Source: Alphaproteobacteria bacterium
Lineage (GTDB): Bacteria > Pseudomonadota > Alphaproteobacteria > SP197
DNA: 64,000 nt
Direction: 5' to 3'
Assembly: GCA_965228895.1 (NCBI GenBank)
Contig: OZ245842.1
Span: 192,001 to 256,000 of the forward strand
The notes below the pieces were generated by a model. It did no database searches and was not told where the DNA came from. It worked only from the letters and a program-made list of their open reading frames with translations. Of the stretch, positions 1 through 64,000 are shown piece by piece. Position 1 is the stretch's first letter; every line of letters begins with the position of its first letter. The position numbers and the translations under genes were made by a program.

Positions 1-59
1 GGATGACGCAGGCAGCTTTCTTCTGACTTCGGCTGGCAGCCGCAGGCAATCTCCCTGGA

Positions 60-302
60 CTAGGGTGCCGCGCTCAACCAGGCGTGTGTTTCGTCGTCCA
101 GGCGCACCAGGCGGCGGCCGGACGGGCCGGTGACGATGACCGCGACAGGTCGCTTGGCGGCCATCAGCCAGGGTCCGCAGAGTGTGGTGCCGGCCGCGCA
201 TTCCTCCAGAACGACCGGCGTGAAGACGAGATCGCCAACTGACAGCGATGGTCCGCGGCGCAATCGTCTGTGCGCGTTGCCTAGTTTCGATTCAGAAGCC
301 AT
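60..302 (-). CDS. small hypothetical protein, distant GerW/YtfJ-like paralog
   Basis: 80 aa; pattern GPSLSVGDLVFTPV...KRPVAVIV parallels GEP..HNGVTIIPLV...IRPVAVII of the YtfJ protein two genes upstream; overlaps the 3' end of the DUF2953-like gene. Confidence 0.55.
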   Translation of the reverse strand: MASESKLGNAHRRLRRGPSLSVGDLVFTPVVLEECAAGTTLCGPWLMAAKRPVAVIVTGPSGRRLVRLDDETHAWLSAAP

Positions 303-838
303 CGCCGCACCTCCGGCGAGAAGGCGAACGCGGCCATCGGTGACAGAAGCGTTATCGGAACAATGCGGATTTCGCCCGTTCCCACACCTTCAAAGTAGGG
401 ACCTGCGAAGTCGGGTGTCAGGGCAACGCGCGTTCGCGGCAGCGCGTTCGCCATGGCCACGACGGGCGCCGTATAGCCGGCCAGTTCCCCGGTCGAAGCG
501 GGATCGTCGGTTCCGACGGTGAGGTCGAGCTCGACGCGGCGGATTTGGATACGACCAAGGAGGTCGCCGAAAAGATCCAAACCGCGCCATAAAACGTCCG
601 AACTCGGCTTTCTGCCCCGTCGCTTCTTCTTTCCGGGCGTTCGCTTTTGTGGGGCGGACGGCTCCTTATCGCCCCTAGACGTCCGAACGCGAACAAGGCC
701 AAAGAGCCAACCGATCTCAAGCGTCAGACGCAGACGTTTTTGCGCCTCCAGATGTGCGGTGACGTCGACGGGCACGGCAAGCGCAACGATCGTGACGCCG
801 ACAAGTCCCAGCACAGTCCACAGCAGGACCTCAAGCAT
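281..838 (-). CDS. DUF2953-family membrane-anchored protein (YtfI-like)
   Basis: N-terminal TM helix, Lys/Arg-rich linker, G.DDPA.TG motif and PDF typical of DUF2953; directly downstream of ytfJ-like gene. Confidence 0.75.
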   Translation of the reverse strand: MLEVLLWTVLGLVGVTIVALAVPVDVTAHLEAQKRLRLTLEIGWLFGLVRVRTSRGDKEPSAPQKRTPGKKKRRGRKPSSDVLWRGLDLFGDLLGRIQIRRVELDLTVGTDDPASTGELAGYTAPVVAMANALPRTRVALTPDFAGPYFEGVGTGEIRIVPITLLSPMAAFAFSPEVRRWLLNRN

Positions 839-856
839 GCGGATTCACCCGGCGTG

Positions 857-1222
857 CTAGGTTCCCTCCGTTGTTCCGGGCTCGTCCTTGGACTTGCGCG
901 TGCTCTCGACGACCTTGCCGACGGCTTCGCCCAGCGTCTCAACAATTGTCGCTCTGCTATCCCGGATCGACTGGATACGGCTGCCGTTCTCATCGATGAT
1001 TATCACGGCCACTGGGCGGATACCGCCGCCACCGCCGGTACCGGTTCCCGTGGAATCGTCCTTGCGCTTGGACCCGCCAGCGCCGAAACCAAAGCCGAAG
1101 CTGACAAGCGGGATGATGGTCACACCGTTATGGGTCGTGGGTTCGCCGATAACGTTCTGCACCTTCAGGAGCTTGTCGAGCTCGCCCACCGACTGCTTCA
1201 AGAGAGCATCTACGTCTGCCAT
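857..1222 (-). CDS. ytfJ: GerW/YtfJ family protein
   Basis: VIGEP...IIPLVSFGFGFGAGG...GGGGGIRPVAVIII signature; start moved to ATG 1222 after a GGAGG RBS. Confidence 0.85.
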   Translation of the reverse strand: MADVDALLKQSVGELDKLLKVQNVIGEPTTHNGVTIIPLVSFGFGFGAGGSKRKDDSTGTGTGGGGGIRPVAVIIIDENGSRIQSIRDSRATIVETLGEAVGKVVESTRKSKDEPGTTEGT

Positions 1223-1324
1223 GGGACCTCCCCGGTTCTGTGCCCTCGACTTGGTAGGCGACCTGGAGGCAAGCCACATTGACCTGCGTCAAGTGGCATT
1301 GCGCGGCAAACAAGCTGTCTTGAC

Positions 1325-2212
1325 TCAGACCACCTTTTGCAGGGCCTCGATGTGGTCGACGCGGATACCGCAGCAGCCGCCGATGACCTGAACGCCACGA
1401 CCGAGCCAGCGCTGGGCATTCGCGGCGTAGTCGTCCGGTGTGATGGTGCCGTCGAAGACCCATTTACCGTCAATTTCGTCACCCGTGTGGGCATAGACGC
1501 CGACGGGTCCGTTCCAATGCTCATCGACAACGTCGAGGCAGGCGTCGATGTGTTTGACCTCGGTGTGCATGATGTTGATCAGCGGGACGCCCTTGTCCTT
1601 GAGCACGGCGAGCACATCGGCTAGCGGACCGCCTTTCCACAAACACACGGTGCCGGTGTCGTCGGGCTCGCAGGTCAGGCCGACCCAGACCGGCAGGCCG
1701 CTTGACCGGGCCGCATCGAGCGTGACCAGCATCTGCTCGCTGTCGATCATCATCTCCAGCATCAGGAGGTCGGCGCCGGCATCCGCCATGATCGCCGCCT
1801 GTTGGGCGGCGTTCTCGCTCAGAACATCGAGCGTTGGCGGATTATCCGTCCACGTCCAGTACGAGATGCCGCCGGCGACCAGGACGTCCGGCGTTGCCAA
1901 ACGCTCGCGCGCCTCGATGGCAAGCTCCACGGCACGCCTGTTGTAGTCCTCGAACTGGTCGGCGACGCCGGCGTCTTCCAACGCGTGACGATGCGTCGCG
2001 AACGTGTTGGAAATGACGATCTGGGCGCCGTGGCGGATGTAGTCTTCGTGGATGCCGCGCACGATGTCCGGGTGGCTCAGCGTACCGCCGCCGTTCCAGG
2101 CGTTTTCCAGATGCGGCACGCCGCGCCGATCGACCTCGGTGCCGGTCGCCCCGTCGATCAGGATGCGCTCGCCGTTCTGGATGCGGCGCATCAGGTTGTC
2201 ATAGCGGTTCAT
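1325..2212 (-). CDS. homocysteine S-methyltransferase family protein
   Basis: ILIDGATGTE, H.DYI..GA.I..SNTF, GVYAH, terminal IGGCCG; start at ATG 2212 (MNRYD) after GAGGA. Confidence 0.85.
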   Translation of the reverse strand: MNRYDNLMRRIQNGERILIDGATGTEVDRRGVPHLENAWNGGGTLSHPDIVRGIHEDYIRHGAQIVISNTFATHRHALEDAGVADQFEDYNRRAVELAIEARERLATPDVLVAGGISYWTWTDNPPTLDVLSENAAQQAAIMADAGADLLMLEMMIDSEQMLVTLDAARSSGLPVWVGLTCEPDDTGTVCLWKGGPLADVLAVLKDKGVPLINIMHTEVKHIDACLDVVDEHWNGPVGVYAHTGDEIDGKWVFDGTITPDDYAANAQRWLGRGVQVIGGCCGIRVDHIEALQKVV

Positions 2213-2250
2213 GATCGAAGTCCTCGTGATGTGGTCTGTCGGCAGTTGTT

Positions 2251-4029
2251 TTAGTCGAGCAAGCCGGCGGCCTTTAGGCCGGAAAGTGAATGCTCGGCGA
2301 GCTCCGGGCGGTTGCCGGCGAGGTTTTCGATTTGCGCCGCCAGGTGCTGCGGCGTCATGGCGGGATTGGCGCGCAGCGCGCGGTCCATCGCCTGCTTGGC
2401 CTCGTCGTAGCGGCCGAGCTGGCCGAGCGCGTTGGCAAGCGTCACCCAGGCGCCGGCATAGCCAGGCTGGGCCTCGACGCTTTTGCGCGCGAACGTGACC
2501 GCTTCCTCGGCCCGGTTGTCGCGTGCGCAGGCATTGGCCTTGAAGTAGTGCCAATAGGGCACCATCGGATGGTTTGGCGCGGCGGCCAGGATGCGGTCGA
2601 GGACAGCGTGGCCCTCCTGCAACTCGTCGCCCGTGCCGCCATAGGCGAGCGTGCGGCCAAGCCTTCCCCAACTATGGAAATCGAACGGCGCGATCGCGAC
2701 CGCGCGGCGTAGCGCTCTGACGGCCTTGTCGTGTTCGCCGCAATTGCTCAACACGTTGCCCAGCGCGCGCAGGACAACGGGGTCGTCGGCCGACAACTCG
2801 CTCGCCCGCTCGACGGCGGCCAGCGCTGCCGCACGGTCCTCGTCGGGCCTGTCGCTCAAGCCGTTCATGACGCGCTGCATCAGGACCGACGCCAGGCTTG
2901 CATGGGCGCCGGCATAGTTCGGATCGATGGCGATGGCTTCTTGCGCAAAGGCAAGCGCGTCGTCGCCGGCATTGCGATTGATCGGCAGGTTCTGGGCCCT
3001 TGCCTTCTGCACGAGGCCCCAGGCGTCCAGGCTCTCGGTCGGCCGGCGCCGGGCGCGCTGCCATTCGGCGCGCAGAAATTCGCCGCCGAAGGCGATGACG
3101 ATGGATTCGGCGATCTCCTCCTGCACGGCAAAGAGGTCGTCGAGTTGGCGCTGATAGGTCTCCGACCACAACTGGCTGCGGTCGGCGGCGTCGGACAGTT
3201 CGGCGGTGACGCGTATGCGGTCGCCGGCGCGCCGCACGCTGCCGGTCAGCACATAACGAAGCTGCAGGTCGCGGACCACCTGCCACATATCCTCGCTGCG
3301 GCCGCGATGCGCGAAGGTCGCGGGTCTTGAGGCGACGCGCAGGTCGTTGATCTTCGACAGCATGCCGATGATTTCCATCGCGATCCCGTCGGCCAGATAC
3401 GCATCGTCGGGGTCCGGCGACAGGCTTTCAAAGGGAAAGACGGCGATAGACCCGCGCGCCTCTTCGAGACGAGGCGGCGCCGGTTGATCGGACGGCGCAC
3501 GGCTAGACGGCGCGGCCTTGCTGGAGATCCGGTAGGCGTGAATGGGTTCGGCGATGTTCTTGACCGTCTGCTCGCCCAGATCGACATGGTCGAGATCCAG
3601 ACGGTTCTTGATCTGCTCGAACACCGCGCGCGAGGCGCAGATGCCGCCGGGTTCGGCGAGACCTTCCAGGCGCGAGGCGACGTTGACGCCGTCGCCGTGA
3701 ATGTCCTCGTCTTCGATGATCACATCGCCCAGGTTGATACCGATACGGAACTGCAGCGACTGGTCGCGTGCCTTGTCCTGTTCGCGTTCGCTGACGCCTT
3801 TTTGCCAGGCGACCGCGCATTCGACCGCCTCGACAACGCTTTGGAACTCCAGCAGCAGCCCGTCGCCCATCAGCTTGACGATGCGGCCCTTGTGCTGGGC
3901 GATGATCGGCTCCAGGAAGTCATGGCGCAGCGTCTTCAAATGCGCGTGCGTGCCGACCTCATCCGCGCCCATCAGGCGCGAATAGCCGACCACGTCCGCT
4001 GCAAGTATGGCCGCCAGGCGTCGCTGCAT
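2251..4029 (-). CDS. class III adenylate/guanylate cyclase with TolB-like and TPR domains
   Basis: ILAADVVGYS, KLMGDG, GDGVNVASRLE cyclase motifs; SIAVFPF/GSVRRAGDRIRV TolB-N-like module; C-terminal TPRs. Confidence 0.92.
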   Translation of the reverse strand: MQRRLAAILAADVVGYSRLMGADEVGTHAHLKTLRHDFLEPIIAQHKGRIVKLMGDGLLLEFQSVVEAVECAVAWQKGVSEREQDKARDQSLQFRIGINLGDVIIEDEDIHGDGVNVASRLEGLAEPGGICASRAVFEQIKNRLDLDHVDLGEQTVKNIAEPIHAYRISSKAAPSSRAPSDQPAPPRLEEARGSIAVFPFESLSPDPDDAYLADGIAMEIIGMLSKINDLRVASRPATFAHRGRSEDMWQVVRDLQLRYVLTGSVRRAGDRIRVTAELSDAADRSQLWSETYQRQLDDLFAVQEEIAESIVIAFGGEFLRAEWQRARRRPTESLDAWGLVQKARAQNLPINRNAGDDALAFAQEAIAIDPNYAGAHASLASVLMQRVMNGLSDRPDEDRAAALAAVERASELSADDPVVLRALGNVLSNCGEHDKAVRALRRAVAIAPFDFHSWGRLGRTLAYGGTGDELQEGHAVLDRILAAAPNHPMVPYWHYFKANACARDNRAEEAVTFARKSVEAQPGYAGAWVTLANALGQLGRYDEAKQAMDRALRANPAMTPQHLAAQIENLAGNRPELAEHSLSGLKAAGLLD

Positions 4030-4114
4030 GCCCTGCCTCCCTAAAGACAGAGACTAACGATCTAGGGCCTCGGAATCTATGTCACTGACAAGACGTTCGC
4101 ATGCCCAAGTCGGG

Positions 4115-4750
4115 TCATGATCCGCAGAAATTGGCTGTCAGCAGGCGGTCATAAAGCCGCGTCATCTCGCGCTCGCCGACAGTCGTTACCGGGACTCCGA
4201 GATGGTTGAGCAACGAATCAACGAAATCATGCCAGCCGACGGCAACGCCGACCCAATGGGTGCCGGGTCCGCCGGGCTGCCACGCGCCTGTGTCGCCGTC
4301 CTTACCATCGGGCGCCGTCGCGCCCGGCGCCATACGGTCGACCAGTCGAAAATGTGTGCCGTTATCGATGGCCTCGATCTCGAAACGAGTTCGGCCGCCG
4401 TGATCGGCCGCGAACTCAATTGCGGAGCCGGGAGCAAGCGCCGCGATTGTGCCATCCCAACCATCTTTGAACGAAAATCGGCCGTCGACACGGGCGTCCA
4501 TGGTCGTTTCCATGAACCACGCCGACAGCTCAGCGGGATCGCTGATAGCGGACCAGACGCGCGCGCGATCAACAGGCAGCTCGCGGCGGAACGTCAGCGT
4601 GCCGGGGTCGGTGAGTTCTCCCAGTAAGGGCGAAAAGGCCACCAGCGCAGACCAGTTCTCGAAGCCGTACTCGCGTGCGACCTCATCGTCTTCACGTCGC
4701 AACATTTCGGCTTCGTCGCGGAGTAGGTTGTTAAGAGCGGTACCGGTCAC
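4115..4750 (-). CDS. SRPBCC/AHSA1 domain protein with short N-terminal extension
   Basis: FRRELPV..ARVWSAISDP.ELSAW and C-terminal GW..F...L helix. Confidence 0.75.
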   Translation of the reverse strand: MTGTALNNLLRDEAEMLRREDDEVAREYGFENWSALVAFSPLLGELTDPGTLTFRRELPVDRARVWSAISDPAELSAWFMETTMDARVDGRFSFKDGWDGTIAALAPGSAIEFAADHGGRTRFEIEAIDNGTHFRLVDRMAPGATAPDGKDGDTGAWQPGGPGTHWVGVAVGWHDFVDSLLNHLGVPVTTVGEREMTRLYDRLLTANFCGS

Positions 4751-4757
4751 GGGGTGC

Positions 4758-6488
4758 CTAAAACGGCTTCACCGCATCGGCGATGCGGGCGAGTTTGAGG
4801 GCGTCGTAGCGTTCGTCGGTATCCGGCAAATCGTGGGCCAGACGGAAAGCGGTCATGCCGTTGGGCAGGGGCTGGATGATGTTGCCGCCGTAGCCGCGCA
4901 TGGTCGCCAGGCGCATGAAACCGCGTTCCCGGCTCGCGTAACCCTGCATCCAATAGGCCAGGTGATAGGTAATATCGCCGTCGGTGGTCGTGTGGCCGGT
5001 GGGCAACCCCTTGTCGGGCGAGGGATCGAGCGCCTCGCGGACGAGCGACGGGTCGAGCAACTGCTCGCCATCGTGCACGCCGCCGTCATCCAACAGCCGG
5101 CCAAGCTTGGCAATGTCGTCGAGGCCGAGGAAAAAACCGAACGCTGTCACTGGTACACCCAACGAGCCGTCGGGTTCCAAGGTGCGGTTCGTGTCGGCGC
5201 CGCGAATGCCGATGGGCCGGTAGACCTCGTCGGCAACCATGGCGAAGAGATCGGCGTCGGGACTCCGATGCCGCTTCCAGACGGCGTCCATGGCGACGCC
5301 GGCCATAAAGAGGTCCTGATCGCGGTAACGGGCGACCTCGCCGGGTCCCCATGGATAGCTCGGGCAGGCGAAGGCGGCGGCCAGCTTGTCGTTGCGGCTC
5401 TTGGCGGCGTACCAGGCCTGATAGGCGCGATAGCAGGGCTCGCCCGTGCCGCCGATGTGTTCGGGCCCGGTCAGGTTGTCGGCGTGGATATCCAGGACGT
5501 CACGGCTTGGCGAGGCCGTGCCGATGCCGCTTGCCATGTTCAGGCAATCCCTGATCGTCACATGCAGCCAGCCGTCGTGAACGGCCGGCACCTCGACCAC
5601 ATCGCCGACAAGCGTGTTGCCGACGTCAGGTCCCAGATGATGCGCCAGCCGCATCAAGGCCGTCGTACCGAACGCCGCCTTGGTCGCCGACCACAGGCCG
5701 AACCGCATGGCGCGCGGGAAGGGGGCGGTGCCATGCTCGACCCGCATGGATGTGGCGTAAATGACATCGCCGATCACCAGGCCGGCAACGATCTCGCTGT
5801 CGGCGCCCGGTCCCTCGCCGAGCGCATCGATCAGGTCGCGGCCGCAGTGCACCGCGAGTTCGTCGATCGGGCGAATGGCGTATTCCTCGCTGCGATCGGC
5901 CGCGTGATCGCGGGCAGCCATGTCGCTCTCGGCCGGTCCGCCGGTTCCGATGCGGACGGGGACACGCCCCCAAAGTTCGAACGTATTGGGCAGGTGGTCA
6001 GGCTGGGTATTGGTGATCTTCTGAACGGCAAGCGGCGTGATCGTCGTGTCGTCAAAAAGGAAACACGCCAGGCCGTGATGGGTTTCGTTCTCGCGCTCGT
6101 TGGAGAGCTGAAACGGAAACGATGCGCGCAGCAGCCCGCCGTCGCCCGGTTCCGACCACACATGACCGGCCCCCGCCGCCAGGTCCCAATAGCTGTCACC
6201 GGCTGAACGCCGCAATCCCCGTCTATTGGGGATCAGCGCGCCGTCCTTTGTCGTGAAGCCGATCGAGAGAGAGGGGAAGAGGCGGGGATCGCCGCCCAAA
6301 AGCGTTTGGTCGTTGAGCGCGGGGCAGTCGCTCGTCAGTGATGCTTCGTCGATGTGCAGCGTGCCGGCAAAGCCGCTGCGCGCCTTTGTTGCATCCGGAC
6401 CGGGGGTAAAAGCGGCATTGGCGACGGGACCGCTCATGGTCTCGCCGTCGCGCATCATCTGCGCTGTTAATGCGGTACGCTCTGCCAT
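4758..6488 (-). CDS. serine hydrolase (beta-lactamase class C-like) with large N-terminal domain
   Basis: SxxK motif WSATK, LNMASG, PG...RY, MRGYGGN; about 250 aa unassigned N-terminus. Confidence 0.8.
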   Translation of the reverse strand: MAERTALTAQMMRDGETMSGPVANAAFTPGPDATKARSGFAGTLHIDEASLTSDCPALNDQTLLGGDPRLFPSLSIGFTTKDGALIPNRRGLRRSAGDSYWDLAAGAGHVWSEPGDGGLLRASFPFQLSNERENETHHGLACFLFDDTTITPLAVQKITNTQPDHLPNTFELWGRVPVRIGTGGPAESDMAARDHAADRSEEYAIRPIDELAVHCGRDLIDALGEGPGADSEIVAGLVIGDVIYATSMRVEHGTAPFPRAMRFGLWSATKAAFGTTALMRLAHHLGPDVGNTLVGDVVEVPAVHDGWLHVTIRDCLNMASGIGTASPSRDVLDIHADNLTGPEHIGGTGEPCYRAYQAWYAAKSRNDKLAAAFACPSYPWGPGEVARYRDQDLFMAGVAMDAVWKRHRSPDADLFAMVADEVYRPIGIRGADTNRTLEPDGSLGVPVTAFGFFLGLDDIAKLGRLLDDGGVHDGEQLLDPSLVREALDPSPDKGLPTGHTTTDGDITYHLAYWMQGYASRERGFMRLATMRGYGGNIIQPLPNGMTAFRLAHDLPDTDERYDALKLARIADAVKPF

Positions 6489-6575
6489 CGAACCCCCTTA
6501 CGCCTGGACGAGCCGTGCGTGCCATCGGATCATAGGGCCGGGACCAACACAACCGCGCCGCGCCTCAGGAGAACA

Positions 6576-7439
6576 ATGACAACACCCATTCTGGTCATCG
6601 GGGCGACCGGCCATGTCGGCCGCGAAGTCGTCAATCAATTGAAAGCGGCCGGCATGCCCATGCGCATCATGACCCGGGACGCCAGCCGGGCGGCGGATCT
6701 GGGTCTTGCCGCCGACATGGTGGTCCAAGGCGATCTGCGCGAGCCCGGTTCGCTGGGTGACGCTGTTGCCGGGATCGAAAAGGCTTACTACGCGACACCC
6801 GATCCGGAAGACAACGTGGTCATGCTGGAGAACTTTCTGGCTGCCGGCAAACCGGCCGGTCTGCAGCATGTGGTCCGGCTCTCGGCGCGTTCCGCCGACA
6901 TTACCTCATCGGACGATCTGGCGCGCCGCCATGGCCTCGCCGAACAGGCATTGGAAAACGCCGGTCTCGCCTGGACCCATATCCGGCCCAGTTGGTTCAT
7001 GCAGATGATGGTTGAGTATGCGCCCGGCGGTCGCATGGCGTTGCCGGGTGGCGAGGGTCGGATCGGCTGGATCGATACCCGCGATGTCGCCGCCATGGCA
7101 GTGAAGGCGTTGACCGAGAGCGTGCACGAGGGCAAGTGCTACACGATCAGCGGGCCGGAGGCGCTCTCCTACGGCGATCTCGCCCGTTTGATGTCTGACG
7201 CGACCGGCCGCGACTTCGTCTACGAGGACATGACGCCGGAAGCCTATCGCGAGCAGCAACTCGCCGCCGGCGACGAGGATTGGTACGTCGATCTCGTGCT
7301 GCAGCTCTACGCGAACATACGGGCCGGACGTTATGCCTATCTGACCGACGAGTTCGAAGCGGTCATGGGCCGACCGGCGACGACCTTCGCTCAGTTCGCC
7401 AAGGATTGCGCCGCGGATCTGGTCAAGCAGCTCGATTGA
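6576..7439 (+). CDS. NmrA-like/atypical SDR NAD(P)-binding protein
   Basis: ILVIGATGHVG Rossmann motif, WTHIRPSWFMQ, IDTRDVA, SGPEALS; ATG 6576 after AGGAG. Confidence 0.88.
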   Translation: MTTPILVIGATGHVGREVVNQLKAAGMPMRIMTRDASRAADLGLAADMVVQGDLREPGSLGDAVAGIEKAYYATPDPEDNVVMLENFLAAGKPAGLQHVVRLSARSADITSSDDLARRHGLAEQALENAGLAWTHIRPSWFMQMMVEYAPGGRMALPGGEGRIGWIDTRDVAAMAVKALTESVHEGKCYTISGPEALSYGDLARLMSDATGRDFVYEDMTPEAYREQQLAAGDEDWYVDLVLQLYANIRAGRYAYLTDEFEAVMGRPATTFAQFAKDCAADLVKQLD

Positions 7440-8898
7440 CCGGTCGCACGCCCGACGTCAGGGATACTCGCAAAGCCTCCTCAAGGCTCGGGCAACGGAA
7501 CCCGAAACCTGCGTCGCACAGCCGAATGGGCTGAATGCGCTTGCTGGCGAGCAGCAGTTCCTGGCCCATCTCGCCGAACACCAGGCGAATCAGCCGGGCT
7601 GGTATGGCGAACAGGCATGGGCGCCCCAACTGGCGGGCCAGTGCCGCGGAGAACTGGGCATTGCGGACGGGCACCGGGGCGACGGCGTTGAACGGGCCTC
7701 TGAGGTCGTCGCGCGCAATCAGGAAGGCGATCATGGCGATGACGTCGTCCAGGTGAACCCAGGACATCCATTGCCGGCCAGAGCCCAGGCGCGCGCCCAG
7801 ACCGAACTCGAAGGGCGGCATCATCATGCCGAGCGGACCGCCATGGGCGGCGAGCACCAATCCCAGCCGCAGTTGCACAACGCGCACGCCGAAGCGGCAT
7901 GCCTTGCGCGATTCGGCTTCGCAGGCCGCGCACATGGCGTTGGAGAAGCCGGGTTCGGGTTTGGTGTTTTCGGTCACCGGCCGTTCGCTATCGCAGCCGT
8001 AGTAGCCGATCGCCGAGGCGCTAATCAGAACCTCCGGTTTGGCTTCAAGGCGGCCGATGAAAGCAACCAGCGCCCGCGTCGTATCGATCCGGCTGGCGCG
8101 CAGCAGCGCCTTGCGTTTGGCGGTCCAGCGGCGTGTTGCGACCGGCGCCCCCGCCAGATGGACGATCGCGTCAAAGACCTCGTCATCGCCGAAACTGTCG
8201 AGATCGGTCGTGATGCGCACCGGCAGCGGCAGGTCGCGCGCCTTGCGGGCGTCGCGGGTCAGAACCGTCACGTGATGGCCGGATTCGACCAGCGCAGCGG
8301 CCAGGCGTCGTCCGATGAAGCCGGTGCCGCCGGTGATCAGAATCCGTTTGGTGCCGCTGAGGTAGTCGGTAATCAGATCGGCGGCCGGATCGGTGGCCGG
8401 AGGGGCCTGGTCGACGGCGTGACTGCGCGCGGCATCGCGGAGGGTCCAGAAGGCAACGCCGGCAGCAAAGACAGTCATCACAGCCGACCAGGCGCCGCGC
8501 TGGACCAGGACAAGCGCGGTGGGTTCATGGGCCCAGGCGACGAGATAGGGCGCGAACAGCGCCAGAAAGGCGCCGTAGCTGACCGCAAGCACGGTGTGGA
8601 GGATCCGCTCGCTCTCTGGCAGCAGACGCGTGCGGTCTTCAATCACGAAGTCGCTAAGCGTGATGGCGATTTCGATCAGCAGCAGACCGGCAAACGCGAT
8701 TGCCAACAGGCCATGGGGTTCGGCCCAGGCCAGCACCAGGAAGATGACCGCATAGATGCCGTTGCGCGCCGCGTGCAGCCTGAGCTCCGTCGATGCCGTC
8801 TTCTTCCACGTCAGGCGCTCGGTCAATTCGTGGTGATAAGCCAGATCAAAGGCGCCGATCAGCGCCTGGGCGGTGGCCACGATCATCAGGGCTTCCAT
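7423..8898 (-). CDS. TIGR01777-family epimerase/oxidoreductase fused to an N-terminal membrane domain
   Basis: TGGTGFIG, HLAGA, SASAIGYYG, GSGRQWMSWVH (YfcH/SDR39U1-like); first ~160 aa contain several TM helices. Confidence 0.88.
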   Translation of the reverse strand: MEALMIVATAQALIGAFDLAYHHELTERLTWKKTASTELRLHAARNGIYAVIFLVLAWAEPHGLLAIAFAGLLLIEIAITLSDFVIEDRTRLLPESERILHTVLAVSYGAFLALFAPYLVAWAHEPTALVLVQRGAWSAVMTVFAAGVAFWTLRDAARSHAVDQAPPATDPAADLITDYLSGTKRILITGGTGFIGRRLAAALVESGHHVTVLTRDARKARDLPLPVRITTDLDSFGDDEVFDAIVHLAGAPVATRRWTAKRKALLRASRIDTTRALVAFIGRLEAKPEVLISASAIGYYGCDSERPVTENTKPEPGFSNAMCAACEAESRKACRFGVRVVQLRLGLVLAAHGGPLGMMMPPFEFGLGARLGSGRQWMSWVHLDDVIAMIAFLIARDDLRGPFNAVAPVPVRNAQFSAALARQLGRPCLFAIPARLIRLVFGEMGQELLLASKRIQPIRLCDAGFGFRCPSLEEALRVSLTSGVRPVNRAA

Positions 8899-9581
8899 GG
8901 GGCATCCTCCCGTTCGAAAAAATCACCTTCCTGGAACACCAACTCACCAAACCAGCGATGGCGGATCTGAAGCGTGAAACGAAACCGGCCGCCGCCGAGC
9001 TCACGGTGAGTGACGTGGGTGTTGCCAGGCGACAGAAGATCGGGCAGGGGCAGACGCAGCGGGCCGCAATGCCAGGCGTAGCCGCTGCTGATGAAATGCA
9101 GCGCGTGCTTTTCCGCCTTGAGATCGAGCCGCATGACAAAACCGCGGCCCAGGCACTCGAGCAGGCCGTCGCGCGGGTCGAAGCGTTTGACGCTGGTCAC
9201 GACAAAGCGCCGGCCGGCGGGGAACAGGTAGGCGCGGTTCCAGATGCCGGCGGCGCTTCCGGTATCGCCCTCGACGTCGATCATGGTGACGATGTCGTTG
9301 CCGGTCTTCGGGCACAGCGACGTGCCGAACAGGCGCGCCAGAAGGGCCAGTGCACGGCCGGCGCGTGACAGACGGACCGTTCCCATTAGGCCATAGAAAC
9401 CGCGTTTCGTGCTGTCATCGCCGAAGCGGGCGCGGATGGCGTGGTCCAGGCGCAACCAGGCGCGCTCACCCAGGAGCGAACGGTAGGTCGGCGCCGGTTC
9501 ATGGCTGCGCTGGATCGGGCGCGCCGTTGGCGCAAGCGCCACTCCGACCGTCGGAAGTTTCAGGAAATTTTGAAAGAACAT
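8886..9581 (-). CDS. DUF4166 domain protein
   Basis: W.RL..AIRARF, W.R.Y.F, LLE.LG, F.F.L...H.WFGEL..QEG.F; typical neighbour of TIGR01777/GbsR genes; start uncertain. Confidence 0.75.
   Translation of the reverse strand: MFFQNFLKLPTVGVALAPTARPIQRSHEPAPTYRSLLGERAWLRLDHAIRARFGDDSTKRGFYGLMGTVRLSRAGRALALLARLFGTSLCPKTGNDIVTMIDVEGDTGSAAGIWNRAYLFPAGRRFVVTSVKRFDPRDGLLECLGRGFVMRLDLKAEKHALHFISSGYAWHCGPLRLPLPDLLSPGNTHVTHRELGGGRFRFTLQIRHRWFGELVFQEGDFFEREDAPWKP
9558..9575. promoter_or_regulatory. putative second GbsR-type operator (TTTCAG-N6-TTGAAA)
   Basis: one-mismatch copy of the 10131-10150 inverted repeat at the start of the downstream gene. Confidence 0.5.
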
Positions 9582-9596
9582 CTCAAAAAATCTCCC

Positions 9597-10118
9597 CTAT
9601 GAGGCGAACTTCGCAACCCGAGCACCCATGGCCATCAGCTTGCGCAGGACCGGGCGGGGAATGCGGCTGACCTGCTGATACCAACTGGTCATGTTGGTGA
9701 CGAAGTCGTGCATGGCGGCAATGCGGTCGGCGACCCCGGGGTCGATTGTCTTGTCGGCCGCGGCCTCGTCGCGGCAGCGCGCCAGGGTCTGCAAGAGCGG
9801 ATCGATCTCGCGCTCCTTACGCCCCTCGACGATCCGGGTCATCATCTCCCAGACGTCCTTTTCGGCGGTGAAGTGGTCGCGGCGGTCGCCCAGAACGTGG
9901 GTCAGTTCGATCAGGCGCCAGCCCTGCAGCTCTTTCAGGCACATGCTGACATTCGATCGGGCGATCGAGAGGGTTTCGGTGATCTCGTCGGCATGCAGGG
10001 GATCGTTTGCGAGATAAAGCAAGGCGTGCACCTGGGCGACCGAGCGGCTGACCCCCCAGCGCGAGCCCATCTCACCCCAATGCAGGATGAACTGTTCCAT
10101 GGCGCCGTTGAGTTTCAT
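9597..10118 (-). CDS. GbsR/MarR family transcriptional regulator
   Basis: FILHWGEMGSRWG..RSVAQVHALLYL; wHTH IARSNVSMCLKEL..W; DRRDHF.AE.D. Confidence 0.92.
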   Translation of the reverse strand: MKLNGAMEQFILHWGEMGSRWGVSRSVAQVHALLYLANDPLHADEITETLSIARSNVSMCLKELQGWRLIELTHVLGDRRDHFTAEKDVWEMMTRIVEGRKEREIDPLLQTLARCRDEAAADKTIDPGVADRIAAMHDFVTNMTSWYQQVSRIPRPVLRKLMAMGARVAKFAS

Positions 10119-10130
10119 GTAATCACCGTT

Positions 10131-10150
10131 ATTTCAGAAAAAACTGAAAT
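10131..10150. promoter_or_regulatory. putative autoregulatory operator ATTTCAG-N6-CTGAAAT
   Basis: perfect 7-bp inverted repeat 13-32 nt upstream of the regulator ATG in an AT-rich patch. Confidence 0.65.
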
Positions 10151-10212
10151 GAATGTAAGGTGTGGCGGACCATGAGTCAAGTTTGGAGGCGATTCCGCCG
10201 GAATAGGCGGTC

Positions 10213-10950
10213 TCAGTAGGCTGGCAGGGACACGCTGACGACGGTTGCCGTCTGGTCGGAGCCGTAGCGCAGCGGCGGTCCGCCTGGCAGAAAGAACAGG
10301 TCGCCGGCGGCGCCTTCAAGGCGCGTCCCCTCTGTCTCCAGCCAGAACCCGTCGTCCAAGGGCACGACGACCGCATCGATAGCCGCCGTGTCGTCGATGG
10401 CCGACTTGTTGAAGGCGGCATAGCCGATAGTCAGGCGGAAACCGTCCTGCGGGCCTGTTGTTTTGGCCATGGCGGTGCGTCCAGCAATCGACGTCGAGTC
10501 GCTGTAGTCGGCGTCAGACCGGTGAAACAGCATCACGCCGTCGAGTGATCCCAAATCATCGACCGCGCTCAGATCCTTGATGTCTTCGCCGGCTTTCCAG
10601 CCGACGATCTCCGGCCAGTTGACCGGAAAGGTCGCGTAGAAGAACCGGGACGGCGCCGTTGCGGCATAGGCGGCCCTGCCGCCCTTGGGGATGGCGACGA
10701 TGTCGCCGGTACGCAGCGCATCGGATCCGTTGGCCGTCTCCCAGGTCAAGTTATCGTCGAGCGCGACGCACAAGGCCTCGTAGTCGCAGCGATAGGCGAA
10801 CGGTCCGCCCTCGACGGTGCATAAGCCGGCGGCCATGGTTTCGCTGTTGGCCTGGGTCACGATATCGGCGACGTCGAGTTTGCCGGGCGGTCCGCCATAG
10901 GCTTCGAAGCGCGCCGTCGCGATGGACTGATGGAGGACGCGCTTCACCAC
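10213..10950 (-). CDS. EutQ-like tandem cupin (bicupin) protein
   Basis: MAAG...F.Y..DYE...GDIVAIPKG...FFYATFPVNW matches the EutQ cupin; second degenerate cupin (AGDLFFLPGG); GTG start just after the GFA stop (ORF-track N-terminus overlaps GFA and was discarded). Confidence 0.7.
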   Translation of the reverse strand: MVKRVLHQSIATARFEAYGGPPGKLDVADIVTQANSETMAAGLCTVEGGPFAYRCDYEALCVALDDNLTWETANGSDALRTGDIVAIPKGGRAAYAATAPSRFFYATFPVNWPEIVGWKAGEDIKDLSAVDDLGSLDGVMLFHRSDADYSDSTSIAGRTAMAKTTGPQDGFRLTIGYAAFNKSAIDDTAAIDAVVVPLDDGFWLETEGTRLEGAAGDLFFLPGGPPLRYGSDQTATVVSVSLPAY

Positions 10951-10954
10951 GCCG

Positions 10955-11371
10955 TCAGGCTTCGTCGGACTGGGGCAGAACGTTATCCAGATGCAGCCAG
11001 TTGAGCTTGGAGCCGACGAAGATGTGCCGCTCGCTCTCGCCGGCGCCGGGGTGGACGCCATCATCCAGGGTGCCTGGCGTGAACCAGCGCGACTGCGGTT
11101 CGTCGGCAACGTCGATTGTCATCTGGCAGCCGCAGGTCTTGCAGAAGAAACGGCTGACGCCGTCGGAACTATCGAAGCGCGTCAGGTTGTCTTCGCCTTT
11201 GACGTAGACGACGGATTCGATGGGCGCGATGGCAAGCGTGGCAAACGCCGCGCCGTGAACCTTCCGGCACATGGAACAGTGACAATGATAGAGGTCCGTC
11301 GTCGGTGCGCGAACCTCATAACGCACGGCGCCACATTGGCAGCCGCCCTGAAGCGGTAACGATGATTCCAT
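10955..11371 (-). CDS. GFA/CENP-V family Zn protein (1)
   Basis: GGCQCG, HCHCSMCRK, FFCKTCG, RHIF; ATG 11371. Confidence 0.92.
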   Translation of the reverse strand: MESSLPLQGGCQCGAVRYEVRAPTTDLYHCHCSMCRKVHGAAFATLAIAPIESVVYVKGEDNLTRFDSSDGVSRFFCKTCGCQMTIDVADEPQSRWFTPGTLDDGVHPGAGESERHIFVGSKLNWLHLDNVLPQSDEA

Positions 11372-11402
11372 TCTGGTCTCTCCGGGTTTGATCGATGTTG
11401 GT

Positions 11403-11831
11403 CTAACCGTCGCCGAACTCGATAATCTTCGGCAACGTGTCATTGGGTTCATACCAGCCGTTACGCGACTCCCAGAAGATGTGCCGGAAGTTGGCGCTTT
11501 CGGCCCCTGGATCGGCGCCGTCATCCAGGCTGCCCGCCGCATACCAGATGTCGTCGGACTGTTCGGCGTTGTCCTCGTAAACCCGACTGCCGCATGTCGC
11601 GCAGAAGAAACGATGAATGCGCTCTGAGCTGTCATAACGTGTCACGTTGTCGGCGCCTTGGGTGACGACGAACGCATCGCGTGGCACGACCACATAGGTC
11701 GGCATCAAGGCGCCCTGCAGCTTGCGGCAAATCGAGCAGTGACAGTGATAGACGTCGTCGGCCGGGGCGTTCACCTGGAAGCGCACGGCGCCGCACAGAC
11801 AGCCGCCGGTCAGTGGCTTGAAGTCCGCCAT
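11403..11831 (-). CDS. GFA/CENP-V family Zn protein (2)
   Basis: GGCLCG, HCHCSICRK, FFCATCG, RHIFWES. Confidence 0.92.
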   Translation of the reverse strand: MADFKPLTGGCLCGAVRFQVNAPADDVYHCHCSICRKLQGALMPTYVVVPRDAFVVTQGADNVTRYDSSERIHRFFCATCGSRVYEDNAEQSDDIWYAAGSLDDGADPGAESANFRHIFWESRNGWYEPNDTLPKIIEFGDG

Positions 11832-11834
11832 GAC

Positions 11835-12260
11835 TTAACCCTCACCGTAGCCGGTGTGCTTGGGCAGGTCGTCGCCCGGGTCATACCAGCTTACGCGTGA
11901 TTCCCAGAAGATATGCCGCTCCTTGTCGGCAGCGTGGCCGGGCGACTGGCCGGCATCAAGCGAGCCGAGGTTGATGAAGAACTCGTTGGGCCAGTCGTCG
12001 ACCAAGGTGAAGAGCTGACCGCCACATACACGGCAGAACTGCCGGTGCGTGCCCGGCGTGCTCTCAAAGTCGACCAGGTCGGCCTTGCCGCTGACCAGGG
12101 TGAAGGCGTCCACCGGTACAATGCCCGCACTGGCAAAGAGTGAACCGTGGGTCTTGCGACACAATGAGCAATTGCAGTGCATGACCTGCTCCATCGCTTG
12201 GCTCACCTCATAGCGCACGCCACCGCATTGGCAGCCGCCGGTTCGCAGTTGGGTTGTCAC
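11835..12260 (-). CDS. GFA/CENP-V family Zn protein (3)
   Basis: GGCQCG, HCNCSLCRK, FCRVCG, RHIFWES; GTG 12260 after GAGGAG. Confidence 0.92.
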   Translation of the reverse strand: MTTQLRTGGCQCGGVRYEVSQAMEQVMHCNCSLCRKTHGSLFASAGIVPVDAFTLVSGKADLVDFESTPGTHRQFCRVCGGQLFTLVDDWPNEFFINLGSLDAGQSPGHAADKERHIFWESRVSWYDPGDDLPKHTGYGEG

Positions 12261-12277
12261 AATCGGGTGCTCCTCAT

Positions 12278-13921
12278 TCACGAAAACAGTGGTGGGCGCA
12301 GGACGCCTAGATCGAGGTTGCGCTCCATCGCCATGGCCAGCTCGATCAAGCGGCCGTCATCATAGAGCTTGCCCCACAGCACCGAACAGTGGGGCAAGTC
12401 GTGGGTCGCCTTCGATCGGGCGGCAGCTGGCGCGTAGCTGTCATTCTTACGCGGCGCGACACCGGACGGCACGGCAATCGCCGGATGGCCCGTGCAGTTG
12501 GTGATGGTCAGAAGCGGCGTGCCTTCGGGCGGCGCCAACAGCGCATCGACCTGATCGTAGATATCGGCCATCGCTTCCATCGTGAGACGGCGCAGGCGCT
12601 CGGCCTGGATCAGGTCGACGGCTGAGATGAACCGCGCCTTGCGGAACTCGTTGGGCCAAGAAATGTCCGTTTGTTCCGGCAACTGCCGATCGCGTCCCGA
12701 CAACGTCAGATCTTCGAAGGCGGCAGCCGCCTCGGCGAACAGGATGGTTTCGAGGGAGTCATAAGGCAGCGGCGGAAGTTTGACTTTTTTGGTCCGGCAC
12801 CCCGCGCGCTTCAGCGCCTGAAGTGCTGCCCGGTCGCCGTCCGTGCCGACAGGCGGTTCGAGCCATTGGGGGTCATAGCCGATCACGGCACCCTCGACCG
12901 ATGCCTGCCCGTCGAAGCAAAACGGGATGTCGGTCGAGCCGGGATCATCGGCGTCATGACTGTTGAGCGCTTTGAGGATCAGCGCGGTATCCTCGACACC
13001 GCGGGTGAGCGGCCCGAGTTTGTCGAGTGACCAGCACAGCGCCATGGCGCCCGTCCGCGGCACGCGGCCAAAGGTCGGTCTGAGGCCCACCGTACCGCAG
13101 CGGTCGGCCGGGCTGATGATCGATCCCAGCGTCTCCGAACCGATGGCGAAACCGACACAGCCCGCAGCGACCGCCGCGCCCGAACCGGCGCTGGATCCCG
13201 ATGAGCCTTCGTCCAGGTTCCAGGGGTTGCGGGTTCGCCCGCCATGCCATACGTCGCCATAGGCCAACGCGCCGAGCGAGAGTTTGCCGGCAAGAACAGC
13301 ACCAGCCTCGTGCAGCAGACGCACCACGGCGGCGTCCTCTTCGGGCCGGCGGTCGACATAGGGCGGCGCGCCCCAGGTCGTCGCAACACCGCGCGTATCC
13401 AGCAGGTCCTTGGCGCCCCATGGAATGCCGTGCAGGGGACCGCGTCTGACACCCTTGGCAAGTTCGCGGTCGGCGTGGCGCGCCTGGGCCAAGGCGCTGT
13501 CTTCCATCAGCGTGACGACAGCGTGCAATTGCCCGTCAAAACGTTTCAGCCGGTCGAGATAGAGCCGGGTGAGGTCGACGCTGCTGATCTGCTTGCGTGC
13601 CAACCATCGGCTGAGCATGGTGACCGGTGCAAAGGCAATGTCGGTTTCGTCCGCCGGCAGTTTTCCGGCGCGCACGGACGAGCGGCGAAAACGCGCGCGC
13701 TCGGGAACCGGCGTGTCCGGCAGCAGTGGGTCGAACGTACAGGCCGGACTGAGCGAGTTGCCCAAGTCGACCTGACGCTGTGCCAGGGTTCGGTTGAGTT
13801 GCACGTCGAACGAGCGGACAAGCTGGTCGCGTTCGCTGGGCCGGTAACGGACGCCGGCAAGCTTCTCGGCCGCCGCGACATCGTCGACGTTGATCTTCGT
13901 GCGCCTGCGCCTTGATACCAT
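12278..13921 (-). CDS. amidase signature family enzyme
   Basis: HGIPWGAKD (Lys), GSSGSSAGS, IGSETLGSI Ser-cisSer-Lys triad; ATG 13921 after AAGGAG. Confidence 0.92.
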   Translation of the reverse strand: MVSRRRRTKINVDDVAAAEKLAGVRYRPSERDQLVRSFDVQLNRTLAQRQVDLGNSLSPACTFDPLLPDTPVPERARFRRSSVRAGKLPADETDIAFAPVTMLSRWLARKQISSVDLTRLYLDRLKRFDGQLHAVVTLMEDSALAQARHADRELAKGVRRGPLHGIPWGAKDLLDTRGVATTWGAPPYVDRRPEEDAAVVRLLHEAGAVLAGKLSLGALAYGDVWHGGRTRNPWNLDEGSSGSSAGSGAAVAAGCVGFAIGSETLGSIISPADRCGTVGLRPTFGRVPRTGAMALCWSLDKLGPLTRGVEDTALILKALNSHDADDPGSTDIPFCFDGQASVEGAVIGYDPQWLEPPVGTDGDRAALQALKRAGCRTKKVKLPPLPYDSLETILFAEAAAAFEDLTLSGRDRQLPEQTDISWPNEFRKARFISAVDLIQAERLRRLTMEAMADIYDQVDALLAPPEGTPLLTITNCTGHPAIAVPSGVAPRKNDSYAPAAARSKATHDLPHCSVLWGKLYDDGRLIELAMAMERNLDLGVLRPPLFS

Positions 13922-14088
13922 GGGGTCGGGCTCCTTCGAGGTGACAGGCGATGATGGCGTGATGGCGTCAGGCAATCAAACGTCGAGGTGATGACTAGCC
14001 ACGTGGTGATCACACACGGTTTTGCGCGACTTTGCCCTAGACCGGTGCTGTTGGATAATGCGCCGTATCGCGCAAGAAAGGATCGCAG

Positions 14089-15063
14089 ATGCTGAAGTTC
14101 TATGCCGTTGACGGCGAAACCCTCCGGGTGAGTGATTTTCCGGGTGGCTCCGTCGCGCCGGAAGGCCCGATCTGGTTCGATCTGCTCAATCCGACTCACG
14201 ATGAGCGCGATACGGTTGCTGCCGCCGTCAATGCGCCGGTTCCGACACGCGAGGAGATGGAGGAGATCGAGGTCTCAAGCCGGCTTCGCGACGATGACGG
14301 TGTGCTCTATCTGACCGCCACCGTCATCAGCGGCGCCGACACCCAGGATGTCAGCAGCAGCGCCATCACCTTCATGGTGGCGAACCACCGATTGGTCACC
14401 ATCCGTTATCAGGACCCCAAGCCGTTCTCCGTGGTGTCCGACAGGCTATCGCGCCTGCATGCGGCAAGTCTTTCAGGCGAACTGATCCTGATTACCTTGC
14501 TGGATGCGGTCATCGACCGACTGGCCGATGTTCTCGAACGCCAGGGCGCCGACATCGAGGCGATCTCGCGCGATATCTTTCACTATGACAGCGACGGCAA
14601 GCCGGAGGGTCATGAGTTCGATGACCTGATCCGGCGTATCGGCAGGGCCGGCGATATGACGGCGCGGGTCCGCGAAAGTCTGGTCAGTATCGCGCGCCTG
14701 CTGCTCTTCGTTATCAACAGCCCGCAGGTGCGCGGCAAGCATGTCGGGCGCGAGCGGTTCAAGACCTTGCACCGCGACGTGACGTCACTGGCCGACCACG
14801 CGACGTTCCTGGCCAACAAGACGAACTTCCTGCTCGACGCGACGCTCGGCATGATCAACATCGAGCAGACGGGCATCATCAAGATCTTTTCGGTCGCCGC
14901 CGTCGTGCTGCTGCCGCCAACCGTGATCGCGTCGATCTACGGCATGAACTTCGAGGTCATGCCGGAGCTCGACTGGGATTTCGGCTATCCCTTCGCGCTC
15001 CTGCTGATGGTGATTTCCGCCGTGCTCCCCTACCTCTGGTTCAAGCGCAAGGGTTGGCTCTAG
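14089..15063 (+). CDS. corA: CorA Mg2+/Co2+ transporter
   Basis: YGMNF signature, MPEL.W..GYP, C-terminal FKRKGWL. Confidence 0.96.
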   Translation: MLKFYAVDGETLRVSDFPGGSVAPEGPIWFDLLNPTHDERDTVAAAVNAPVPTREEMEEIEVSSRLRDDDGVLYLTATVISGADTQDVSSSAITFMVANHRLVTIRYQDPKPFSVVSDRLSRLHAASLSGELILITLLDAVIDRLADVLERQGADIEAISRDIFHYDSDGKPEGHEFDDLIRRIGRAGDMTARVRESLVSIARLLLFVINSPQVRGKHVGRERFKTLHRDVTSLADHATFLANKTNFLLDATLGMINIEQTGIIKIFSVAAVVLLPPTVIASIYGMNFEVMPELDWDFGYPFALLLMVISAVLPYLWFKRKGWL

Positions 15064-15199
15064 AGCAGATCCTGTTTTGATGGATTCGCTTCGCGATGAC
15101 ATCAAGACAGGTGAATCCGCTCTACTCATCGATAAAGAGCGGATTCACATGGTTAGATGGGACCCTCAAGCGGTCCCATCTAACCATGATCCGCTCTAG
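15060..15199 (+). repeat. 140-bp CTAG-bounded palindromic dispersed element (MITE/BRU-RS-like), copy 1
   Basis: CTAGAGCAGATC...GATCCGCTCTAG ends; perfect 17-bp internal stem CATGGTTAGATGGGACC/GGTCCCATCTAACCATG; gapless alignment to 29087-29226 and 57129-57268. Confidence 0.93.
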
Positions 15200-15205
15200 G
15201 CTTGT

Positions 15206-15880
15206 TCAGCCGCGCAGTTCCCAGGCGCGGTTCAAGAGGTCGTGCATGGGGCCGCGCCGGTGGCCAATCTTGTCGAGCGACGCCACGGTCTTGATCAGAT
15301 AATCGATGCACGGTCCGGCCGGGCCCTCGGCCAGGGCGATATGACGCGCCACGTCCTCGTCGTCGAGGCGGCCGGCATAACGTTCCATCTGCGGGTTGAT
15401 GGTAAAGACGATGGCCTGGACCGCGCCCTCATGGGTCTCCGCGTCAACCCAGCGCGGAATGTACGCATTGGACAACATTTCGCGGCGCCATACCCGGTCG
15501 GTTGCCTGTTCGATGTTCTCCGGCGCGATCGCCAGGGCCATGCCACGGCACGAGCCGCCGGGTTCCAGGCCCAGCATCAGGCCCGGTCGTTCCGGTGTGC
15601 CGCGGCCCAGGACGGTCCACAGACAGAAACGCCGGTGCCAGCCACGCACCAGGGCGGCGCGTGTTTCGGCGACGGTAAAATCGGGGTTCCACATCAAGGA
15701 GCCGTAACCGAACACCCAGACCGGTTCTCCCGGCTTGGCCGATCTCAAGAGGTCATGACGGGTTGCATCACGCTCCTCATCGCCCATCAAGTCGATGAGG
15801 CCGTCGTCAGAGGCCCGCTGAATGATCTCCGCAATCTCGGGCGTCCAGTAGTGGTCCGGGTTGATACGTTGCCGGGACAT
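15206..15880 (-). CDS. chaC: ChaC-family gamma-glutamylcyclotransferase
   Basis: VWVFGYGSLMW, RGTPERPG..LGL..GGSCRG, WRREM. Confidence 0.92.
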   Translation of the reverse strand: MSRQRINPDHYWTPEIAEIIQRASDDGLIDLMGDEERDATRHDLLRSAKPGEPVWVFGYGSLMWNPDFTVAETRAALVRGWHRRFCLWTVLGRGTPERPGLMLGLEPGGSCRGMALAIAPENIEQATDRVWRREMLSNAYIPRWVDAETHEGAVQAIVFTINPQMERYAGRLDDEDVARHIALAEGPAGPCIDYLIKTVASLDKIGHRRGPMHDLLNRAWELRG

Positions 15881-15887
15881 GCTGCGT

Positions 15888-17378
15888 CTAAACCTCGATC
15901 GCGTCGAAGGGATAGAGCGGGCGGCGGATGTTCTTGAACGTCAGCCGGCTCGAATCGGGCGAGGCCAACGCGCCGGAATCGCAGACAATGACCTTGTCGG
16001 CGATCGGTTCGTAGGCGGCGCGGAAATGCTGCATCGACTTCAGCGCCACCGTACGCTTCTCGCGTGGGTCGATCCCATTCGTCAGGAACTGCTGCATATC
16101 GGTGATTTGGATGAGATTGGTGACGACCAGAACATCGATGCCGCCGACCCGCAACACAGCGCTGGGACCGAAGTGCTTGGTCATGCCCGCCCACATCGGT
16201 CCGTCGCAAATGTATGTGCCGTCGCCGGTGTGCACGACGCTGCCTGTAAGTTCCAAGGGCGGACCACCAAAACGGGGGTCGACCTTGCCGCCGACGTCCA
16301 ACGTCACCGTGGCGCCAGGGCCAGCCTGAACCAGGGCGGCGGCCGCCTCGCCGTCACGCACGGCGCCGAAGCAGGCATCCTGTAATCGGGCATCCAGCAT
16401 CGCCTTGAGCAAATTCGTCGCATCGCCATAGGCGCCGGCGCCGGGATTGTCGGCGTAATCAGCGATGACCAGCGGCTTGCCGTTGTAGTTGTGCTGGCGC
16501 GCGATGTCGGCGGCTTGGCCAGACGTCAGATAGGTGTTGGTGACCTCGTCGCGACGTTGCCAGATGTCGTCCATCAACGCTTCGGCCATCGCCTGATAGC
16601 GCGGATCGTCGCCGTCGCCGGTCACCAAGACCGTGGGGCCGACGTCGAAAATGTCGGAGTGATGGAAGCCCGCGTTGATCGATGTGTTGAGCACGCCCGC
16701 CTCCGCCTCGAAGCCGCGCGCCTTGGCTTGCAGGTCGATCATCGGTCCGGCATCGGTGCGCCCGCCGTCGGCGCCTTCGAACAACGGGCGGCGCGCCAGG
16801 AACGTCCTGGGCCGGATCTCGCCGGCCATGGCGCGTTGCAGCAGGTCACCCGCCTGGCGACCACGTTCGGCCATGTCGATATGCGGATAGGTCTTATAGC
16901 TGCACACGATGTTGGCGAGGTCGGCCACATCCGGCCCGACATTGGCATGCAGGTCGAAGGTGACGGCGACCGGGATGTCGTTGCCGATGATGGCGCGCAC
17001 GCGTTTCAGGAGTTCGGTTTCCGCGTCCTCGTAGCTCTCGGTCACCATGGCGCCATGCAGGGCGAGCAGCACGCCGTCGACATCGCGATTGGCCTCAAGC
17101 CTATCGAGGATCAAACCGCCAAGTTCTTCGAAAGCGTCGTCCGTCACCTTGCCGCACGGGTTGGCGAAGGCGGCGACGGTATGGATGAGCTCCCAGTCAT
17201 GGGCCTCGGCCGCGGCTATGAAACCGGCAGTCTCGCTGTTGGTGCCGGTCATCTCCCGAACGATTTCCTCGGCGCCGCGAAAGCAGAACATCTTTTCGAA
17301 GGCCGGAATGTCGGCGGGTTGGACCGAAAAGGTGTTGGTCTCGTGCATGAGCTGGCCGGCCAGCACGCGAAACTTCAT
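15888..17378 (-). CDS. M81 family (MlrC-like) metallopeptidase
   Basis: HETNTFS, LHGAM, DLHAN, YPH.D, ADNPG.G..GD, KS.QHF. Confidence 0.92.
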   Translation of the reverse strand: MKFRVLAGQLMHETNTFSVQPADIPAFEKMFCFRGAEEIVREMTGTNSETAGFIAAAEAHDWELIHTVAAFANPCGKVTDDAFEELGGLILDRLEANRDVDGVLLALHGAMVTESYEDAETELLKRVRAIIGNDIPVAVTFDLHANVGPDVADLANIVCSYKTYPHIDMAERGRQAGDLLQRAMAGEIRPRTFLARRPLFEGADGGRTDAGPMIDLQAKARGFEAEAGVLNTSINAGFHHSDIFDVGPTVLVTGDGDDPRYQAMAEALMDDIWQRRDEVTNTYLTSGQAADIARQHNYNGKPLVIADYADNPGAGAYGDATNLLKAMLDARLQDACFGAVRDGEAAAALVQAGPGATVTLDVGGKVDPRFGGPPLELTGSVVHTGDGTYICDGPMWAGMTKHFGPSAVLRVGGIDVLVVTNLIQITDMQQFLTNGIDPREKRTVALKSMQHFRAAYEPIADKVIVCDSGALASPDSSRLTFKNIRRPLYPFDAIEV

Positions 17379-17387
17379 CAACTTCTC

Positions 17388-18299
17388 CTAACTGCTCTTG
17401 AGACTGCGCCAGTATTCGCGGGCGAACGCGGCATAACCGGGGATCAGCGCTTCATGCCGTGGTGCGATCTTGTGATAGGCGGCCGCCAGCGCATGGAACG
17501 GCACCGACGGAAACGTGTGATGCTCGGTATGATGGGGCATCTGCCAGGAGAGCCAACGTATCACGCCGTTGGTTTTCATGGTGCGGGTGTTCGCCAGCAT
17601 GTCGGCGGTGAATGGCAGCAGCGTGTGCTCGGCGAGCAGGTAGAACCTGAGAAACGGCATGCCGAGTACCAGCGGCAGCACCCAATAGAGGATCGGCGCC
17701 CATGAACCGGCGCTGATGGCGACCAGCGCGATGACGGCGTAGCCGGCGAGGAACAGCCGTGATTCGTGGATAACCGACTGCTTGCCGTCGTCGGGAATGT
17801 AGGGCTCGGTGACCCTGCCCAACGCGTGGCTCACGACGACCTTCGCCATCACCCACCAATAGCTTTTTATTCCCGTCAGATACCAGAGCAGTGCGCCGCG
17901 CGTGCGTGGCTTCGGCTCGCCGAGTTCCGGATCCTTGCCCTCGATCTGGGTTTCCCGATGGTGCTCGAAATGGAAGAACCTGAAGTAGGCAGGCGGCAGC
18001 ATGATGGCGAAACCGAAGACATAGGCGACCGTCTCGTTCAGCCAGCGGGACTTGAACGCCGTGCGGTGGATAACCTCGTGCAGCGGACAAAACAGAAAGG
18101 CGAGCAGGATGCCATGAATGATCATGGCGGGGACTAGAAGCCACCAGTAGGGCATCACCCACCAGATCAGCGTGCCCGTCACCAGGATGGCGAGCAGATG
18201 GCTGAACAACTGCGCCAGACCTTTCGCATCCGAACGCTCCGACAGCCGGCGCACGTCGGTGAACGAGCAGATGTCACGCCTGGCGATAAATCCTTCCAT
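17388..18299 (-). CDS. membrane fatty-acid-desaturase superfamily protein (MocD-like)
   Basis: His boxes HEVIH, FHFEHH, HTEHH plus LAEH; ATG 18299 after GAGGAG. Confidence 0.88.
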   Translation of the reverse strand: MEGFIARRDICSFTDVRRLSERSDAKGLAQLFSHLLAILVTGTLIWWVMPYWWLLVPAMIIHGILLAFLFCPLHEVIHRTAFKSRWLNETVAYVFGFAIMLPPAYFRFFHFEHHRETQIEGKDPELGEPKPRTRGALLWYLTGIKSYWWVMAKVVVSHALGRVTEPYIPDDGKQSVIHESRLFLAGYAVIALVAISAGSWAPILYWVLPLVLGMPFLRFYLLAEHTLLPFTADMLANTRTMKTNGVIRWLSWQMPHHTEHHTFPSVPFHALAAAYHKIAPRHEALIPGYAAFAREYWRSLKSS

Positions 18300-18435
18300 G
18301 TCTCCTCGGGTCAATGCGATCGGGGGCGCTATCCTGCGACGGCCCGCGCGGCCGTTCAATGACGATGACCCCATGACCCGTCCGGAGAGACGGCGTATCG
18401 TTCTGGCCCTGTGAACGCACGGAAGGGAGAGCGTC

Positions 18436-20220
18436 ATGGCCGAACGCCGCATAAAGCCGGAAGACCTGCGTAGCCGTCACTGGTTCGACGACCCCGATCA
18501 TCCGGACTCCGTCGCCATCCATGTCGAGCGTTACCTGAACTACGGCCTGACCCGCGAGGAACTGCAGTCGGGCCGGCCGATCATTGGGATCGCCCAGACC
18601 GGCAGCGATCTGTCGCCGTGCAACCGTCACCATGTGCAGCTCGCCGCGCGCGTACGCGACGGCATCCGCGATGCCGGCGGCGTGCCATTCGAGTTTCCCG
18701 TGCACCCGATCCAGGAGACGGGCAGACGTCCGACCGCGATGCTCGACCGCAACCTCGCCTACCTCGGTCTGGTCGAGATCCTGCACGGCTATCCGTTCGA
18801 CGGCGTGGTGCTGACCATTGGTTGCGACAAAACCACGCCGGCGGCGCTGATGGCCGCCGCCACGGTCGACCTTCCGGCCATCGCGCTCTCAGGCGGGCCG
18901 ATGCTGGATGCCTGGTGGGAGGGGCAGCTTGCCGGCTCCGGTATGGTGAAGTGGGAGGCCCGGAAACTGCTCGCGACCGGCGCGATCGACTATGACGGCT
19001 TCATCGACCGCGCCTGTCAGGCGGCGTCCTCGGCCGGCCACTGCAACACCATGGGTACGGCGCTCACCATGAACAGCCTGACCGAGGTGCTGGGCCTGTC
19101 GCTGCCCGGATGCGCGGCAATCCCGGCGCCCTATGCCGCCCGCGGCGCCATCGCCTATCTGACCGGCCGGCGCATTGTCGACATGGTGTGGGAAGATTTG
19201 AAACCCAGTGACATCCTGTCGCGTGGCTCGTTTCTGAACGCGATCCGCGTCAATGCCGCGATTGGCGGGTCGACCAACGCGCCTATCCATCTGCAGGCGA
19301 TCGCCCGTCATGCCGGTATCGAGCTGGAACTCAAGGATTGGGAAACCTACGGCTACGACATTCCGCTGCTGGTCGACTGCCAGCCGGCCGGCCGCTATCT
19401 GGGTGAAGCCTATAACCGCGCCGGCGGCGTGCCCGTGGTGGCAAAGGCTTTGGATGAAGAGGGCCTGATCGACCGTGATGCCCTGACCGTCACGGGCACG
19501 ACGCTCGCGGACAACGTGGCGGGCGCAGCGGCGCCCGACGGCGACGTCATCCGCGCGTTTGCCAACCCTTTGAAGGAGAAGGCGGGATTTTTGGTGCTCT
19601 CCGGCAACCTGTTTGACGCGGCGATCATGAAGACGTCGGTCATCTCAGACGACTTCCGCCGCGCCTATCTGGAAGTGCCCGGCCACGAGAACCGCATCGA
19701 AGGCAAGGCTGTGGTGTTCGATGGCGCCGAAGATTATCGCGCGCGCATCAACGATCCGGCGCTAGAGATCGACAAGCATTCGATCCTGGTGGTGCGTGGC
19801 GCCGGGCCGGTCGGGCATCCCGGTGCGGCAGAGGTCGTCAACATGCAGCCGCCTGATCGCTTAATCCGGGACGGCATCCGCGAGTTGCCGACCATCGGCG
19901 ACGGCCGCCAGTCGGGCACCAGCAACGCGCCGTCAATTCTGAACGCGTCGCCAGAGTCAGCGGTGGGCGGTGGCTTGGCGATGCTCCAGACCGGCGACCC
20001 TCTGGTCATCGACCTGGATGAACGCACCGCCAATGCGGACGTGCCGACCGAGGAGTGGGAGAAACGCAAAACCGAGATGGCGTTCGAGGTGCCGGAAAGC
20101 CAGACGCCGTGGCAGGAGCTTTTCCGAGAAAAGGTCGGGCCGCTCAGCACCGGCATGTGTTTCGACTTCGCCGTCGCCTACGACAAGGTGCGGCGTCACC
20201 TGCCGCGCAACTCCCATTAA
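18436..20220 (+). CDS. IlvD/Edd family sugar-acid dehydratase (xylonate/arabinonate type)
   Basis: SPCN.HH, GCDKTTPA, GHCNTMGTA, GGSTNA, GDGRQSGTS. Confidence 0.92.
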   Translation: MAERRIKPEDLRSRHWFDDPDHPDSVAIHVERYLNYGLTREELQSGRPIIGIAQTGSDLSPCNRHHVQLAARVRDGIRDAGGVPFEFPVHPIQETGRRPTAMLDRNLAYLGLVEILHGYPFDGVVLTIGCDKTTPAALMAAATVDLPAIALSGGPMLDAWWEGQLAGSGMVKWEARKLLATGAIDYDGFIDRACQAASSAGHCNTMGTALTMNSLTEVLGLSLPGCAAIPAPYAARGAIAYLTGRRIVDMVWEDLKPSDILSRGSFLNAIRVNAAIGGSTNAPIHLQAIARHAGIELELKDWETYGYDIPLLVDCQPAGRYLGEAYNRAGGVPVVAKALDEEGLIDRDALTVTGTTLADNVAGAAAPDGDVIRAFANPLKEKAGFLVLSGNLFDAAIMKTSVISDDFRRAYLEVPGHENRIEGKAVVFDGAEDYRARINDPALEIDKHSILVVRGAGPVGHPGAAEVVNMQPPDRLIRDGIRELPTIGDGRQSGTSNAPSILNASPESAVGGGLAMLQTGDPLVIDLDERTANADVPTEEWEKRKTEMAFEVPESQTPWQELFREKVGPLSTGMCFDFAVAYDKVRRHLPRNSH

Positions 20221-20275
20221 TGCCTCCAAGGCTGTGCCACGGCACTGGCCGGGCGATGCGACCAAACAAACGCTG

Positions 20276-21580
20276 CTAGAACGCGTTGATGCTGACCGTC
20301 GAGCAGGGGACGCCGGGGAAGCGACTCAGCGCTTCGTGTTTGAGGCCTATCGAGACGGCCAGCAGGTAGAGGCTTCGCGTGAAGGCGTGTTGTTGGGCAG
20401 TAGCAATGGTGTAGGCATCCGCGCCGTCGCCGGACGCCGATGCGGCGACCAGGATGTTGACGACGTCCATGGGATCGGGCCGGCCGTTCGCATCGTCGCT
20501 GATCAGACGAAGCGCCAAACCCACGTCGTGGCAGGCGATTAGCGGCGCGATATCCGGCCGGGCGAGGCCGCCGTCCAGGTGCGGTCCGGCATCATAACTC
20601 TCCAGCGCCGCGCGCGCGGCAGCGGTATCGCCCAGCATCGCATATCCTTGGGCGAGCCTCAGATGCGCTGCCGGGTTGCCCGCCGCGCCATCGCCGTTTT
20701 CCAGGGCTTCAGCCGCCGCGCGTAAGATCGCGCGGGCGCGGGCCTCGTCGCCTTGCCGTCGATAGGCATCGGCCAGCGATATCCGACCCAGCAGAGGCAG
20801 CCAGCCGGGCAAATCGTCGGCAAGGGTCGCCGTCATGTCGTGGTCGCCGGCCGCGGCGATGCCTTCGACCATGGCAAGCCGGGCGAAGGCCGCATCCGTC
20901 TCGGTCAGGCTGGCGGCCGCCACTTCCGCATCGTCGCTGTAGCCGGCGGCGGCCCACATGGCGAAGAGTGAGCCAAGCTGACGTGTGCGTTCCCACATGT
21001 CGCCTTCCATATCGTTGTGCACGATGTCCCAGGCGAGCGCGAACATGGCGCGCGCGCGTTCATCGTCACCGGTCTGGGCCAGCATGCGTGCTGAAACGAT
21101 CAAGGCGTCCGTCCGGATCTCCAGATCGCTGATCGCCAGGGCATCGGGCAGAGCGGCCGTGTCATCGGCAGAGAGAGGATCGGTGGAGAGCCATGACGAG
21201 GACCGGTAGAGGCCATCGGTCGGGTTGCCCCACAGCGCATAGGCGTCGCCTTCGGTTTCCTGAAGCCAGCCGGCAATCGACTGGAACGCGGCGTCCGGCT
21301 GACCGACCGCCGACTGAAAGCGGGGCATCAGGAAGAACGGCGCGAAGGCTTCCGACGTCAGATTGCCACCGGCCGCCAGTTCGTCCTGATAGGCGAGCAG
21401 GCTCTCGTTGAAGTCGATCCAGACCCTGCATGCCAACCCGCTCACCTCGACGCCCTGGCATAAAACGAACTGGCCGCCGGTGAGGCTATCGGCACCGGTT
21501 TCCTGAGCCTGCGTTGATGCCGGCGCGGTGGCCAACCAGACGAAGAACGCGACGAACAGGACCAAGCCGGGACGCCTCAT
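20276..21580 (-). CDS. secreted alpha-helical repeat (TPR-like) hypothetical protein
   Basis: signal peptide ending AQA; Ala/Leu-rich helical repeats (GD...ARA..); fills the gap between divergent genes. Confidence 0.65.
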   Translation of the reverse strand: MRRPGLVLFVAFFVWLATAPASTQAQETGADSLTGGQFVLCQGVEVSGLACRVWIDFNESLLAYQDELAAGGNLTSEAFAPFFLMPRFQSAVGQPDAAFQSIAGWLQETEGDAYALWGNPTDGLYRSSSWLSTDPLSADDTAALPDALAISDLEIRTDALIVSARMLAQTGDDERARAMFALAWDIVHNDMEGDMWERTRQLGSLFAMWAAAGYSDDAEVAAASLTETDAAFARLAMVEGIAAAGDHDMTATLADDLPGWLPLLGRISLADAYRRQGDEARARAILRAAAEALENGDGAAGNPAAHLRLAQGYAMLGDTAAARAALESYDAGPHLDGGLARPDIAPLIACHDVGLALRLISDDANGRPDPMDVVNILVAASASGDGADAYTIATAQQHAFTRSLYLLAVSIGLKHEALSRFPGVPCSTVSINAF

Positions 21581-21603
21581 GACAGGTCAGGCCGCACGCA
21601 GAC

Positions 21604-22518
21604 TTGAGTGCGCCTTCTGTGTTCGGCTACAAGCGCCATGTGCCCGATCTCTCCCCACCCAGCTACCCGGATATTCGCTTGTCCACCTTATCAGGCTTCG
21701 TCTGGCCCGAGGGCAAGTCATGCGGCGTGACGATCGGCTGGCATGTGGATGGCGAGGCGGGGCCGATTGGTTGGGACCGTGGCGCGGTCGAGCACGTGAC
21801 GGCCATGTCCGAGGCAGCGTATGGCATCACCACCGCCATGCCGCGCATCCTCGCGCTGCACCGGGATCTTGAGATCCCGGCGACGTTCTTTGTGCCGGCC
21901 CACGTCGCCGAGCGCCATCCCGCGATGATCGATGCGATCCTGGCCGGCGGTCATGAGATCGCCCATCACGGCTACATGCACGAGAACCTGTTCGGCATGG
22001 CGGCCGAGGACCAGCGCGCGGTGTTCGCCCGTGCCACAGAGGTTCTGGAGCGTCTAACGGGTCGCGCGCCGCGCGGCTGGAGCGCGCCGGGCTGGGGTGT
22101 CGATGCGCGTACGCTGGAGATGATGGCCGAACTGGGTTTCGCCTATGACGCCAGCCTTATGGAGTATGACGTCCCGCATCTGGTCGAAACGGCCAAGGGT
22201 CCGCTGATCGAGCTGCCGACCAGCCTGGTGCTGGACGATTGGGCGCTCTTCGGCGGGTCGCTTTATCCGACCGGCAGCGCTGTCACGGCGCCCGCCGAGG
22301 ACGCGCGGCGCATCTGGCTGGAGGAGTTCGTGGGTCTGCGCCGCTATGGCGGTCTGTTCCACACCACCTTTCATCCCAACCTGATGGGACGGCCCGGACG
22401 CCTGGTCATGCTGGAGCAGCTCTTCACCGAGATGCGGGCCTACGATGACGTGTGGTGGGGCACCTGCGAAGTGGCTGCCGACCATGCGTCGACCTTCGCG
22501 GTGGGGGGGCGGTTGTGA
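21604..22518 (+). CDS. polysaccharide deacetylase (CE4, PgdA/PuuE-like) family protein
   Basis: WPEG..C.V....D, ATFFVP, GHEIAHHGYMHE, FHP..MGRPGR; TTG start uncertain. Confidence 0.85.
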   Translation: MSAPSVFGYKRHVPDLSPPSYPDIRLSTLSGFVWPEGKSCGVTIGWHVDGEAGPIGWDRGAVEHVTAMSEAAYGITTAMPRILALHRDLEIPATFFVPAHVAERHPAMIDAILAGGHEIAHHGYMHENLFGMAAEDQRAVFARATEVLERLTGRAPRGWSAPGWGVDARTLEMMAELGFAYDASLMEYDVPHLVETAKGPLIELPTSLVLDDWALFGGSLYPTGSAVTAPAEDARRIWLEEFVGLRRYGGLFHTTFHPNLMGRPGRLVMLEQLFTEMRAYDDVWWGTCEVAADHASTFAVGGRL

Positions 22519-22976
22519 GCGACTCACCCATCGATGGCCTCGTCGACTTTCTGGTCGAGGCGCGCCGCCAGACCTATGCCATCCCCCACGGCGAGAAGCT
22601 GGCCGACGGCACCGAGCAGATGGTTTGGGATCGCGGCATCTGGTCCTACCGCGACCGGTACGCCGGCCAAAACCCTTATGGCGGACATGAGCTCGTCTGG
22701 TGTGACGGCCGCGTCGTCTGGATGAAGAACTACATGGCGACCGTCCTGACCGACCATCCGCCGATGGGCGAGATCTATGCGTTCCAGCGCACGGTCCTTG
22801 GCGACCCCGACCCCGATCACCTGATGCGCGGACCGGCGTCATACGTCGAAGGGCCCTTCGTCTATCGCAACACGGTCGACGGTGACATCTTCCAGTTCAG
22901 CGGCGTCGAGACGATCAGCCACGACGGTATCGACGTCTACCGGATGATCTTCCACGGCGGCTTGATCGGAACCTGA
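22515..22976 (+). CDS. DUF5680-like protein
   Basis: FL.EA...TYA, YRD.Y.G...GG.E.V....VW..NY, RGP..Y, Y...FHGG; GTGA overlap with upstream stop. Confidence 0.7.
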   Translation: MSDSPIDGLVDFLVEARRQTYAIPHGEKLADGTEQMVWDRGIWSYRDRYAGQNPYGGHELVWCDGRVVWMKNYMATVLTDHPPMGEIYAFQRTVLGDPDPDHLMRGPASYVEGPFVYRNTVDGDIFQFSGVETISHDGIDVYRMIFHGGLIGT

Positions 22977-22985
22977 AGAGCGCCG

Positions 22986-23879
22986 CTAGGAAAACCGGTC
23001 GTCGACAATCGTCTCCACTGCCACTTGCTGAGCGATCAATCCGAATCGGGCATAGGTCGCGATGTTCTCCCGCCAACGTTCCCGATTGATGAGGCAAGCC
23101 TGCTCCGGTCCTTTTCGGCCGAACACGAGCGGCGCCATCATGTCGAGCACCCGGCGGTTCTCGGCGACATCGGGTCGCCCGACGCAAGTCTCCGCAATCA
23201 AGGCGGCTGCCTCGTTTCGTTGGGCCAGAGCCTGCCGCCACCCCTCGGCGGTCGCCGCCAGGAATCGCCGCAGAACACCGCCATGCGTTTCCAAACACGC
23301 GGCTGTCGTGACGATTACCTGCGACTGCGGGACGAGCGAGGGATGGCGCAGCGGTATCAGGCGTGGTCGATAGCCCTGCCGCTCCAGGGCGACGGCCTCG
23401 GTGATCGCGTAACCCTGCACCGCGTCGAAACGCCCGGCTATCAGGTCGTCCAGCGACCAGCCGGTGACGGTGACGTCGACAGCATCGATGTCAACGCCAT
23501 GGAGGCGCAACAGGATGCGCAGCAGGTGCTCGCCGTCACGGTGCATGGCGATGCGGTAGCCCGCGAGATCGCCGATGGCCTCGATCCCGCTTTTGCCTTT
23601 GGTCATCAAGACCAAGGGCGTTTCCTGCAGCATGGCACCGATCGCGCGCGCGGGCTTGCCATCGGCGCCGTGCTTGACCACGAGATTGTCTTCGCAGCAG
23701 CCGGCCGAGCACGGGTCGTCGGCAATCAAGTCGAGAACGGAACGCTCGGGGTGGCGGTCCGGGGCGACCAGATCGACATCCAGACCGGCAGCGCGATAAA
23801 GACCGTGACCGCGTGCCCAGACCGGACCGGCGAACTGGCAGTCCAATCGCCAATCCAAATAGAAACGGAAAGGGGTCAC
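22986..23879 (-). CDS. NMT1/THI5-like substrate-binding-fold protein, no signal peptide
   Basis: LDW....QFAG...A...GLY...GLDV, DL.G.RIA, L.AG..DA..GY...E, FL.AT.EGW. Confidence 0.8.
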   Translation of the reverse strand: MTPFRFYLDWRLDCQFAGPVWARGHGLYRAAGLDVDLVAPDRHPERSVLDLIADDPCSAGCCEDNLVVKHGADGKPARAIGAMLQETPLVLMTKGKSGIEAIGDLAGYRIAMHRDGEHLLRILLRLHGVDIDAVDVTVTGWSLDDLIAGRFDAVQGYAITEAVALERQGYRPRLIPLRHPSLVPQSQVIVTTAACLETHGGVLRRFLAATAEGWRQALAQRNEAAALIAETCVGRPDVAENRRVLDMMAPLVFGRKGPEQACLINRERWRENIATYARFGLIAQQVAVETIVDDRFS

Positions 23880-23888
23880 GGCTGCCGT

Positions 23889-24254
23889 TCAGCCATCAAC
23901 CCGCTCGAAGTAGACACCGAGAAACTCAAAGTCGTCGGACGGCTGGTGAAAGTAATCCAGGTGATCGGCGCGAAACGCCTCCAGGCCGACCGTGCCCGAG
24001 ACGGCGGGGTCGCGCCGCCACAGCCGCTCGGGTATGGCGTCCCAGCGGACCAGTTCAATGCCTGTCAGGCGCACACGACACCGCGTCGTGCCGTCGCGGT
24101 CGACAACGTCATAGGTGGCGCCGACGTGGAGCGCGGTGTTGTCCGCATCAAGCCCCTCACTCCATGCGACAAACCGTACGGTCGCCGTCTTGCTGCCGTC
24201 GATGATCTGGTCGATCAGTTCCGATTGGAACCACTGCATGCGATGGGCGGTTAT
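23889..24254 (-). CDS. ASCH (PUA-like) domain protein
   Basis: F..ELIDQIIDGSKTATVR (GxKxxTxR); C-terminal part of track ORF 23889..25019; start ATA 24254 (optimal RBS spacing) or ATG 24239. Confidence 0.8.
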   Translation of the reverse strand: MTAHRMQWFQSELIDQIIDGSKTATVRFVAWSEGLDADNTALHVGATYDVVDRDGTTRCRVRLTGIELVRWDAIPERLWRRDPAVSGTVGLEAFRADHLDYFHQPSDDFEFLGVYFERVDG

Positions 24255-24265
24255 GGTTTGGCTCC

Positions 24266-26515
24266 TCAGAACGGCGCGGGATCGCAAAAGCGTTTGACCA
24301 CGTTGCGCGTGATGGTCGCGACGTTGTTGTCGAAGTTCCGGCACGGCAGGGCCGAGACCCAGGCGATGGAGCCGGTCGAGAAGACGGCGCCGCCGTTGTC
24401 GGTCTCGAAGAACACCATGTCGGCGTGGACGCGCGGCTGGACCGAGCCGTAGATCATCGGATGCATGTGGCCGAGCTCCTCGTTCACCATCAAGACGGTG
24501 TCGGAGTGATCGAAAGAGCTGGCCAGCACCAGAGCGTGTGGCGGGGTGCCGCGCAGGGGGTCGGCGCAGTCGAGTTCCCAGCCCGCCGCGCCGCCGCCCA
24601 GCAAGCCGAAATCGCCGACCAGTTCGTCGTCGCCCAGGCCATCGAAGATCCAAGCGGCGCGCGGATCGTGGCTGTCCGGCTGGCGCTTGTAGGGGCTCGA
24701 CCAGTCGAAACCCTGAGCGATAAAACCGACGCCGACGACCGACTGGGGCGTGCGGCCGCCGCGCCACCACAGGCCGCCGAGTTCGCCGGTGAAGCTCATG
24801 TGGTATTCGCCGGGTTCGGCGATCCAGGAGCGCGAGCCGTCCTCGGCGCGGCGCATTTCCATGACCCCCGGCTTGTCGTCGCGGAAGGCGACGCGCCAAT
24901 AGAACCCATTGCCGCCCATGTACATCAGCCGGCCGCCTTGGCGGGTATAGCCCTGAATACCGTCCAGCATGCGGGTCGAATAGTATTCGGGGTGGCTCAT
25001 GGTCATGACGCAGGGCCATTGGGCGAGCAGGTCGGCGCCTTCGCGGTCCAGGTCTTCGTCGCTCACCATGTCATAGGCGATGCCTTCGTGCTCGAGCCAG
25101 GCAATCAGATGCATGTCGGCGCTCATCTGCCACAGCGAATTGTGCTGCGGACTAAGATTGGCGATGGGTCTGAGGCGCGAGCTGTAGTGCGGGCCCGTGT
25201 CGTCGGCGTGCAGGCCATACATGCTGACGCCGATCTCCGGATGTTCCTGCTGATAGAGATCGTCGGGACCCAGACGCGGCGACTTGTTGAACTGAAAGTC
25301 GTACTCCGCCGAGGCGATCTGCTCGTCCAGATTGGCGTAGGCCAGATAACTCGCGGTCGGTACGAGCACGCAGAGCGGTGCCGTCGTCTTGCCTGCCGGC
25401 GGGCGCACGACAAACGGCACAAACTCCGGCGCGCTATCCTCCGGTTCCAGTTTGGCGGCATAGAGACCGCTCTTGGTGTTTTCCGGAATCGTCACCTCGA
25501 AGTCCGGCCGCCACCCGCAATCGTAGATCGCGTCCTCGGTAAAGTGCATCGCGCCCCACTGCTCCGGCGCCTTCGTCCAGTTGAACTCGCTGGCGTCCCA
25601 GTTGTGCCCACGAACCGCTCGGATCGGCATGTTGACGGCTTCGCCATCCAGCTTGTTGCTGGACATATCGACCAGCCGGTCGCTCCCGATGTCCTGGCTG
25701 AAGTCCCAGGCGAGCACAATATGCCTGGCCAGTTTCTTCGGCAGGGCGCCAGTTAAGAGTTCGGCACTCTCATCGTCGTCGAGCAGGCGATTGATGAGAA
25801 CGGGGCGCTCGATCTTTCCGTTGACGTGACCGCCGGGAAACCACGTGCCGTGCTCGGTCTGGTTATTGTAGGCACCGACCATGAAGGCCGCTTCCTTGTT
25901 ATGGATGTCGCCCATGTCGGATGCGGTGGCGGTTGCTTCGGAGCGGGGTGGAATGGTCGGCACGGGATCGATCATGCGCTGGACGATCTTGAGCTCCTTG
26001 GTCGCCGCATCGTAGCTGCCGTTCAGCAGATACCATTGGCGCGCGATAAGCGGCTCTGGTGCGACAGCGCGGGCGGTGCGGTGATCGTTGCCGTCGCCGA
26101 CAAAAAAGCAGGCGTGTCCGTCGCCGTCCGTGAACAGGCCCCAACCGAACTCGTTGCTTTCGTCAAACTTGGAGACGATGGATCTCCATGGCCGCTTCGG
26201 CGTCGTCGGCCAGAACAAACACTGCAGCGAAAAACTGTCGAGCTTGTCGAACGCCTTGTCATGGCCAATCGCGCCATAGGCGCCGGGCCATATCGGCTGG
26301 TGGCGCGCCGCGTGGGTGCCGTTGGCCGGCACATCCAGTACCTCGTCGCGGTAACCGGGGCCGCCCGGCTGGTCGTCGCCTGACAGCAGCCGGACGATCG
26401 TCGCGTTGTAGCTTGATGTTCCATCGTCGGCGCTCGCCATGAAACGGATGGTGTCGCCCGGCGCAACGGAGATCTCATCCGCATAGGCCGCCAGTTTCTT
26501 CTTCAGCATTGTCAT
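24266..26515 (-). CDS. N,N-dimethylformamidase beta-subunit family protein with LamG-like insert
   Basis: SYLAYAN, SMY..H.D, HPEY.S, LMYMGGNGFYW, GWELD, GGAVFSTGSI.W; ATG 26515 overlapping the upstream stop. Confidence 0.88.
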   Translation of the reverse strand: MTMLKKKLAAYADEISVAPGDTIRFMASADDGTSSYNATIVRLLSGDDQPGGPGYRDEVLDVPANGTHAARHQPIWPGAYGAIGHDKAFDKLDSFSLQCLFWPTTPKRPWRSIVSKFDESNEFGWGLFTDGDGHACFFVGDGNDHRTARAVAPEPLIARQWYLLNGSYDAATKELKIVQRMIDPVPTIPPRSEATATASDMGDIHNKEAAFMVGAYNNQTEHGTWFPGGHVNGKIERPVLINRLLDDDESAELLTGALPKKLARHIVLAWDFSQDIGSDRLVDMSSNKLDGEAVNMPIRAVRGHNWDASEFNWTKAPEQWGAMHFTEDAIYDCGWRPDFEVTIPENTKSGLYAAKLEPEDSAPEFVPFVVRPPAGKTTAPLCVLVPTASYLAYANLDEQIASAEYDFQFNKSPRLGPDDLYQQEHPEIGVSMYGLHADDTGPHYSSRLRPIANLSPQHNSLWQMSADMHLIAWLEHEGIAYDMVSDEDLDREGADLLAQWPCVMTMSHPEYYSTRMLDGIQGYTRQGGRLMYMGGNGFYWRVAFRDDKPGVMEMRRAEDGSRSWIAEPGEYHMSFTGELGGLWWRGGRTPQSVVGVGFIAQGFDWSSPYKRQPDSHDPRAAWIFDGLGDDELVGDFGLLGGGAAGWELDCADPLRGTPPHALVLASSFDHSDTVLMVNEELGHMHPMIYGSVQPRVHADMVFFETDNGGAVFSTGSIAWVSALPCRNFDNNVATITRNVVKRFCDPAPF

Positions 26516-26988
26516 TCTCCCCCAAGCGCCACCGTGCGCCGTTTGCCGAGCGTATCGTCTGCCAAGCGTGCAACAGCCCAACGATGAGCCTCATCGCTCA
26601 ATGCCGCTGTCGCATCATCAAGGTTGAGCCATAGACACGCATGGTCGTGTTCTACCGGTTGACCGCCGTGATCCTCGACCGTGGCCACAAAGTAGGATCC
26701 CGTCTTGTTGAGCCACGCTTGGCCGTCACGGCTGACGATCAACTGATTGGCGTGGCACAGCAGACTTGCGGTTACAACGACAAGGCCGGTTTCTTCAGCG
26801 ACTTCGCGGCGCATGGCTTGTTCTGGTTCTTCTCCTGGGTCGATGCCGCCGCCTGGCAGCATGACACATTCCGGCGTTTCGCAGATCAGCAGACGGCCTT
26901 GCGCATCGCGCAACAGGCCATAGGCGCTGGGCCGTGTCCGAACCTTGCTGCCCTTTGGTGCCGTGCCGAATTGCGGGACGCCCGTCAT
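26512..26988 (-). CDS. NUDIX hydrolase
   Basis: Nudix box GGGIDPGEEPEQAMRREVAEETG. Confidence 0.88.
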   Translation of the reverse strand: MTGVPQFGTAPKGSKVRTRPSAYGLLRDAQGRLLICETPECVMLPGGGIDPGEEPEQAMRREVAEETGLVVVTASLLCHANQLIVSRDGQAWLNKTGSYFVATVEDHGGQPVEHDHACLWLNLDDATAALSDEAHRWAVARLADDTLGKRRTVALGGE

Positions 26989-27086
26989 GGCGACAACCTA
27001 GCCGATGCCAGGCATTCATAAGAACCCCTCACGTCTGCCATGAGGAATCCATAGCTTGCCCCAATTTGGGAAATCTCTAAACCAGC

Positions 27087-28289
27087 ATGATGAGTACGGT
27101 TGCTCTGACATCAGGCCAGCGCGCCCGCGGCATTGTCGCCTGTATCGCGGCGACGACCACCGTGACGGTGACGATGGGAATCAGCTACCCGTTCCTGGCG
27201 TTAAGCCTGGAGCATCAGGGCGTCTCGCCGTTGCTCAACGGGCTGAACGCATCGGTGCAGATGCTGGCCGTCATGTTCCTGGCTTTCCTGGCCCCCAGAC
27301 TTATCCGGCGTTTCGGCGTCAAACACGTTATCGCCGCCGGTATGGTTGGCATGGCTGTCTCCTTGGCGCTGCTGCCGGTCTTCCCGTCGGTATGGCTGTG
27401 GTTTCCCATCCGTTTTCTGTTGGGCCTTTCGGCCGAGCTCGCGTTCACCGCCGGTGACGTCTGGATCAACCAATTGGCGGACGAACGGCGGCGCGGCCGT
27501 CTCATCGGCATCGCCGGCATGTTCCAACACGGCGGGTTTGGCCTCGGCCCGGTGCTGCTGGTGGTGCTGGGCACGGAGACATGGACGGCGCTCTATATCG
27601 GCGTCGCGATCGTGCTGACAGGTTTGGTGCCCTTGGCTATCGCCGGCGGTGCACAGGTCGTGCTGGAAGGCGACCATCGCGCCCGCATCATTCATTTCTT
27701 CACCATCGCGCCGTCGCTGATGATGGCGGGACTGATGTTCGGCCTGATCGATAGCGCCACCTTGTCGCTGCTGCCGGTCTACGGTCTTCGCATGGGCGTT
27801 GCCGACGGTATGGCCGAACTGATGCTGTCGATCTTTGTCGTCGGTTCGATTTTGGCGCAGATCCCGGTCGGTTTTCTGGCCGACCGTGTCGAAACGCGTC
27901 GGCTGATGGCGGCGTGCACGTTTGTGACGTTGGGCACCATCGCGGTGCTGCCGTTCCTGGTGACCGATCCCGTCTTGATCTATCCGACCTTACTGTTGAT
28001 GGGCGCGTCGCTGGGCAGCTTCTACACCATCGCGCTCACCGCCATGGGACGGCGTTTTCGCAGTGCCCAACTGGTTGGGGCGACCACGAGTTTCATGTTT
28101 TTGTGGGCCATCGGCAGCGTCATCGGACCGGGTATCAGCGGTGGCGCGATGAATGCGCTGGGACCTGTCGGGATGCCGATCGTTGGCGTTGTCTTCTGTG
28201 TCGTCTTCCTGGGCGTGCTGCTGCGGCGCATTTCCAGCGCACCGCCACTGGTCGTTAGGGAAAAACCGGACACCGACGCTTTCGACTGA
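27087..28289 (+). CDS. MFS transporter (YcaD-like)
   Basis: about 12 hydrophobic segments; QIPVGFLADRVETRR motif A; WIN...ERRRGR. Confidence 0.9.
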   Translation: MMSTVALTSGQRARGIVACIAATTTVTVTMGISYPFLALSLEHQGVSPLLNGLNASVQMLAVMFLAFLAPRLIRRFGVKHVIAAGMVGMAVSLALLPVFPSVWLWFPIRFLLGLSAELAFTAGDVWINQLADERRRGRLIGIAGMFQHGGFGLGPVLLVVLGTETWTALYIGVAIVLTGLVPLAIAGGAQVVLEGDHRARIIHFFTIAPSLMMAGLMFGLIDSATLSLLPVYGLRMGVADGMAELMLSIFVVGSILAQIPVGFLADRVETRRLMAACTFVTLGTIAVLPFLVTDPVLIYPTLLLMGASLGSFYTIALTAMGRRFRSAQLVGATTSFMFLWAIGSVIGPGISGGAMNALGPVGMPIVGVVFCVVFLGVLLRRISSAPPLVVREKPDTDAFD

Positions 28290-28294
28290 CCAGC

Positions 28295-29077
28295 CTAGCT
28301 CACGTCCTTGCCGTCGACCGTCAGTCGTCCGACCTTCTCGGGATAGAAACACAGATGACCGGTAATGCGGCCGACTTCGTCGAGTGGATCCGGATAAAAC
28401 CAGACGGCATCGTCGATCCGGGTATCGCCGATTTTGACGTGGTGATAGCGCGCGGTGCCCTTGTAAGGGCAGCGCGTCTCCGTCGCCGATGGGATCAGAA
28501 GGTCCTGACGCACATCGTCTAAGGGAATGTAGTAGCGAGGCGGCAGGCCGGTTTCGAACAGGAAGAGCGCGCGTGTCGTTTCGGCGATGGTTTCGCCGGC
28601 GGCTTCGACGCGAACCGGGCGGGAACTCGCGACGATGTCGATACGCGCCTTGGGATCACGGGCGTGGACGAAGACCTCATCGTCCTCTTCGTACCAGTGG
28701 TCGAGTTGGTCCCAATAGAACGCCAGATAGTCCTTGATCGGGCCGCACTCGTCGAATGGCGTCTCGTAGGTCCAAACCGCGTTCTCCGCCACGCGGTCGC
28801 CGTGCACGAGATTGTAGTAAGAGGCGTCGCCCTTGAACGGACAGTGGGTCGTGTGGTCGCTGCGTGTCATCAGTGCCATGTCTGCATCGCCGCGCGGTAC
28901 GTAGTAGACGGGTAGATGTTTGGTTTCACGCAGGATGACGGCATCGAGTGTGTCGAACACGGTACGCCCGGCGAATGTCGCGCGCAGACGTTTGTCGCAA
29001 GGCAGGAGCTCGATTTCATAAGTCGGGTGCAACTGGAATCCGGGCGCCGGATTGGCGATGCGTGACAATTCGGTCAT
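28295..29077 (-). CDS. tandem DUF427 domain protein
   Basis: two repeats of E..LP.YY.P..D...T.CP(F/Y)KG.A.Y...A.W.Y. Confidence 0.92.
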   Translation of the reverse strand: MTELSRIANPAPGFQLHPTYEIELLPCDKRLRATFAGRTVFDTLDAVILRETKHLPVYYVPRGDADMALMTRSDHTTHCPFKGDASYYNLVHGDRVAENAVWTYETPFDECGPIKDYLAFYWDQLDHWYEEDDEVFVHARDPKARIDIVASSRPVRVEAAGETIAETTRALFLFETGLPPRYYIPLDDVRQDLLIPSATETRCPYKGTARYHHVKIGDTRIDDAVWFYPDPLDEVGRITGHLCFYPEKVGRLTVDGKDVS

Positions 29078-29086
29078 AGCGTTCTC

Positions 29087-29226
29087 CCGGAGCAGATCCT
29101 GGTTTGATGGAATCGCTTTGCGATTCCATTAAGGCAGATGAATCTGCTCTATTCATAGATAGAGAGCGGATTCACATGGTTAGGTGGAACCGCTTAACGG
29201 TTCCACCTAACCATGACCCGCTCTAG
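29087..29226 (+). repeat. 140-bp palindromic dispersed element, copy 2
   Basis: CCGGAGCAGATC...GACCCGCTCTAG; perfect 18-bp stem CATGGTTAGGTGGAACCG/CGGTTCCACCTAACCATG; 24 and 17 mismatches to copies 1 and 3. Confidence 0.93.
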
Positions 29227-29277
29227 GCGTTAGGGTCTATATTGGCGTGACCGGCACGAGACAAAAGGGGCAGGCGC

Positions 29278-30261
29278 ATGGCCAACGATCGAGATCACGA
29301 TGTTCGCGAAGAGTTGATGCCGTCAGGCGAGATCTATCGCCCGCGCTATTCCGGTGTCGCGACCTTCATGCGCCGCCCCCTGCGTGACGACGGCAACTGG
29401 GACGGCATCGACATCGGGTTGATCGGCGTGCCGTTCGACGGCGGCGTCACCAACCGACCGGGCGCGCGCCATGGGCCGCGCGGCTTGCGCGAGCAATCGA
29501 CCCTGATGGGCCATACCAACCATCAGACGGGCATTCAGCCCTATCACATCGCGGAATCGGCGGATCTGGGCGACGTTTTGATCGAGGGCGTCTATAACCT
29601 TGAGCGCGCGATGGACGACATCGAAGCGTTTTACAAGAAGGTGCACGAAGCGGGCATCCTGCCGCTGACCGCCGGCGGCGATCATTCGATCACGCTGCCG
29701 ATCATGAAGGCGATTGCCGCCGACCGTCCGGTCGGCCTGATCCATTTCGACGCTCATTGCGATACCGGGCCTGAGTTGTTCGGCCACAAGCACCATCACG
29801 GCGGCCCGTTCCGTGTCGCGGTCGATGACGGCGTGCTGGATCCCAAACGCACGATCCAGATCGGCATTCGCGGTCCGGCCGAGCCTTTGTGGGCCTTCAG
29901 CTACGAATCCGGCATGACCGTCATCCACATCGAGGACCTCTATGCCATGGGGATCGACGCGGTCATCGCTCGGGCGCGTGAGGTCGTCGGCGACGGCCCG
30001 ACCTATATCAGCTTCGATGTCGACGGGCTGGATCCGGTCTATGCCCCAGGCACAGGCACGCCGGAAGTCGGCGGGTTCACGACATTCGAGGCGCAGCAGA
30101 TGCTGCGTGGCCTGCGTGGTCTCGACATCATCGGCGGCGATGTGGTCGAAGTCTCGCCGCCGTTTGATCCGTCCGGCCAGACCGCGCTGACCGGTGCCCA
30201 GATGATGTGGGAAATTCTGTGCCTGATGGGCGAGAACGTCGCGGCGAAGAAGGGCGGCTAA
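29278..30261 (+). CDS. speB: agmatinase / ureohydrolase
   Basis: GVPFD, PGARHGP, GGDHS, DAHCD, SFDVD.LDP..APGTGTP; exact substrate uncertain. Confidence 0.88.
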   Translation: MANDRDHDVREELMPSGEIYRPRYSGVATFMRRPLRDDGNWDGIDIGLIGVPFDGGVTNRPGARHGPRGLREQSTLMGHTNHQTGIQPYHIAESADLGDVLIEGVYNLERAMDDIEAFYKKVHEAGILPLTAGGDHSITLPIMKAIAADRPVGLIHFDAHCDTGPELFGHKHHHGGPFRVAVDDGVLDPKRTIQIGIRGPAEPLWAFSYESGMTVIHIEDLYAMGIDAVIARAREVVGDGPTYISFDVDGLDPVYAPGTGTPEVGGFTTFEAQQMLRGLRGLDIIGGDVVEVSPPFDPSGQTALTGAQMMWEILCLMGENVAAKKGG

Positions 30262-30914
30262 TCCAGCTCGTCCTCGGCAACGGTCCAGGGTTCCTGGCGC
30301 GCGGCATCGCTCCAGGTCTGCATCGCCGGCAACGCCATGATGGCGTCGACATAAGCGGACGAGACGGGGTCGAGGTCGACGCCATAGGTGACGAGGCGGC
30401 TGGCGACCGGTGCGTACATGGCATCGGCGGCCGAGAAGGCGCCGAACAGAAAATCGCCATCGTTGCCGTAGTCGCCGCGGCACCGGTTCCACCGTTCCTG
30501 GATCTGCAGGATGTCCTTAAGCGCGCCAGGCGTATGGCCGCGTCCGGGCAGTGACTTCCTGATGTTCATCGGCATCGCCGAACGCAACTCGTCGAAGCCC
30601 GCATGCATTTCACAGGCAACGCTGCGCGCGACGGCGCGTGCTTCGAAGTCGTCCGGCCAGATGGCGGCCTGGGGATGACGGTCCGTGGCGTACTCGATGA
30701 TCGCCAAGGTTTCCCAGACCGTCAGGTTGCCGTCGACCAGGCACGGCACCTTGCGCGACGGCGAGACCGCCGCGATCGCGGCGTCCCACTTGTTATCGAA
30801 CAAGGGGATCAGCCTCTCCTCGAACGGCAGGCCGAAATGCTCGAAGACCAGCCACGGCCTGAGCGACCACGAGGAATAGTTCTTGTTGCCGATGTAGAGG
30901 ATTGGTGTGGTCAT
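30258..30914 (-). CDS. glutathione S-transferase family protein
   Basis: GNKNYSSWSLRPW, KVP.L, WETLAI.EY, EMHAGF..LR, FS.ADAMYAP. Confidence 0.92.
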   Translation of the reverse strand: MTTPILYIGNKNYSSWSLRPWLVFEHFGLPFEERLIPLFDNKWDAAIAAVSPSRKVPCLVDGNLTVWETLAIIEYATDRHPQAAIWPDDFEARAVARSVACEMHAGFDELRSAMPMNIRKSLPGRGHTPGALKDILQIQERWNRCRGDYGNDGDFLFGAFSAADAMYAPVASRLVTYGVDLDPVSSAYVDAIMALPAMQTWSDAARQEPWTVAEDELD

Positions 30915-30927
30915 GCAGCCAGGTCCC

Positions 30928-31004
30928 GAGCAATTCCCAAAGGGTTGGGAATTGCTCCGATCATTTGATGTAGAGCGGATTCACGCGATGTGATCGATCC
31001 GCTT
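30928..31004. repeat. short/degenerate relative of the 140-bp element
   Basis: 13-bp perfect stem GAGCAATTCCCAA/TTGGGAATTGCTC, spacer, then TAGAGCGGATTCAC...GATCCGCT containing the element's third module and part of the fourth. Confidence 0.65.
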
Positions 31005-31014
31005 TGTGGGTCGG

Positions 31015-32076
31015 TCACATCGCGATCCGCATTACGTGCGGCGGATCGGCTTGAAGCGCTTCGCGGATCAAGCGCTGGAAAAAGATGGTGCCGGGCTCCT
31101 TTTCTGGCGACAGCTTGCCGGATTGGTAGATCCCGGCCTCCAGGTTCATCTGCACCTTCAGACAAACGCCCATGTCTTCGTGCATGATGGCAATCGAATC
31201 CTCGATGTACGTTCGGCCATAGGCTTCCTCGCCTTCCGGGAACCAGTACCAGGAACGGATGGTCAAAGCGCCGGCACGATCCGGTTCGACCTGCTCGATA
31301 TTCAGCGCGCGGTCGGAATAGTGCAGCAGCAGCCCGGGGAACTTGTAGATCCACAAACCCTTGTTGGCGCGCGTGTCGGATTCGCCGCCATAGTCGACGT
31401 GAAAACCGACAAAACCGCCGTTCTCGTACGGCCGGATCTCGGCGCCCGACACCGCCTTGTTGAGCGCGCCGTGGACGAAGGGCAGGTGGTAACCCTCGCA
31501 CGAGTTGTCGCCGTACGCCTTCCAGTCGCAGGCGCCGTCCACGCTTGTCTTATCCAGGAAGACGAAGCTCTTTGCCGCCGGGTAGTCGTCGGCCAGGCGC
31601 CCGACATCGCCCATCCAGGCGGCGAGGTCCGGCGCAGCCTCTTCCAGGCAGACAAAGACAAGGCCTCGCCAAGTTTCGACGCGCACGGGGAAAAGCCCGA
31701 ACTTCGATTTGTCGAGGGCGCCGGACTCGGGAAACCCCGGCGCCGTTCTCAGACTGCCGTCGAAACCGTAGATCCAACCATGGTACTGGCAGCGCAACGC
31801 CTGGGAGCGTCCGCCGTCGTCCGTGAAAAGCGGTCCGGCGCGATGGCGGCAGACATTGTGGAAGGCGCGCAAGCCACCCTCGCGATCACGCACCACAAAG
31901 ACCGGCCAGCCCGTCACGTTGGCGGTGACATAGTCGCCTGCCTGCGCCAATTGTTGCTCGCGGCCAACCAGCCACCAATTGCGCGCGAAGATCATCTGGC
32001 GCTCGCGCTCAAACTGATCGGCGTCGTGATACCAGGCAGCGGGCAGGGTATCGGTCAGGATTTGTGGTGCGGCCAT
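31015..32076 (-). CDS. Rieske non-heme iron oxygenase alpha subunit (choline monooxygenase-like)
   Basis: CRH...CQYH Rieske motif; WK...DN..EGYH...H and ED mononuclear Fe ligands. Confidence 0.92.
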   Translation of the reverse strand: MAAPQILTDTLPAAWYHDADQFERERQMIFARNWWLVGREQQLAQAGDYVTANVTGWPVFVVRDREGGLRAFHNVCRHRAGPLFTDDGGRSQALRCQYHGWIYGFDGSLRTAPGFPESGALDKSKFGLFPVRVETWRGLVFVCLEEAAPDLAAWMGDVGRLADDYPAAKSFVFLDKTSVDGACDWKAYGDNSCEGYHLPFVHGALNKAVSGAEIRPYENGGFVGFHVDYGGESDTRANKGLWIYKFPGLLLHYSDRALNIEQVEPDRAGALTIRSWYWFPEGEEAYGRTYIEDSIAIMHEDMGVCLKVQMNLEAGIYQSGKLSPEKEPGTIFFQRLIREALQADPPHVMRIAM

Positions 32077-32137
32077 CACGATTTACCTCACTTGGGTCTT
32101 GTCATAGGCACATTGGTGTTTGACTTCGACTGATTTA

Positions 32138-32162
32138 TTTATAACATATGACATGTTAAAAA
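32138..32162. promoter_or_regulatory. putative TetR operator TTT.TAACAT-N5-ATGTTA.AAA overlapping a candidate sigma70 promoter
   Basis: inverted repeat in the AT-rich divergent spacer; TTGACT(32120)-N16-TAACAT. Confidence 0.55.
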
Positions 32163-32201
32163 ACTGGCGAAAGTCATACAGGATGAAGAGGTCTCTCGTC
32201 C

Positions 32202-32822
32202 ATGCCTAAGGTCGTAAACCATGACGCCCGCCGCGAAGAGGTCGCCGAGGCGACGTGGCGCGTAATCGCCAAGCACGGTGTCGATGGCGCGACTCTGCGC
32301 GAGATCGCACGGGAAGCCGGTTTCACGACCGGTGTCATCCACCACTATTTCCGCGACCGCGGCGAGTTGATGGCGTTTGCCTATCAGCTGATCGCCGAGC
32401 AGACGGCCGAGCGCCTGAGCGAAACCCTGGCGGACCTGCCGGCAGGCATGCCCCGGGTTCGCGCGACCATCGAAGCGCTGGTGCCGCGCGAGCTCAAGTC
32501 GGGTCGTGTCGCCGCGCTTTTGGGATTCTGGTCGAGCGCCGCCATCGACGATCGCCATCGCGCGTTCAACCTGGCGTTCTATGACCGCTACCGCGGCCTC
32601 GTCCGCGAGCAGGTTGAGGGCGCCATCGCGGTCGGTGATCTGCCGGAACATCTGAATGCCGACGACACCGCCGATCAACTGGTCGCGTTGGGTGAGGGCC
32701 TCTTCGTGCGGACCGCCCTTGACCCCAAGCGCTTCTCGCCGGAGCGGCGCGCGCAGTTGATCAGCAGCACGCTGGCCATGTTTGCCGCCGACGCGGCACC
32801 GGAAGAGGAGACGACACCATGA
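32202..32822 (+). CDS. TetR family regulator (BetI-like)
   Basis: MPK.V....RR, HTH GATLREIAREAGFTTGVIHHYF; BetI-type C-terminal domain. Confidence 0.92.
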   Translation: MPKVVNHDARREEVAEATWRVIAKHGVDGATLREIAREAGFTTGVIHHYFRDRGELMAFAYQLIAEQTAERLSETLADLPAGMPRVRATIEALVPRELKSGRVAALLGFWSSAAIDDRHRAFNLAFYDRYRGLVREQVEGAIAVGDLPEHLNADDTADQLVALGEGLFVRTALDPKRFSPERRAQLISSTLAMFAADAAPEEETTP

Positions 32823-34021
32823 CCATGATGAAACAGCTCAGTCTCGACGACTTTATCTCGGCCGAGCAGGTCGCGTGCCTGCGCCGCCCGGTCGCCGAAG
32901 CCGAGGGGCTGCCCGGACGCGTCTATGCCGATCCCGCGTTCTTTGAGCTGGAGCGCAAGAAGATCTTTCCGCGTGGCTGGATGGCGATTGCCTTTGAGTC
33001 AGATGTCGCCGAGCCGGGCGACGCCGAGCCGATATCGATTGCCGGCTGGGACTTCATCGTGGCGCGCAACCGCCAGGGCGAGGTGAAGGTGTTCCACAAC
33101 ATCTGCCGCCACCGGTCGATGACCGTGCTGACCGAGCCCTGCAGCAAGGCCCAGACGCTGCAGTGCCCCTGGCACGGATGGACCTATGACCTTAACGGCC
33201 GGCTCATCGCGACGCCGGATATCGGCGGCATGGACGAGACGACCGGCAAGGTCAGCGCTGAGCAACCGGGCATCGATAAGGCCAAGCTCAGCCTGCGCGA
33301 AGTGCGCAGCACGACCTGGATGCACTTTGTTTTCGTCAACATCGATGGCCAGGCCGAGCCCTTCGAGGATTTCATTCGCCCTGTCCACGATCGCATCCCC
33401 GACCACGACCTCTCGGTCGTGCGGTTCTCCGGGATCACGACCGAGGCGCAGTTCGACGGCAACTGGAAGCTCGCCATCGAGACCGGATGCGAGGATTACC
33501 ATCTGCCCTGGGTTCACCCCCAGATCGGGCCCCGCAGCGGCGTTTTCCGAGGCGAGCGCGGCGGCGACACCTATGTCTCGATCGCAAGCCGGCGCGAGAC
33601 GGAAGTGCTCTCCAGCGACGGCATGCCGATGTTTCCTCACTACAACGGCAAGAAGGTTGGCGAAGACGGGCTATCGCGCGAGATCGTGCTCTTCTTCATC
33701 GTGCCCAACGCCATCGTCTCCATCTTGGATGACCATGTTGTCACCAATATCTATTACCCTATGGCCCATGATCGGACGCCGACGCGCCGCGCCTTTCACT
33801 TCATCGGCGAAGCTGCGACCGATGAGGAACATCGCGCCATTCGGGAGGCGGTACGCGACGCTTGGATTGAGGTCGGCGAGCAGGACTTTCCCATGGTTCG
33901 CGAGGTCCAGACCAAGCATGCCCAGCGTGACGAACTGGGCATGGAGACACGGTTCTCGGCCTACTGGGAAGGCGCCGTCCATCATTTCCAGAACCTGGTC
34001 GTGGACAGGTTGGAGGCGTAG
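32819..34021 (+). CDS. Rieske non-heme iron oxygenase alpha subunit
   Basis: CRH...CPWH; NWK...E...EDYH...H; EQD; ATGA overlap with tetR. Confidence 0.92.
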   Translation: MTMMKQLSLDDFISAEQVACLRRPVAEAEGLPGRVYADPAFFELERKKIFPRGWMAIAFESDVAEPGDAEPISIAGWDFIVARNRQGEVKVFHNICRHRSMTVLTEPCSKAQTLQCPWHGWTYDLNGRLIATPDIGGMDETTGKVSAEQPGIDKAKLSLREVRSTTWMHFVFVNIDGQAEPFEDFIRPVHDRIPDHDLSVVRFSGITTEAQFDGNWKLAIETGCEDYHLPWVHPQIGPRSGVFRGERGGDTYVSIASRRETEVLSSDGMPMFPHYNGKKVGEDGLSREIVLFFIVPNAIVSILDDHVVTNIYYPMAHDRTPTRRAFHFIGEAATDEEHRAIREAVRDAWIEVGEQDFPMVREVQTKHAQRDELGMETRFSAYWEGAVHHFQNLVVDRLEA

Positions 34022-34058
34022 TGCTTCGTGAGCCGATTTTTGCTGGGGCGGGTCGTGC

Positions 34059-34511
34059 CTAGAGCTTGAGTTTCATGCCGATATGGCTCGGCTCGAACCC
34101 GAGCTTCTCGTAGAAACGGTGGGCGTCGGGTCTCGCCCGGTCAGTTGTCAGCTGAACGAGTTCACAACCCGCCTTCTTCGCCTCGTCGATGGCAATCCTG
34201 AACATCTGTTCGCCCAATCCCGTGTTGCGATAGCTGCGGGCGATGCGAACACCTTCGATCGTCGCTCTGGTCATGCCAAGACGAGCCAGGCCGGGTGTCA
34301 GCGTTAGCTGAAGGCAGCCAACGACATTGTCGTTGTCATCGACGGCAACAAGGACCTGGTTGCCCGGCTGCCGTTCGATCGCCTCGAAGGCCTCCGTGTA
34401 TGGGGAGGGTAGAGGATCCGCCAGCCGCTCCCTTTGCGCGCCAAGGATGTCATCGGCGAGCAACTCTACAACCGCATGGATGTCGTCTTTCGTCGCGGCG
34501 CGAAACTTCAT
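34059..34511 (-). CDS. GNAT N-acetyltransferase (PhnO-like)
   Basis: R..GLG acetyl-CoA loop, VQLTT...R.DAHRFYEKLGF. Confidence 0.9.
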   Translation of the reverse strand: MKFRAATKDDIHAVVELLADDILGAQRERLADPLPSPYTEAFEAIERQPGNQVLVAVDDNDNVVGCLQLTLTPGLARLGMTRATIEGVRIARSYRNTGLGEQMFRIAIDEAKKAGCELVQLTTDRARPDAHRFYEKLGFEPSHIGMKLKL

Positions 34512-34726
34512 GGCCAGCTCACATCCATCATGCAGGAGTATGCGTCAGCGCCAGCTTAGCTCAATTTGGCTGCGATCGTCGGGTCGCAACGCCCTCAAAC
34601 AATCCTGAGAGCGCGCCAACGCCCTCGTTGCAAGTCGAAGCAGCATCACCCAGTGTGCGCCATCGACCGTGAGCGTCGGGCGCCGCTCTTGGTGCGCCCG
34701 GCCGAACCAGCGACGAGGTCCGACCG

Positions 34727-36001
34727 GTGTTTCATTCCTTCTTTCCCAACCCCCGCATTTTCTTCCCCGCCGTTCTTGTGTGGACCGGACTGTCGATGGC
34801 CGTCTGGTTCATCTTCGGCGCCGATCTCGGCGAGTCGCTCAGCCTGGGGGGATTGATCGGCTACGGCTATCCGGAGGGTCCGCCGCCCGAGGGCGACGAG
34901 ATGGCCATGGACGCCTACGCCAATGCGCGCCTGTTTGCCGTCGATATCTGGCTCTACCAGTACATGATCGTGGTCGGCGCCATCTTCGCTTATTTGGTGA
35001 AGCGGCTGTTGCCCCATCGCTGGTTCTGGTGGTCCGTCGTCGTGTCGTCGATCATCATTTTCATCACGTGGTTCCTGGTTCAGCTCGACGTCATGATCAA
35101 CAATTGGTTCGGCCGATTTTACGATGCCATTCAGATGGCTTTGGGTGAGCCCGGATCGATCTCCATCACAGAATACTATTTGCTGCTTTTGGAGTTCCTG
35201 GAGATCGCGATGGTCTTTGTCATCGTCGCCTCGATCAACCGATTCATCGTCAGCCACTTCATCTTCCGCTGGCGCACGGCGATGAACGACTACTACGTCG
35301 CCAATTGGCAGAAGCTGCGTCACATCGAAGGCGCTTCCCAGCGTGTCCAGGAGGACACCATGCGGTTCGCCAGCATCATGGAGAGCCTGGGCGTCAGTTT
35401 GATTGATGCGTTGATGACACTGATCGCCTTCCTGCCGATCTTGTGGGCCTTGTCAGAGCACGTGAAGGAACTGCCGATTATCGGCGAAGTACCTCAGGCG
35501 CTTGTTATCATCGCGGTCGTCTGGTCTATCTTTGGCACCGGTCTGGTGGCGCTGGCCGGCATTCGCCTGCCGGGCCTGGAGTTTCGCAATCAGCGTGTCG
35601 AGGCGGCGTATCGCAAGGAGCTCGTGTTCGGCGAAGATCACGCCGACCGCGCCCAGCCGCCGCGGTTGGCAGACTTGTTTGCCGATGTCAGGCGCAACTA
35701 TTTCCGCCTCTATCTCAACTACCTCTACTTCAACCTCGTGCGCATCAGTTACCTCCAGGTCGGCGTGCTCGTGCCGTACTTCGCGCTTGGGCCGACAATC
35801 GTCTCGGCGACGATTACGCTTGGCGTGCTGCAGCAGATCGTGCGCGCTTTCGGCCGCGTCGAAAGCTCGTTCCAGTATCTCATCAACTCGTGGACGACGA
35901 TCGTCGAGATGCTGTCGATCTACAAACGTCTCAAGGCCTTCGAGGCAACCATGAAAGGTGAAGAACTGGCGGATATCGAACGCGATGCATCGCCCGCATA
36001 A
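34727..36001 (+). CDS. sbmA: SbmA/BacA peptide transporter
   Basis: MF.SFFP.P, FRWRTAMN.YY, IEGASQRVQEDTMRF, NQRVEAAYRKELV, SFQYL. Confidence 0.95.
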   Translation: MFHSFFPNPRIFFPAVLVWTGLSMAVWFIFGADLGESLSLGGLIGYGYPEGPPPEGDEMAMDAYANARLFAVDIWLYQYMIVVGAIFAYLVKRLLPHRWFWWSVVVSSIIIFITWFLVQLDVMINNWFGRFYDAIQMALGEPGSISITEYYLLLLEFLEIAMVFVIVASINRFIVSHFIFRWRTAMNDYYVANWQKLRHIEGASQRVQEDTMRFASIMESLGVSLIDALMTLIAFLPILWALSEHVKELPIIGEVPQALVIIAVVWSIFGTGLVALAGIRLPGLEFRNQRVEAAYRKELVFGEDHADRAQPPRLADLFADVRRNYFRLYLNYLYFNLVRISYLQVGVLVPYFALGPTIVSATITLGVLQQIVRAFGRVESSFQYLINSWTTIVEMLSIYKRLKAFEATMKGEELADIERDASPA

Positions 36002-36031
36002 GCAAGCCGATACGTCAGGGCGTGAGAGTTG

Positions 36032-37381
36032 CTACCCCGTCCCCTCGGCCTCTTCGATATCGAGGTCGGGCGGCGGGACCCGGTAGCCTTTGGTCAGGTA
36101 GGTCAGGTAGCCGCTGCCGATGGCGAGCCAGATGACGCCCAGGATCAGGGCGTCCTTATCGAGGCTTGCCAGCAAACCAAGGTCGAGGATGGCGCCCAGG
36201 CCCGGCACCAGGACCCACAGCAACAGACCGCGCCGTTCGCCGTCATGGCGATGGCGCAGGTAGTGGGCGATCACCGACAGGTTGACGAAGGTGAAGGCGG
36301 TGAAGGCGCCGAAGTTGATGAACGAGGTCGAGGTCGCCTCGTCCAGGCCGATCGCGAGCAGGCCGAACAGGCCGGCCATGACGATGTTGAAGACCGGTGT
36401 CTTAAAGCGCGCGTTGAGGTAGCCGAAAACGCGTTGGGGCAACACGCGGTCGCGGCCCATGGCGTAGAGGAGGCGCCCGACGCTTGCCTGGGCCGACAGT
36501 CCGGCTGTGAACTGGGTGACGACCATGCCGATCAGGAAGACCGTGACGAAGATATCACCACCGACCTTGCGCGCGATCTCGAACGCCGCGGCGTCCTCGT
36601 TCTGGAACTGGGTCGACGGGTGCGCGAGCTCGGTGACGTATGACGCGCCGATAAAGACGCCGCCGCCGATCAGCGCGATCAGGAAGATCGCGCGCGGCAT
36701 GGTCTTGCGCGGTTCGATGGTTTCTTCGGCCAGGGTCGAGACAGCATCGAAGCCCAGGAACGAATAGACCGCGAGCGCCGCGCCGGCGAGGGTCGCGGAG
36801 AACGGCACGCCCGGTTTGAAGAAGGGATCGACGGAAAGCAGCGAGCCGGTGTCCGATACCTCGACGACATAGTGTGCGGCGAGCGCCATGAAAGCGGCGA
36901 CAATCAGGAACTGGGCGACCATCAAGATGAAGTTCACCCGGCTGGCGAAGTGGATGCCGATGATGTTGATGACGCTGGTCAAGACGACATAGGCGATGAT
37001 CCAGATCCACGACGGAATGTCGGGCAGGGCCGCGCCCAGATAGGCAGCCCCGATCAGCCAGATCACCATGGGCAGGAAGAAGTAGTCGAGCAGCACCGCC
37101 CAGCCGACCAGGAAACCGGCATGGGCGTTGATCGTACGCCGCGTGTAGCTATAGGCCGACCCCGAAACCGGATAGATCGAGGTCATGCGGCCATAGCTGT
37201 AGGCGGTCAACAGAATGGCGGCCAACGCGACCAGATAGGCGCCTGCCGCCGTGCCCTCGGACTTGTCCGCCAGGACGCCGAAGGTGCCGAAGACGATCAT
37301 CGGCGCCATATAGGCCAGACCGAACAGCACGACCGCGCCCAGCTCCAGGCTGCGGTCGAGTTTGGTCTGAGCGGTCGTCAT
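36032..37381 (-). CDS. APC family amine/amino-acid permease (PuuP/PlaP-like)
   Basis: GLAYMAP, SGSAY.Y, SFLGFDAVSTLAEE, RLLYAMGRD, FINFGA. Confidence 0.9.
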   Translation of the reverse strand: MTTAQTKLDRSLELGAVVLFGLAYMAPMIVFGTFGVLADKSEGTAAGAYLVALAAILLTAYSYGRMTSIYPVSGSAYSYTRRTINAHAGFLVGWAVLLDYFFLPMVIWLIGAAYLGAALPDIPSWIWIIAYVVLTSVINIIGIHFASRVNFILMVAQFLIVAAFMALAAHYVVEVSDTGSLLSVDPFFKPGVPFSATLAGAALAVYSFLGFDAVSTLAEETIEPRKTMPRAIFLIALIGGGVFIGASYVTELAHPSTQFQNEDAAAFEIARKVGGDIFVTVFLIGMVVTQFTAGLSAQASVGRLLYAMGRDRVLPQRVFGYLNARFKTPVFNIVMAGLFGLLAIGLDEATSTSFINFGAFTAFTFVNLSVIAHYLRHRHDGERRGLLLWVLVPGLGAILDLGLLASLDKDALILGVIWLAIGSGYLTYLTKGYRVPPPDLDIEEAEGTG

Positions 37382-37382
37382 G

Positions 37383-38228
37383 TCATCCGGGGGCGATGAT
37401 ATCGCTTGCCTGTTCGCCGAGTCCCTCGACGGCCATGCGCACCCTGTCGCCGGCCTTCAGGAACACGCGGGGGTTCCGGCCCTGGCCGACGCCGGCGGGC
37501 GTGCCGGTCGCCATGACGTCGCCGGGTTCCAGCGACATGAACCGGCTGACGAAGCTGACCAGGTGGGCGACCGGGAAGATCATGTTGGCGGTCGTGCCGT
37601 CCTGCATCATCTTGCCGTTGACCTCGCACCACAGCCTGAGGTTCTGGGGGTCCGGCACCTCGTCGGCGGTCACGAGCCACGGGCCCAGGGGGCAGAACGT
37701 GTCGCCGGACTTGCCGAGTATCCATTGGCCGGAGCCGAAGCTCTGGAACTTACGCTCGGAAACATCATGGAGGGTGCAGTAGCCGGCGACGTGCTTCAGG
37801 GCATCGGCCTCGGCGATGTTCTTGCCGCCGCGCCCAATCACGACACCCAGCTCGACCTCCCAGTCCATATGGCGGCTGTCGTGCAAGAGCTCGATCGCGT
37901 CGTTGGCGCCACACAGCGTCGTCGTCGGCTTGAAGAAGACGATCGGCTTGTCGGGCGCCTGTGCGCCGACTTCTTTCGCATGGTCGGTGTAGTTGAGGCC
38001 GATGCAGATGATCTTGTTGATGCCTGTCAAGGGCGGACCCAGACGGGGCTTGCCGCGTACCCTGGGCAGGCTCTCCGGGTCGATCCGGCGCAGGCGCTTC
38101 AGCGCCGCGGTTGACAGCCCGGATGTATCGATGTCATCGACCTCGTCTGCCAACGAGCGCATCGCGCCGGTGTCGTCGATCATGCCGGGCTTTTCCTTGC
38201 CCGGCCTGCCATAGCGCACAAGTTTCAT
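37383..38228 (-). CDS. fumarylacetoacetate hydrolase family protein
   Basis: IGLNY..H, DWEVELG, DVSER, GKS.DTFCP.GP, GD...TGTP.GVG. Confidence 0.93.
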   Translation of the reverse strand: MKLVRYGRPGKEKPGMIDDTGAMRSLADEVDDIDTSGLSTAALKRLRRIDPESLPRVRGKPRLGPPLTGINKIICIGLNYTDHAKEVGAQAPDKPIVFFKPTTTLCGANDAIELLHDSRHMDWEVELGVVIGRGGKNIAEADALKHVAGYCTLHDVSERKFQSFGSGQWILGKSGDTFCPLGPWLVTADEVPDPQNLRLWCEVNGKMMQDGTTANMIFPVAHLVSFVSRFMSLEPGDVMATGTPAGVGQGRNPRVFLKAGDRVRMAVEGLGEQASDIIAPG

Positions 38229-38242
38229 CGCGGTGTCCCCCG

Positions 38243-39004
38243 TTAGGCCGTCATGCCGCCATCGACGTTCAATGTCTGGCCGGTCACGTAGTCGGCGCCG
38301 GCCGACAGGAAGAGAATGGTGTCGCCGTAATCCTCAGTCGAACCCACACGCTTCAGCGGCACGATGTTTTCGATATCGTCGAACATCTCCGGAAAGCGGC
38401 ATTCCCAGGGCGAGTCGACCGGACCGGGCGCGATGGCATTGACCCGCACATCCGGCGCCAGCGCCCGCGCCCACTCCTTGGTCAGGTTGACCAGGCCGGC
38501 CTTGGTCGCGCAGTAGACCGAGCTGGACCCGCCGCCGCCATGGGCTGAGATCGATGCCGTGTTGACGATCGCGCCGCCCGACGCCCTCAGGAATGGCGCC
38601 GCCGCTTTGGTGCAGCGATAGGGCCCGATCAGGTTGACGTTCAGGAGCTTGTCCCAGAAGGCCTCGTCCTGGCTCTCGAAATCGGCGGGCGGGATCGGCA
38701 GTTTGGTGCCTGGCGTGCCCGCGTTGTTGATCAGGTAGTCCAGGCCGTCCAGCGCTTTCGCGGCGTCGCGCACCATGCGCGGCGCGTCCTCGGCGTCGCC
38801 GACATCGCCGGGCGCGGCGACCACGTCATGGCCTTCTGACGTCAGGCGCTCGACCTCCTCGGCCAGGCGTGGCGAGGATGGCAGGTCGTTGATGGCGACG
38901 CTGGCGCCACAGCGCAGGAACGCCTCGACCGTGCCCAGGCCGATACCTGACGCGCCACCGGTGACCAGCGCCTTGCGGCCCTGGAGATCATAACTTGCCC
39001 GCAT
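38243..39004 (-). CDS. classical SDR oxidoreductase
   Basis: TGGASGIG, NNAG, S, YCATK, VNAIAPG, VDGG. Confidence 0.93.
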   Translation of the reverse strand: MRASYDLQGRKALVTGGASGIGLGTVEAFLRCGASVAINDLPSSPRLAEEVERLTSEGHDVVAAPGDVGDAEDAPRMVRDAAKALDGLDYLINNAGTPGTKLPIPPADFESQDEAFWDKLLNVNLIGPYRCTKAAAPFLRASGGAIVNTASISAHGGGGSSSVYCATKAGLVNLTKEWARALAPDVRVNAIAPGPVDSPWECRFPEMFDDIENIVPLKRVGSTEDYGDTILFLSAGADYVTGQTLNVDGGMTA

Positions 39005-39037
39005 GGTCTTCCCCGTCCTGTCGTTTGTCGCGGCATC

Positions 39038-40537
39038 CTAGCGATCTGGATCGCCGCTGTCCTCGCGGATTCGCGCGAACGCGTCGAGCAGGCGCACGCC
39101 GACGCCGGTGCCGCCCTTGGGGCAGAGTGGCTTGTCGTCATAGGCCAGTTCCTTGCCGGCGATGTCCAGATGTGCCCATGGACGGCCGCGCGCGAAGCGT
39201 TGCAGCAGTTGCGCGGCATGGGCCGCGTCTGCGTATTCACCGGGTTCCGCGATCTGCCTGAGATCGGCGATGTCGGAGCCCAGATTGTCCTCGTATTCCT
39301 GGTCCAGCGGCATGCGCCACAGCTTCTCGCCGCTGGCTTCCGAGGCCGCCTCCAAATCGGCGGCAAGCCGGTCCGAGGTCGTGTACATGCCGGTATAGAC
39401 CAGGCCCAGGCCGGCCATGATGTCGTAGGTCAGTGTCGCCAGGTCGATCATGGCGGCCGGCTCGAATCGCTCGACCGCATAGGCCAGCAGGTCGAGGAGA
39501 ACCAGGCGGCCTTCGGCGTCCGTGTTGAAGACCTCGATGGTCCAGCCGGCTTTCGACGTCAGTACGTCGCCGGGGCGATAAGCACGGCTGCCGGCCATGT
39601 TCTCGACCAGGCCGACGACGCCGACCGCGTTGACCTTGGCGTTGCGTGCGGCCAGCGCACGCATGGCGCCGACAACGGCCCCGCCGCCCGCCATGTCGCC
39701 TTTCATCTCCTCCATGCCCTTGGCCGGCTTGATCGAGATGCCGCCGCAATCGAACGTCAGCCCCTTGCCGATGAAACAAAGCGGCGGTTCGTCGCCATTG
39801 TCCGCGCCCGACCAGCGCAGGACCAAGAGGCTGGGTTCATGGCCGCTGCCGCGCGCGACGGCCAGCATGGCGCCCATGCCTTGGTCTTCGAGATAGTCGG
39901 GACCGTGCGCTTCGATGTCGATGCCGAGCTCGGCCAGGAAGCCGATCTGCTCGACAAAGGATTGCGGGTAGAGGTCGTTGGCCGGCTGATTGAAGAGATC
40001 GCGGGCAAGCTCAACGCCGCCGGCGACCGCATCGAGATCGCGCCAAGCCGCCGCCGCGCCGGCCATGTCGTCGGTCACGACTGTCAGCTGGTCAAGCCGG
40101 GAGGGATCGTCTTCGTCCTTGACCGTGCGGTAACGGTCATAGGCATAACCGCGCAGCCGCATGCCGAAGGCCAAGCGGGCGAGCGCTTGTCCGCCGTTTA
40201 CGGGAGCGGTGTCGGGCGGCGTGATCTGAATCTGGACGGTGGTGCATCCGGTATCCGAGATATGCGCCGCGAGCGTTCCGCCAAGCCGCTCCCAGGCCTG
40301 ACGATCCAGGGCCTCGGCATCACCCAGCCCGATCAGGACAACCCTGTCGGCGGCGATATCGAATGGCGCGGCCCCATCCAGAATCTCGTCGCGTTTGCCG
40401 GCAAATCGGCTGGTCTCGATCAGGCGGTTCAGCGCGCCGCCGCTTGCGGCATTCGATATCTCGCCTTCCGGCGTCACAGCGAAAACCTGGACTTCCACCG
40501 GCCCGTGCGCGGGCTGTGCAACAAACTCCACGTTCAT
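39038..40537 (-). CDS. M17 leucyl aminopeptidase family protein (divergent paralog)
   Basis: GKGLTFDCGG..IK, MKGDM, NTDAEGRL, HLDIAG; TLTGA replaced by TLTYD. Confidence 0.9.
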   Translation of the reverse strand: MNVEFVAQPAHGPVEVQVFAVTPEGEISNAASGGALNRLIETSRFAGKRDEILDGAAPFDIAADRVVLIGLGDAEALDRQAWERLGGTLAAHISDTGCTTVQIQITPPDTAPVNGGQALARLAFGMRLRGYAYDRYRTVKDEDDPSRLDQLTVVTDDMAGAAAAWRDLDAVAGGVELARDLFNQPANDLYPQSFVEQIGFLAELGIDIEAHGPDYLEDQGMGAMLAVARGSGHEPSLLVLRWSGADNGDEPPLCFIGKGLTFDCGGISIKPAKGMEEMKGDMAGGGAVVGAMRALAARNAKVNAVGVVGLVENMAGSRAYRPGDVLTSKAGWTIEVFNTDAEGRLVLLDLLAYAVERFEPAAMIDLATLTYDIMAGLGLVYTGMYTTSDRLAADLEAASEASGEKLWRMPLDQEYEDNLGSDIADLRQIAEPGEYADAAHAAQLLQRFARGRPWAHLDIAGKELAYDDKPLCPKGGTGVGVRLLDAFARIREDSGDPDR

Positions 40538-40566
40538 GAGAACACCACGTCGATCAATCCGGACGG

Positions 40567-40869
40567 TTAGACCACCTTCGCCATTGGCCTGACATCGACC
40601 GGTTCCGCCAGCCAGGCGTCGTAGCTCTCAAACACCGCCTTGGTATAGGGCTGTTCGTAGTGGCGATCGAGCGCGGCGGCGTCGCTCCATTCCTCATAGA
40701 GGTAAAGGCTGCCGTCGTCGCGGCCTTCGTGCAGGACAAACTGAAGGCAACCGGGTTCCTGGCGCGTTGCGTCGACAATGCCGACAATGGCATCGCGCGC
40801 TTGCTGGAGGTGTTCAGATTTCGGCACGATGCGTGCCATGACAAACAAAGTCTGGTTCATGAGGTTCAA
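40567..40869 (-). CDS. ABM/putative quinol monooxygenase (dimeric alpha-beta barrel)
   Basis: TR.EPGC..F.L, LYEEW.D..AL..H...PY; start 40869 (TTG) or 40860 (ATG). Confidence 0.85.
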   Translation of the reverse strand: MNLMNQTLFVMARIVPKSEHLQQARDAIVGIVDATRQEPGCLQFVLHEGRDDGSLYLYEEWSDAAALDRHYEQPYTKAVFESYDAWLAEPVDVRPMAKVV

Positions 40870-40971
40870 CTGTTGCTGTTGCTAAGGACGATCGTCGCCG
40901 AGTGTAATCGGTCTGGCGTTAGTCGGGGACCATGGACTCGCCAGGCACCCACGCGGAGGTGACAGCGGAAC

Positions 40972-41631
40972 ATGTTGGTTCAGATCTACGAGGTATCCAG
41001 TCCCAAAGAGGCGCGTGAGCTCGCCGCGTTGGGTGTCGATCATGTCGGCGTCCTGGTCGGCCCGGGTGACTTCCCGCGCGAACGGGCGAGCGCGGAGGCA
41101 TGCGCGATCCTTGGCGCGTTGCCCAAGACGACCTTGGCGGTCGCCCTTTCCCTTTCGGCCCGCGTCGAGGAGGTCGCGCGTGTCGTTCGTGAGACAACGC
41201 CCGATATCATTCACATCGGCGCCGCCATCGAGCTTTTCTCGGTCGATCAGACGGGCGCCATCAAACAGCAATTCCCGGAAACCCAAATTATGCGTGCCAT
41301 ACCGGTGGTCGGCGAGGAGTCGCTAGCATGGGCGCGCGACTATGAGGGTGTCGCCGACTGGCTGTTGTTGGACAGCCACGCGCCCGGCGACCGCCAGATC
41401 GGCGCCCAGGGCATCACCCACGACTGGTCGGTCAGCCGGCGCATCGTCGAGGCGGCAAGCATGCCGGTCATCCTTGCCGGCGGTCTGGGCCCCGACAACG
41501 TCGCTGACGCGATCGAGGCGGTGGCCCCGGCCGGCGTCGATTCCAAGACCAAGACCGACAGCGCGGACGGTGAGACGAAAGACCTTCAGAAGGTCGCGGC
41601 GTTTGTCCAAAACGCAAAGGCGGTCGGCTAG
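40972..41631 (+). CDS. phosphoribosylanthranilate isomerase (TrpF)-like TIM barrel, atypical
   Basis: GVD..G, LLDS, G.THDW, ILAGGLGPDNV, GVDS; N-terminal KICG replaced by VQIYE. Confidence 0.8.
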   Translation: MLVQIYEVSSPKEARELAALGVDHVGVLVGPGDFPRERASAEACAILGALPKTTLAVALSLSARVEEVARVVRETTPDIIHIGAAIELFSVDQTGAIKQQFPETQIMRAIPVVGEESLAWARDYEGVADWLLLDSHAPGDRQIGAQGITHDWSVSRRIVEAASMPVILAGGLGPDNVADAIEAVAPAGVDSKTKTDSADGETKDLQKVAAFVQNAKAVG

Positions 41632-41638
41632 CACGCGC

Positions 41639-43723
41639 CTAGCGGCCTTCCGCGCGCCACGCCATGGCGAGGCCGCCGACAATCAGCAGCAAGGCAAGCC
41701 ACGCCGGCAACAGCGGGGTGTTGTCGATGCCACGGACGATGAAACGGCCATGATCCAGCACGCCGATCCAACCCTGGCCGCTGCGGTCGCGCTCGGCCGC
41801 GACCTGGCGCACGGTCGGCAGGCGCTTATCGGCGATCCAGGTAATGCCGCCGCCGGTCGCTTCGACAATCGGTTGCAACAAATCGGTCTTGGCGCGCGGG
41901 TCGCGCCATTCGCGCGGATTGAGCTCGCCGACCGTGACGATGGTTTCGAGATCGCCATCGGTGACACGGTAAAGGCCGGCCTCGCTGACGCGAATCTCGG
42001 CGCTTGAACGGCCGGGTTCTTCGTTGGTCAAGGTAGCCGTCGTCTCGGCGCCGGACGGCGCGATGATGGTGACCTCGCCGGCCTGATCTTCCAGACTTTG
42101 ACGGATGATGTTGAGCCGGTTGCCGATGGCACTGACACGGATCGCGTTTTCCTCGAGCTCGGGTTCCTTCATCAGCCAGTGGGCCAAGCGGCGCAACATC
42201 TCCTGTTGCGGGCCGCCGCCTTCAAAGCCACGCGCCCAGAGCCAGGCGTGGTCGGAGAGCAATTGGGCGACCCGGCCTTCGCCGACCCGCTGCAGGATCA
42301 AGAGCGGCTGGCCTTCGTAGCCGTCCAGCAGCACCTCGCCGGTCGGCGCGGTGGCGTTCACCTGGCGGAACCAGCGACCCCATGGCGGCAGATCGTCCTG
42401 GGCGCCCGGCAGGTCGGCGGTGACGGGATGACGCCGGCCCGTATCGGTCGGCAGAATGTTGAAACCGGATTCGACGACGTCGCCGGTCGGTGTGGCCGGC
42501 ATCAGCTCACCCAGAACTGTCGTGTGCAAGCCAAGCTGGGTGCCGAAGTCCGGTCCGGCCGCAACCAGCATGGCGCCGCCCTCCAGCACGTATTCGGCGA
42601 TGTTCTCCAGATACTGCTCGGGAATCACGCCGCGCTTGCGGTAGCGGTCGAAGATAATGAGATCGAAGTCGAGCAACTTCATCTCGAACAGCTCGCGCAC
42701 CGGGAACGAGATCAGCGACAGTTCGCGGATTGGCGTGCCGTCTTGCTTCTCGGGCGGGCGCAGGATGGTGAAATGGACGAGCTCGACAGCGGGATCGGCC
42801 TTCAAGGTATTCCGCCAAACGCGCTCGCCCGTATGCACTTCGCCCGAAATCAGCAGCACCTTCAGATCTTCGCGAACGCCGTTAATGGCCAGGACGACAC
42901 GGTTGTTGATATCGGTCAGTTCGTTGGACCGGTCGGCCAGATCGAGTTCGACCATCGACATCCCGGCGCGGTCCAGCGAGAAGTAGATCTCGTAGCGTTC
43001 ACCGATCGGGACCGTATGGGTCACGGGTGAGACGCCGGGTGCCGTCAAGGTGACCTCGGCGGTGCCCGAGGGGTCATTGGTGTCCTCAACGCGGAACGCC
43101 AGCTTGGTCGGCTGATCGACGATGCCGTAACGCGGCGCCTCCAGCAGAACCAGCCGGCGGTCGACCTCTTGACGCTCGCCGGTCAGCAGGACGTGGACCG
43201 GGGCGTCAACGCCGAATGCTTCGAGCGTCTCCGGTGCGTCGTGCACCTCGCCGTCGGTGATCAAGACGGCGCCGGACACCGCCTCGCGCGGCACATCGGC
43301 CAGAGCCTGACGGATTGGCGCAAAAAGCGCGGTGCCCGATTCCGGCAGCCCGTCGTCATCCAGCGCGCTCAAGGCATCGACCGTCACCACGCGCGTCTCA
43401 AGATTGTCGAGCCGCTCGAACCTCTCCAGCATGGTGTCAAGCGCGGTCTGGGTCTGATCGTCGCGCTCGCCGATCGTCTGACTTGCCGACTGATCGACCA
43501 CGATCAGCGCAATGTCCGGCAGTGCTTCGCGGCGCTCCTCGATCAGCGAGGGGTTCGCCATGGCCAACGCCAGGGTGGCCAACACGAGGGTGCGCCACGC
43601 CATGCCCGGTGCGCCACGCACAACACCGTAGATGAGCAGAAGCACGATGATCGCGGCGAACGGGATCAGCAGCCAGAGCGGCAGCAGCGGCGAAAAGGCG
43701 ATATCGGTGACGGTCGCGCTCAT
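41639..43723 (-). CDS. membrane protein with vWA and class I GATase-like domains (MoxR cluster)
   Basis: N-terminal TMs, DQSAS MIDAS, LITDGE, LVHFTILRPPEKQDGTP, WLWARG. Confidence 0.85.
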   Translation of the reverse strand: MSATVTDIAFSPLLPLWLLIPFAAIIVLLLIYGVVRGAPGMAWRTLVLATLALAMANPSLIEERREALPDIALIVVDQSASQTIGERDDQTQTALDTMLERFERLDNLETRVVTVDALSALDDDGLPESGTALFAPIRQALADVPREAVSGAVLITDGEVHDAPETLEAFGVDAPVHVLLTGERQEVDRRLVLLEAPRYGIVDQPTKLAFRVEDTNDPSGTAEVTLTAPGVSPVTHTVPIGERYEIYFSLDRAGMSMVELDLADRSNELTDINNRVVLAINGVREDLKVLLISGEVHTGERVWRNTLKADPAVELVHFTILRPPEKQDGTPIRELSLISFPVRELFEMKLLDFDLIIFDRYRKRGVIPEQYLENIAEYVLEGGAMLVAAGPDFGTQLGLHTTVLGELMPATPTGDVVESGFNILPTDTGRRHPVTADLPGAQDDLPPWGRWFRQVNATAPTGEVLLDGYEGQPLLILQRVGEGRVAQLLSDHAWLWARGFEGGGPQQEMLRRLAHWLMKEPELEENAIRVSAIGNRLNIIRQSLEDQAGEVTIIAPSGAETTATLTNEEPGRSSAEIRVSEAGLYRVTDGDLETIVTVGELNPREWRDPRAKTDLLQPIVEATGGGITWIADKRLPTVRQVAAERDRSGQGWIGVLDHGRFIVRGIDNTPLLPAWLALLLIVGGLAMAWRAEGR

Positions 43724-46443
43724 TGGCCAAGCCGCTCCAGGATCGCCGGCAAATGCACGCTATCGGCCTTGTAGTTGCCGGTCATCGCGTACATCACGAG
43801 GTTGACGCCGAAGCGAAACGACATCTCGCGCTGGCGCTCGCCGCCGGGGACGACGGGAAACAGCGGCTGCATCTGATCGTTCAACGCCCAGGCCGACGCC
43901 CAATCGTTGCTGCCGATGATGATGGCGGAGACACCGTCATTGACGCCGCCTGGATGACGCTCGACCCAGACCGAGCCATTGGCCCAGCGTCCGGGGAAGT
44001 CCGCCAGCAGGTAGTAGGCCTGAGTCAGCACGTGGTTGGTCGGCACGCGGATCAGCGCCGGCACGTTGATGCCGGCCAGGAGTTCCTGCAGCCGGGCGGC
44101 GTTGGAGCCGGTGCCGGTCACGCCCTGCAGTTCCTCGTCGGCATCGCGGGTATCGACCACCAGAATGCCGCCGGTCCTAAGGTAAGCATCCAGCTTGGCA
44201 CGAGCCGCATCGCTCAGCAGCGGCTGCTCGGCGGTGATCGGCCAATAGACAAGCGGGAAGAAGATCAACTCGTCTTCTTCCAGATCGACCGCCACCGGCT
44301 CGCCCGGCTCGACCGACGTGCGCGCGCGCAAGATTGAACTAAGCCCCGCAAGGCCGGTGTGTGACACCTGATCGACCTGATTGTTGCCGGTGACCACATA
44401 ACCGAACCTGACATCGTTGACGCCGGCCGGGATGGCGTCATCAGCCGGTTGGGCAAAGGCCTGATCGGCGGGCAGCAGGAACAGGAAGAGCAGCGGCACC
44501 GCAGCCAGGCGCATGCCGGTGCCAAAACCGGGGACCAGCCCGCGCAACGCCAAGCTGGCGTAGATTTCAAGCAGTGCCAGCAGGCCGGCAAGACCGAACA
44601 GCCAGGGCCTCAGATCGACTTCGTCATGACGCTCGAAGCCGGTCACCGTGAACCCTTCGGGCAACTCGGCGAGCGGCGTCGGCGCATCGAGCGCGGCGCC
44701 CAGGTTGAGCGAGCGCCTGAGGTCCTGGGTGCCGTAGATGCCCGGCGGATGGCTCGGCCCGGCCAGCGTGTCGTCGATTTCGTTGGCGGCCACGGCGCCC
44801 GCCGTCGGCGGCGCGGGTCCCAGAACGCCGAAGCCATTGAGCGCGCTGATCACCGGCAGCGGCTCGTCGCCCAATTCGGCGCCGGCGCCCTGGGAGAGAT
44901 CGACGATGCGGCGCATCATGTCGACGAACAGGATCGAGATCGGCAGGTTGGTCCACTGGGTGTTGGCCGATGTGTGCACCAGAACCAGCCAGCCGCTGCC
45001 GCGCCGTTCGGCGGTGACCAGCGGCGTACCGTCCTCAAGCCGCGCCCACGTCTTGGCGCCCAGATCGAGGGTCGGCTGCGCCAAGACCTGCAAGTCGATC
45101 AGCACGTCCTGCTGGATGTCCAAGCCGGCGAATGGCGAGCCGGGGTCGAACGGCGCGATCCGCTGCGGTTGGGTCCAGCTCATCGCACCGCCCATGGCGC
45201 GTTCGCCCTCTCTGAGCTCGACCGGCACAAGATCGTCGTGATCCTGGGCGAACTCAGGCCCGGCGAAACGGATAAGGATGCCGCCATCGTCGATCCAGGA
45301 TTCCAACTGCGATCGCTCGGTAACCGGGATCTGGCCGAAATTGGCCAGCATCATGACCGCCGGTGGACGGCTTAACAGGCTGGCGACGGTACCGGTCCTG
45401 ACCTCGGCGACCGGCGACAGCGCACGTTCCAGATAGAAGATCGGCGACAACAGCGGCTGGTCGCTCTCGATCTCGCCGCCCGCCGCGAGGCCAACCGGCA
45501 GGCGCTTCCAGCGCTGGTCGAGCAACACAACGGCCGCGGCGGTGTTGGCGTCCTCGATCTCCAGGCGCTCGATCCGGTTGCGCATCTCCGCCGGTACTTC
45601 AAGTGGCGCGTCGGTCACCGTATCGCCGGCGGCAAACGTCAATTCCTGGCGCACCACCAGACGGTCGTCTTCGTCGGTCGCGCTGACCCAGATCGTCTGG
45701 TCGAAGGTCGTGTCCGAACGATGGGCCTCCAGGATCAACTGGCCGGCCTCGTCGTGCGGCGGCATCAGCACCAGCGCGCCGCCGGGCATGGTGCTTTCGA
45801 TCACCTGGACGTCGCCGAACTCGGCCAGACGCGCGACAAAATCCTCGGTGCCGCCGTCCTCGATGCCGTCGGTAATCCAATAGACGCTGGAGATATCGTC
45901 GATGCCGTCCAGCGCGGCCGCGGCGCTGGCGCGATCAGTCGGCCAGGGACGCGGTTGTATGGCGCGCAGGATCTGTCGTGCATCGTCAGGCGCCATCAAG
46001 CCGCTGTTGTCGATCGGCACGCCGTCGTCTTCCGGCGCGGTCCGCAACAGCATGACGGAACGGCGGTCACGCTCGCTGACGGCGAGAATGTCTTCGACGG
46101 TATCGAGCCGGGCCAGCCAATCGCCGGCCGAGGCCCAGCCGTCATCGATCACGATCAGGATGTTGCCGTCGTCGATGGTGCGGTGCGACGGGTTCAACAG
46201 GGGATGGGAGATTGCGAGAATTAACAGCGTGGCCAGCGCGATCCTGAGCGCGATGAGCCAGGGCGGCGTCGATTCCGCCGCCCGCTTGTCGGTCTCCAGC
46301 CCGAACAACAGGCGGATGGCCGGAAAGCGGACCAGACGCGGCGAAGGCGGCACGATCTTGAGCAGCCACCACAAGAGTGGCACCACGACAAGCGCGACCA
46401 GGACCCAGGGGGCGACGAAGGCGAGGGGGCCGAGACTGACCAT
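43720..46443 (-). CDS. BatA/vWA/DUF4159 domain membrane protein
   Basis: F.APW.L..L..P.LWWL..PP.P...FP BatA N-terminus; C-terminal DUF4159 FGVNLVMYAMTGNYK.D.VH. Confidence 0.88.
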   Translation of the reverse strand: MVSLGPLAFVAPWVLVALVVVPLLWWLLKIVPPSPRLVRFPAIRLLFGLETDKRAAESTPPWLIALRIALATLLILAISHPLLNPSHRTIDDGNILIVIDDGWASAGDWLARLDTVEDILAVSERDRRSVMLLRTAPEDDGVPIDNSGLMAPDDARQILRAIQPRPWPTDRASAAAALDGIDDISSVYWITDGIEDGGTEDFVARLAEFGDVQVIESTMPGGALVLMPPHDEAGQLILEAHRSDTTFDQTIWVSATDEDDRLVVRQELTFAAGDTVTDAPLEVPAEMRNRIERLEIEDANTAAAVVLLDQRWKRLPVGLAAGGEIESDQPLLSPIFYLERALSPVAEVRTGTVASLLSRPPAVMMLANFGQIPVTERSQLESWIDDGGILIRFAGPEFAQDHDDLVPVELREGERAMGGAMSWTQPQRIAPFDPGSPFAGLDIQQDVLIDLQVLAQPTLDLGAKTWARLEDGTPLVTAERRGSGWLVLVHTSANTQWTNLPISILFVDMMRRIVDLSQGAGAELGDEPLPVISALNGFGVLGPAPPTAGAVAANEIDDTLAGPSHPPGIYGTQDLRRSLNLGAALDAPTPLAELPEGFTVTGFERHDEVDLRPWLFGLAGLLALLEIYASLALRGLVPGFGTGMRLAAVPLLFLFLLPADQAFAQPADDAIPAGVNDVRFGYVVTGNNQVDQVSHTGLAGLSSILRARTSVEPGEPVAVDLEEDELIFFPLVYWPITAEQPLLSDAARAKLDAYLRTGGILVVDTRDADEELQGVTGTGSNAARLQELLAGINVPALIRVPTNHVLTQAYYLLADFPGRWANGSVWVERHPGGVNDGVSAIIIGSNDWASAWALNDQMQPLFPVVPGGERQREMSFRFGVNLVMYAMTGNYKADSVHLPAILERLGQ

Positions 46444-46451
46444 CTAGCCTC

Positions 46452-47336
46452 TCACGCCACCTGGCCGGAGAGGTGAACGTAGAGCGGCAGCAGCGCGGAT
46501 TGGGGCTGTGCGTCCGTATGGTGGATGCTGAAGGTCCACTGCGCGCGGCGCACCATATCCGACAGGGTCTCCTGGTGCGCTTTGAGCCGGCTGACATAGT
46601 CGTGGCGCAGTGCCTCGGCGCGGCTGGCCAGCATGGTGCCTTCCCGCTCGAAACCGTCGAACAGGACACGGCCCGCATAGGGCAGACTTTCTTCCGCCGG
46701 GTCCAGGATCTGTAGCAGGTGGCCGGAGACGCCGAGCCCGGCGAAGTGTTTGATCATGGCGTCGAGGGATTCGAGCGGCTCCAGGAAATCGCCGATCAAA
46801 ACGATCTGGGCGTGGCGCGGCAGGATCTCGTTGCGCGGCAGGCTGGGCGTGTCCTCGTCGGTCTCCTGGTGCATCAGGCGCGTCGCGAAACGCGTCAGCG
46901 CCGCGCTGCCGGTACGCGGGCGTTTGTCGACGCCCAGAAGCGCGATGTTCTCGTCGCCGCGCACGAGCAGCACGGCAAGCGCCATGATCAGCAGCCGCGC
47001 CCGCTCCAGCTTGGTCGATTCGGCAAGCCGGGAGCCATAGGTCATCGACGGCGAGCTGTCGGACCACAGCCAGACACTCTCGGCGGCTTCCCATTCGTTC
47101 TCGCGCACGTAGAGCTGCATCGACTTGGCCGACGCGCGCCAGTCGATCAGGCTCGCGGCTTCGCCCGGCTCATAGCGCCGGTATTGCCAGAACGCCTCGC
47201 CCGGTCCGACCCGGCGCCTGCCGTGCACGCCTTGCGCCACGATTGCCGCGACCCGCTCGGCCTCGACGAGCAGCGGCGGCAGATGGCCGACAAGCTGTTC
47301 GGCGCGCTGCCGGAAACTGACAGCCGTCTCGCTCAT
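46452..47336 (-). CDS. DUF58 domain protein
   Basis: G.HGRRR.G.GE.FWQYR.Y..G.....IDWR.SA, RE.EWE, DSSPSM, DPAE. Confidence 0.92.
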   Translation of the reverse strand: MSETAVSFRQRAEQLVGHLPPLLVEAERVAAIVAQGVHGRRRVGPGEAFWQYRRYEPGEAASLIDWRASAKSMQLYVRENEWEAAESVWLWSDSSPSMTYGSRLAESTKLERARLLIMALAVLLVRGDENIALLGVDKRPRTGSAALTRFATRLMHQETDEDTPSLPRNEILPRHAQIVLIGDFLEPLESLDAMIKHFAGLGVSGHLLQILDPAEESLPYAGRVLFDGFEREGTMLASRAEALRHDYVSRLKAHQETLSDMVRRAQWTFSIHHTDAQPQSALLPLYVHLSGQVA

Positions 47337-47385
47337 GCTCGGCCTGTGGCGCGAAGGGGATACACGGTGATCATCGGGCGCACGA

Positions 47386-48387
47386 TCAGGCGAGCGGCGC
47401 CTTCAGCCGTTCGATCACCCGGTCCACCGTCAGGCCGTCAGCGCGCGCCGCGAAGGTCAGCGCCATGCGGTGACGCAACACCGGTGCCGCCAGCGTCACG
47501 ACATCGTCGACCGATGGCGCGTAACGGCCATCCAGCAATGCGCGGGCACGGGCAGCCAGCATCAGGGCCTGACTGGCACGCGGGCCGGGGCCCCATGAGA
47601 TCATGTCCGTGGTCTCGCTGCCATCGGGCCGGCCGGAGCGCACCAGCGACAGGATCGCCTCGACCACGCTCTCGCCGACCGGGATGCGGCGCACCAGGCG
47701 CTGGGCTTCCTTCAGTTCGGCGCCGCTCATGACCTCGGCGACCGGCGCCTCGTCGCTGCCGGTGGTCACCACCAGCATTTCGCGCTCGGCATCGCGGCCG
47801 GGGTAGTCGACGTCGATTTCCATCAGGAAACGGTCGAGCTGCGCCTCGGGCAAGGGGTAGGTGCCTTCAAGCTCCAACGGATTCTGCGTTGCCAGCACGT
47901 GGAAGGGGTCGGGCAGTTCGTGCCGTGAGCCGGCAACCGATACCGATCCCTCCTGCATGGCCTGCAGAAGCGCCGATTGGGTACGCGGGCTCGCCCGGTT
48001 GATCTCGTCGGCCATCAGAAGCTGACAAAAGACGGGACCGGGAATGAAGCGGAAAGAACGCCGACCGGTGTCGGCTTCTTCCAGCACTTCGGAGCCCAGA
48101 ATGTCGGCCGGCATCAGATCCGGCGTGAACTGAACGCGTTTCTCTTCCAGGCCCATCACCGTGCCGATGGTTTCGACCAGCTTGGTCTTGCCCAGGCCGG
48201 GTACGCCGATCAGAAGCGCGTGGCCGCCGGCCAGAAGTGTGGTCAAGGTCTGTTCGACCACCTCCGACTGACCGAAGATGACATTGCCGATGGCGGTGCG
48301 CGCTTTGGCCAGTTTTTCGCCGATTCGTTCGATATCGGCGGTGAGGTCCTGGGTGTCTTGCAGGTTGCTTTGTGTGGAGTCAGCCAT
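47386..48387 (-). CDS. MoxR family AAA+ ATPase
   Basis: Walker A GVPGLGKT, RVQFTPDLMP.D, DEINRA.PRTQSALLQAMQE, ATQNP.E.EGTYPLPEAQLDRF; ATG 48387. Confidence 0.95.
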   Translation of the reverse strand: MADSTQSNLQDTQDLTADIERIGEKLAKARTAIGNVIFGQSEVVEQTLTTLLAGGHALLIGVPGLGKTKLVETIGTVMGLEEKRVQFTPDLMPADILGSEVLEEADTGRRSFRFIPGPVFCQLLMADEINRASPRTQSALLQAMQEGSVSVAGSRHELPDPFHVLATQNPLELEGTYPLPEAQLDRFLMEIDVDYPGRDAEREMLVVTTGSDEAPVAEVMSGAELKEAQRLVRRIPVGESVVEAILSLVRSGRPDGSETTDMISWGPGPRASQALMLAARARALLDGRYAPSVDDVVTLAAPVLRHRMALTFAARADGLTVDRVIERLKAPLA

Positions 48388-48454
48388 TGATCCTACGTTT
48401 CTGTGTCCCGAACTATATAATTGGCGTCTGCACGACAGGATATCACCCAGACAG

Positions 48455-49021
48455 ATGACGGATACACAACACCGTGAGGCGCAGTCATCGCGCGAGGCTC
48501 CGAATCGCCAGGATGAAGCCCGATTTCGCCAGGTATTCCACGGCGATATCGATATCCGCATCGCGCGCGACGGCACCTGGTATCACGAGGGATCACCGAT
48601 CAACCGCAAGCCGCTGGTCAAGCTTTTCGCCGGCATTCTCACCCGCGACCCGGACGGCGCGTACTATCTGGTGACTCCGGCGGAAAAGAGGCGAATCCGG
48701 GTCGATGACGCGCCGTTTGTCGCGGTGCATGTCGCGGCGACAGGCGAGGGCGCCGCCCAGCAGCTGGTGTTCCGCACTAATGTCGACGACGAGGTGACCG
48801 CCGGCCCCGATCACCCGATCCGCGTGGTGTTTGACGAGGCAACCGCGGAACCCGCACCCTACATCGAAATCAGACCGGGTCTGGAGGCGCTGATTTCACG
48901 CGCCGTCTATTATGAACTCGTCGGCCTGGGCGAGACAGAGCGGCGCGACGGTACTAAAGTCCTCGGCGTTTGGAGTGGTGGCGACTTCTTTACCTTAGGT
49001 GTGCTTGACGATGACGCGTGA
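48455..49021 (+). CDS. DUF1285 domain protein
   Basis: I.RDGTWYHEGSPI.R..LV.LF..IL, LVTPAEK..I.V.DAPF, TNV.D, PY...R.GLEA. Confidence 0.9.
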   Translation: MTDTQHREAQSSREAPNRQDEARFRQVFHGDIDIRIARDGTWYHEGSPINRKPLVKLFAGILTRDPDGAYYLVTPAEKRRIRVDDAPFVAVHVAATGEGAAQQLVFRTNVDDEVTAGPDHPIRVVFDEATAEPAPYIEIRPGLEALISRAVYYELVGLGETERRDGTKVLGVWSGGDFFTLGVLDDDA

Positions 49022-49598
49022 TGCCGTCATCGGCGCGCTGCGCACCGCACCGCAACCCATCCTGGACGTGCCGCCATCGGATTGGGAAACCGAACCGGTC
49101 AGCAAGAAGGCCGCGGTCCTGGTGCCGCTGGTCGACCGCGACGACGGCATGAGCGTGATCTTCGGACAGCGTTCCGAGCGGCTGAACAGTCATGCCGGGC
49201 AAATTAGTTTCCCGGGCGGACGCATCGAAGACGAGGACGCTGATGAAGCCGCTGCTGCCCTGCGCGAGGCAGAAGAAGAAGTCGCGCTGCATCCCGACCA
49301 GGTCGAGATCATCGCCCGGTTGAACACGCACCGTGCGGGTTCCGGCTTTGCCATCGCGCCATTGGTCGGCATCGTGCAACCGCCCGTCGTGCTGAAGCCC
49401 GATGGCATCGAGTTCATCGATGCCTTCGAGGTACCGCTCGACTTTCTGACCGATCCCAAGAACCACCGCCGCGAAAGCATGTTCTGGCGCGGCGCCGACC
49501 GCTGGTACAGCGTCTTCGAATACGAAGACCGCTACATCTGGGGGGCGACAGCGGCCATCCTTGTCAACCTGATTGGCGTTTTGAAAGGTCACCCATGA
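49011..49598 (+). CDS. CoA pyrophosphatase (NudL-type NUDIX)
   Basis: AAVLVPL, R...L..H.GQISFPGG, ALREAEEE, IWGATA. Confidence 0.9.
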   Translation: MTRDAVIGALRTAPQPILDVPPSDWETEPVSKKAAVLVPLVDRDDGMSVIFGQRSERLNSHAGQISFPGGRIEDEDADEAAAALREAEEEVALHPDQVEIIARLNTHRAGSGFAIAPLVGIVQPPVVLKPDGIEFIDAFEVPLDFLTDPKNHRRESMFWRGADRWYSVFEYEDRYIWGATAAILVNLIGVLKGHP

Positions 49599-49873
49599 TC
49601 CGCTTCCTGTTGCCCATCCTGCTGATTGTTGTGCCGCTCGTGAGCTATGCCATCTGGTACAAGATGTCGCGCGAGAACAAGGAACTGCGCGCCAAGGGCC
49701 AGTTGCCGCAGTGGCGCGACGCGCCGTGGACGATGATCGTTATCGGAACCTTGGCGTCGATGGCGGTCGCGATGGCCTTGTTCGCGTTTTTTGACGGCGC
49801 CGATCCGACCGGCGTCTATACGCCGCCATCCTATGTCGACGGTGAGATTCAACCGAGTCAGGTCGGCGAGTGA
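49595..49873 (+). CDS. small membrane protein (DUF6111-like)
   Basis: two TM helices, C-terminal Y.P..Y.DG.I.P. Confidence 0.7.
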   Translation: MIRFLLPILLIVVPLVSYAIWYKMSRENKELRAKGQLPQWRDAPWTMIVIGTLASMAVAMALFAFFDGADPTGVYTPPSYVDGEIQPSQVGE

Positions 49874-51084
49874 TGGAGCCGGTCGGGCGCATCACGTTAG
49901 CGCCGGAAATGACGTCGTCGGCCGCCAAGGCGGTGATCGCGGCGCTGACCGCCGGTGGCAGCGAGGTGCGCTTCGTCGGCGGCTGCGTGCGCGACTGCCT
50001 GCTCGGTCGGCCGATCAGCGATATGGATATCGCGACGCCCGATCCGCCTGAGACTGTCATGGCCCTGCTTGAGACGGCCAAGTTGAAGGCGGTGCCGACC
50101 GGCCTTAAGCACGGCACGGTCACGGCGGTTGCCAAAGGCCAGCCGTTCGAGGTGACGACGTTGCGCGAAGACGTCGAAACCGACGGGCGTCATGCGGAGG
50201 TCGCCTTCACCGACAACTGGCTGGCCGATGCGTCGCGCCGCGACTTTACCTTCAACGCCATGAGCGCCCGGCCCGACGGCACCTTGTTCGACGCCTTCGG
50301 CGGCCGCGAGGATCTCGGCGCCGGCCATGTGCGGTTTGTCGGCGAAGCAGCCGAACGGATTGCCGAAGACTACCTGCGCGTCCTCCGATTTTTCCGGTTT
50401 CTCGCCCATTTCGGCGAGGCGATCCCCGACCCGGTTGCCATGGCGGCTTGTGCGGCAGCGCGCAACGAACTGCCACGTTTGTCGGCCGAGCGGGTGCGGA
50501 CCGAACTGCTCAAACTTTTGGCGGCCGCCAACCCGGTGCCCGCGCTCACCGCCATGCGCGAGACCGGCGTGCTCGCGGTGGTGCTGCCCGAGGCCGGCCC
50601 GTTTGCCCGGCTGCTCGCGCTCACCGGCATCGACGACCGCGACCCCGTGCGCCGTCTGGCTTCCCTGATTGAGCGGGATGGTGGCGGTGTCGCGGATCGT
50701 TTGCGGATGTCGAACGTGGAGAAGGCGCGGCTTGCCGCCCTGGTACCGCCGACGGCCTCGCTTGACGCAGCGATGGATGAGAAGGCGCAGCGTCAGGTGC
50801 TCTACGATGTCGGCGCCGATCTCTTTCGCGACCTCGTCCTGCTCGCCTGGGCTGGTGATGGTGAACGCCACGCCGATGCCTGGCGCGCCATGCTGGAGAC
50901 GGCGAACCGCTGGGACGATCCCAAGCTGCCGATCCGTGGCCAGGACGTGGTCGAGCTCGGTGTGCCCAAGGGGCCGGAGGTCGGTCGCGTGGTCGACGCG
51001 GTCGAGGCCTGGTGGCGCGCGGAAGACTTTAAGCCGGACCGCGACGCCTGCCTCGCCAAAGCCAAGCAATCGCTGTCATCCTGA
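49873..51084 (+). CDS. cca: CCA tRNA nucleotidyltransferase (class II)
   Basis: VGGCVRD, DMDIAT, EVTTLR.D, RRDFTFNA, EDYLR.LRFFRF, SAERV..E. Confidence 0.92.
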   Translation: MEPVGRITLAPEMTSSAAKAVIAALTAGGSEVRFVGGCVRDCLLGRPISDMDIATPDPPETVMALLETAKLKAVPTGLKHGTVTAVAKGQPFEVTTLREDVETDGRHAEVAFTDNWLADASRRDFTFNAMSARPDGTLFDAFGGREDLGAGHVRFVGEAAERIAEDYLRVLRFFRFLAHFGEAIPDPVAMAACAAARNELPRLSAERVRTELLKLLAAANPVPALTAMRETGVLAVVLPEAGPFARLLALTGIDDRDPVRRLASLIERDGGGVADRLRMSNVEKARLAALVPPTASLDAAMDEKAQRQVLYDVGADLFRDLVLLAWAGDGERHADAWRAMLETANRWDDPKLPIRGQDVVELGVPKGPEVGRVVDAVEAWWRAEDFKPDRDACLAKAKQSLSS

Positions 51085-51144
51085 CTTGATGCCGATGCCC
51101 GCCGGATGATAGGGCGGCGCCACCAAACCAACGGGCGGGCAACC

Positions 51145-51618
51145 ATGCAAATTGAAGTTCGCGAGGATGATTTGAGCGGCGCGGCAATCCGGGACCTTTT
51201 GAGCACCCATCTCGACCACGCATCGCAACAGGCGCCGCCCGAGAGCACCCACGCGCTTGACCTGGACTCGCTTCGCGAGCCCGGCGTCACGTTCTGGACC
51301 GCGTGGCATAACGGCGATCTCTTAGGTTGTGGCGCGCTTAAGAAGCTCGACGCGACCCATGGCGAGATCAAATCCATGCACACGGCCGAGGCCTTTCGCG
51401 GCCGCGGTATCGCCGCCCACCTGGTGGAGCATATCCTGGTGATCGCGCGCGAACGCGGCTACCGACGGCTTAGCCTGGAGACCGGCTCCATGGCGGGCTA
51501 TCAGGCAGCGCGGACGCTCTATGGCCGTTTCGGCTTCGTCGAATGTCCGCCCTTCGCCGGCTATCGCCACGACCCCAACAGTGTCTTCATGACACGTGAT
51601 CTGAGCGAACGCGGCTGA
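51145..51618 (+). CDS. GNAT acetyltransferase (YedL-like)
   Basis: PPES.HALD, GEIKSMHT...RGRG, LSLETG, LY..FGF..C.PF. Confidence 0.9.
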   Translation: MQIEVREDDLSGAAIRDLLSTHLDHASQQAPPESTHALDLDSLREPGVTFWTAWHNGDLLGCGALKKLDATHGEIKSMHTAEAFRGRGIAAHLVEHILVIARERGYRRLSLETGSMAGYQAARTLYGRFGFVECPPFAGYRHDPNSVFMTRDLSERG

Positions 51619-51630
51619 GCGCCAAAGCGC

Positions 51631-52053
51631 TCAAGCAGCGCCGAAGTCGGGTTCTTTTTCCCAGCTCGGCAGGTCGGGGTCGATGTGGTGCCAGGGCTGG
51701 GCGGAGGACGTCCAGATGTTGCCCTGGGACTTGAACCCGCTGGGATCGTCCAGCGTGCCGATCTTGATCGAACGGAACTGCGGGTGCGTGCTGTTGTGGG
51801 CGAAGAGATGCACGCCGCAATCGGGGCAAAAGTGCCGGGTGACGTCTGCGCCGCTGTCGCCCTTGATGACGAACTGACGGGTCTCGCCTTTGGTTACGGT
51901 CAAGGCTTCGGCCAGATAGCCGGCGCCGACCGCTTCGGTACCGCCGGCGACATACTGGCAATCGCGGCAGAAACAGGCGCCGGACATCAGCGGTTCGCCT
52001 TCGACCTTGTACCTGACCGCGCCGCACAGGCAGCCGCCCTCTTGAACCGTCAT
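51631..52053 (-). CDS. GFA/CENP-V family Zn protein (4)
   Basis: GGCLCG, CFCRDCQ, FCPDCG, GTLDDP. Confidence 0.92.
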   Translation of the reverse strand: MTVQEGGCLCGAVRYKVEGEPLMSGACFCRDCQYVAGGTEAVGAGYLAEALTVTKGETRQFVIKGDSGADVTRHFCPDCGVHLFAHNSTHPQFRSIKIGTLDDPSGFKSQGNIWTSSAQPWHHIDPDLPSWEKEPDFGAA

Positions 52054-52132
52054 GGCACACCTCCGTGCTGGATGTTTCGCCGTCTATGTTGTGGATGCGA
52101 TGGCAGTCGGCAATGGTCGAGATTGTGACGAT

Positions 52133-52987
52133 TCAATCCTGGTTCGCCTTGCCCTCGACCTCCAGGCGCATCCAGATCTCCTCGACCCAATCCTTGATGA
52201 CAAGCGCTTCGGCCCAGCGGTCCGAGAGTTCCCAGCCGTCCTTGTCCGTCATCGCATAGGGCGGCGGTCCGAGTTCGACCAGGAAGTTCAAGGTGGCGTC
52301 GGCGGGTTCGCGAAAGCGCCACTTGCGCAGGCCGTCTTCCCACCACTGGCGGAACTTTCCGACCCAGCCCTGCTGTTGGGGAAAATCGAGCTGGACTTGC
52401 ACCTGTTCGCGGCTGGCGACGCGGCCCTGGAACGCCACGCTGCGGTCCAGGATCTGCTGGATCCAGTTCTCGTCGCGGGTCGGGATCGGCCAGGTGAACT
52501 CGCGCCCGACGACAAAGTGGGAGAGGTCGGCGCAAAGCCGCATTTGGGGCACCGCCGCCATAAGCTGCAGCGTATAGAGCATGTCGGTGGTGATGCAGTC
52601 GCGGTGGGTCTCGATGGTGATCGGCATGCCCGATGCCTCGCCCATCTCCAGCCAGCGTTTGATGATGTCGGCGCCTTCTGCGACGGTCATCGGGTAGAGC
52701 TGGCCGATGATGTTCAGATGCCGCGCGCCGAGTTCCAGCGCCATGTCGATATCGGATTGCAGGCCCTCGACCGACTTGGGGAAGGCGCAGCAGGTGCAGG
52801 CGAGCCCAGCTTGATCCAGCAGTTTTTTGGCCGGGCGCGATATCTCCGGCACGAAGCTATAGAGATCCATGCCGGCATAACCGGACTCTGCGATCATCTC
52901 GACCTGTTCTTCCAAGGACCATTCGTCACCGTCAGGCCGGCGCCGCTCCATCGCCCAGACGGACTGGAAGACCTCTAGCTTTTGCAT
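52133..52987 (-). CDS. sugar phosphate isomerase/epimerase (AP-endonuclease-2 TIM barrel)
   Basis: IETHR, ADLSH, GRV, ELGPPPYA. Confidence 0.85.
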   Translation of the reverse strand: MQKLEVFQSVWAMERRRPDGDEWSLEEQVEMIAESGYAGMDLYSFVPEISRPAKKLLDQAGLACTCCAFPKSVEGLQSDIDMALELGARHLNIIGQLYPMTVAEGADIIKRWLEMGEASGMPITIETHRDCITTDMLYTLQLMAAVPQMRLCADLSHFVVGREFTWPIPTRDENWIQQILDRSVAFQGRVASREQVQVQLDFPQQQGWVGKFRQWWEDGLRKWRFREPADATLNFLVELGPPPYAMTDKDGWELSDRWAEALVIKDWVEEIWMRLEVEGKANQD

Positions 52988-53012
52988 GGTGATAAACTCC
53001 GTTGTCCCATGT

Positions 53013-53876
53013 TCACGGCCAGGTCGCGACCGGCGGCAGCGACATCAGTACGGCTTCGGGATTGCCGCCCGTCATCAGACCGAAGCGGGTGCCGCGGTCA
53101 TAGACCAGGTTGAACTCGGCATAGCGCCCGCGATAGGCCAGTTGGTGTTCCCGCTGAGCGTCGCTCCACGGTTCGTCCCTATGCCGCGCGACCAGGTCGG
53201 GATAGATCCGCAGAAATGTCTCGCCGACGTCTTGCGTGAAGGCAAAGGCATCGTCGTCGGCGTTAATGTAGTCATAGAAAATGCCGCCGACGCCGCGCGC
53301 GGTGTCGCGGTGTTTGATGAAGAAGTAGTCGTCGGCCCATTCCTTGAACTTCTGATGGTCGGCGCAGTCATGGCGGCCGCACGCTGCTTCGAGCGCGGCG
53401 TGAAAGTCGGCGGTGTCGCGGTCATCGGGCAAGGGTGGGTTCAGATCAGCCCCGCCGCCGTACCACGCCTTGCCGGATGTCGCGATGTGGCGCGTGTTCA
53501 TGTGGATGGCGGGTACCAGGGGTGACTGCATATGGGCAACCAGCGAAATGCCGGCGGCCCAGAACCGGCTGTCGTCGCCGGCGCCGGGAATCTCGCCGCG
53601 GAACTTCTCGTCGAACTCGCCCCACACTTCCGAGACGTTGACACCGACCTTTTCGAACACCCGGCCTTTCATGACCGCCATGGTGCCGCCGCCACCGCCG
53701 GGGCGATCCCATGACTTTTTTTCGAAGCGGCCTGCCGGGCAATCCGCATAGGTGCCGGTGAGTTCGTCTTCCAGAGTTTCGAATGCGTCGCATATGCGAT
53801 TGCGCAGATCTTCGAACCACGTGACGGCGCGTTGTTTGGTGTGGCTGTCGCCGGGTCCCCGTTTGGATTGGCTCAT
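53013..53876 (-). CDS. hemF: oxygen-dependent coproporphyrinogen III oxidase
   Basis: FEK.GVN.S, HMNTR, GGGADL.P, RG.GGIFYD, RGRYAEFNLVYDRGT.FGL, SLPP. Confidence 0.97.
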   Translation of the reverse strand: MSQSKRGPGDSHTKQRAVTWFEDLRNRICDAFETLEDELTGTYADCPAGRFEKKSWDRPGGGGGTMAVMKGRVFEKVGVNVSEVWGEFDEKFRGEIPGAGDDSRFWAAGISLVAHMQSPLVPAIHMNTRHIATSGKAWYGGGADLNPPLPDDRDTADFHAALEAACGRHDCADHQKFKEWADDYFFIKHRDTARGVGGIFYDYINADDDAFAFTQDVGETFLRIYPDLVARHRDEPWSDAQREHQLAYRGRYAEFNLVYDRGTRFGLMTGGNPEAVLMSLPPVATWP

Positions 53877-54355
53877 GAATGTCCCTGGGCTTGTTCGCTG
53901 CCAGACATGGCGGGAAAGCCGGTCTGGCGCAAGGCTTCGCCCAGGGCGATGGCGCCGGCGACGGCAACATTGAGGGATCGCGCGCTGTCAGCCATGGGGA
54001 TCCGGGTCCGGATGTCTGCGGTTTCCTGGACGAAATCGGGCACGCCCGCCGACTCCCGGCCCAACAGCAGAATGTCGTTCCGCCTAAAGTCGATCTGCCA
54101 GAGCGGCTGACTGGCTTTGGTCGTCAACAGCACCAGGCGCCCCGGCCCGCGGTCCCGCTGGAACGCGTCCCATGAGGTATGGCGCGTCAGGTCGAGCCGA
54201 TCGCCGTAGTCCATGAGGGCGCGTCGAAACCGGGCGTCGCCAAGCTGGAAACCGGCCGGTTCGATCAGATCGACGGGTACGGCGAAGCAGGCCGCCATGC
54301 GCAAAAGCGTGCCTGTATTCTGGGGAATATCCGGTTCATAGAGGGCAAGGCGCAT
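53873..54355 (-). CDS. trmL: tRNA (cytidine/uridine34-2'-O)-methyltransferase
   Basis: PDIPQNTG, LIEP.GF, RA.MDY, GRES.G.P, IPM....RSLN. Confidence 0.93.
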   Translation of the reverse strand: MRLALYEPDIPQNTGTLLRMAACFAVPVDLIEPAGFQLGDARFRRALMDYGDRLDLTRHTSWDAFQRDRGPGRLVLLTTKASQPLWQIDFRRNDILLLGRESAGVPDFVQETADIRTRIPMADSARSLNVAVAGAIALGEALRQTGFPAMSGSEQAQGHS

Positions 54356-54383
54356 AGCGTTGAGAATCCTTGGTTTGCGCCCC

Positions 54384-54410
54384 TTGCTTATCCGGTTTTG
54401 ACAGTATAAT
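54384..54410 (+). promoter_or_regulatory. candidate sigma70 promoter for petABC
   Basis: TTGCTT...TATAAT in the divergent spacer; spacing is 15 nt, shorter than canonical. Confidence 0.3.
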
Positions 54411-54523
54411 CATGGCCCGCCTCACGGAAAGGTGTGGCACCGCAGGCGCGGGAGATCGGGTGTCGCGGCCGGGATGCTGGCGCGGATCGATCATTGGGTT
54501 GGATAACTGTGTAGGGGCCACGC

Positions 54524-55048
54524 ATGGTGGATCAGACAGCAGGCGCGCAAGGCGAGACCCGGCGCGATTTCCTCTATGTGGCGACCGGCGCCGTGGCCGG
54601 CGTCGGTGCGCTGGCTACGCTCTGGCCACTGATCGATCAGATGAACCCGGCGGAAGACGTGCTCGCCTTAAGCTCGACCGAGGTCGATTTGTCGCAAGTT
54701 CCCGTCGGTCAGCAGATCGTCGTGAGCTGGCGCAGCAAACCAGTTTTCATCCGCCATCGTACAGAAGAAGACATTGCCGAAGCCGAAGCGGTTCCGTTGG
54801 AGGAGCTGAAAGACCCACAGACTGACGACGACCGCGTGCTCAAGCCCGAATGGCTGATCATGGTGGGCATCTGCACCCATCTTGGCTGCATTCCCTTGGC
54901 CGACCAGGGTGAATATGACGGCTGGTTTTGCCCTTGCCACGGTTCGCACTACGACACGTCCGGGCGGATCCGCAAAGGACCGGCGCCGTTGAACCTGACG
55001 GTTCCAACTTATGAGTTTCTCGACGATACCACCGTGCGTATCGGGTAA
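54524..55048 (+). CDS. petA: cytochrome bc1 Rieske Fe-S subunit
   Basis: Tat motif RRDFL, CTHLGC, CPCHGS. Confidence 0.97.
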
Positions 55049-55060
55049 GCGGGGCGCGAG

Positions 55061-56326
55061 ATGAACGGATTGATGAATATTGCCTTCGTGCGCTGGTTCG
55101 ACAGCCGGCTACCGATCTTCTCTTACGTCAACGAGCATCTGGTCGAGTACCCGGCGCCGCGCAACCTGAACTATGCGTGGAGCTTCGGATCGCTGGCCGG
55201 CATCGCGCTGGTCATTCAGATCATCACGGGCATCGTGCTCGCCATGCATTACATCCCGAACACCGAGATGGCGTTTGACAGCGTCGAGCGCATCATGCGC
55301 GACGTGAACTATGGCTGGCTGCTGCGCTACGTTCATGCCAACGGCGCGTCGCTGTTCTTCGTTGTCGTCTATATCCACATCTTCCGCGGTCTCTATTACG
55401 GCTCCTATAAGGCGCCACGCGAGGTGCTGTGGTGGTTGGGCATCATCATTCTGCTCTTGATGATGGCAACCGCGTTCATGGGTTATGTGCTGCCGTGGGG
55501 CCAGATGAGCTTCTGGGGCGCGACCGTGATCACCAACCTGTTCTCGGCCATCCCCTGGATCGGACCAGGCATCGTCGAATGGCTGTGGGGCGGTTTCGCG
55601 GTCGGCAACCCGACGCTGACCCGCTTCTACAGTCTCCACTATCTCCTGCCGTTCGTGATCGTCGGTGTGGTGTTCCTGCATCTGTGGGCCCTGCACCACA
55701 AGAAGTCGAACAATCCGCTGGGAATCGACTACAAGGGCCCGCAGGACTTCATCCCGTTCCACCCGTACTACACGATCAAGGACGCTGTGGGCTTGGGCGT
55801 CTTCCTGATCGTCTTCGCGGCCTTCGTTTTCTATGCGCCGAACTACATGGGCCATCCGGATAACTACATCCCGGCCGATCCGCTGGTGACGCCCGCCCAT
55901 ATCGTGCCGGAGTGGTACTTCCTGCCGTTCTACGCGATCCTGCGCGCGGTGCCGGATATCTGGTTCATCGACGCCAAGCTTGGCGGTGTCATCGCCATGT
56001 TCGCGTCGATCCTGATCCTGCTCATAATCCCCTGGCTCGATACATCGCGGGTGCGCTCGTCGACGTTCCGGCCGGTCTACAAGTGGTTCTTCCTGTTGCT
56101 GCTGATCGATGTGCTGGTGCTGGGCTATGTCGGCGCCAAACCGGCGGAAGGTTGGTGGCTGGTAGCGGGTCGTATCGCGACCACCTACTACTTCCTGCAC
56201 TTCATCATTGTGATGCCGCTGATCGGTTGGTTCGAACGGCCCAGGCAGATGCCCGACAGCATCGCCACGCCGGTGCTGGGTGGCGGTGCGCCGCTCGCGG
56301 CGGCCGCGCCGCGTGACAAGGCTTGA
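55061..56326 (+). CDS. petB: cytochrome b
   Basis: heme His motifs, [15 protein letters not shown]. Confidence 0.98.
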
Positions 56327-56337
56327 GGGAGGCGACC

Positions 56338-57090
56338 ATGAAAAAGCTACTCGTCACGGCCGCGCTCTCTTTCGCCCTTGTCACATCATCGGCTGCCATG
56401 GCGGCCGAGCTGGTTTCCCCGCCTGAACGCACGTGGTCGTTCCAGGGTATCTTCGGAACCTATGACAAGAGCGAGCTGCAGCGCGGCATGCAGATCTATC
56501 TGGAGGTCTGCTCAAGCTGCCACGGGCTAAAGTACGTCCGTTTCCGCAATTTGGAGGCGCTTGGCTTCAACGAAGATCAGGTCAAGGCGATCGCGTCCGG
56601 CTTCGAGGTCGAGGACGGACCGAACGTCGACGGCGACATGTTCTTCCGTCCGGCGCTGCCCAGCGATGCGTTCCCGTCGCCGTTCCCGAACGCGGAGGCC
56701 GCACGCGCTGCCAATGGCGGGGCCTTGCCGCCCGACCTGTCGCTGCAAGCCAAGCGCAATAAGTACGGCGCCGATTACATCGCGGCGCTGCTGAGCGGGT
56801 ATGACGGCAGTGATCCGACCGATGACGGTCTTTATCACAACGAATATTTTGCTGGTGGTCTAATCGCCATGGCGCCGCCGCTGGGCGACGATTACGTCAC
56901 CTATGCCGACGGCACCGAGGCAACGCTGGAACAGCAATCACAGGACGTCGCGGCGTTCCTGATGTGGGCGGCTGAGCCCAAGCTTGAGGATCGCAAGTCC
57001 ATGGGTATCAAGGTCCTGTTGTTCCTGCTGATCCTGACCGGCTTGTTCTACGTCTCGAAGCGCAAGATCTGGGCAAAGCTCCATCACTGA
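56338..57090 (+). CDS. petC: cytochrome c1
   Basis: signal peptide, CSSCH, PPDLS, IAMAPP, C-terminal TM; ATG 56338 after GGAGG. Confidence 0.97.
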   Translation: MKKLLVTAALSFALVTSSAAMAAELVSPPERTWSFQGIFGTYDKSELQRGMQIYLEVCSSCHGLKYVRFRNLEALGFNEDQVKAIASGFEVEDGPNVDGDMFFRPALPSDAFPSPFPNAEAARAANGGALPPDLSLQAKRNKYGADYIAALLSGYDGSDPTDDGLYHNEYFAGGLIAMAPPLGDDYVTYADGTEATLEQQSQDVAAFLMWAAEPKLEDRKSMGIKVLLFLLILTGLFYVSKRKIWAKLHH

Positions 57091-57132
57091 GTTGACCGCG
57101 CGTCCGGTTGATCCGACCGGGTCATGCTCTAG
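57088..57132 (-). repeat. short hairpin element sharing its CTAG with copy 3
   Basis: minus strand CTAGAGCATGACCCGGTCGGATCAACCGG...GGTCAACTCA; GAGC-type terminus and an imperfect stem. Confidence 0.45.
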
Positions 57133-57268
57133 AGCAGATCCTGTTTTGGTGGAATCACTTTGCGATTCCGTCAATGCAGGTGAATCTGCTCTACTCAAAA
57201 ATGGAGAGCGGATTCACATGGTTAGGTGGAACCGTCAAACGGTTCCACCTAACCATGATCCGCTCTAG
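57129..57268 (+). repeat. 140-bp palindromic dispersed element, copy 3
   Basis: CTAGAGCAGATC...GATCCGCTCTAG; perfect 19-bp stem CATGGTTAGGTGGAACCGT/ACGGTTCCACCTAACCATG. Confidence 0.93.
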
Positions 57269-57310
57269 AGTGTGCCGGTCGGTGAGGGGTCGGCAGTCTG
57301 CGGGGGCGTG

Positions 57311-58195
57311 ATGGGCGAAACCGTTCTAGGTGTGATCGGTGGCAGCGGTGTCTATGACATCGACGGCTTGGACGATGCACGCTGGATCAAGGTCGATACG
57401 CCCTGGGGTTCGCCTTCCGACGAGATGCTGCAGGGCACGCTTGACGGCCAGAAGCTCGTCTTTTTGCCGCGGCACGGTCGCGGCCACCACATCTCGCCAA
57501 CCGGCCTGAATGCCCGCGCCAATATCGATGCCATGAAACGTCTGGGTGTCACCGATATCCTGTCGGTCGGTGCGGTCGGGTCGCTGAGAGAAGAGCTGGC
57601 GCCGGGCATGTTCGTGCTGGTCGATCAATACATCGACCGCTCCCATCTGAGGACGAAGAGTTTCTTTGGCGACGGCCTGGTCGCGCATATCTCGCTTGCC
57701 CATCCCGCCTGTTCCCGGCTGGCCGGACTGATCGAAACGGCGCTCCAACGTGAGGACATCGCGCATCATCGCGGCGGCACCTATCTGGTGATGGAGGGTC
57801 CGCAGTTCTCGACTTATGCCGAAAGCCAGCTCTATCGCAGTTGGGGCTGCGACGTCATCGGCATGACCGCGATGCCCGAGGCGCGCCTCGCCCGCGAGGC
57901 CGAGATTTGCTACGTCACCGTCGCCATGGTGACCGACTATGACTGTTGGCACGATGGCCATGAGAACGTGACGGTGGATTCGATCCTTAAGGTCTTGCAC
58001 GCCAACGCCGACCACGCACGCCAGTTGGTGCGGGCGCTGGCGCCGTTGGTCGCGCGCCAGGGCAAGCTGTGCGATGCCGGCTGCGACAGGGCGCTCGATA
58101 CCGCCTTGATCACGGCGCCGGACAAGCGCGATCGCGAACTGATCGCACGGTTGGATGCGGTGGCTGGACGTGTATTGGGCAGCGGAGCCGATTGA
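57311..58195 (+). CDS. mtnP: S-methyl-5'-thioadenosine phosphorylase
   Basis: GVIGGSG, PRHG.GH, GSLRE, EGPQFST.AES, GMT..PEA.LAREAE, TDYDCW. Confidence 0.93.
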
Positions 58196-58196
58196 G

Positions 58197-58715
58197 ATGG
58201 ATATCAAGTCGTTGGTGCGGAACATTCCGGACTATCCCCAGAAAGGCATCATGTTTCGCGACATCACCACCTTGTTCGGTGATGCCGGTGGTTTCCGCCG
58301 CACGGTTGACGAACTGGTGCAGCCCTATGCCGGTCAAAAGATCGACGCGGTTGCCGGGATCGAGGCCCGCGGTTTTATCCTGGGCGGCGCGGTCGCGCAC
58401 CAGCTCTCGGTCGGTTTCATCCCGGTGCGCAAGATGGGCAAGCTGCCCTGGGCGACGATCGGTATGGACTATGATCTGGAATACGGCTCCGATCGTGTCG
58501 AGATCCATGAGGATGCCGTGTCGGCCGGCCAGCGCGTCCTGTTGGTTGATGATCTGCTCGCCACCGGCGGCACGATTTCGGCCGGTATTCAGTTGTTGCG
58601 TCAAGCCAGCGCAGACATTGTCGGCTGTGCCTTCGTCATCGAGTTGTCGGAACTGGGTGGCGCCAAACAGCTTGAGGCCTTGGGTGTGCCGTTTCACGCC
58701 CTGGTCGAGTACTAG
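58197..58715 (+). CDS. apt: adenine phosphoribosyltransferase
   Basis: [36 protein letters not shown]. Confidence 0.96.
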
Positions 58716-58725
58716 GGCAGGCGTT

Positions 58726-59574
58726 GTGGCCGGCGACATCACCGGTATCGACCACACCCTGATCAACGCTAATGATCTGGAAGCCGACCGTGACACCTAT
58801 ATCCGTCTGGGGTTCAACCCGACGCCGCGTGGTCGCCATCCGCAATGGGGCACCGGCAACTATTGTTTCATGCTGGAGCGCGGCTATCTGGAGCTGATCG
58901 GCGTCGTCGACCCCGACGAGTTTGCCGCCAACGCCGCGCGCCGTGGTGAACGCAACCATGAACCCGGGCTGTCTGCGATCGCGCTGGCAACCGACGACGG
59001 CGCGGCGGCGGCCGCGAACCTGAACGACGCCGGCATTGCTGTCGATGGACCCAAAGATCTCTCGCGATTGATCGAAGAGTCGGGCGAGACGAGCGAACCG
59101 CGTTTTCAGATCGTGCACCTGCCGGACGCGGCGACGCCCGGTCTACCCATGTTCCTGTGTCATCATCAGACACCCGAACTGGTGCGGCGGGAAGGCTGGA
59201 CCTTTCACCCGAATGGCGCCAAGCGCCTTAAGAGCGTCGCGGTTCCGTGCGAAGACACCGAGCCGCTGATCGAGGCCTATTCAAGGCTGTTGGGCGAAAA
59301 CGCCGTTACGGCGACCGATGCCATCGTGACTCTTTGGCTGGGCGATGAGAGCATTCTCTTTGCTTCCCACGATGACCTGGACGAGCTCTACCCGGATCTG
59401 TTGCCCGAATCCGATGACGTGCCGTGCCCGGCTGTGATTACCGTGGAAGTCGCCGATCTCGAGGCGACAGCGAGGGTCTTGGCATCGGCCAGCATTCCGC
59501 TGTTGCGCGAGGAGCGCTCGGTCATGGTCGCGGCGGAAGACGCCTGTGGTGTCGCGCTGGTGTTTTCGGCCTAA
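58726..59574 (+). CDS. VOC/glyoxalase-like domain protein
   Basis: IDH......DL, LGF.....G.H..WGT.N, YLEL, HPNGA; GTG 58726 (track ORF 58069 N-terminus overlaps apt and was discarded). Confidence 0.85.
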   Translation: MAGDITGIDHTLINANDLEADRDTYIRLGFNPTPRGRHPQWGTGNYCFMLERGYLELIGVVDPDEFAANAARRGERNHEPGLSAIALATDDGAAAAANLNDAGIAVDGPKDLSRLIEESGETSEPRFQIVHLPDAATPGLPMFLCHHQTPELVRREGWTFHPNGAKRLKSVAVPCEDTEPLIEAYSRLLGENAVTATDAIVTLWLGDESILFASHDDLDELYPDLLPESDDVPCPAVITVEVADLEATARVLASASIPLLREERSVMVAAEDACGVALVFSA

Positions 59575-59578
59575 CTGG

Positions 59579-60922
59579 TCAGGCGGTCAGGGCCCGGACC
59601 CAGTCGCGGGCAACCTCCAGATAACGGTCGATATCGGCCTCCGACATGGCAAATGAAACGGCGGGGCCCGCCGTCACGATCGCCTCCCAAACGCCGCGGT
59701 TGGCCATGAACACGCGACGGCAGTCGGCCAGCGCGACGTCTATCATGGCAACGGCCTCGCTGCCGTTGACCGGCTCGCGCGTTCCGGCAAGCCAGCCTGC
59801 TCGGCTGGTCAGGTGTTGGGCGCGCCAGGGTAGGCTGGCTTCGTCGATGATCGCCTGAATGCCGCTTGCCAGCTTGGTGCCGCGTTGCGCGTTCCTGGCG
59901 TAGCCGTCCCTGGTCAGCACGTGGCTCAGGGTGGCCTGGGCCGCAGCCAGTGACAGCGCGTTGGCGTAGAGCGTGCCGCCGGTCGCCAAACCAGCCTCGT
60001 CACCGGCATGGTCGAACAGGTGGCGGTCCATGAGGTCGGCCAGGTCCTTTCCGAAGCCATAGGCGCCGATCGGAATGCCGCCGGCCAGGTTCTTGCCTAA
60101 GACGACGATGTGCGGCTTCAGGGCCCACAGATTTACCAGACCGCCAAAGGCCAGCATGTGGGTGTGGGTCTCGTCGGCGATCAACAACGCACCATGGCGC
60201 TCGCAGACCTCGCGCAGGCCGGCCAGGAAGCCATCCTGGGGCAGGACCAGACCGACATTGGTCAGCGCCGGCTCGACCAGTACGCAAGCGGTCGTCCGTT
60301 TTGCCAATTCGCGCTCGACGTTGTCCAGATCGTTGAACGGCACCACCGAGGTGTTGCGGCTGTGATCGTCGGGCAGGCCCAGCGCAAAGGATTTCGGCCG
60401 TTCGCCGTCGTGGTCGACCATGGTTTCGCTGAGATGGCCATGATAGCTGCCGTCGAACATCAAGACGCCGTCGCGCCCGGTCGCCAGACGCGCCAGGCGA
60501 ATGGCTTCGCTGTTGGCCGATGAGGCTGAGAGTGTGTATTGCCAATGGCTCAGGCCGAACCGCCGCGCCAATTCCTCCGAGACGGTGATCGCATCCTCGA
60601 CCGGCAGCAGAAACTGGACGCCCGACGCGACACGCTCGTCGATGGCGCGGGTCACAGCCGGCTCCGCATAGCCGGTGTTGCTGCTCATGTCCGCCTGGTT
60701 GAAGTCGATGTATTCGTGGCCGTCGACATCGCGAAAGCGGGCCCCGCCGCCGGATGCCACAAACATCGGCGGGTGATGGTAGAGACCGCGCATCCACGCC
60801 ATGGGCACACCGGACGGCATCGATGTCTCGGCCCGCTCGTGCAGCGTGGCCGAACGCGGCCGTGCCTTTTCGAAACGCTCCAGCTCGCGCGCGGCGACAT
60901 CGGCAATGCGTTTGGAATCCAT
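59579..60922 (-). CDS. class III PLP aminotransferase (GSAT-like)
   Basis: D.DG..YIDF, YHG, EP, DETH, GK..AGG.P, GGT...N. Confidence 0.9.
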   Translation of the reverse strand: MDSKRIADVAARELERFEKARPRSATLHERAETSMPSGVPMAWMRGLYHHPPMFVASGGGARFRDVDGHEYIDFNQADMSSNTGYAEPAVTRAIDERVASGVQFLLPVEDAITVSEELARRFGLSHWQYTLSASSANSEAIRLARLATGRDGVLMFDGSYHGHLSETMVDHDGERPKSFALGLPDDHSRNTSVVPFNDLDNVERELAKRTTACVLVEPALTNVGLVLPQDGFLAGLREVCERHGALLIADETHTHMLAFGGLVNLWALKPHIVVLGKNLAGGIPIGAYGFGKDLADLMDRHLFDHAGDEAGLATGGTLYANALSLAAAQATLSHVLTRDGYARNAQRGTKLASGIQAIIDEASLPWRAQHLTSRAGWLAGTREPVNGSEAVAMIDVALADCRRVFMANRGVWEAIVTAGPAVSFAMSEADIDRYLEVARDWVRALTA

Positions 60923-61140
60923 CGGTTAACTCCTCGATCTCGCTGTCGATCGGCGAGAGTCTATTCTGATTGCGTGTGTCGCGTGTCCAAACTGTGGCAC
61001 GCGCCGATTTGACCCTTGCATTCGAAAAGACAGTACGCATGTGTTGCCGTAAGGGAAGGCTTGGTCACGCCACCCGATCTCACAACGGCGATCCGCGGTT
61101 CACGTGGAGTCGGATTTCACGAAGGTCAATCAGGGGATCC

Positions 61141-61704
61141 ATGAGTTTCAGAGAACGTTACCTCAACCGGCGCATGCTTTTGGAGGTGGGGCCGGTCCTG
61201 GTCTTTTTCGCCGTGAACATCGGCTGGGGACTGATGCCGGCGACCGCCGCCGTGATGGCGGCGACGGCCGTTGCGGTCGCGACCGGCTGGGCTTTGGACC
61301 GCCACGTACCGGTCTTCGGCCTGGTCACGGTGTTTATCGTCCTGGTGCTGGGCGGATTGGGCCTGGCGCTGGACGACGCCATCTACATTCAGATCAAGCC
61401 GACCGTCGGCGAGGTCATGTTCGCCGTGGCGCTTGCCTTGGGCCTTCTGCTTCGCCCAAGCCTTTTGGAACGTGGCCTCTCATCGCATGTTCAACTGACC
61501 AAGCGGGGTTGGCGCGTACTGACATGGCGCTGGATCGGCCTGGCGCTCGGGTGGGCAGCCGCCAACGAGGTGGCGCGCCAAACCCTGTCGGTCGACGATT
61601 GGGTGACGTTCCGGCTCGTCATGGCCATCGGCGCCTTCGTGCTCTACGTCGTGGTCACGCGGGTGACGGCGCCACGCTACTGGGACGGCCCGCTTCCGGA
61701 CTAG
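61141..61704 (+). CDS. YciB/IspZ family inner membrane protein
   Basis: E.GP..VFF, L.D..YI.IKPT, W..L..RW, NE, WV.F. Confidence 0.8.
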   Translation: MSFRERYLNRRMLLEVGPVLVFFAVNIGWGLMPATAAVMAATAVAVATGWALDRHVPVFGLVTVFIVLVLGGLGLALDDAIYIQIKPTVGEVMFAVALALGLLLRPSLLERGLSSHVQLTKRGWRVLTWRWIGLALGWAAANEVARQTLSVDDWVTFRLVMAIGAFVLYVVVTRVTAPRYWDGPLPD

Positions 61705-61716
61705 CTGGCGGGCGCT

Positions 61717-62382
61717 TTAGCCGAGATAGCGCCGAAAGGTCTCAAGCGTGCGTTCGCGCGCCAACCGCGCCGAGTGTTCATGCCAGGATCCCCGCTGATC
61801 GCAGGCAAAGCCGTGACCGGCCGGATAGGTGAAGACGACGGCGTCTGGGTGTTTGGCGCGGATCGCCTCGATGTTCTCCGGCGGGAACGTCGCGTCGGTC
61901 TCGCCCAGCATCATGGTCATCGGACAGGTCGGCGTCTCGTCGACAAAGTCGATGGTCATCGATCCGTAGTAGCCGACGGCGCAATCGACGCCCAGACGTG
62001 TCGCCGAGAGCCAAGCCAGCGTGCCGCCCCAGCAATAGCCGACGACGCCGACTTTGCCCGATGTCTTGACGGCGTCGCGCGCCGCGGCGACATCGCGCAT
62101 GACGTCATCGATGGCGATCGAAGCGCGCAGCTCGCGGCCCCTGGTCACGTCTTCGTCGCTGTAATCGAGCTCGATACCCGGTTCGATCCGGTCGTAGAGG
62201 GCGGGTGCGATGGTGTCGTAGCCGTCGGCGGCAAAGCCATCGACCAGGCTGCGGATATGGCCGTTGACGCCAAAGATCTCCTGCAACAGCACGACCGCGC
62301 CACGCGGAGTGCCGTCGGGTGTCGCGCGATAGGCGGCCAGCGTGTGGCCGTCTTCGGCGGTCAGGTTCGTCCAATTCGGCAT
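61717..62382 (-). CDS. dienelactone hydrolase family protein
   Basis: QEIFGVN, GYCWGG nucleophile elbow, D, AGHGF.CD. Confidence 0.92.
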   Translation of the reverse strand: MPNWTNLTAEDGHTLAAYRATPDGTPRGAVVLLQEIFGVNGHIRSLVDGFAADGYDTIAPALYDRIEPGIELDYSDEDVTRGRELRASIAIDDVMRDVAAARDAVKTSGKVGVVGYCWGGTLAWLSATRLGVDCAVGYYGSMTIDFVDETPTCPMTMMLGETDATFPPENIEAIRAKHPDAVVFTYPAGHGFACDQRGSWHEHSARLARERTLETFRRYLG

Positions 62383-62394
62383 GCCTTTGCTCCG

Positions 62395-63495
62395 TCAGAC
62401 GTTGAAGCGGAACAGGAGGACGTCACCGTCGCGCACCAGGTATTCGCGGCCCTCCTGGCGCATCTTGCCGGCCTGTTTGGCCGCTTGTTCGCCGTTGAGC
62501 GTGACGTAGTCGTCATAGGAGATGGTCTCGGCGCAGATGAAGCCGCGCTCGAAGTCGGTGTGGATCTCGCCGGCGGCTTCCGGCGCCTTGGCGCCGTCGC
62601 GAACGGTCCAGGCGCGCGCTTCCTTCGGGCCCGCCGTAAAGAAGGTGATCAGACCCAGAAGCCGATAGGCCGCGCGGATCACACGGTCGAGGCCGGCCTC
62701 CTCCAATCCCAGCTCGGCCAGGAACATGGCGCGTTCGTCGGCATCCTCGATCTCGGCCAGTTCGGATTCGATCTTGGCCGATACGACGACGCTTTGCGCG
62801 CCTTCGGATGCCGCGCGCTCGGCCACGGCCTGGGTGTGGCGGTTGCCGTCGGCGGCGTCGGCCTCGTCGACATTGCAGACATAAAGCAGGGGTTTCGACG
62901 TCAGCAATTGCAGCATGCGGAAACGTTTTGCCTCATCGTCGGCGATCTCAACGGAGCGGGCCGGTTTGCCGTCGCGCAGCGCGTCGAGCGTGCGTTCGAT
63001 CAGCACCAGGTCGAGCTTGGCTTCCTTCTCGCCGGTCTTCGCGCGTTTCTCGGTGCTTTGCTGGCGCTTCTCCAGGCTCTCCAGATCGGCCAGCATCAGT
63101 TCCGTCTCGATGGTCTCGATGTCGCGGATCGGGTCGACCGAGCCATCGACATGGGAGACCTCGCCTTCCTCGAAACAGCGGACGAGGTGCAGGACCGCAT
63201 CGACCTCGCGGATGTTGGCCAGGAACTGGTTGCCCAGACCTTCGCCCTGGCTGGCGCCACGCACCAGGCCGGCGATATCGACAAACTCGATCTGGTTGGC
63301 GATGACCTTGGTCGGCTGGGCGATGCCGGCAATCGCTTCGAGACGGCTATCGGGCACGGCGACCCGGCCGATGTTGGGGTCGACCGTGCAGAACGGAAAG
63401 TTGCCGGTCTGGGCCGCGCCGGTCGCCGTCAGGGCGTTGAACAGGGTCGATTTGCCGACATTGGGCAGGCCCACGATGCCGCATCTAATTCCCAT
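62395..63495 (-). CDS. ychF: redox-regulated ribosome-binding ATPase YchF
   Basis: GLPNVGKST, FPFCT, DIAG, NVDE (NxxE), TGS domain ending FRFNV. Confidence 0.97.
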   Translation of the reverse strand: MGIRCGIVGLPNVGKSTLFNALTATGAAQTGNFPFCTVDPNIGRVAVPDSRLEAIAGIAQPTKVIANQIEFVDIAGLVRGASQGEGLGNQFLANIREVDAVLHLVRCFEEGEVSHVDGSVDPIRDIETIETELMLADLESLEKRQQSTEKRAKTGEKEAKLDLVLIERTLDALRDGKPARSVEIADDEAKRFRMLQLLTSKPLLYVCNVDEADAADGNRHTQAVAERAASEGAQSVVVSAKIESELAEIEDADERAMFLAELGLEEAGLDRVIRAAYRLLGLITFFTAGPKEARAWTVRDGAKAPEAAGEIHTDFERGFICAETISYDDYVTLNGEQAAKQAGKMRQEGREYLVRDGDVLLFRFNV

Positions 63496-64000
63496 CATTG
63501 TCCTCGTTCGTCGGGTCGGCCTTGCGCGCCGGTTTCACAGGCTTCGGCGGCTGCGACAAGTGGGCGACCTGGGATTGAAACTTCTCGTCCTGGTGCTCCG
63601 CCAACAGCGGCGCCGCATCGGATATGGCGTCGAGCAGACGATCCAACCAGTCCTTATCGGACGCGGAAAACCCACTCAGCACGTGGCCGATGACGCGCTC
63701 TTTGCTGCCGGGGTGGCCGACACCGATGCGCACCCGGCGATAGTCGGGCCCGATATGGGAATGCACGCTGCGGATACCGTTATGGCCGGCGTGACCGCCG
63801 CCCTGTTTGCAACGCACCTTGCCCGGCGCCAGGTCGATTTCGTCATAGAGTACGACGACGTCGTCGGGATCGATCTTGAAGAAGCGCACGGCTTCGCCGA
63901 CGGCGCGCCCGGATTCGTTCATGAAGGTGATGGGCTTCAGCAGCAGTGTCTTCTTGCCGTCCAAACGCCCTTCGGTTACGTCGGCCTGGAACCGGCGGCG
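63485..64000 (-). CDS. pth: peptidyl-tRNA hydrolase (5' end truncated by the window edge)
   Basis: KP.TFMNESG, YDEIDL, GG..GHNGIRS, R.RIG.G.P. Confidence 0.94.
   Translation of the reverse strand, partial: RRRFQADVTEGRLDGKKTLLLKPITFMNESGRAVGEAVRFFKIDPDDVVVLYDEIDLAPGKVRCKQGGGHAGHNGIRSVHSHIGPDYRRVRIGVGHPGSKERVIGHVLSGFSASDKDWLDRLLDAISDAAPLLAEHQDEKFQSQVAHLSQPPKPVKPARKADPTNEDNDGN

Follow-up and report, generated by a model that had tools for sequence, protein, structure and literature searches.

The element at positions 15060-15199 of the window (the whole stretch of 64,000 nucleotides that was analysed) is best explained as one copy of a MITE of about 136 bp that resides in a CTAG target, is mobilised in trans in the manner of IS630/Tc1-mariner elements, and has its stems kept by arm-to-arm correction at the level of DNA, a reading to which we assign a probability of roughly 55%. 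That it is a MITE follows from what we observe, as it is small, below about 300 bp, and non-coding, carries terminal inverted repeats, duplicates a TA, is missing from empty sites and exists in many copies; one property usual for MITEs, an autonomous partner sharing the terminal repeats, was not found among the DDE_3 matches searched. Likewise, the feature that characterises IS630/Tc1-mariner insertions, a 2-bp TA duplication with a preference for CTAG, is present.

Layout of the element and its copies in the window

Read from left to right, copy 1 consists of CTAG-GAGCAGAT (15063-70)...ATCCGCTC (15115-22)-linker-GAGCGGAT (15137-44)...ATCCGCTC (15189-96)-TAG, which confirms the four alternating GAGCRGAT/ATCYGCTC modules that the initial annotation had described at these coordinates. 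The segments GTGAATCCGCTC and GAGCGGATTCAC lie at 15111-22 and 15137-48, respectively. In a repeat search, the arms of the right hairpin (15148-15164/15172-15188, 17 nt) are 100% complementary, and the element as a whole forms an inverted repeat of 73% (15060-15123/15136-15199). The left TA together with G15063 forms the TAG stop codon of corA, which thus sits within the CTAG at the left edge of the copy. The features of the locus, and the further copies in the window, are as follows.

14089..15063, + strand: corA-like Mg2+ transporter gene (Pfam CorA, E 7.6e-50)
15061..15062, no strand: left TA of the target-site duplication (CTAG target), from empty versus filled sites
15063..15070, + strand: module 1, GAGCAGAT, left terminal inverted repeat, also forming the 5' side of the left basal stem
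15071..15111, + strand: left inner hairpin, 15071-15089 paired with 15093-15111 around loop 15090-15092
15112..15122, + strand: TGA bulge (15112-14), then module 2, ATCCGCTC (15115-22), with the GANTC motif GAATC
15123..15136, no strand: A+T-rich linker separating both hairpin units
15137..15147, + strand: module 3, GAGCGGAT (15137-44), then TCA bulge (15145-47), with the GANTC motif GATTC
15148..15188, + strand: right inner hairpin, 17 perfect bp (15148-64/15172-88), loop CTCAAGC
15189..15196, + strand: module 4, ATCCGCTC, the right terminal inverted repeat
15197..15198, no strand: right TA of the duplicated target, from empty and filled sites and flank TA counts
15206..15880, - strand: ChaC-like gene, convergent, ending 7 nt past copy 1 (Pfam ChaC, E 1.5e-38)
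29087..29226, + strand: full copy 2, between divergently oriented genes
30949..31030, + strand: degenerate lone right-type hairpin unit (nhmmer, model positions 54-135)
57129..57268, + strand: full copy 3, flanked by two + strand genes

As had been claimed, the right inner stem is perfect in all three full copies of the window despite paired substitutions and differing loops: copy 2 has 18 bp around a CTTAA loop and copy 3 has 19 bp around CAA, next to the 17 bp of copy 1, and both carry GGTGGA/TCCACC where copy 1 has GATGGG/CCCATC. Throughout the family, the sequence of this stem varies freely among copies while its complementarity is retained. The left inner hairpin is variable in sequence, pairs imperfectly and is rich in G.T on the + strand, and module 1 co-varies with module 2 when elements are compared across taxa. 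A TA adjoins the basal module of each hairpin unit, and hairpins of either the left or the right type also occur alone in the genome; the lone unit at 30949..31030, for example, retains the module GAGCGGATTCAC with an inner stem different from that of the full copies. Overall, the element is built as a dimer of two TA-flanked hairpin units, each of which comprises an 8-bp basal terminal module (GAGCRGAT/ATCYGCTC), a 3-nt bulge and a long, freely varying inner stem.

Dispersal, insertion sites and the search for a transposase

Searching the 5.53-Mb genome with nhmmer yielded 135 non-overlapping loci of this family, which are 70-99% alike. The family includes a young subfamily with copies up to 99% identical. 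The full-length copies are 140 nt long and non-coding, all 94 of them lie between predicted genes, and the termini GAGCRGAT and ATCYGCTC are conserved in 83 full-length copies. Two congeneric genomes contain at least 35-42 matches each. Further afield, the two-hairpin architecture is also present in records labelled Rhodospirillales, Kiloniellaceae, Pelagibius, Reyranellaceae and Hyphomicrobiales, among others, and, among 401 genomes sampled from the class, 6 contain the exact pattern of the right hairpin, with a reversed-pattern control giving 0. Listing the bare 8-mer modules genome-wide was uninformative, since they are common in coding DNA. A search of PLSDB plasmids with the element returned no match, and a literature search for the module strings returned unrelated primers only.

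Mobility was assessed from 60 element loci in the two congeneric genomes, 51 of which could be mapped in this genome by both flanks. At these 51 sites, 39 are empty here, eight hold a full orthologous copy and four a partial one; all eight full orthologues share their orientation (8/8), and at one orthologous site this genome carries two copies in tandem. Clean empty sites (L122 and L124) read ...CTAG..., and filled ones C-TA-[element]-TA-G. Of the 83 full-length copies, 55 have TA on both flanks and 80 on at least one; C occupies column 1 in 58, and G occupies column 140 in 60. Since these two outer columns vary, unlike the nearly invariant columns 4 and 137, a duplication of 3 or 4 bp is excluded. 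Two cases did fit a 4-bp duplication (CTAG/TTAG), which was rejected because column 137 keeps its C even when column 1 differs. The flanking TAG serves as the stop codon of a predicted gene in 36/83 copies, and CTAG itself is about 7-fold under-represented genome-wide. At the corA-chaC locus, no clean empty site was found in two sister genomes: in one, the spacer measures 13 nt and the stop codons differ, and in the other it consists of 67 unrelated nt; the comparison of empty and filled sites draws on other loci.

In the favoured reading, a non-autonomous transposon inserted at the TA of a CTAG, here the one holding the TAG stop of corA, and the TA was duplicated in the process; the transposase, presumably of the IS630/Tc1-mariner type, would be supplied in trans. 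No DDE_3 transposase with matching ends was found in this genome or in ten others searched, four of which have a DDE_3 match; this partner search covered the DDE_3 matches of these genomes. The sole DDE_3 match of this genome is a pseudogene fragment with two in-frame TAG codons, and the modules are absent at the DDE_3 loci of the element-bearing genome G003 and of three of the five other element-bearing genomes searched. Transposases of the Y1/HUH (RAYT) type gave 0 PF01797 matches in this genome, which is 98.7% complete. Two half-elements, one right and one left, bracket 712 bp (genome positions 5493524-5494371) and had suggested an enclosed RAYT-like gene. This was rejected, as the ORF inside them is an ordinary gene of 252 codons and each half is a single-hairpin element in its own right.

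Folding, compensation and strand bias

The initial annotation held that copy 1 can form either two long hairpins (modules 1-2 and 3-4) or a cloverleaf (modules 1-4 and 2-3), and both folds are indeed possible for this copy. Its further suggestion, a possible switch between two conserved folds, is not supported. The two-hairpin fold pairs 92.9% of cells, against 74.5% in shuffles (0/500), and sliding the partners out of register leaves 27-41% paired. Both sides of a pair have changed at 11 of the 12 left inner pairs, 15 of the 18 right inner pairs and three of the ten module 1-2 pairs, and at none (0) in the cloverleaf helices. The outer (module 1-4) cloverleaf helix is 79% paired; 52 of 53 sequences place an A.C mismatch in it, and covariation of modules 1 and 2 disrupts it further. 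The two-hairpin fold is the more stable one in 46 of 50 cross-taxon elements. As such, covariation backs the two-hairpin fold alone. Given that four near-identical, alternating modules always make the cloverleaf pairing geometrically possible, this fold is a by-product of the four-module design and no conserved second state.

Folded as RNA and compared by constrained energies with canonical pairs only, copy 1 has the cloverleaf as its MFE structure (-84.5 kcal/mol versus -79.0 for two hairpins), copy 2 favours two hairpins (-80.9 versus -77.8) and copy 3 gives a tie; the folds lie within 2 kcal/mol of each other in 34/83 copies. For the three copies of the window, folding z-scores range from -11.5 to -13.7 over both strands (+ strand -11.7 to -12.4, - strand -11.5 to -13.7), with 0 of 200 shuffles as stable. 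This is well outside what chance would give. For copy 1 as a whole, its two strands are equally stable when folded (-84.5 versus -85.0).

That the element is not merely decaying also holds true, as its stems are actively kept paired, which is seen both in the excess of pairing over shuffles and in compensation between orthologues. In ten pairs of orthologous copies, eight compensated double changes and 13 single-side changes fall in the right inner stem, compared to an average of 1.82 and a maximum of six both-side hits in 2000 permutations; in the left stem, three compensated doubles stand against 26 single-side changes. Between these orthologues, 8.1% of positions changed in the right stem, 10.0% in the left stem and 9.6% in unpaired columns. 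This shows that the compensated changes of the right stem arose in the inserted copies themselves, about as fast as unpaired columns change. An 18-bp stem that stays complementary yet changes like unpaired DNA is what arm-to-arm conversion, and not purifying selection, would be expected to leave behind. We therefore infer from these sequence comparisons that the stems, and the right one especially, are kept complementary mainly by arm-to-arm correction of DNA rather than by selection on RNA, which makes the fallback of the initial annotation, strand-templated repair of inverted repeats, the reading we favour. Such correction might proceed through template switching during replication of the quasi-palindrome, or through mismatch repair of an extruded hairpin, whereby a new mutation in one arm would be either reverted or copied to the opposite arm. 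Mutation by template switching at quasi-palindromes is well established, and the process has been proposed to create and maintain hairpins (PMC7202029, PMC8794818).

The strand bias is a different matter. An excess of G.T over A.C on the + strand had been noticed, and it is confined to the left hairpin of this genus. The left inner stem has 135 G.T versus 22 A.C in the 83 full-length copies (140 versus 26 in an alignment-free count), and genus-wide the left hairpin has 254 versus 34 in 142 copies; nearest-neighbour comparisons give 186 versus 32, pairs that are not independent, so that their significance is overstated. Furthermore, the + strand of the left hairpin is more stable than the - strand in 74 of 83 copies. 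Conversely, the right stem is balanced (31 versus 32 in 83 copies, 50 versus 52 in 142, and 52 versus 51 across taxa), and left hairpins of elements beyond this genus's subfamily are unbiased, with 47 G.T versus 62 A.C. A lagging-strand single strand as the cause of the bias was discarded, as element orientation relative to replication is 47:47. Nor is orientation fixed relative to transcription units: tandem gene contexts hold 28 copies in the same and 17 in the opposite direction, which is not significant, and 28 and 21 of the 94 full-length copies lie in divergent and convergent contexts, respectively. The + strand excess is real, and unrelated to the direction of replication or of neighbouring genes. 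Arm-to-arm correction alone predicts symmetry and does not account for it.

Could the element then act as a + sense structured RNA, be it a two-hairpin/cloverleaf switch or a stability or processing element of the 3' UTR, in which selection keeps the stems and tolerates G.U? The very stable + strand folds, the near-isoenergetic alternatives with the cloverleaf as MFE of copy 1, the G.U excess and higher + strand stability of the left hairpin, the 36 copies that abut a stop codon and are predicted to be co-transcribed, and the sense-leaning 28:17 in tandem contexts all point that way. However, the - strand folds equally well, the right hairpin is symmetric and other taxa lack the bias; the 28:17 is not significant, and 28/94 copies sit between divergent genes. 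The cloverleaf, moreover, has helices that lack covariation and are broken by that of modules 1 and 2, and it loses to two hairpins in most cross-taxon elements. Rfam gave no match in the window at the gathering threshold (and chance-level matches only at E up to 10, the best ranging from 0.31 to 8.7), a consensus scan of copy 1 found no promoter-like or terminator-like site, occupancy differs between species at 39/51 sites, and change is as rapid in the stems as in unpaired columns. We consider a selected RNA very unlikely for these reasons. Much the same low standing applies to the idea that orthologues owe their paired differences to gene conversion by, or replacement with, already palindromic copies from elsewhere in the genome, with no correction inside the hairpin. 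The 135 loci offer ample similar sequence, variant pair types that differ between orthologues recur in other copies, and one orthologous site does hold two tandem copies; yet for no fewer than 20 Watson-Crick pair types, each confined to a single one of the 83 copies, the set contains no donor, and the origin of complementarity in each variant is left unexplained. Gene conversion between copies could nevertheless contribute to the differences between orthologues.

The hairpins may also be needed for transposition itself, for example if a folded single strand presents the terminal repeat as a duplex, and covariation and bias would then be inherited from foldable master lineages. This is unlikely, though it deserves more weight than a selected RNA: architecture and modules are conserved across distant taxa while stem sequences are free, the left-hairpin bias follows the polarity of the element independently of replication and gene direction, and a young subfamily exists. 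Against it, the compensated doubles between orthologues arose after insertion, in a number (eight) above any permutation, TA duplication typifies elements that are cut and pasted as double strands, such as IS630/Tc1-mariner, and neither a Y1/HUH match in this genome nor a candidate transposase was found. Somewhat less probable still, in our estimation, is that two separate processes act, a fast, sequence-blind arm-to-arm correction at about the neutral rate that would keep the right hairpin perfect, and, in this genus, a reading of the left hairpin as a single strand of fixed polarity. The latter may be an element-borne transcript or a strand-specific step of transposition, in which G.T would be tolerated and A.C purged, whatever the direction of replication and transcription in the host. 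On balance, a MITE whose stems are corrected arm to arm remains our preferred explanation.

Relation to described repeats and significance

RUP elements (repeat unit of pneumococcus) are non-coding repeats of about 100-150 bp with terminal inverted repeats that insert at and duplicate TA, are dispersed between genes and are attributed to IS630. The present element resembles RUP (compared by description only) and other IS630-attributed MITEs in size, terminal repeats, TA duplication and intergenic dispersal, but differs in being a dimer of two separate hairpin units with four modules, and in that the DDE_3 searches gave no IS630-type partner whose ends match. REP/BIME and the RIME of Rhizobium are likewise mosaic intergenic repeats of palindromic units that also occur singly. 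REP units, however, are far shorter and associated with a Y1 (RAYT) transposase acting on single strands, whereas this genome has 0 PF01797 matches and the element duplicates TA.

Closer to home, the CIR elements (CcrM-associated intergenic repeats) of Caulobacter, described by Chen and Shapiro in 2003, reportedly have an inverted-repeat organisation with GANTC motifs at fixed places. They share with the present family their occurrence in Alphaproteobacteria, the intergenic inverted-repeat layout and the conserved GANTC, although CIR1-4 were compared by description and not by sequence. In our alignment of 142 copies, GANTC occupies consensus columns 54-58 in 128, 83-87 in 130 and 24-28 in 90, and 134 of the 142 carry two to four sites, against 1.72 per kb genome-wide. 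A CcrM equivalog was undetected in the genome (best NF050803 match 42.5 bits), and its N6_N4_Mtase matches are three ParB-fused enzymes only. According to a review of MITEs, CIR exceed 100 bp and are strictly intergenic, and RNase III cuts mRNAs containing Correia repeats at the inverted repeats (PMC10969869), an effect on RNA of the sort that the initial annotation envisaged. The Correia repeats of Neisseria (CREE/NEMIS) are similar in being small, TA-flanked and palindromic, with transcripts that fold into hairpins; they differ in phylum and sequence, and in forming one long hairpin from their terminal repeats instead of two internal ones. The family was matched to no described one, with the comparison to CIR1-4 made by description.

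Taken as a MITE family, these repeats form a large group in marine and soil Alphaproteobacteria, with insertions at TAG stop codons and within promoter regions. Compensatory changes, a G.U-like bias and near-isoenergetic folds can all occur in a selfish DNA repeat, and are thus insufficient for calling an RNA switch. If arm-to-arm correction is indeed what keeps the stems paired, the repeats could be used to measure the correction of quasi-palindromes in natural genomes; and should two separate processes shape the right and left hairpins, the elements would be natural reporters of template-switch repair of short palindromes.

Layout, stability and genomic location of the repeat

The element at 15060-15199 (copy 1) is built from four 8-nt modules, GAGCRGAT or ATCYGCTC, in alternating orientation, and can be drawn either as two hairpins (modules 1-2 and 3-4) or as a cloverleaf (modules 1-4 and 2-3). 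Columns are positions in the 140-nt consensus, and the + strand is the element's own polarity.

Full copies of the element in the window, and GANTC motifs of copy 1
15060-15199: copy 1, CTAG-GAGCAGAT-left stem-loop-TGA-ATCCGCTC-TA-linker-GAGCGGAT-TCA-right stem-loop-ATCCGCTC-TAG
29087-29226: further full copy, right inner stem 18 bp, different loop
57129-57268: further full copy, right inner stem 19 bp, different loop
15083-15087: GANTC motif, columns 24-28, in 90 of 142 copies
15113-15117: GANTC motif, columns 54-58, in 128 of 142 copies
15142-15146: GANTC motif, columns 83-87, in 130 of 142 copies

In a repeat search, the right inner arms of copy 1 (15148-15164/15172-15188; 17 nt) proved 100% complementary and the two halves of the whole element 73% complementary, and paired substitutions are present in the right inner stems of both other window copies. 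All three copies, on both strands, gave folding z-scores of -11.5 to -13.7, with none of 200 shuffles as stable. Because every copy folds far better than its shuffles, the modules, hairpins and paired substitutions described in the initial annotation are real rather than a product of chance. The window also holds a lone degenerate hairpin unit (30949-31030) with the same GAGCGGATTCAC base as the element and an unrelated inner stem, which indicates that the module is common to more than one stem lineage in this genome.

A profile built from the copies identified 135 non-overlapping loci in the 5.53-Mb genome. High-scoring full-length copies make up 83 of these (94 full-length without the score filter), and about 40 are partial, solo left or solo right hairpins among them. 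A home-made codon-model gene finder predicts 4890 genes (88% coding) and places all 94 full-length copies in intergenic DNA, 28 in divergent, 21 in convergent and 45 in tandem contexts; the genome-wide intergenic regions are 19%, 19% and 62%, respectively. Copy 1 occupies the whole interval between a corA-like gene and a ChaC-like gene convergent with it, and the corA stop codon TAG sits within the CTAG at the element's edge. Elsewhere, about 3.5 diverged copies stand head to tail in a tandem array between divergent genes (G000:C1:4900800-4901280, in this genome). Two 20-bp palindromes with CTAG ends, at G000:C1:1284298-1284323 and 5432879-5432904, have module 1 fused directly to module 4, and look like elements collapsed by deletion between direct GATCC repeats, or excision remnants.

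Insertion at TA and taxonomic range

The flanks of 60 element loci from two sister genomes of the same genus were mapped onto this genome, and both flanks could be placed for 51. At 39 of these (35 distinct sites) this genome is element-free, at 8 (7 distinct sites) it holds a full orthologous copy, always in the same orientation, and at 4 only a half or truncated copy. For these four sister-genome loci (L136, L142, L147 and L158), the sister genome has a full two-hairpin element at the site. The occurrence of full and partial copies at shared sites implies that at least some solo hairpins and dimers are connected through a unit gained or lost, probably via the direct repeats that modules 1/3 or 2/4 make up.

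In a clean case, L122, the empty site reads ggcctacCTAGacacc and the filled site ggcctac-C-TA-[GAGCAG...CCGCTC]-TA-G-acacc; L124 shows the same pattern. TA is found on both sides in 55 of the 83 copies and on at least one side in 80. The outer flank bases are variable (C in 58/83, G in 60/83) and the first and last element bases nearly invariant, which excludes a 3- or 4-bp target duplication. The element is thus mobile and duplicates TA at insertion. In 36 of the 83 copies the flanking TAG is the stop codon of a predicted gene. CTAG is about 7-fold under-represented genome-wide (2891 sites, relative to a composition-based expectation), and TAG accounts for 1536 of the 4890 predicted stop codons; together, these concentrate the target at gene ends and explain insertion on stop codons.

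TA duplication within CTAG is known behaviour of IS630/Tc1-mariner elements. Among the DDE_3 loci searched, no transposase with ends matching the element was found. The sole DDE_3 (IS630-type) match in this genome is a pseudogene fragment (G000:C1:892350-892604) with two in-frame TAG codons; its neighbourhood starts with TAGAGCG, and the full module is absent there. The modules are likewise absent at the DDE_3 loci of G003, another searched genome, and of three of the five other element-bearing genomes searched, and this genome has no Y1/RAYT transposase.

The 140-nt sequence matches all three genomes of its own genus and, at about 70% identity, all three of the sister genus, with no match in 15 genomes of another genus in the family or in the 16 other families sampled. 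A pattern for the right-hairpin base reaches further, to at least 114 loci in a species-representative collection. By their record labels, the listed matches belong to Rhodospirillales, Kiloniellaceae, Pelagibius, Reyranellaceae, Geminicoccaceae, Azospirillaceae, Hyphomonadaceae, Hyphomicrobiales and others, and nearly all share the two-hairpin design, with stems that differ considerably in sequence. When the class was sampled evenly, 6 of 401 genomes, each from a different one of 308 genera, carried the exact pattern and none its reversed control. Neither the plasmid collection nor Rfam contains a match to the element.

Two hairpins and the cloverleaf

Pairs were counted in an alignment of 53 sequences, the three window copies and 50 elements taken from other taxa. 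The two-hairpin fold pairs 92.9% of cells, against 74.5% in shuffles (0/500 reach it), and sliding the 3' partners lowers this to 27-41%. Changes on both sides occur at 11 of 12 left and 15 of 18 right inner pairs, and three pairs of the module 1-2 helix show covariation (GC 44/UA 6/CG 2; AU 36/CG 11/GC 1; GC 30/AU 12). For the cloverleaf, pairing reaches only 79.0% between modules 1 and 4, where one position fails to pair in 52 of the 53 sequences and a second in 23, and 94.3% between modules 2 and 3, for the most part as G·U. Since the search pattern fixes modules 3 and 4, the cloverleaf test amounts to asking whether modules 1 and 2 have kept their resemblance to these; instead, they drift together, away from modules 3 and 4, and no pair of either cloverleaf helix shows changes on both sides. 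The cloverleaf is therefore a geometric consequence of four near-identical modules in alternating orientation rather than a conserved state, and the proposed switch between two conserved folds is not supported.

As RNA, both folds have similar energies in this genome: among the 83 copies, 61 favour the two-hairpin fold, 21 the cloverleaf and one neither, and the two lie within 2 kcal/mol in 34. Under DNA parameters, 75 of the 83 favour the two-hairpin fold. Among the 50 cross-taxon elements, this fold wins in 46 as RNA and 48 as DNA. Copy 1 belongs to the minority with a cloverleaf RNA MFE (-84.5 vs -79.0), because a C in its module 2 perfects the 2-3 helix.

Right-stem compensation, left-stem bias and related elements

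The comparison covered ten pairs of orthologous copies: this genome and a sister genome supplied six, the two sister genomes four, and the flanks are about 75-96% identical. The right inner stem differs at 29 of its 360 sites, through 8 compensated doubles and 13 single-side changes. When as many changes were permuted 2000 times, both sides of a pair were struck 1.82 times on average, with a maximum of 6, counting any both-side strike, of which only some would be complementary. As 8 doubles exceed that maximum, right-stem compensation arises in place, after insertion. The left inner stem, with 3 compensated doubles and 26 single-side changes, is not above chance (2.10). Change rates are 8.1% for the right stem, 10.0% for the left stem and 9.6% for unpaired columns, and right-stem compensation thus proceeds without slowed evolution, and without a preference for G·T over A·C.

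Purifying selection on an RNA helix is not what would give this pattern, as it predicts slower change and G·U intermediates on one strand, and the right stem shows neither. Unbiased arm-to-arm copying, on the other hand, would yield arms that remain complementary yet change at the rate of unpaired columns, and we infer arm-to-arm correction at an about neutral rate. Replication template switching at quasi-palindromes is documented as a mutational route, with a proposed role in both the creation and the maintenance of hairpins (PMC7202029, PMC8794818). Conversion from other element copies may contribute to the differences between orthologues, but it cannot be the whole explanation, because no fewer than 20 Watson-Crick pair types each occur in a single one of the 83 copies. 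Selection among master copies for foldability may also play a part; a left-hairpin bias whose polarity is intrinsic to the element would be consistent with it, but changes between orthologues cannot be accounted for by such selection alone.

The left-hairpin bias is well pronounced. Summed over the 83 copies, G·T and A·C mismatches number 135 and 22 in the left inner stem, and 31 and 32 in the right. An alignment-free count treating both transition mismatches alike gives 140 vs 26 and 60 vs 59, and adding 59 sister-genome copies gives 254 vs 34 and 50 vs 52. Among 124 nearest-neighbour comparisons, whose pairs are non-independent, the left stem shows 186 Watson-Crick/G·T and 32 Watson-Crick/A·C differences. 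For the left hairpin, the + strand is the more stable one in 74 of 83 copies; for the right hairpin, the split is 40 to 39. Substitutions are denser in the left 3' arm (columns 34-52; 0.179 per column per copy) than in the 5' arm (columns 12-30; 0.093), and those of the 3' arm are mostly A>G, at columns 42, 48 and 50. Element polarity is split 47:47 relative to replication direction and, in tandem contexts, 28:17 relative to neighbouring genes (not significant), which argues that the bias is independent of host processes.

In other taxa, the right hairpin has 52 G·T and 51 A·C among the 114 matches listed. For the left hairpin, the 85 of 114 listed loci that pass a hairpin filter, a few of them spurious hairpins where only the right unit exists, have 65 and 62. 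Seven loci of this genus's subfamily supply 18 of those 65 G·T and no A·C, leaving 47 vs 62 elsewhere among the listed loci. The strand bias reported in the initial annotation thus holds for the left hairpin of this genus, and not for the right hairpin or for other taxa; it is the element's one unexplained feature.

In function and structure, the element is like RUP and Correia elements, as a TA-duplicating MITE. The MITE review PMC10969869 states that Correia-containing transcripts are cleaved by RNase III and that the CIR repeats of Caulobacter are strictly intergenic. The element resembles CIR in its conserved GANTC motifs. These sites lie in the bulge-plus-module regions and the left hairpin tip, and are about 12 times as dense as in the genome at large (1.72 per kb). 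A search of this genome detected no CcrM equivalog (best match 42.5 bits, cut-off 830), the only N6_N4_Mtase matches being three ParB-fused proteins of 453-473 aa. Taken together, what was observed in the initial annotation stands, and its interpretation does so in part: the left-hairpin G·T bias is retained, an RNA switch is not indicated, and the element belongs with the ordinary selfish repeats, as a TA-duplicating MITE.

What the first reader, a model, noticed from the sequence alone, without database searches (positions are those of the whole stretch)
15060..57268. Dispersed 140-bp CTAG-bounded palindromic element family (3 full copies, no transposase in the window)
Seen: three intergenic copies (15060-15199, 29087-29226, 57129-57268), all exactly 140 bp and in the same orientation. 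They align without gaps with 24, 21 and 17 mismatches (83-88% identity) and have 12-bp imperfect terminal inverted repeats CTAGAGCAGATC...GATCCGCTCTAG (copy 2: CCGG at the left end, one further change at the right). Established knowledge: alphaproteobacteria carry small TAGAGC...GCTCTA palindromic elements such as Brucella BRU-RS1/2, whose mobilisation and function are poorly understood. Inference: this is a non-autonomous mobile or selected structured element; three copies in 64 kb would suggest many more genome-wide. I do not recognise the internal sequence as a described family.
Basis: partly seen in the sequence, partly recalled or inferred. Interest (0 to 1): 0.8.

Follow-up and report, generated by a model that had tools for sequence, protein, structure and literature searches.

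The report
Twin-hairpin miniature transposon (MITE) family
The three 140-base repeats are copies of a small non-coding mobile DNA element, scattered about 128 times through this marine bacterium's genome, that inserts at TA inside CTAG-like sites; it is real and recently mobile but a fairly ordinary kind of element, and the enzyme that moves it was not found.

Summary
There are three 140-bp copies at the stated coordinates, all on the + strand, with 24, 21 and 17 mismatches.

They belong to a family with 128 loci in the 5.53-Mb genome: 91 near-full and 37 partial.

Each copy is TA + 136 bp + TA. The 136 bp is an inverted pair of about 64-bp hairpin units joined by an 11-nt linker, with four copies of a conserved box, TAGAGCRGAT.

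The ends read Y-TA-[GAGC...GCTC]-TA-R, that is, a TA duplication at a YTAR or CTAG target.

All three window copies are missing from the orthologous sites of two sister species. For copy 3 the empty site is a single CTAG or TTAG. In the reverse test, of 39 sister-species copies 23 are missing in this genome and 3 are shared. Copy 1 has a twin 2.1 Mb away with 1 mismatch in 140 and unrelated flanks.

No transposase with matching ends was found. No Y1/RAYT gene was found in 5 genomes.

Verdict: a MITE, closest in architecture to the CIR repeats of Caulobacter and Brucella (PMC2229807). This scan already reached the same reading on other windows of this genome and in one other genome. It is a new member of a known kind, of modest interest.

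The parts
15060..15199 (+). Copy 1, full twin-hairpin element. Its left TAG (15061-15063) is the stop codon of the upstream CorA-like gene (14089-15063). A ChaC-like gene on the minus strand ends 7 bp to the right.
   Evidence: Absent at the orthologous site of G001 and G002. G001 keeps the CTC-TAG stop without the element. A twin with 1 mismatch in 140 and unrelated flanks lies at G000 2337068-2337207.
29087..29226 (+). Copy 2, full element with a decayed left end (CCGG instead of CTAG). It fills most of the divergent spacer between a DUF427 gene (start codon 10 bp to the left) and an arginase-family gene (start 52 bp to the right).
   Evidence: Absent in G001 and G002, where the flanks are 3 bp apart.
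57129..57268 (+). Copy 3, full element, the window copy with the best nhmmer score (161.8 bits), 38 bp downstream of the cytochrome c1 gene.
   Evidence: The empty orthologous site is a single CTAG in G002 and TTAG in G001. It is also absent in the other genus, G003.
57130..57193 (+). Left hairpin unit of copy 3: TA, outer box GAGCAGATC, a variable stem-loop with GAATC beside the loop, inner box GTGAATCTGCTC, TA.
57194..57204 (.). Linker of 11 nt between the two units.
   Evidence: a linker of 10-12 nt recurs in other genomes.
57205..57267 (+). Right hairpin unit of copy 3: inner box AGAGCGGATTCAC, a variable stem-loop, outer box GATCCGCTC, TA. It is an inverted, diverged copy of the left unit.
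   Evidence: (cross-matches between halves and strands).
30928..31034 (+). Fourth, degenerate member of a different subfamily: a shortened left palindrome GAGC...GCTC, a linker, then a right unit with TAGAGCGGATTCAC, a 9-bp stem and a decayed GATCCGC end. It was missed by the family HMM.
   Evidence: (solo box at G000 222971 = window 30971).

Best explanation
The repeats are copies of a non-autonomous miniature inverted-repeat transposable element (MITE). The mobile unit is 136 bp, GAGC...GCTC. It consists of two diverged copies of a ~64-bp hairpin unit placed head to head, joined by an 11-nt linker. There are four copies of the box TAGAGCRGAT: two at the outer ends (GATC type) and two at the inner ends (GATTCAC type, which carries a GANTC site and a 3-nt bulge).

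Shown: it inserts at TA inside a YTAR, mostly CTAG, target and duplicates the TA. Because TAG and TAA are stop codons, it often lands on the last codon of a gene and re-supplies the stop. Insertions occurred after this species split from its congeners, and at least some are very recent.

Inferred, not shown: movement is by a DDE-type cut- or copy-and-paste transposase supplied in trans. Candidates are an IS630/Tc1-mariner-like enzyme or an IS5/IS427-like enzyme such as IS711, both known for TA duplication at CTAG/YTAR. This enzyme would recognise the conserved boxes. The stems co-vary because only copies that keep the palindromic design propagate. The complete genome encodes no recognisable cognate enzyme, so it was either lost, is carried by a transient element, or belongs to an untested family.

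Copies decay by deletion across the repeats, leaving single units and 20-bp fused-end remnants.
For: Copy number and dispersal: 128 loci, 91 near-full (51 on +, 40 on -).

Ends: among 91 copies, position 1 is Y in 84, positions 2-3 are TA in 82-84, position 4 is G in 87, position 137 is C in 90, positions 138-139 are TA in 77, and position 140 is R in 82. The end pairs CTAG/CTAA (11 copies) and TTAG/CTAG (9 copies) exclude a 4-bp duplication.

Empty sites: all 3 window copies are absent in G001 and G002, and the copy 3 site is a single CTAG or TTAG. Of 39 G001/G002 copies, 23 have adjoining flanks in G000 without the element, 3 are occupied and 13 are unresolved. Clean cases L141, L148 and L163 show a single CTAG.

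Recent activity: two pairs with 1 mismatch in 140 have flanks 25-37% identical.

Location: 120 of 128 loci are intergenic by crude ORF calls. In 39 of 91 full copies a flanking TAG or TAA is the stop codon of the neighbouring gene.

Orientation is unrelated to replication direction (47 versus 44).

No Rfam family matched.

No Y1_Tnp gene in 0 of 5 genomes.

TA duplication at YTAR is documented for IS711 (passages of PMC2266754 and PMC3163539). TA-flanked MITEs such as RUP, Correia and ERIC are summarised in PMC2229807.

An IS5/IS427-type IS flanked by CTAG exists in the sister genus (L174 1730-2602).
Against: No autonomous partner was found. In G000 no pair of boxes 40-4000 bp apart encloses a transposase gene. 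G000 has no DDE_Tnp_1 or DDE_Tnp_1_2 match and only one broken DDE_3 fragment without matching ends. Its only multi-copy IS is an IS3-family element with unrelated ends. The IS5-like and IS630-like genes of G001-G003 lack the boxes.

A DDE transposase needs only the terminal boxes. Yet the inner boxes, the 3-nt bulge, the hairpin pairing and a GANTC beside one loop are conserved across genomes whose stem sequences differ completely. The simple MITE model does not explain this.

Near-identity between copies could in part reflect gene conversion rather than recent transposition.

The second strain laid (X2, about 0.6% divergent) carries copies 1 and 2, so no strain-level polymorphism was seen at these two sites.
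Confidence: 0.8

Rival explanations
1. The elements move as folded single-stranded hairpins through an HUH/Y1 enzyme (a REPIN-RAYT or IS200/IS605-like system) or another structure-specific enzyme that has not been recognised. In that case the TA pair would be a shared cleavage or crossover site rather than a staggered-cut duplication.
For: The stems co-vary strongly. There are 297 double compensatory cells versus 71 +/- 6 in shuffles, and 254 broken pairs versus 577 +/- 9. Between genera, 22 of 58 pairs show changes on both sides. A 3-nt bulge sits at a fixed place, and the box R/Y co-varies within each unit. No DDE partner was found.
Against: Y1_Tnp matched in 0 of 5 genomes, while the same search matched in 6 of 14 control genomes. 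The element has two-fold symmetry, so both strands look alike. It is inserted in both orientations with no replication-strand bias (47 versus 44). The net gain of TA at empty sites fits staggered cuts.
Confidence: 0.07
2. The family is kept mainly because the host uses it, as CcrM methylation (GANTC) landmarks or as RNA structures that shape mRNA ends. This is the idea raised for CIR repeats. Mobility would then be secondary.
For: GANTC is 11 times denser in the elements than in the genome: 302 of 9,511 sites lie in 0.28% of the DNA. It sits at fixed places, model positions 24, 54 and 83 in 57, 80 and 81 of 91 copies. In public units from other genomes, 38 of 92 interiors carry a GANTC versus 12 +/- 3 in shuffles, and 32 of those lie 6 nt before the hairpin centre. 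Many copies abut gene ends.
Against: Positions are not conserved between sister species: 3 of 39 are shared, and 0 of the 3 window copies. Orientation relative to genes is only weakly biased (31 versus 16 in tandem spacers, 35 versus 28 next to 3' ends). Spacer types are used roughly in proportion to their length. No Rfam family matched.
Confidence: 0.08
3. Insertion is by a site-specific (serine-type) recombinase that exchanges strands at a TA crossover dinucleotide in a CTAG core, so TA flanks the element without true duplication.
For: The TA-flanked, palindromic 4-bp core and the insertion in both orientations are compatible with this.
Against: No recombinase gene was linked to any copy. 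There are 128 dispersed sites that share only YTAR. This explanation was not tested further.
Confidence: 0.03

Closest known systems
CIR (Caulobacter CcrM-associated intergenic repeats, CIR1-4, of Caulobacter, Brucella and other Alphaproteobacteria; Chen and Shapiro 2003, as summarised in passages of Delihas 2008, PMC2229807)
   Same: Both are alphaproteobacterial and strictly or mostly intergenic. Both have two long inverted repeats that form two arms joined by a linker, TA at the termini, and a conserved GANTC at or beside the terminal loop of one arm. Neither has an ORF.
   Different: The size is 140 bp here against about 110 bp for CIR. Here GANTC also sits in both inner boxes. For CIR, a target-site duplication and mobility were listed as unknown; here empty sites and a TA duplication at YTAR are shown. 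Sequence homology could not be tested because the primary paper (PMC166474) is not held. The exact central module occurs in only 3 of 401 sampled genomes of the class.
RUP of Streptococcus pneumoniae, Correia/NEMIS of Neisseria and ERIC of enterobacteria (MITEs with TA at the termini; Table 1 of PMC2229807)
   Same: All are small (100-200 bp), non-coding, highly base-paired, TA-flanked, multi-copy elements presumed to be moved in trans.
   Different: Those are single foldback elements whose 5' and 3' ends pair with each other. This one folds as two independent arms. RUP has a matching IS630-Spn1, whereas no matching IS was found here.
IS711 of Brucella (IS5 family; passages of PMC2266754 and PMC3163539), and IS630, for which CTAG targeting is recalled and comes from no call
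   Same: The target consensus is YTAR or CTAG, with duplication of the central TA.
   Different: These are autonomous insertion sequences (IS711 is 842 bp). Their ends could not be compared here. The IS5/IS427-like IS found in the sister genus has unrelated ends.
Bru-RS1 and Bru-RS2 of Brucella (Halling and Bricker 1994; seen only as citations and passages)
   Same: They are palindromic intergenic repeats of 103-106 bp in an alphaproteobacterium and are hot spots for an IS that targets YTAR.
   Different: They come from a different order of bacteria.
REPIN/REP elements with RAYT transposases (description recalled, from no call)
   Same: Both show an inverted doublet of short palindromic units with compensatory changes in the stems.
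   Different: No RAYT/Y1 gene was found in 5 genomes. This element shows a TA duplication and a YTAR target, and its units are about 64 bp rather than about 25 bp.

Membership tests
MITE (miniature inverted-repeat transposable element) | Small, non-coding, multi-copy and dispersed | tested here: met
   The element is 140 bp and occurs at 128 loci on both strands. The three window copies lie between annotated genes.
MITE (miniature inverted-repeat transposable element) | Terminal inverted repeats | tested here: met
   The outer boxes GAGCRGATC...GATCYGCTC are conserved in 73-91 of 91 copies per position, 80 or more at all but position 131.
MITE (miniature inverted-repeat transposable element) | Target-site duplication | tested here: met
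   TA occurs on both sides (77-84 of 91 copies). Empty sites hold a single TA within CTAG or TTAG.
MITE (miniature inverted-repeat transposable element) | Presence/absence polymorphism at orthologous sites | tested here: met
   All 3 window copies are absent in two congeners. Of 39 congener copies, 23 are absent in G000, 3 are shared and 13 are unresolved.
MITE (miniature inverted-repeat transposable element) | A related autonomous IS with the same ends | tested here: not met
   None was found in G000 or in the transposase loci of G001-G003 and G010. Only three DDE Pfam families and one Y1 family were screened.
CIR repeats | Two stem-loop arms joined by a linker, with TA at the termini, in intergenic positions | tested here: met
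   the CIR description comes from PMC2229807.
CIR repeats | Conserved GANTC at or beside the terminal loop of one arm | tested here: met
   GAATC is at model position 24 in 57 of 91 copies. In public units, 32 of 92 have a GANTC 6 nt before the hairpin centre.
CIR repeats | Sequence homology to CIR1-CIR4 | not testable with these tools
   The primary paper is not held and no CIR sequence appears in the papers I read.
Bru-RS1/Bru-RS2 | Sequence homology to the 103- and 105-bp Brucella repeats | not testable with these tools
   No Bru-RS sequence appears in the passages read.
REP/REPIN-RAYT system | A RAYT (Y1_Tnp) gene in the genome | tested here: not met
   PF01797 matched in 0 of 5 genomes but in 6 of 14 control genomes.
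REP/REPIN-RAYT system | Insertion without target duplication | tested here: not met
   A TA duplication is seen at empty sites.
IS630-derived MITE (RUP-like) | Ends similar to a resident IS630-family element | tested here: not met
   G000 has only a broken DDE_3 fragment, and G003 has one DDE_3 gene. Neither has the boxes.
Any Rfam RNA family | A score at or above the family's gathering threshold | tested here: not met
   There were 0 matches in the 64-kb window. Around copy 3 only miRNA-like hairpin hits of 21-25 bits appeared, against thresholds of 88-100.

The most novel reading that the evidence does not exclude
The element is not an ordinary DDE-moved MITE. Four features are conserved across genomes whose stem sequences are unrelated: the four boxes, a fixed 3-nt bulge, obligatory stem pairing, and GANTC sites at the inner boxes and beside one loop. 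The element has moved recently in a complete genome that has no recognisable cognate transposase. This would fit a structure-reading mobilisation enzyme that has not been described. It would also fit control of transposition by CcrM methylation: the methylated GANTC would silence the inner ends so that the doublet moves as one piece, and would tie movement to passage of the replication fork, as Dam does for IS10. That would also give a function to the long-unexplained GANTC of CIR repeats.
Probability: 0.12. Interest if true: 0.7.

Novelty: new member of a known kind. Interest (0 to 1): 0.33.

Why it matters
The family is a clean, well-documented case of a TA-duplicating, stop-codon-seeking MITE in marine Alphaproteobacteria of the Kiloniellales and Rhodospirillales type.

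I found no printed description of it: a full-text search for five of its box motifs returned only unrelated primer matches.

If it is kin to the CIR repeats, it supplies what the CIR literature I could read lists as unknown, namely empty sites, the duplication and the target.

In practice it breaks short-read assemblies, because contigs of G001 and G003 start inside copies. It places a strongly structured 140 nt next to promoters and gene ends; copy 2, for example, lies 10 bp from a start codon. It also leaves open what moves it in a genome that is nearly free of insertion sequences.

Tried and rejected
Partner search.
- Box pairs 40-4000 bp apart in G000 gave 56 loose pairs, none enclosing a transposase.
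- I examined the ends of the DDE_3, DDE_Tnp_1 and DDE_Tnp_1_2 loci in G000-G003 and G010 and found no boxes.
- A genome self-comparison for repeats of 400 bp or more found only an rRNA-sized repeat (a guess from its 2.9-kb size, not annotated), ABC-permease and EF-Tu duplications, tandem repeats, and one IS3-family IS with unrelated ends.
- A gene flanked by two single units at G000 5493526-5494371 is an ordinary gene, not an IS.
- Contig starts that carry the box are assembly breaks inside MITEs, not IS ends.
- A long-gap pattern search for full-length elements was not accepted, so carriers other than G000 were not scanned for full-length IS.

Other databases and literature.
- A search of PLSDB plasmids in distant mode gave no match.
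- A literature search for five box motifs gave only unrelated primers.
- The CIR primary paper is not held.
- No Bru-RS sequence was found in open papers.

RNA and strain data.
- No RNA holder is listed for the copy 3 region.
- In the contigs of four runs laid on window 12000-31900, no contig joins across either copy. The close strain X2 enters both elements from both sides, so no strain-level polymorphism was seen.

Readings rejected.
- A 4-bp CTAG duplication.
- Serial insertion as the origin of the 3.5-unit tandem array; its units are 96-98% identical and its junctions lie inside the element.
- A cloverleaf as the selected fold. The two-hairpin form pairs the boxes perfectly, whereas the cloverleaf forces A.C and T.G pairs.
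- An oriented RNA gene.

Technical failures.
- One look-up of earlier notes failed because it used too many words.


Full report
**Observation**

The three stretches are as described. Each is exactly 140 bp and on the + strand. They align without gaps and differ by 24, 21 and 17 mismatches. Each folds far better than shuffled sequence: -82 to -85 kcal/mol against about -35 +/- 4, with z-scores of -11.5 to -13.7 on either strand. The window is G000:C1:192001-256000 of a single-contig genome of 5,528,408 bp with 62.4% G+C.

**Census**

A profile built from the three copies finds 271 nhmmer hits. These merge into 128 non-overlapping loci. Of them 91 are near-full (51 on +, 40 on -) and 37 are partial, mostly one half or the other. 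Of the 91, 57 are exactly 140 bp, and the median pairwise identity is 81%. Divergence from the consensus has a median of 10.8%. The nearest-neighbour identity has a median of 90% and reaches 99.3%.

A fourth, degenerate member of another subfamily lies in the window at about 30928-31034. The profile missed it.

**Anatomy**

The element is not one palindrome. It is two hairpin units of about 64 bp placed head to head and joined by an 11-nt linker.

- Each unit is bounded by an inverted pair of the box TAGAGCRGAT.
- The outer ends read GATC.
- The inner ends read GATTCAC (GTGAATC on the other arm). This adds a 3-nt bulge and a GANTC site.
- The two stem-loops are diverged copies of one another; by my own by-eye alignment of the two consensus stem-loops printed, about 27 of 41 positions agree. 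The profile also cross-matches the halves and strands.

RNAalifold on two window copies and seven copies from the sister genus picks the two-hairpin form. It has 58 pairs, 22 of them with changes on both sides. Within the genome there are 297 doubly compensated cells, against 71 +/- 6 after shuffling partners. Broken pairs number 254, against 577 +/- 9. The R/Y position of the box co-varies within each unit (A-T in the left unit, G-C in the right). The two-hairpin form therefore pairs perfectly, while the cloverleaf needs A.C and T.G pairs.

**Ends and target**

The end positions were counted across the 91 near-full copies.

| Position | Base(s) | Copies of 91 |
|---|---|---|
| 1 | C / T | 64 / 20 |
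| 2-3 | TA | 82-84 |
| 4 | G | 87 |
| 137 | C | 90 |
| 138-139 | TA | 77 |
| 140 | G / A | 63 / 19 |

The structure is therefore Y-TA-[136 bp]-TA-R. The end combinations CTAG/CTAA (11 copies) and TTAG/CTAG (9 copies) exclude a 4-bp duplication.

**Mobility**

All three window copies are missing at the orthologous sites of both congeners.

- Copy 3: G002 reads ...CATGCT-CTAG-AGTGTGCC... and G001 has TTAG at the same place. G000 has the same flanks with the element between two TAs. The site is also empty in the other genus, G003.
- Copy 2: the flanks are 3 bp apart in both congeners.
- Copy 1: G001 keeps the CTC-TAG stop of the CorA-like gene without the element.

For the reverse test I fetched 40 copies from G001 and G002 with 500-bp flanks. 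One locus, L150, holds two copies and was left out of the count. Of the other 39, 23 have flanks that adjoin in G000 without the element, 3 are occupied in G000, and 13 could not be resolved. By eye, 13 of the 23 junctions show a single CTAG, TTAG or ATAG. One junction (L160) keeps a 13-bp end remnant, which shows loss by deletion.

Copy 1 has a twin at G000 2337068-2337207 with 1 mismatch in 140 and unrelated flanks. A second such pair also exists.

In contigs of a strain about 0.6% divergent (X2), both copies 1 and 2 are entered from both sides, so they are present there too.

**Genomic context**

By crude ORF calls (4,337 ORFs covering 83% of the genome), 120 of 128 loci are intergenic. The split is 60 in tandem spacers, 30 in divergent and 30 in convergent ones, roughly in proportion to spacer length.

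In 39 of 91 full copies a flanking TAG or TAA is the stop codon of the neighbouring gene, and in 4 copies this holds on both sides. CTAG is rare in this genome: 2,891 sites against about 19,000 expected from base composition.

Orientation is unrelated to replication direction (47 versus 44). It is only weakly related to gene direction (31 versus 16, and 35 versus 28).

None of the 58 crude ORFs in the window has a transposase domain.

**Distribution**

- The full family (85-94% identity) is present in the two other genomes of the genus, each with about 120 first-look candidates.
- A 70-74% identical version with the same architecture occurs in all three genomes of a sister genus.
- Single units occur in a third genus.
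- Sixteen other families sampled gave nothing.
- The outer 12-mer occurs in 17 of 31 genomes of the family, while the reversed control pattern gives 0-3 hits per genome.
Of the 80 listed rows most are labelled Pelagibius, Denitrobaculum, Kiloniellaceae/Kiloniellales, Thalassobaculaceae or Rhodospirillales-type; the rest include unclassified Alphaproteobacteria/Proteobacteria MAGs, a MAG labelled Rhodobacterales (8 rows), other alphaproteobacterial families, and four single rows labelled Lysobacter, Herbaspirillum, Roseburia and Verrucomicrobiia.
- In those loci the boxes, the bulge and the head-to-head doublet recur, while the stem sequences differ completely and stay paired.
- The exact central module (inner box, linker, inner box) occurs in only 3 of 401 sampled genomes of the class, so the distribution is patchy.
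- G001 carries a second subfamily with different stems.

**GANTC**

Each full copy has mostly 2-4 GANTC sites. They sit at fixed places: model positions 24, 54 and 83 in 57, 80 and 81 of 91 copies. The elements hold 302 of the genome's 9,511 GANTC sites in 0.28% of its DNA.

In public units, 38 of 92 distinct interiors have a GANTC, against 12 +/- 3 after shuffling. Of these, 32 lie at the same place beside the loop.

**What moves it**

No cognate enzyme was found.

- Y1_Tnp (RAYT, IS200/IS605) matches none of 5 genomes.
- G000 has no DDE_Tnp_1 or DDE_Tnp_1_2 match and one broken DDE_3 fragment.
- Its only multi-copy IS is an IS3-family element with TGAATAGCCCC ends.
- The transposase loci of G001-G003 lack the boxes. 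One of them, in G003, is an IS5/IS427-type IS flanked by CTAG, so enzymes with this target preference exist in the group.

The DDE mechanism is therefore an inference from three things: the two-fold symmetry, the TA duplication, and the YTAR/CTAG target. That target is documented for IS711 (passages of PMC2266754 and PMC3163539). I recall it for IS630, but no call supports that.

**Comparison with known families**

Rfam has no match.

The closest description in print that I could read is the CIR family, in passages of Delihas 2008 (PMC2229807). CIR repeats are about 110 bp. They have two arms joined by a linker, TA at the termini and a GANTC at the loop of one arm. They are intergenic and occur in Caulobacter, Brucella and other Alphaproteobacteria. 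Their duplication and mobility are listed as unknown. The architecture matches. Sequence homology could not be tested, because the primary paper is not held. Supplements were not consulted.

Bru-RS1/2 could not be compared either.

Earlier notes of this scan, on other windows of this genome and on one other genome, reached the same MITE and twin-hairpin reading and pointed me to CIR. I re-derived the TA/YTAR target, the stop-codon habit, the covariation and the twin-hairpin design independently here.

**Verdict**

This is a real, recently mobile, non-autonomous element and a new member of a known kind. What remains unexplained is the strong conservation of the inner boxes, the bulge, the pairing and GANTC, together with the absence of any recognisable transposase in a complete genome.

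Noticed in passing
window 30928-31034: A degenerate fourth element of a different subfamily lies between a GST-like gene and a Rieske oxygenase gene. It has a shortened left palindrome, a linker, and a right unit with a decayed end. The family profile did not detect it.
   Followed up: partly
G000:C1:4900798-4901276 (outside the window): A tandem array of 3.5 units of 137 bp, 96-98% identical to each other, whose junctions lie inside the element. This is a local duplication rather than repeated insertion.
   Followed up: yes
G000:C1:1284294-1284315 and 5432875-5432896 (outside the window): Two 20-bp remnants in which the left and right outer boxes are fused at the shared GATCC. They look like footprints of deletion across the whole interior.
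   Followed up: partly
window 29077-29087: Copy 2 ends 10 bp from the ATG of the DUF427 gene, so whatever lay upstream of that gene was displaced by 140 structured bases. The element's left CTAG has become CCGG next to the gene's GGAGAA ribosome-binding stretch.
   Followed up: no
G000:C1:4266770-4267987 and 4288300-4289517 (outside the window): Two 100% identical, inverted copies of a 1,218-bp IS3-family element (HTH_Tnp_1 plus rve) bracket about 20 kb. This may be a composite transposon. It is the only multi-copy IS found in the genome.
   Followed up: partly
G000:C1:892350-892604 (L168 2351-2605): A truncated IS630-like (DDE_3) gene fragment with two in-frame TAG stops. It lies in a region of lower-G+C, island-like genes and has no matching element ends.
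   Followed up: partly
L174 1730-2602 (G003:C236): An IS5/IS427-type insertion sequence of about 870 bp with 28-bp inverted repeats, flanked by CTAG on both sides. It has the same target habit as the MITE but unrelated ends.
   Followed up: partly
L194-L197 (G001 contig starts) and L199-L208 (G003 contig starts): Many contigs of the draft relatives begin inside element copies, so these repeats fragment short-read assemblies. G001 also carries a second subfamily with the same boxes but different stems.
   Followed up: partly
whole genome G000: CTAG is strongly avoided (2,891 sites against about 19,000 expected). GANTC is at half its expectation (9,511). GATC is 2.5 times over expectation (47,981).
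   Followed up: no
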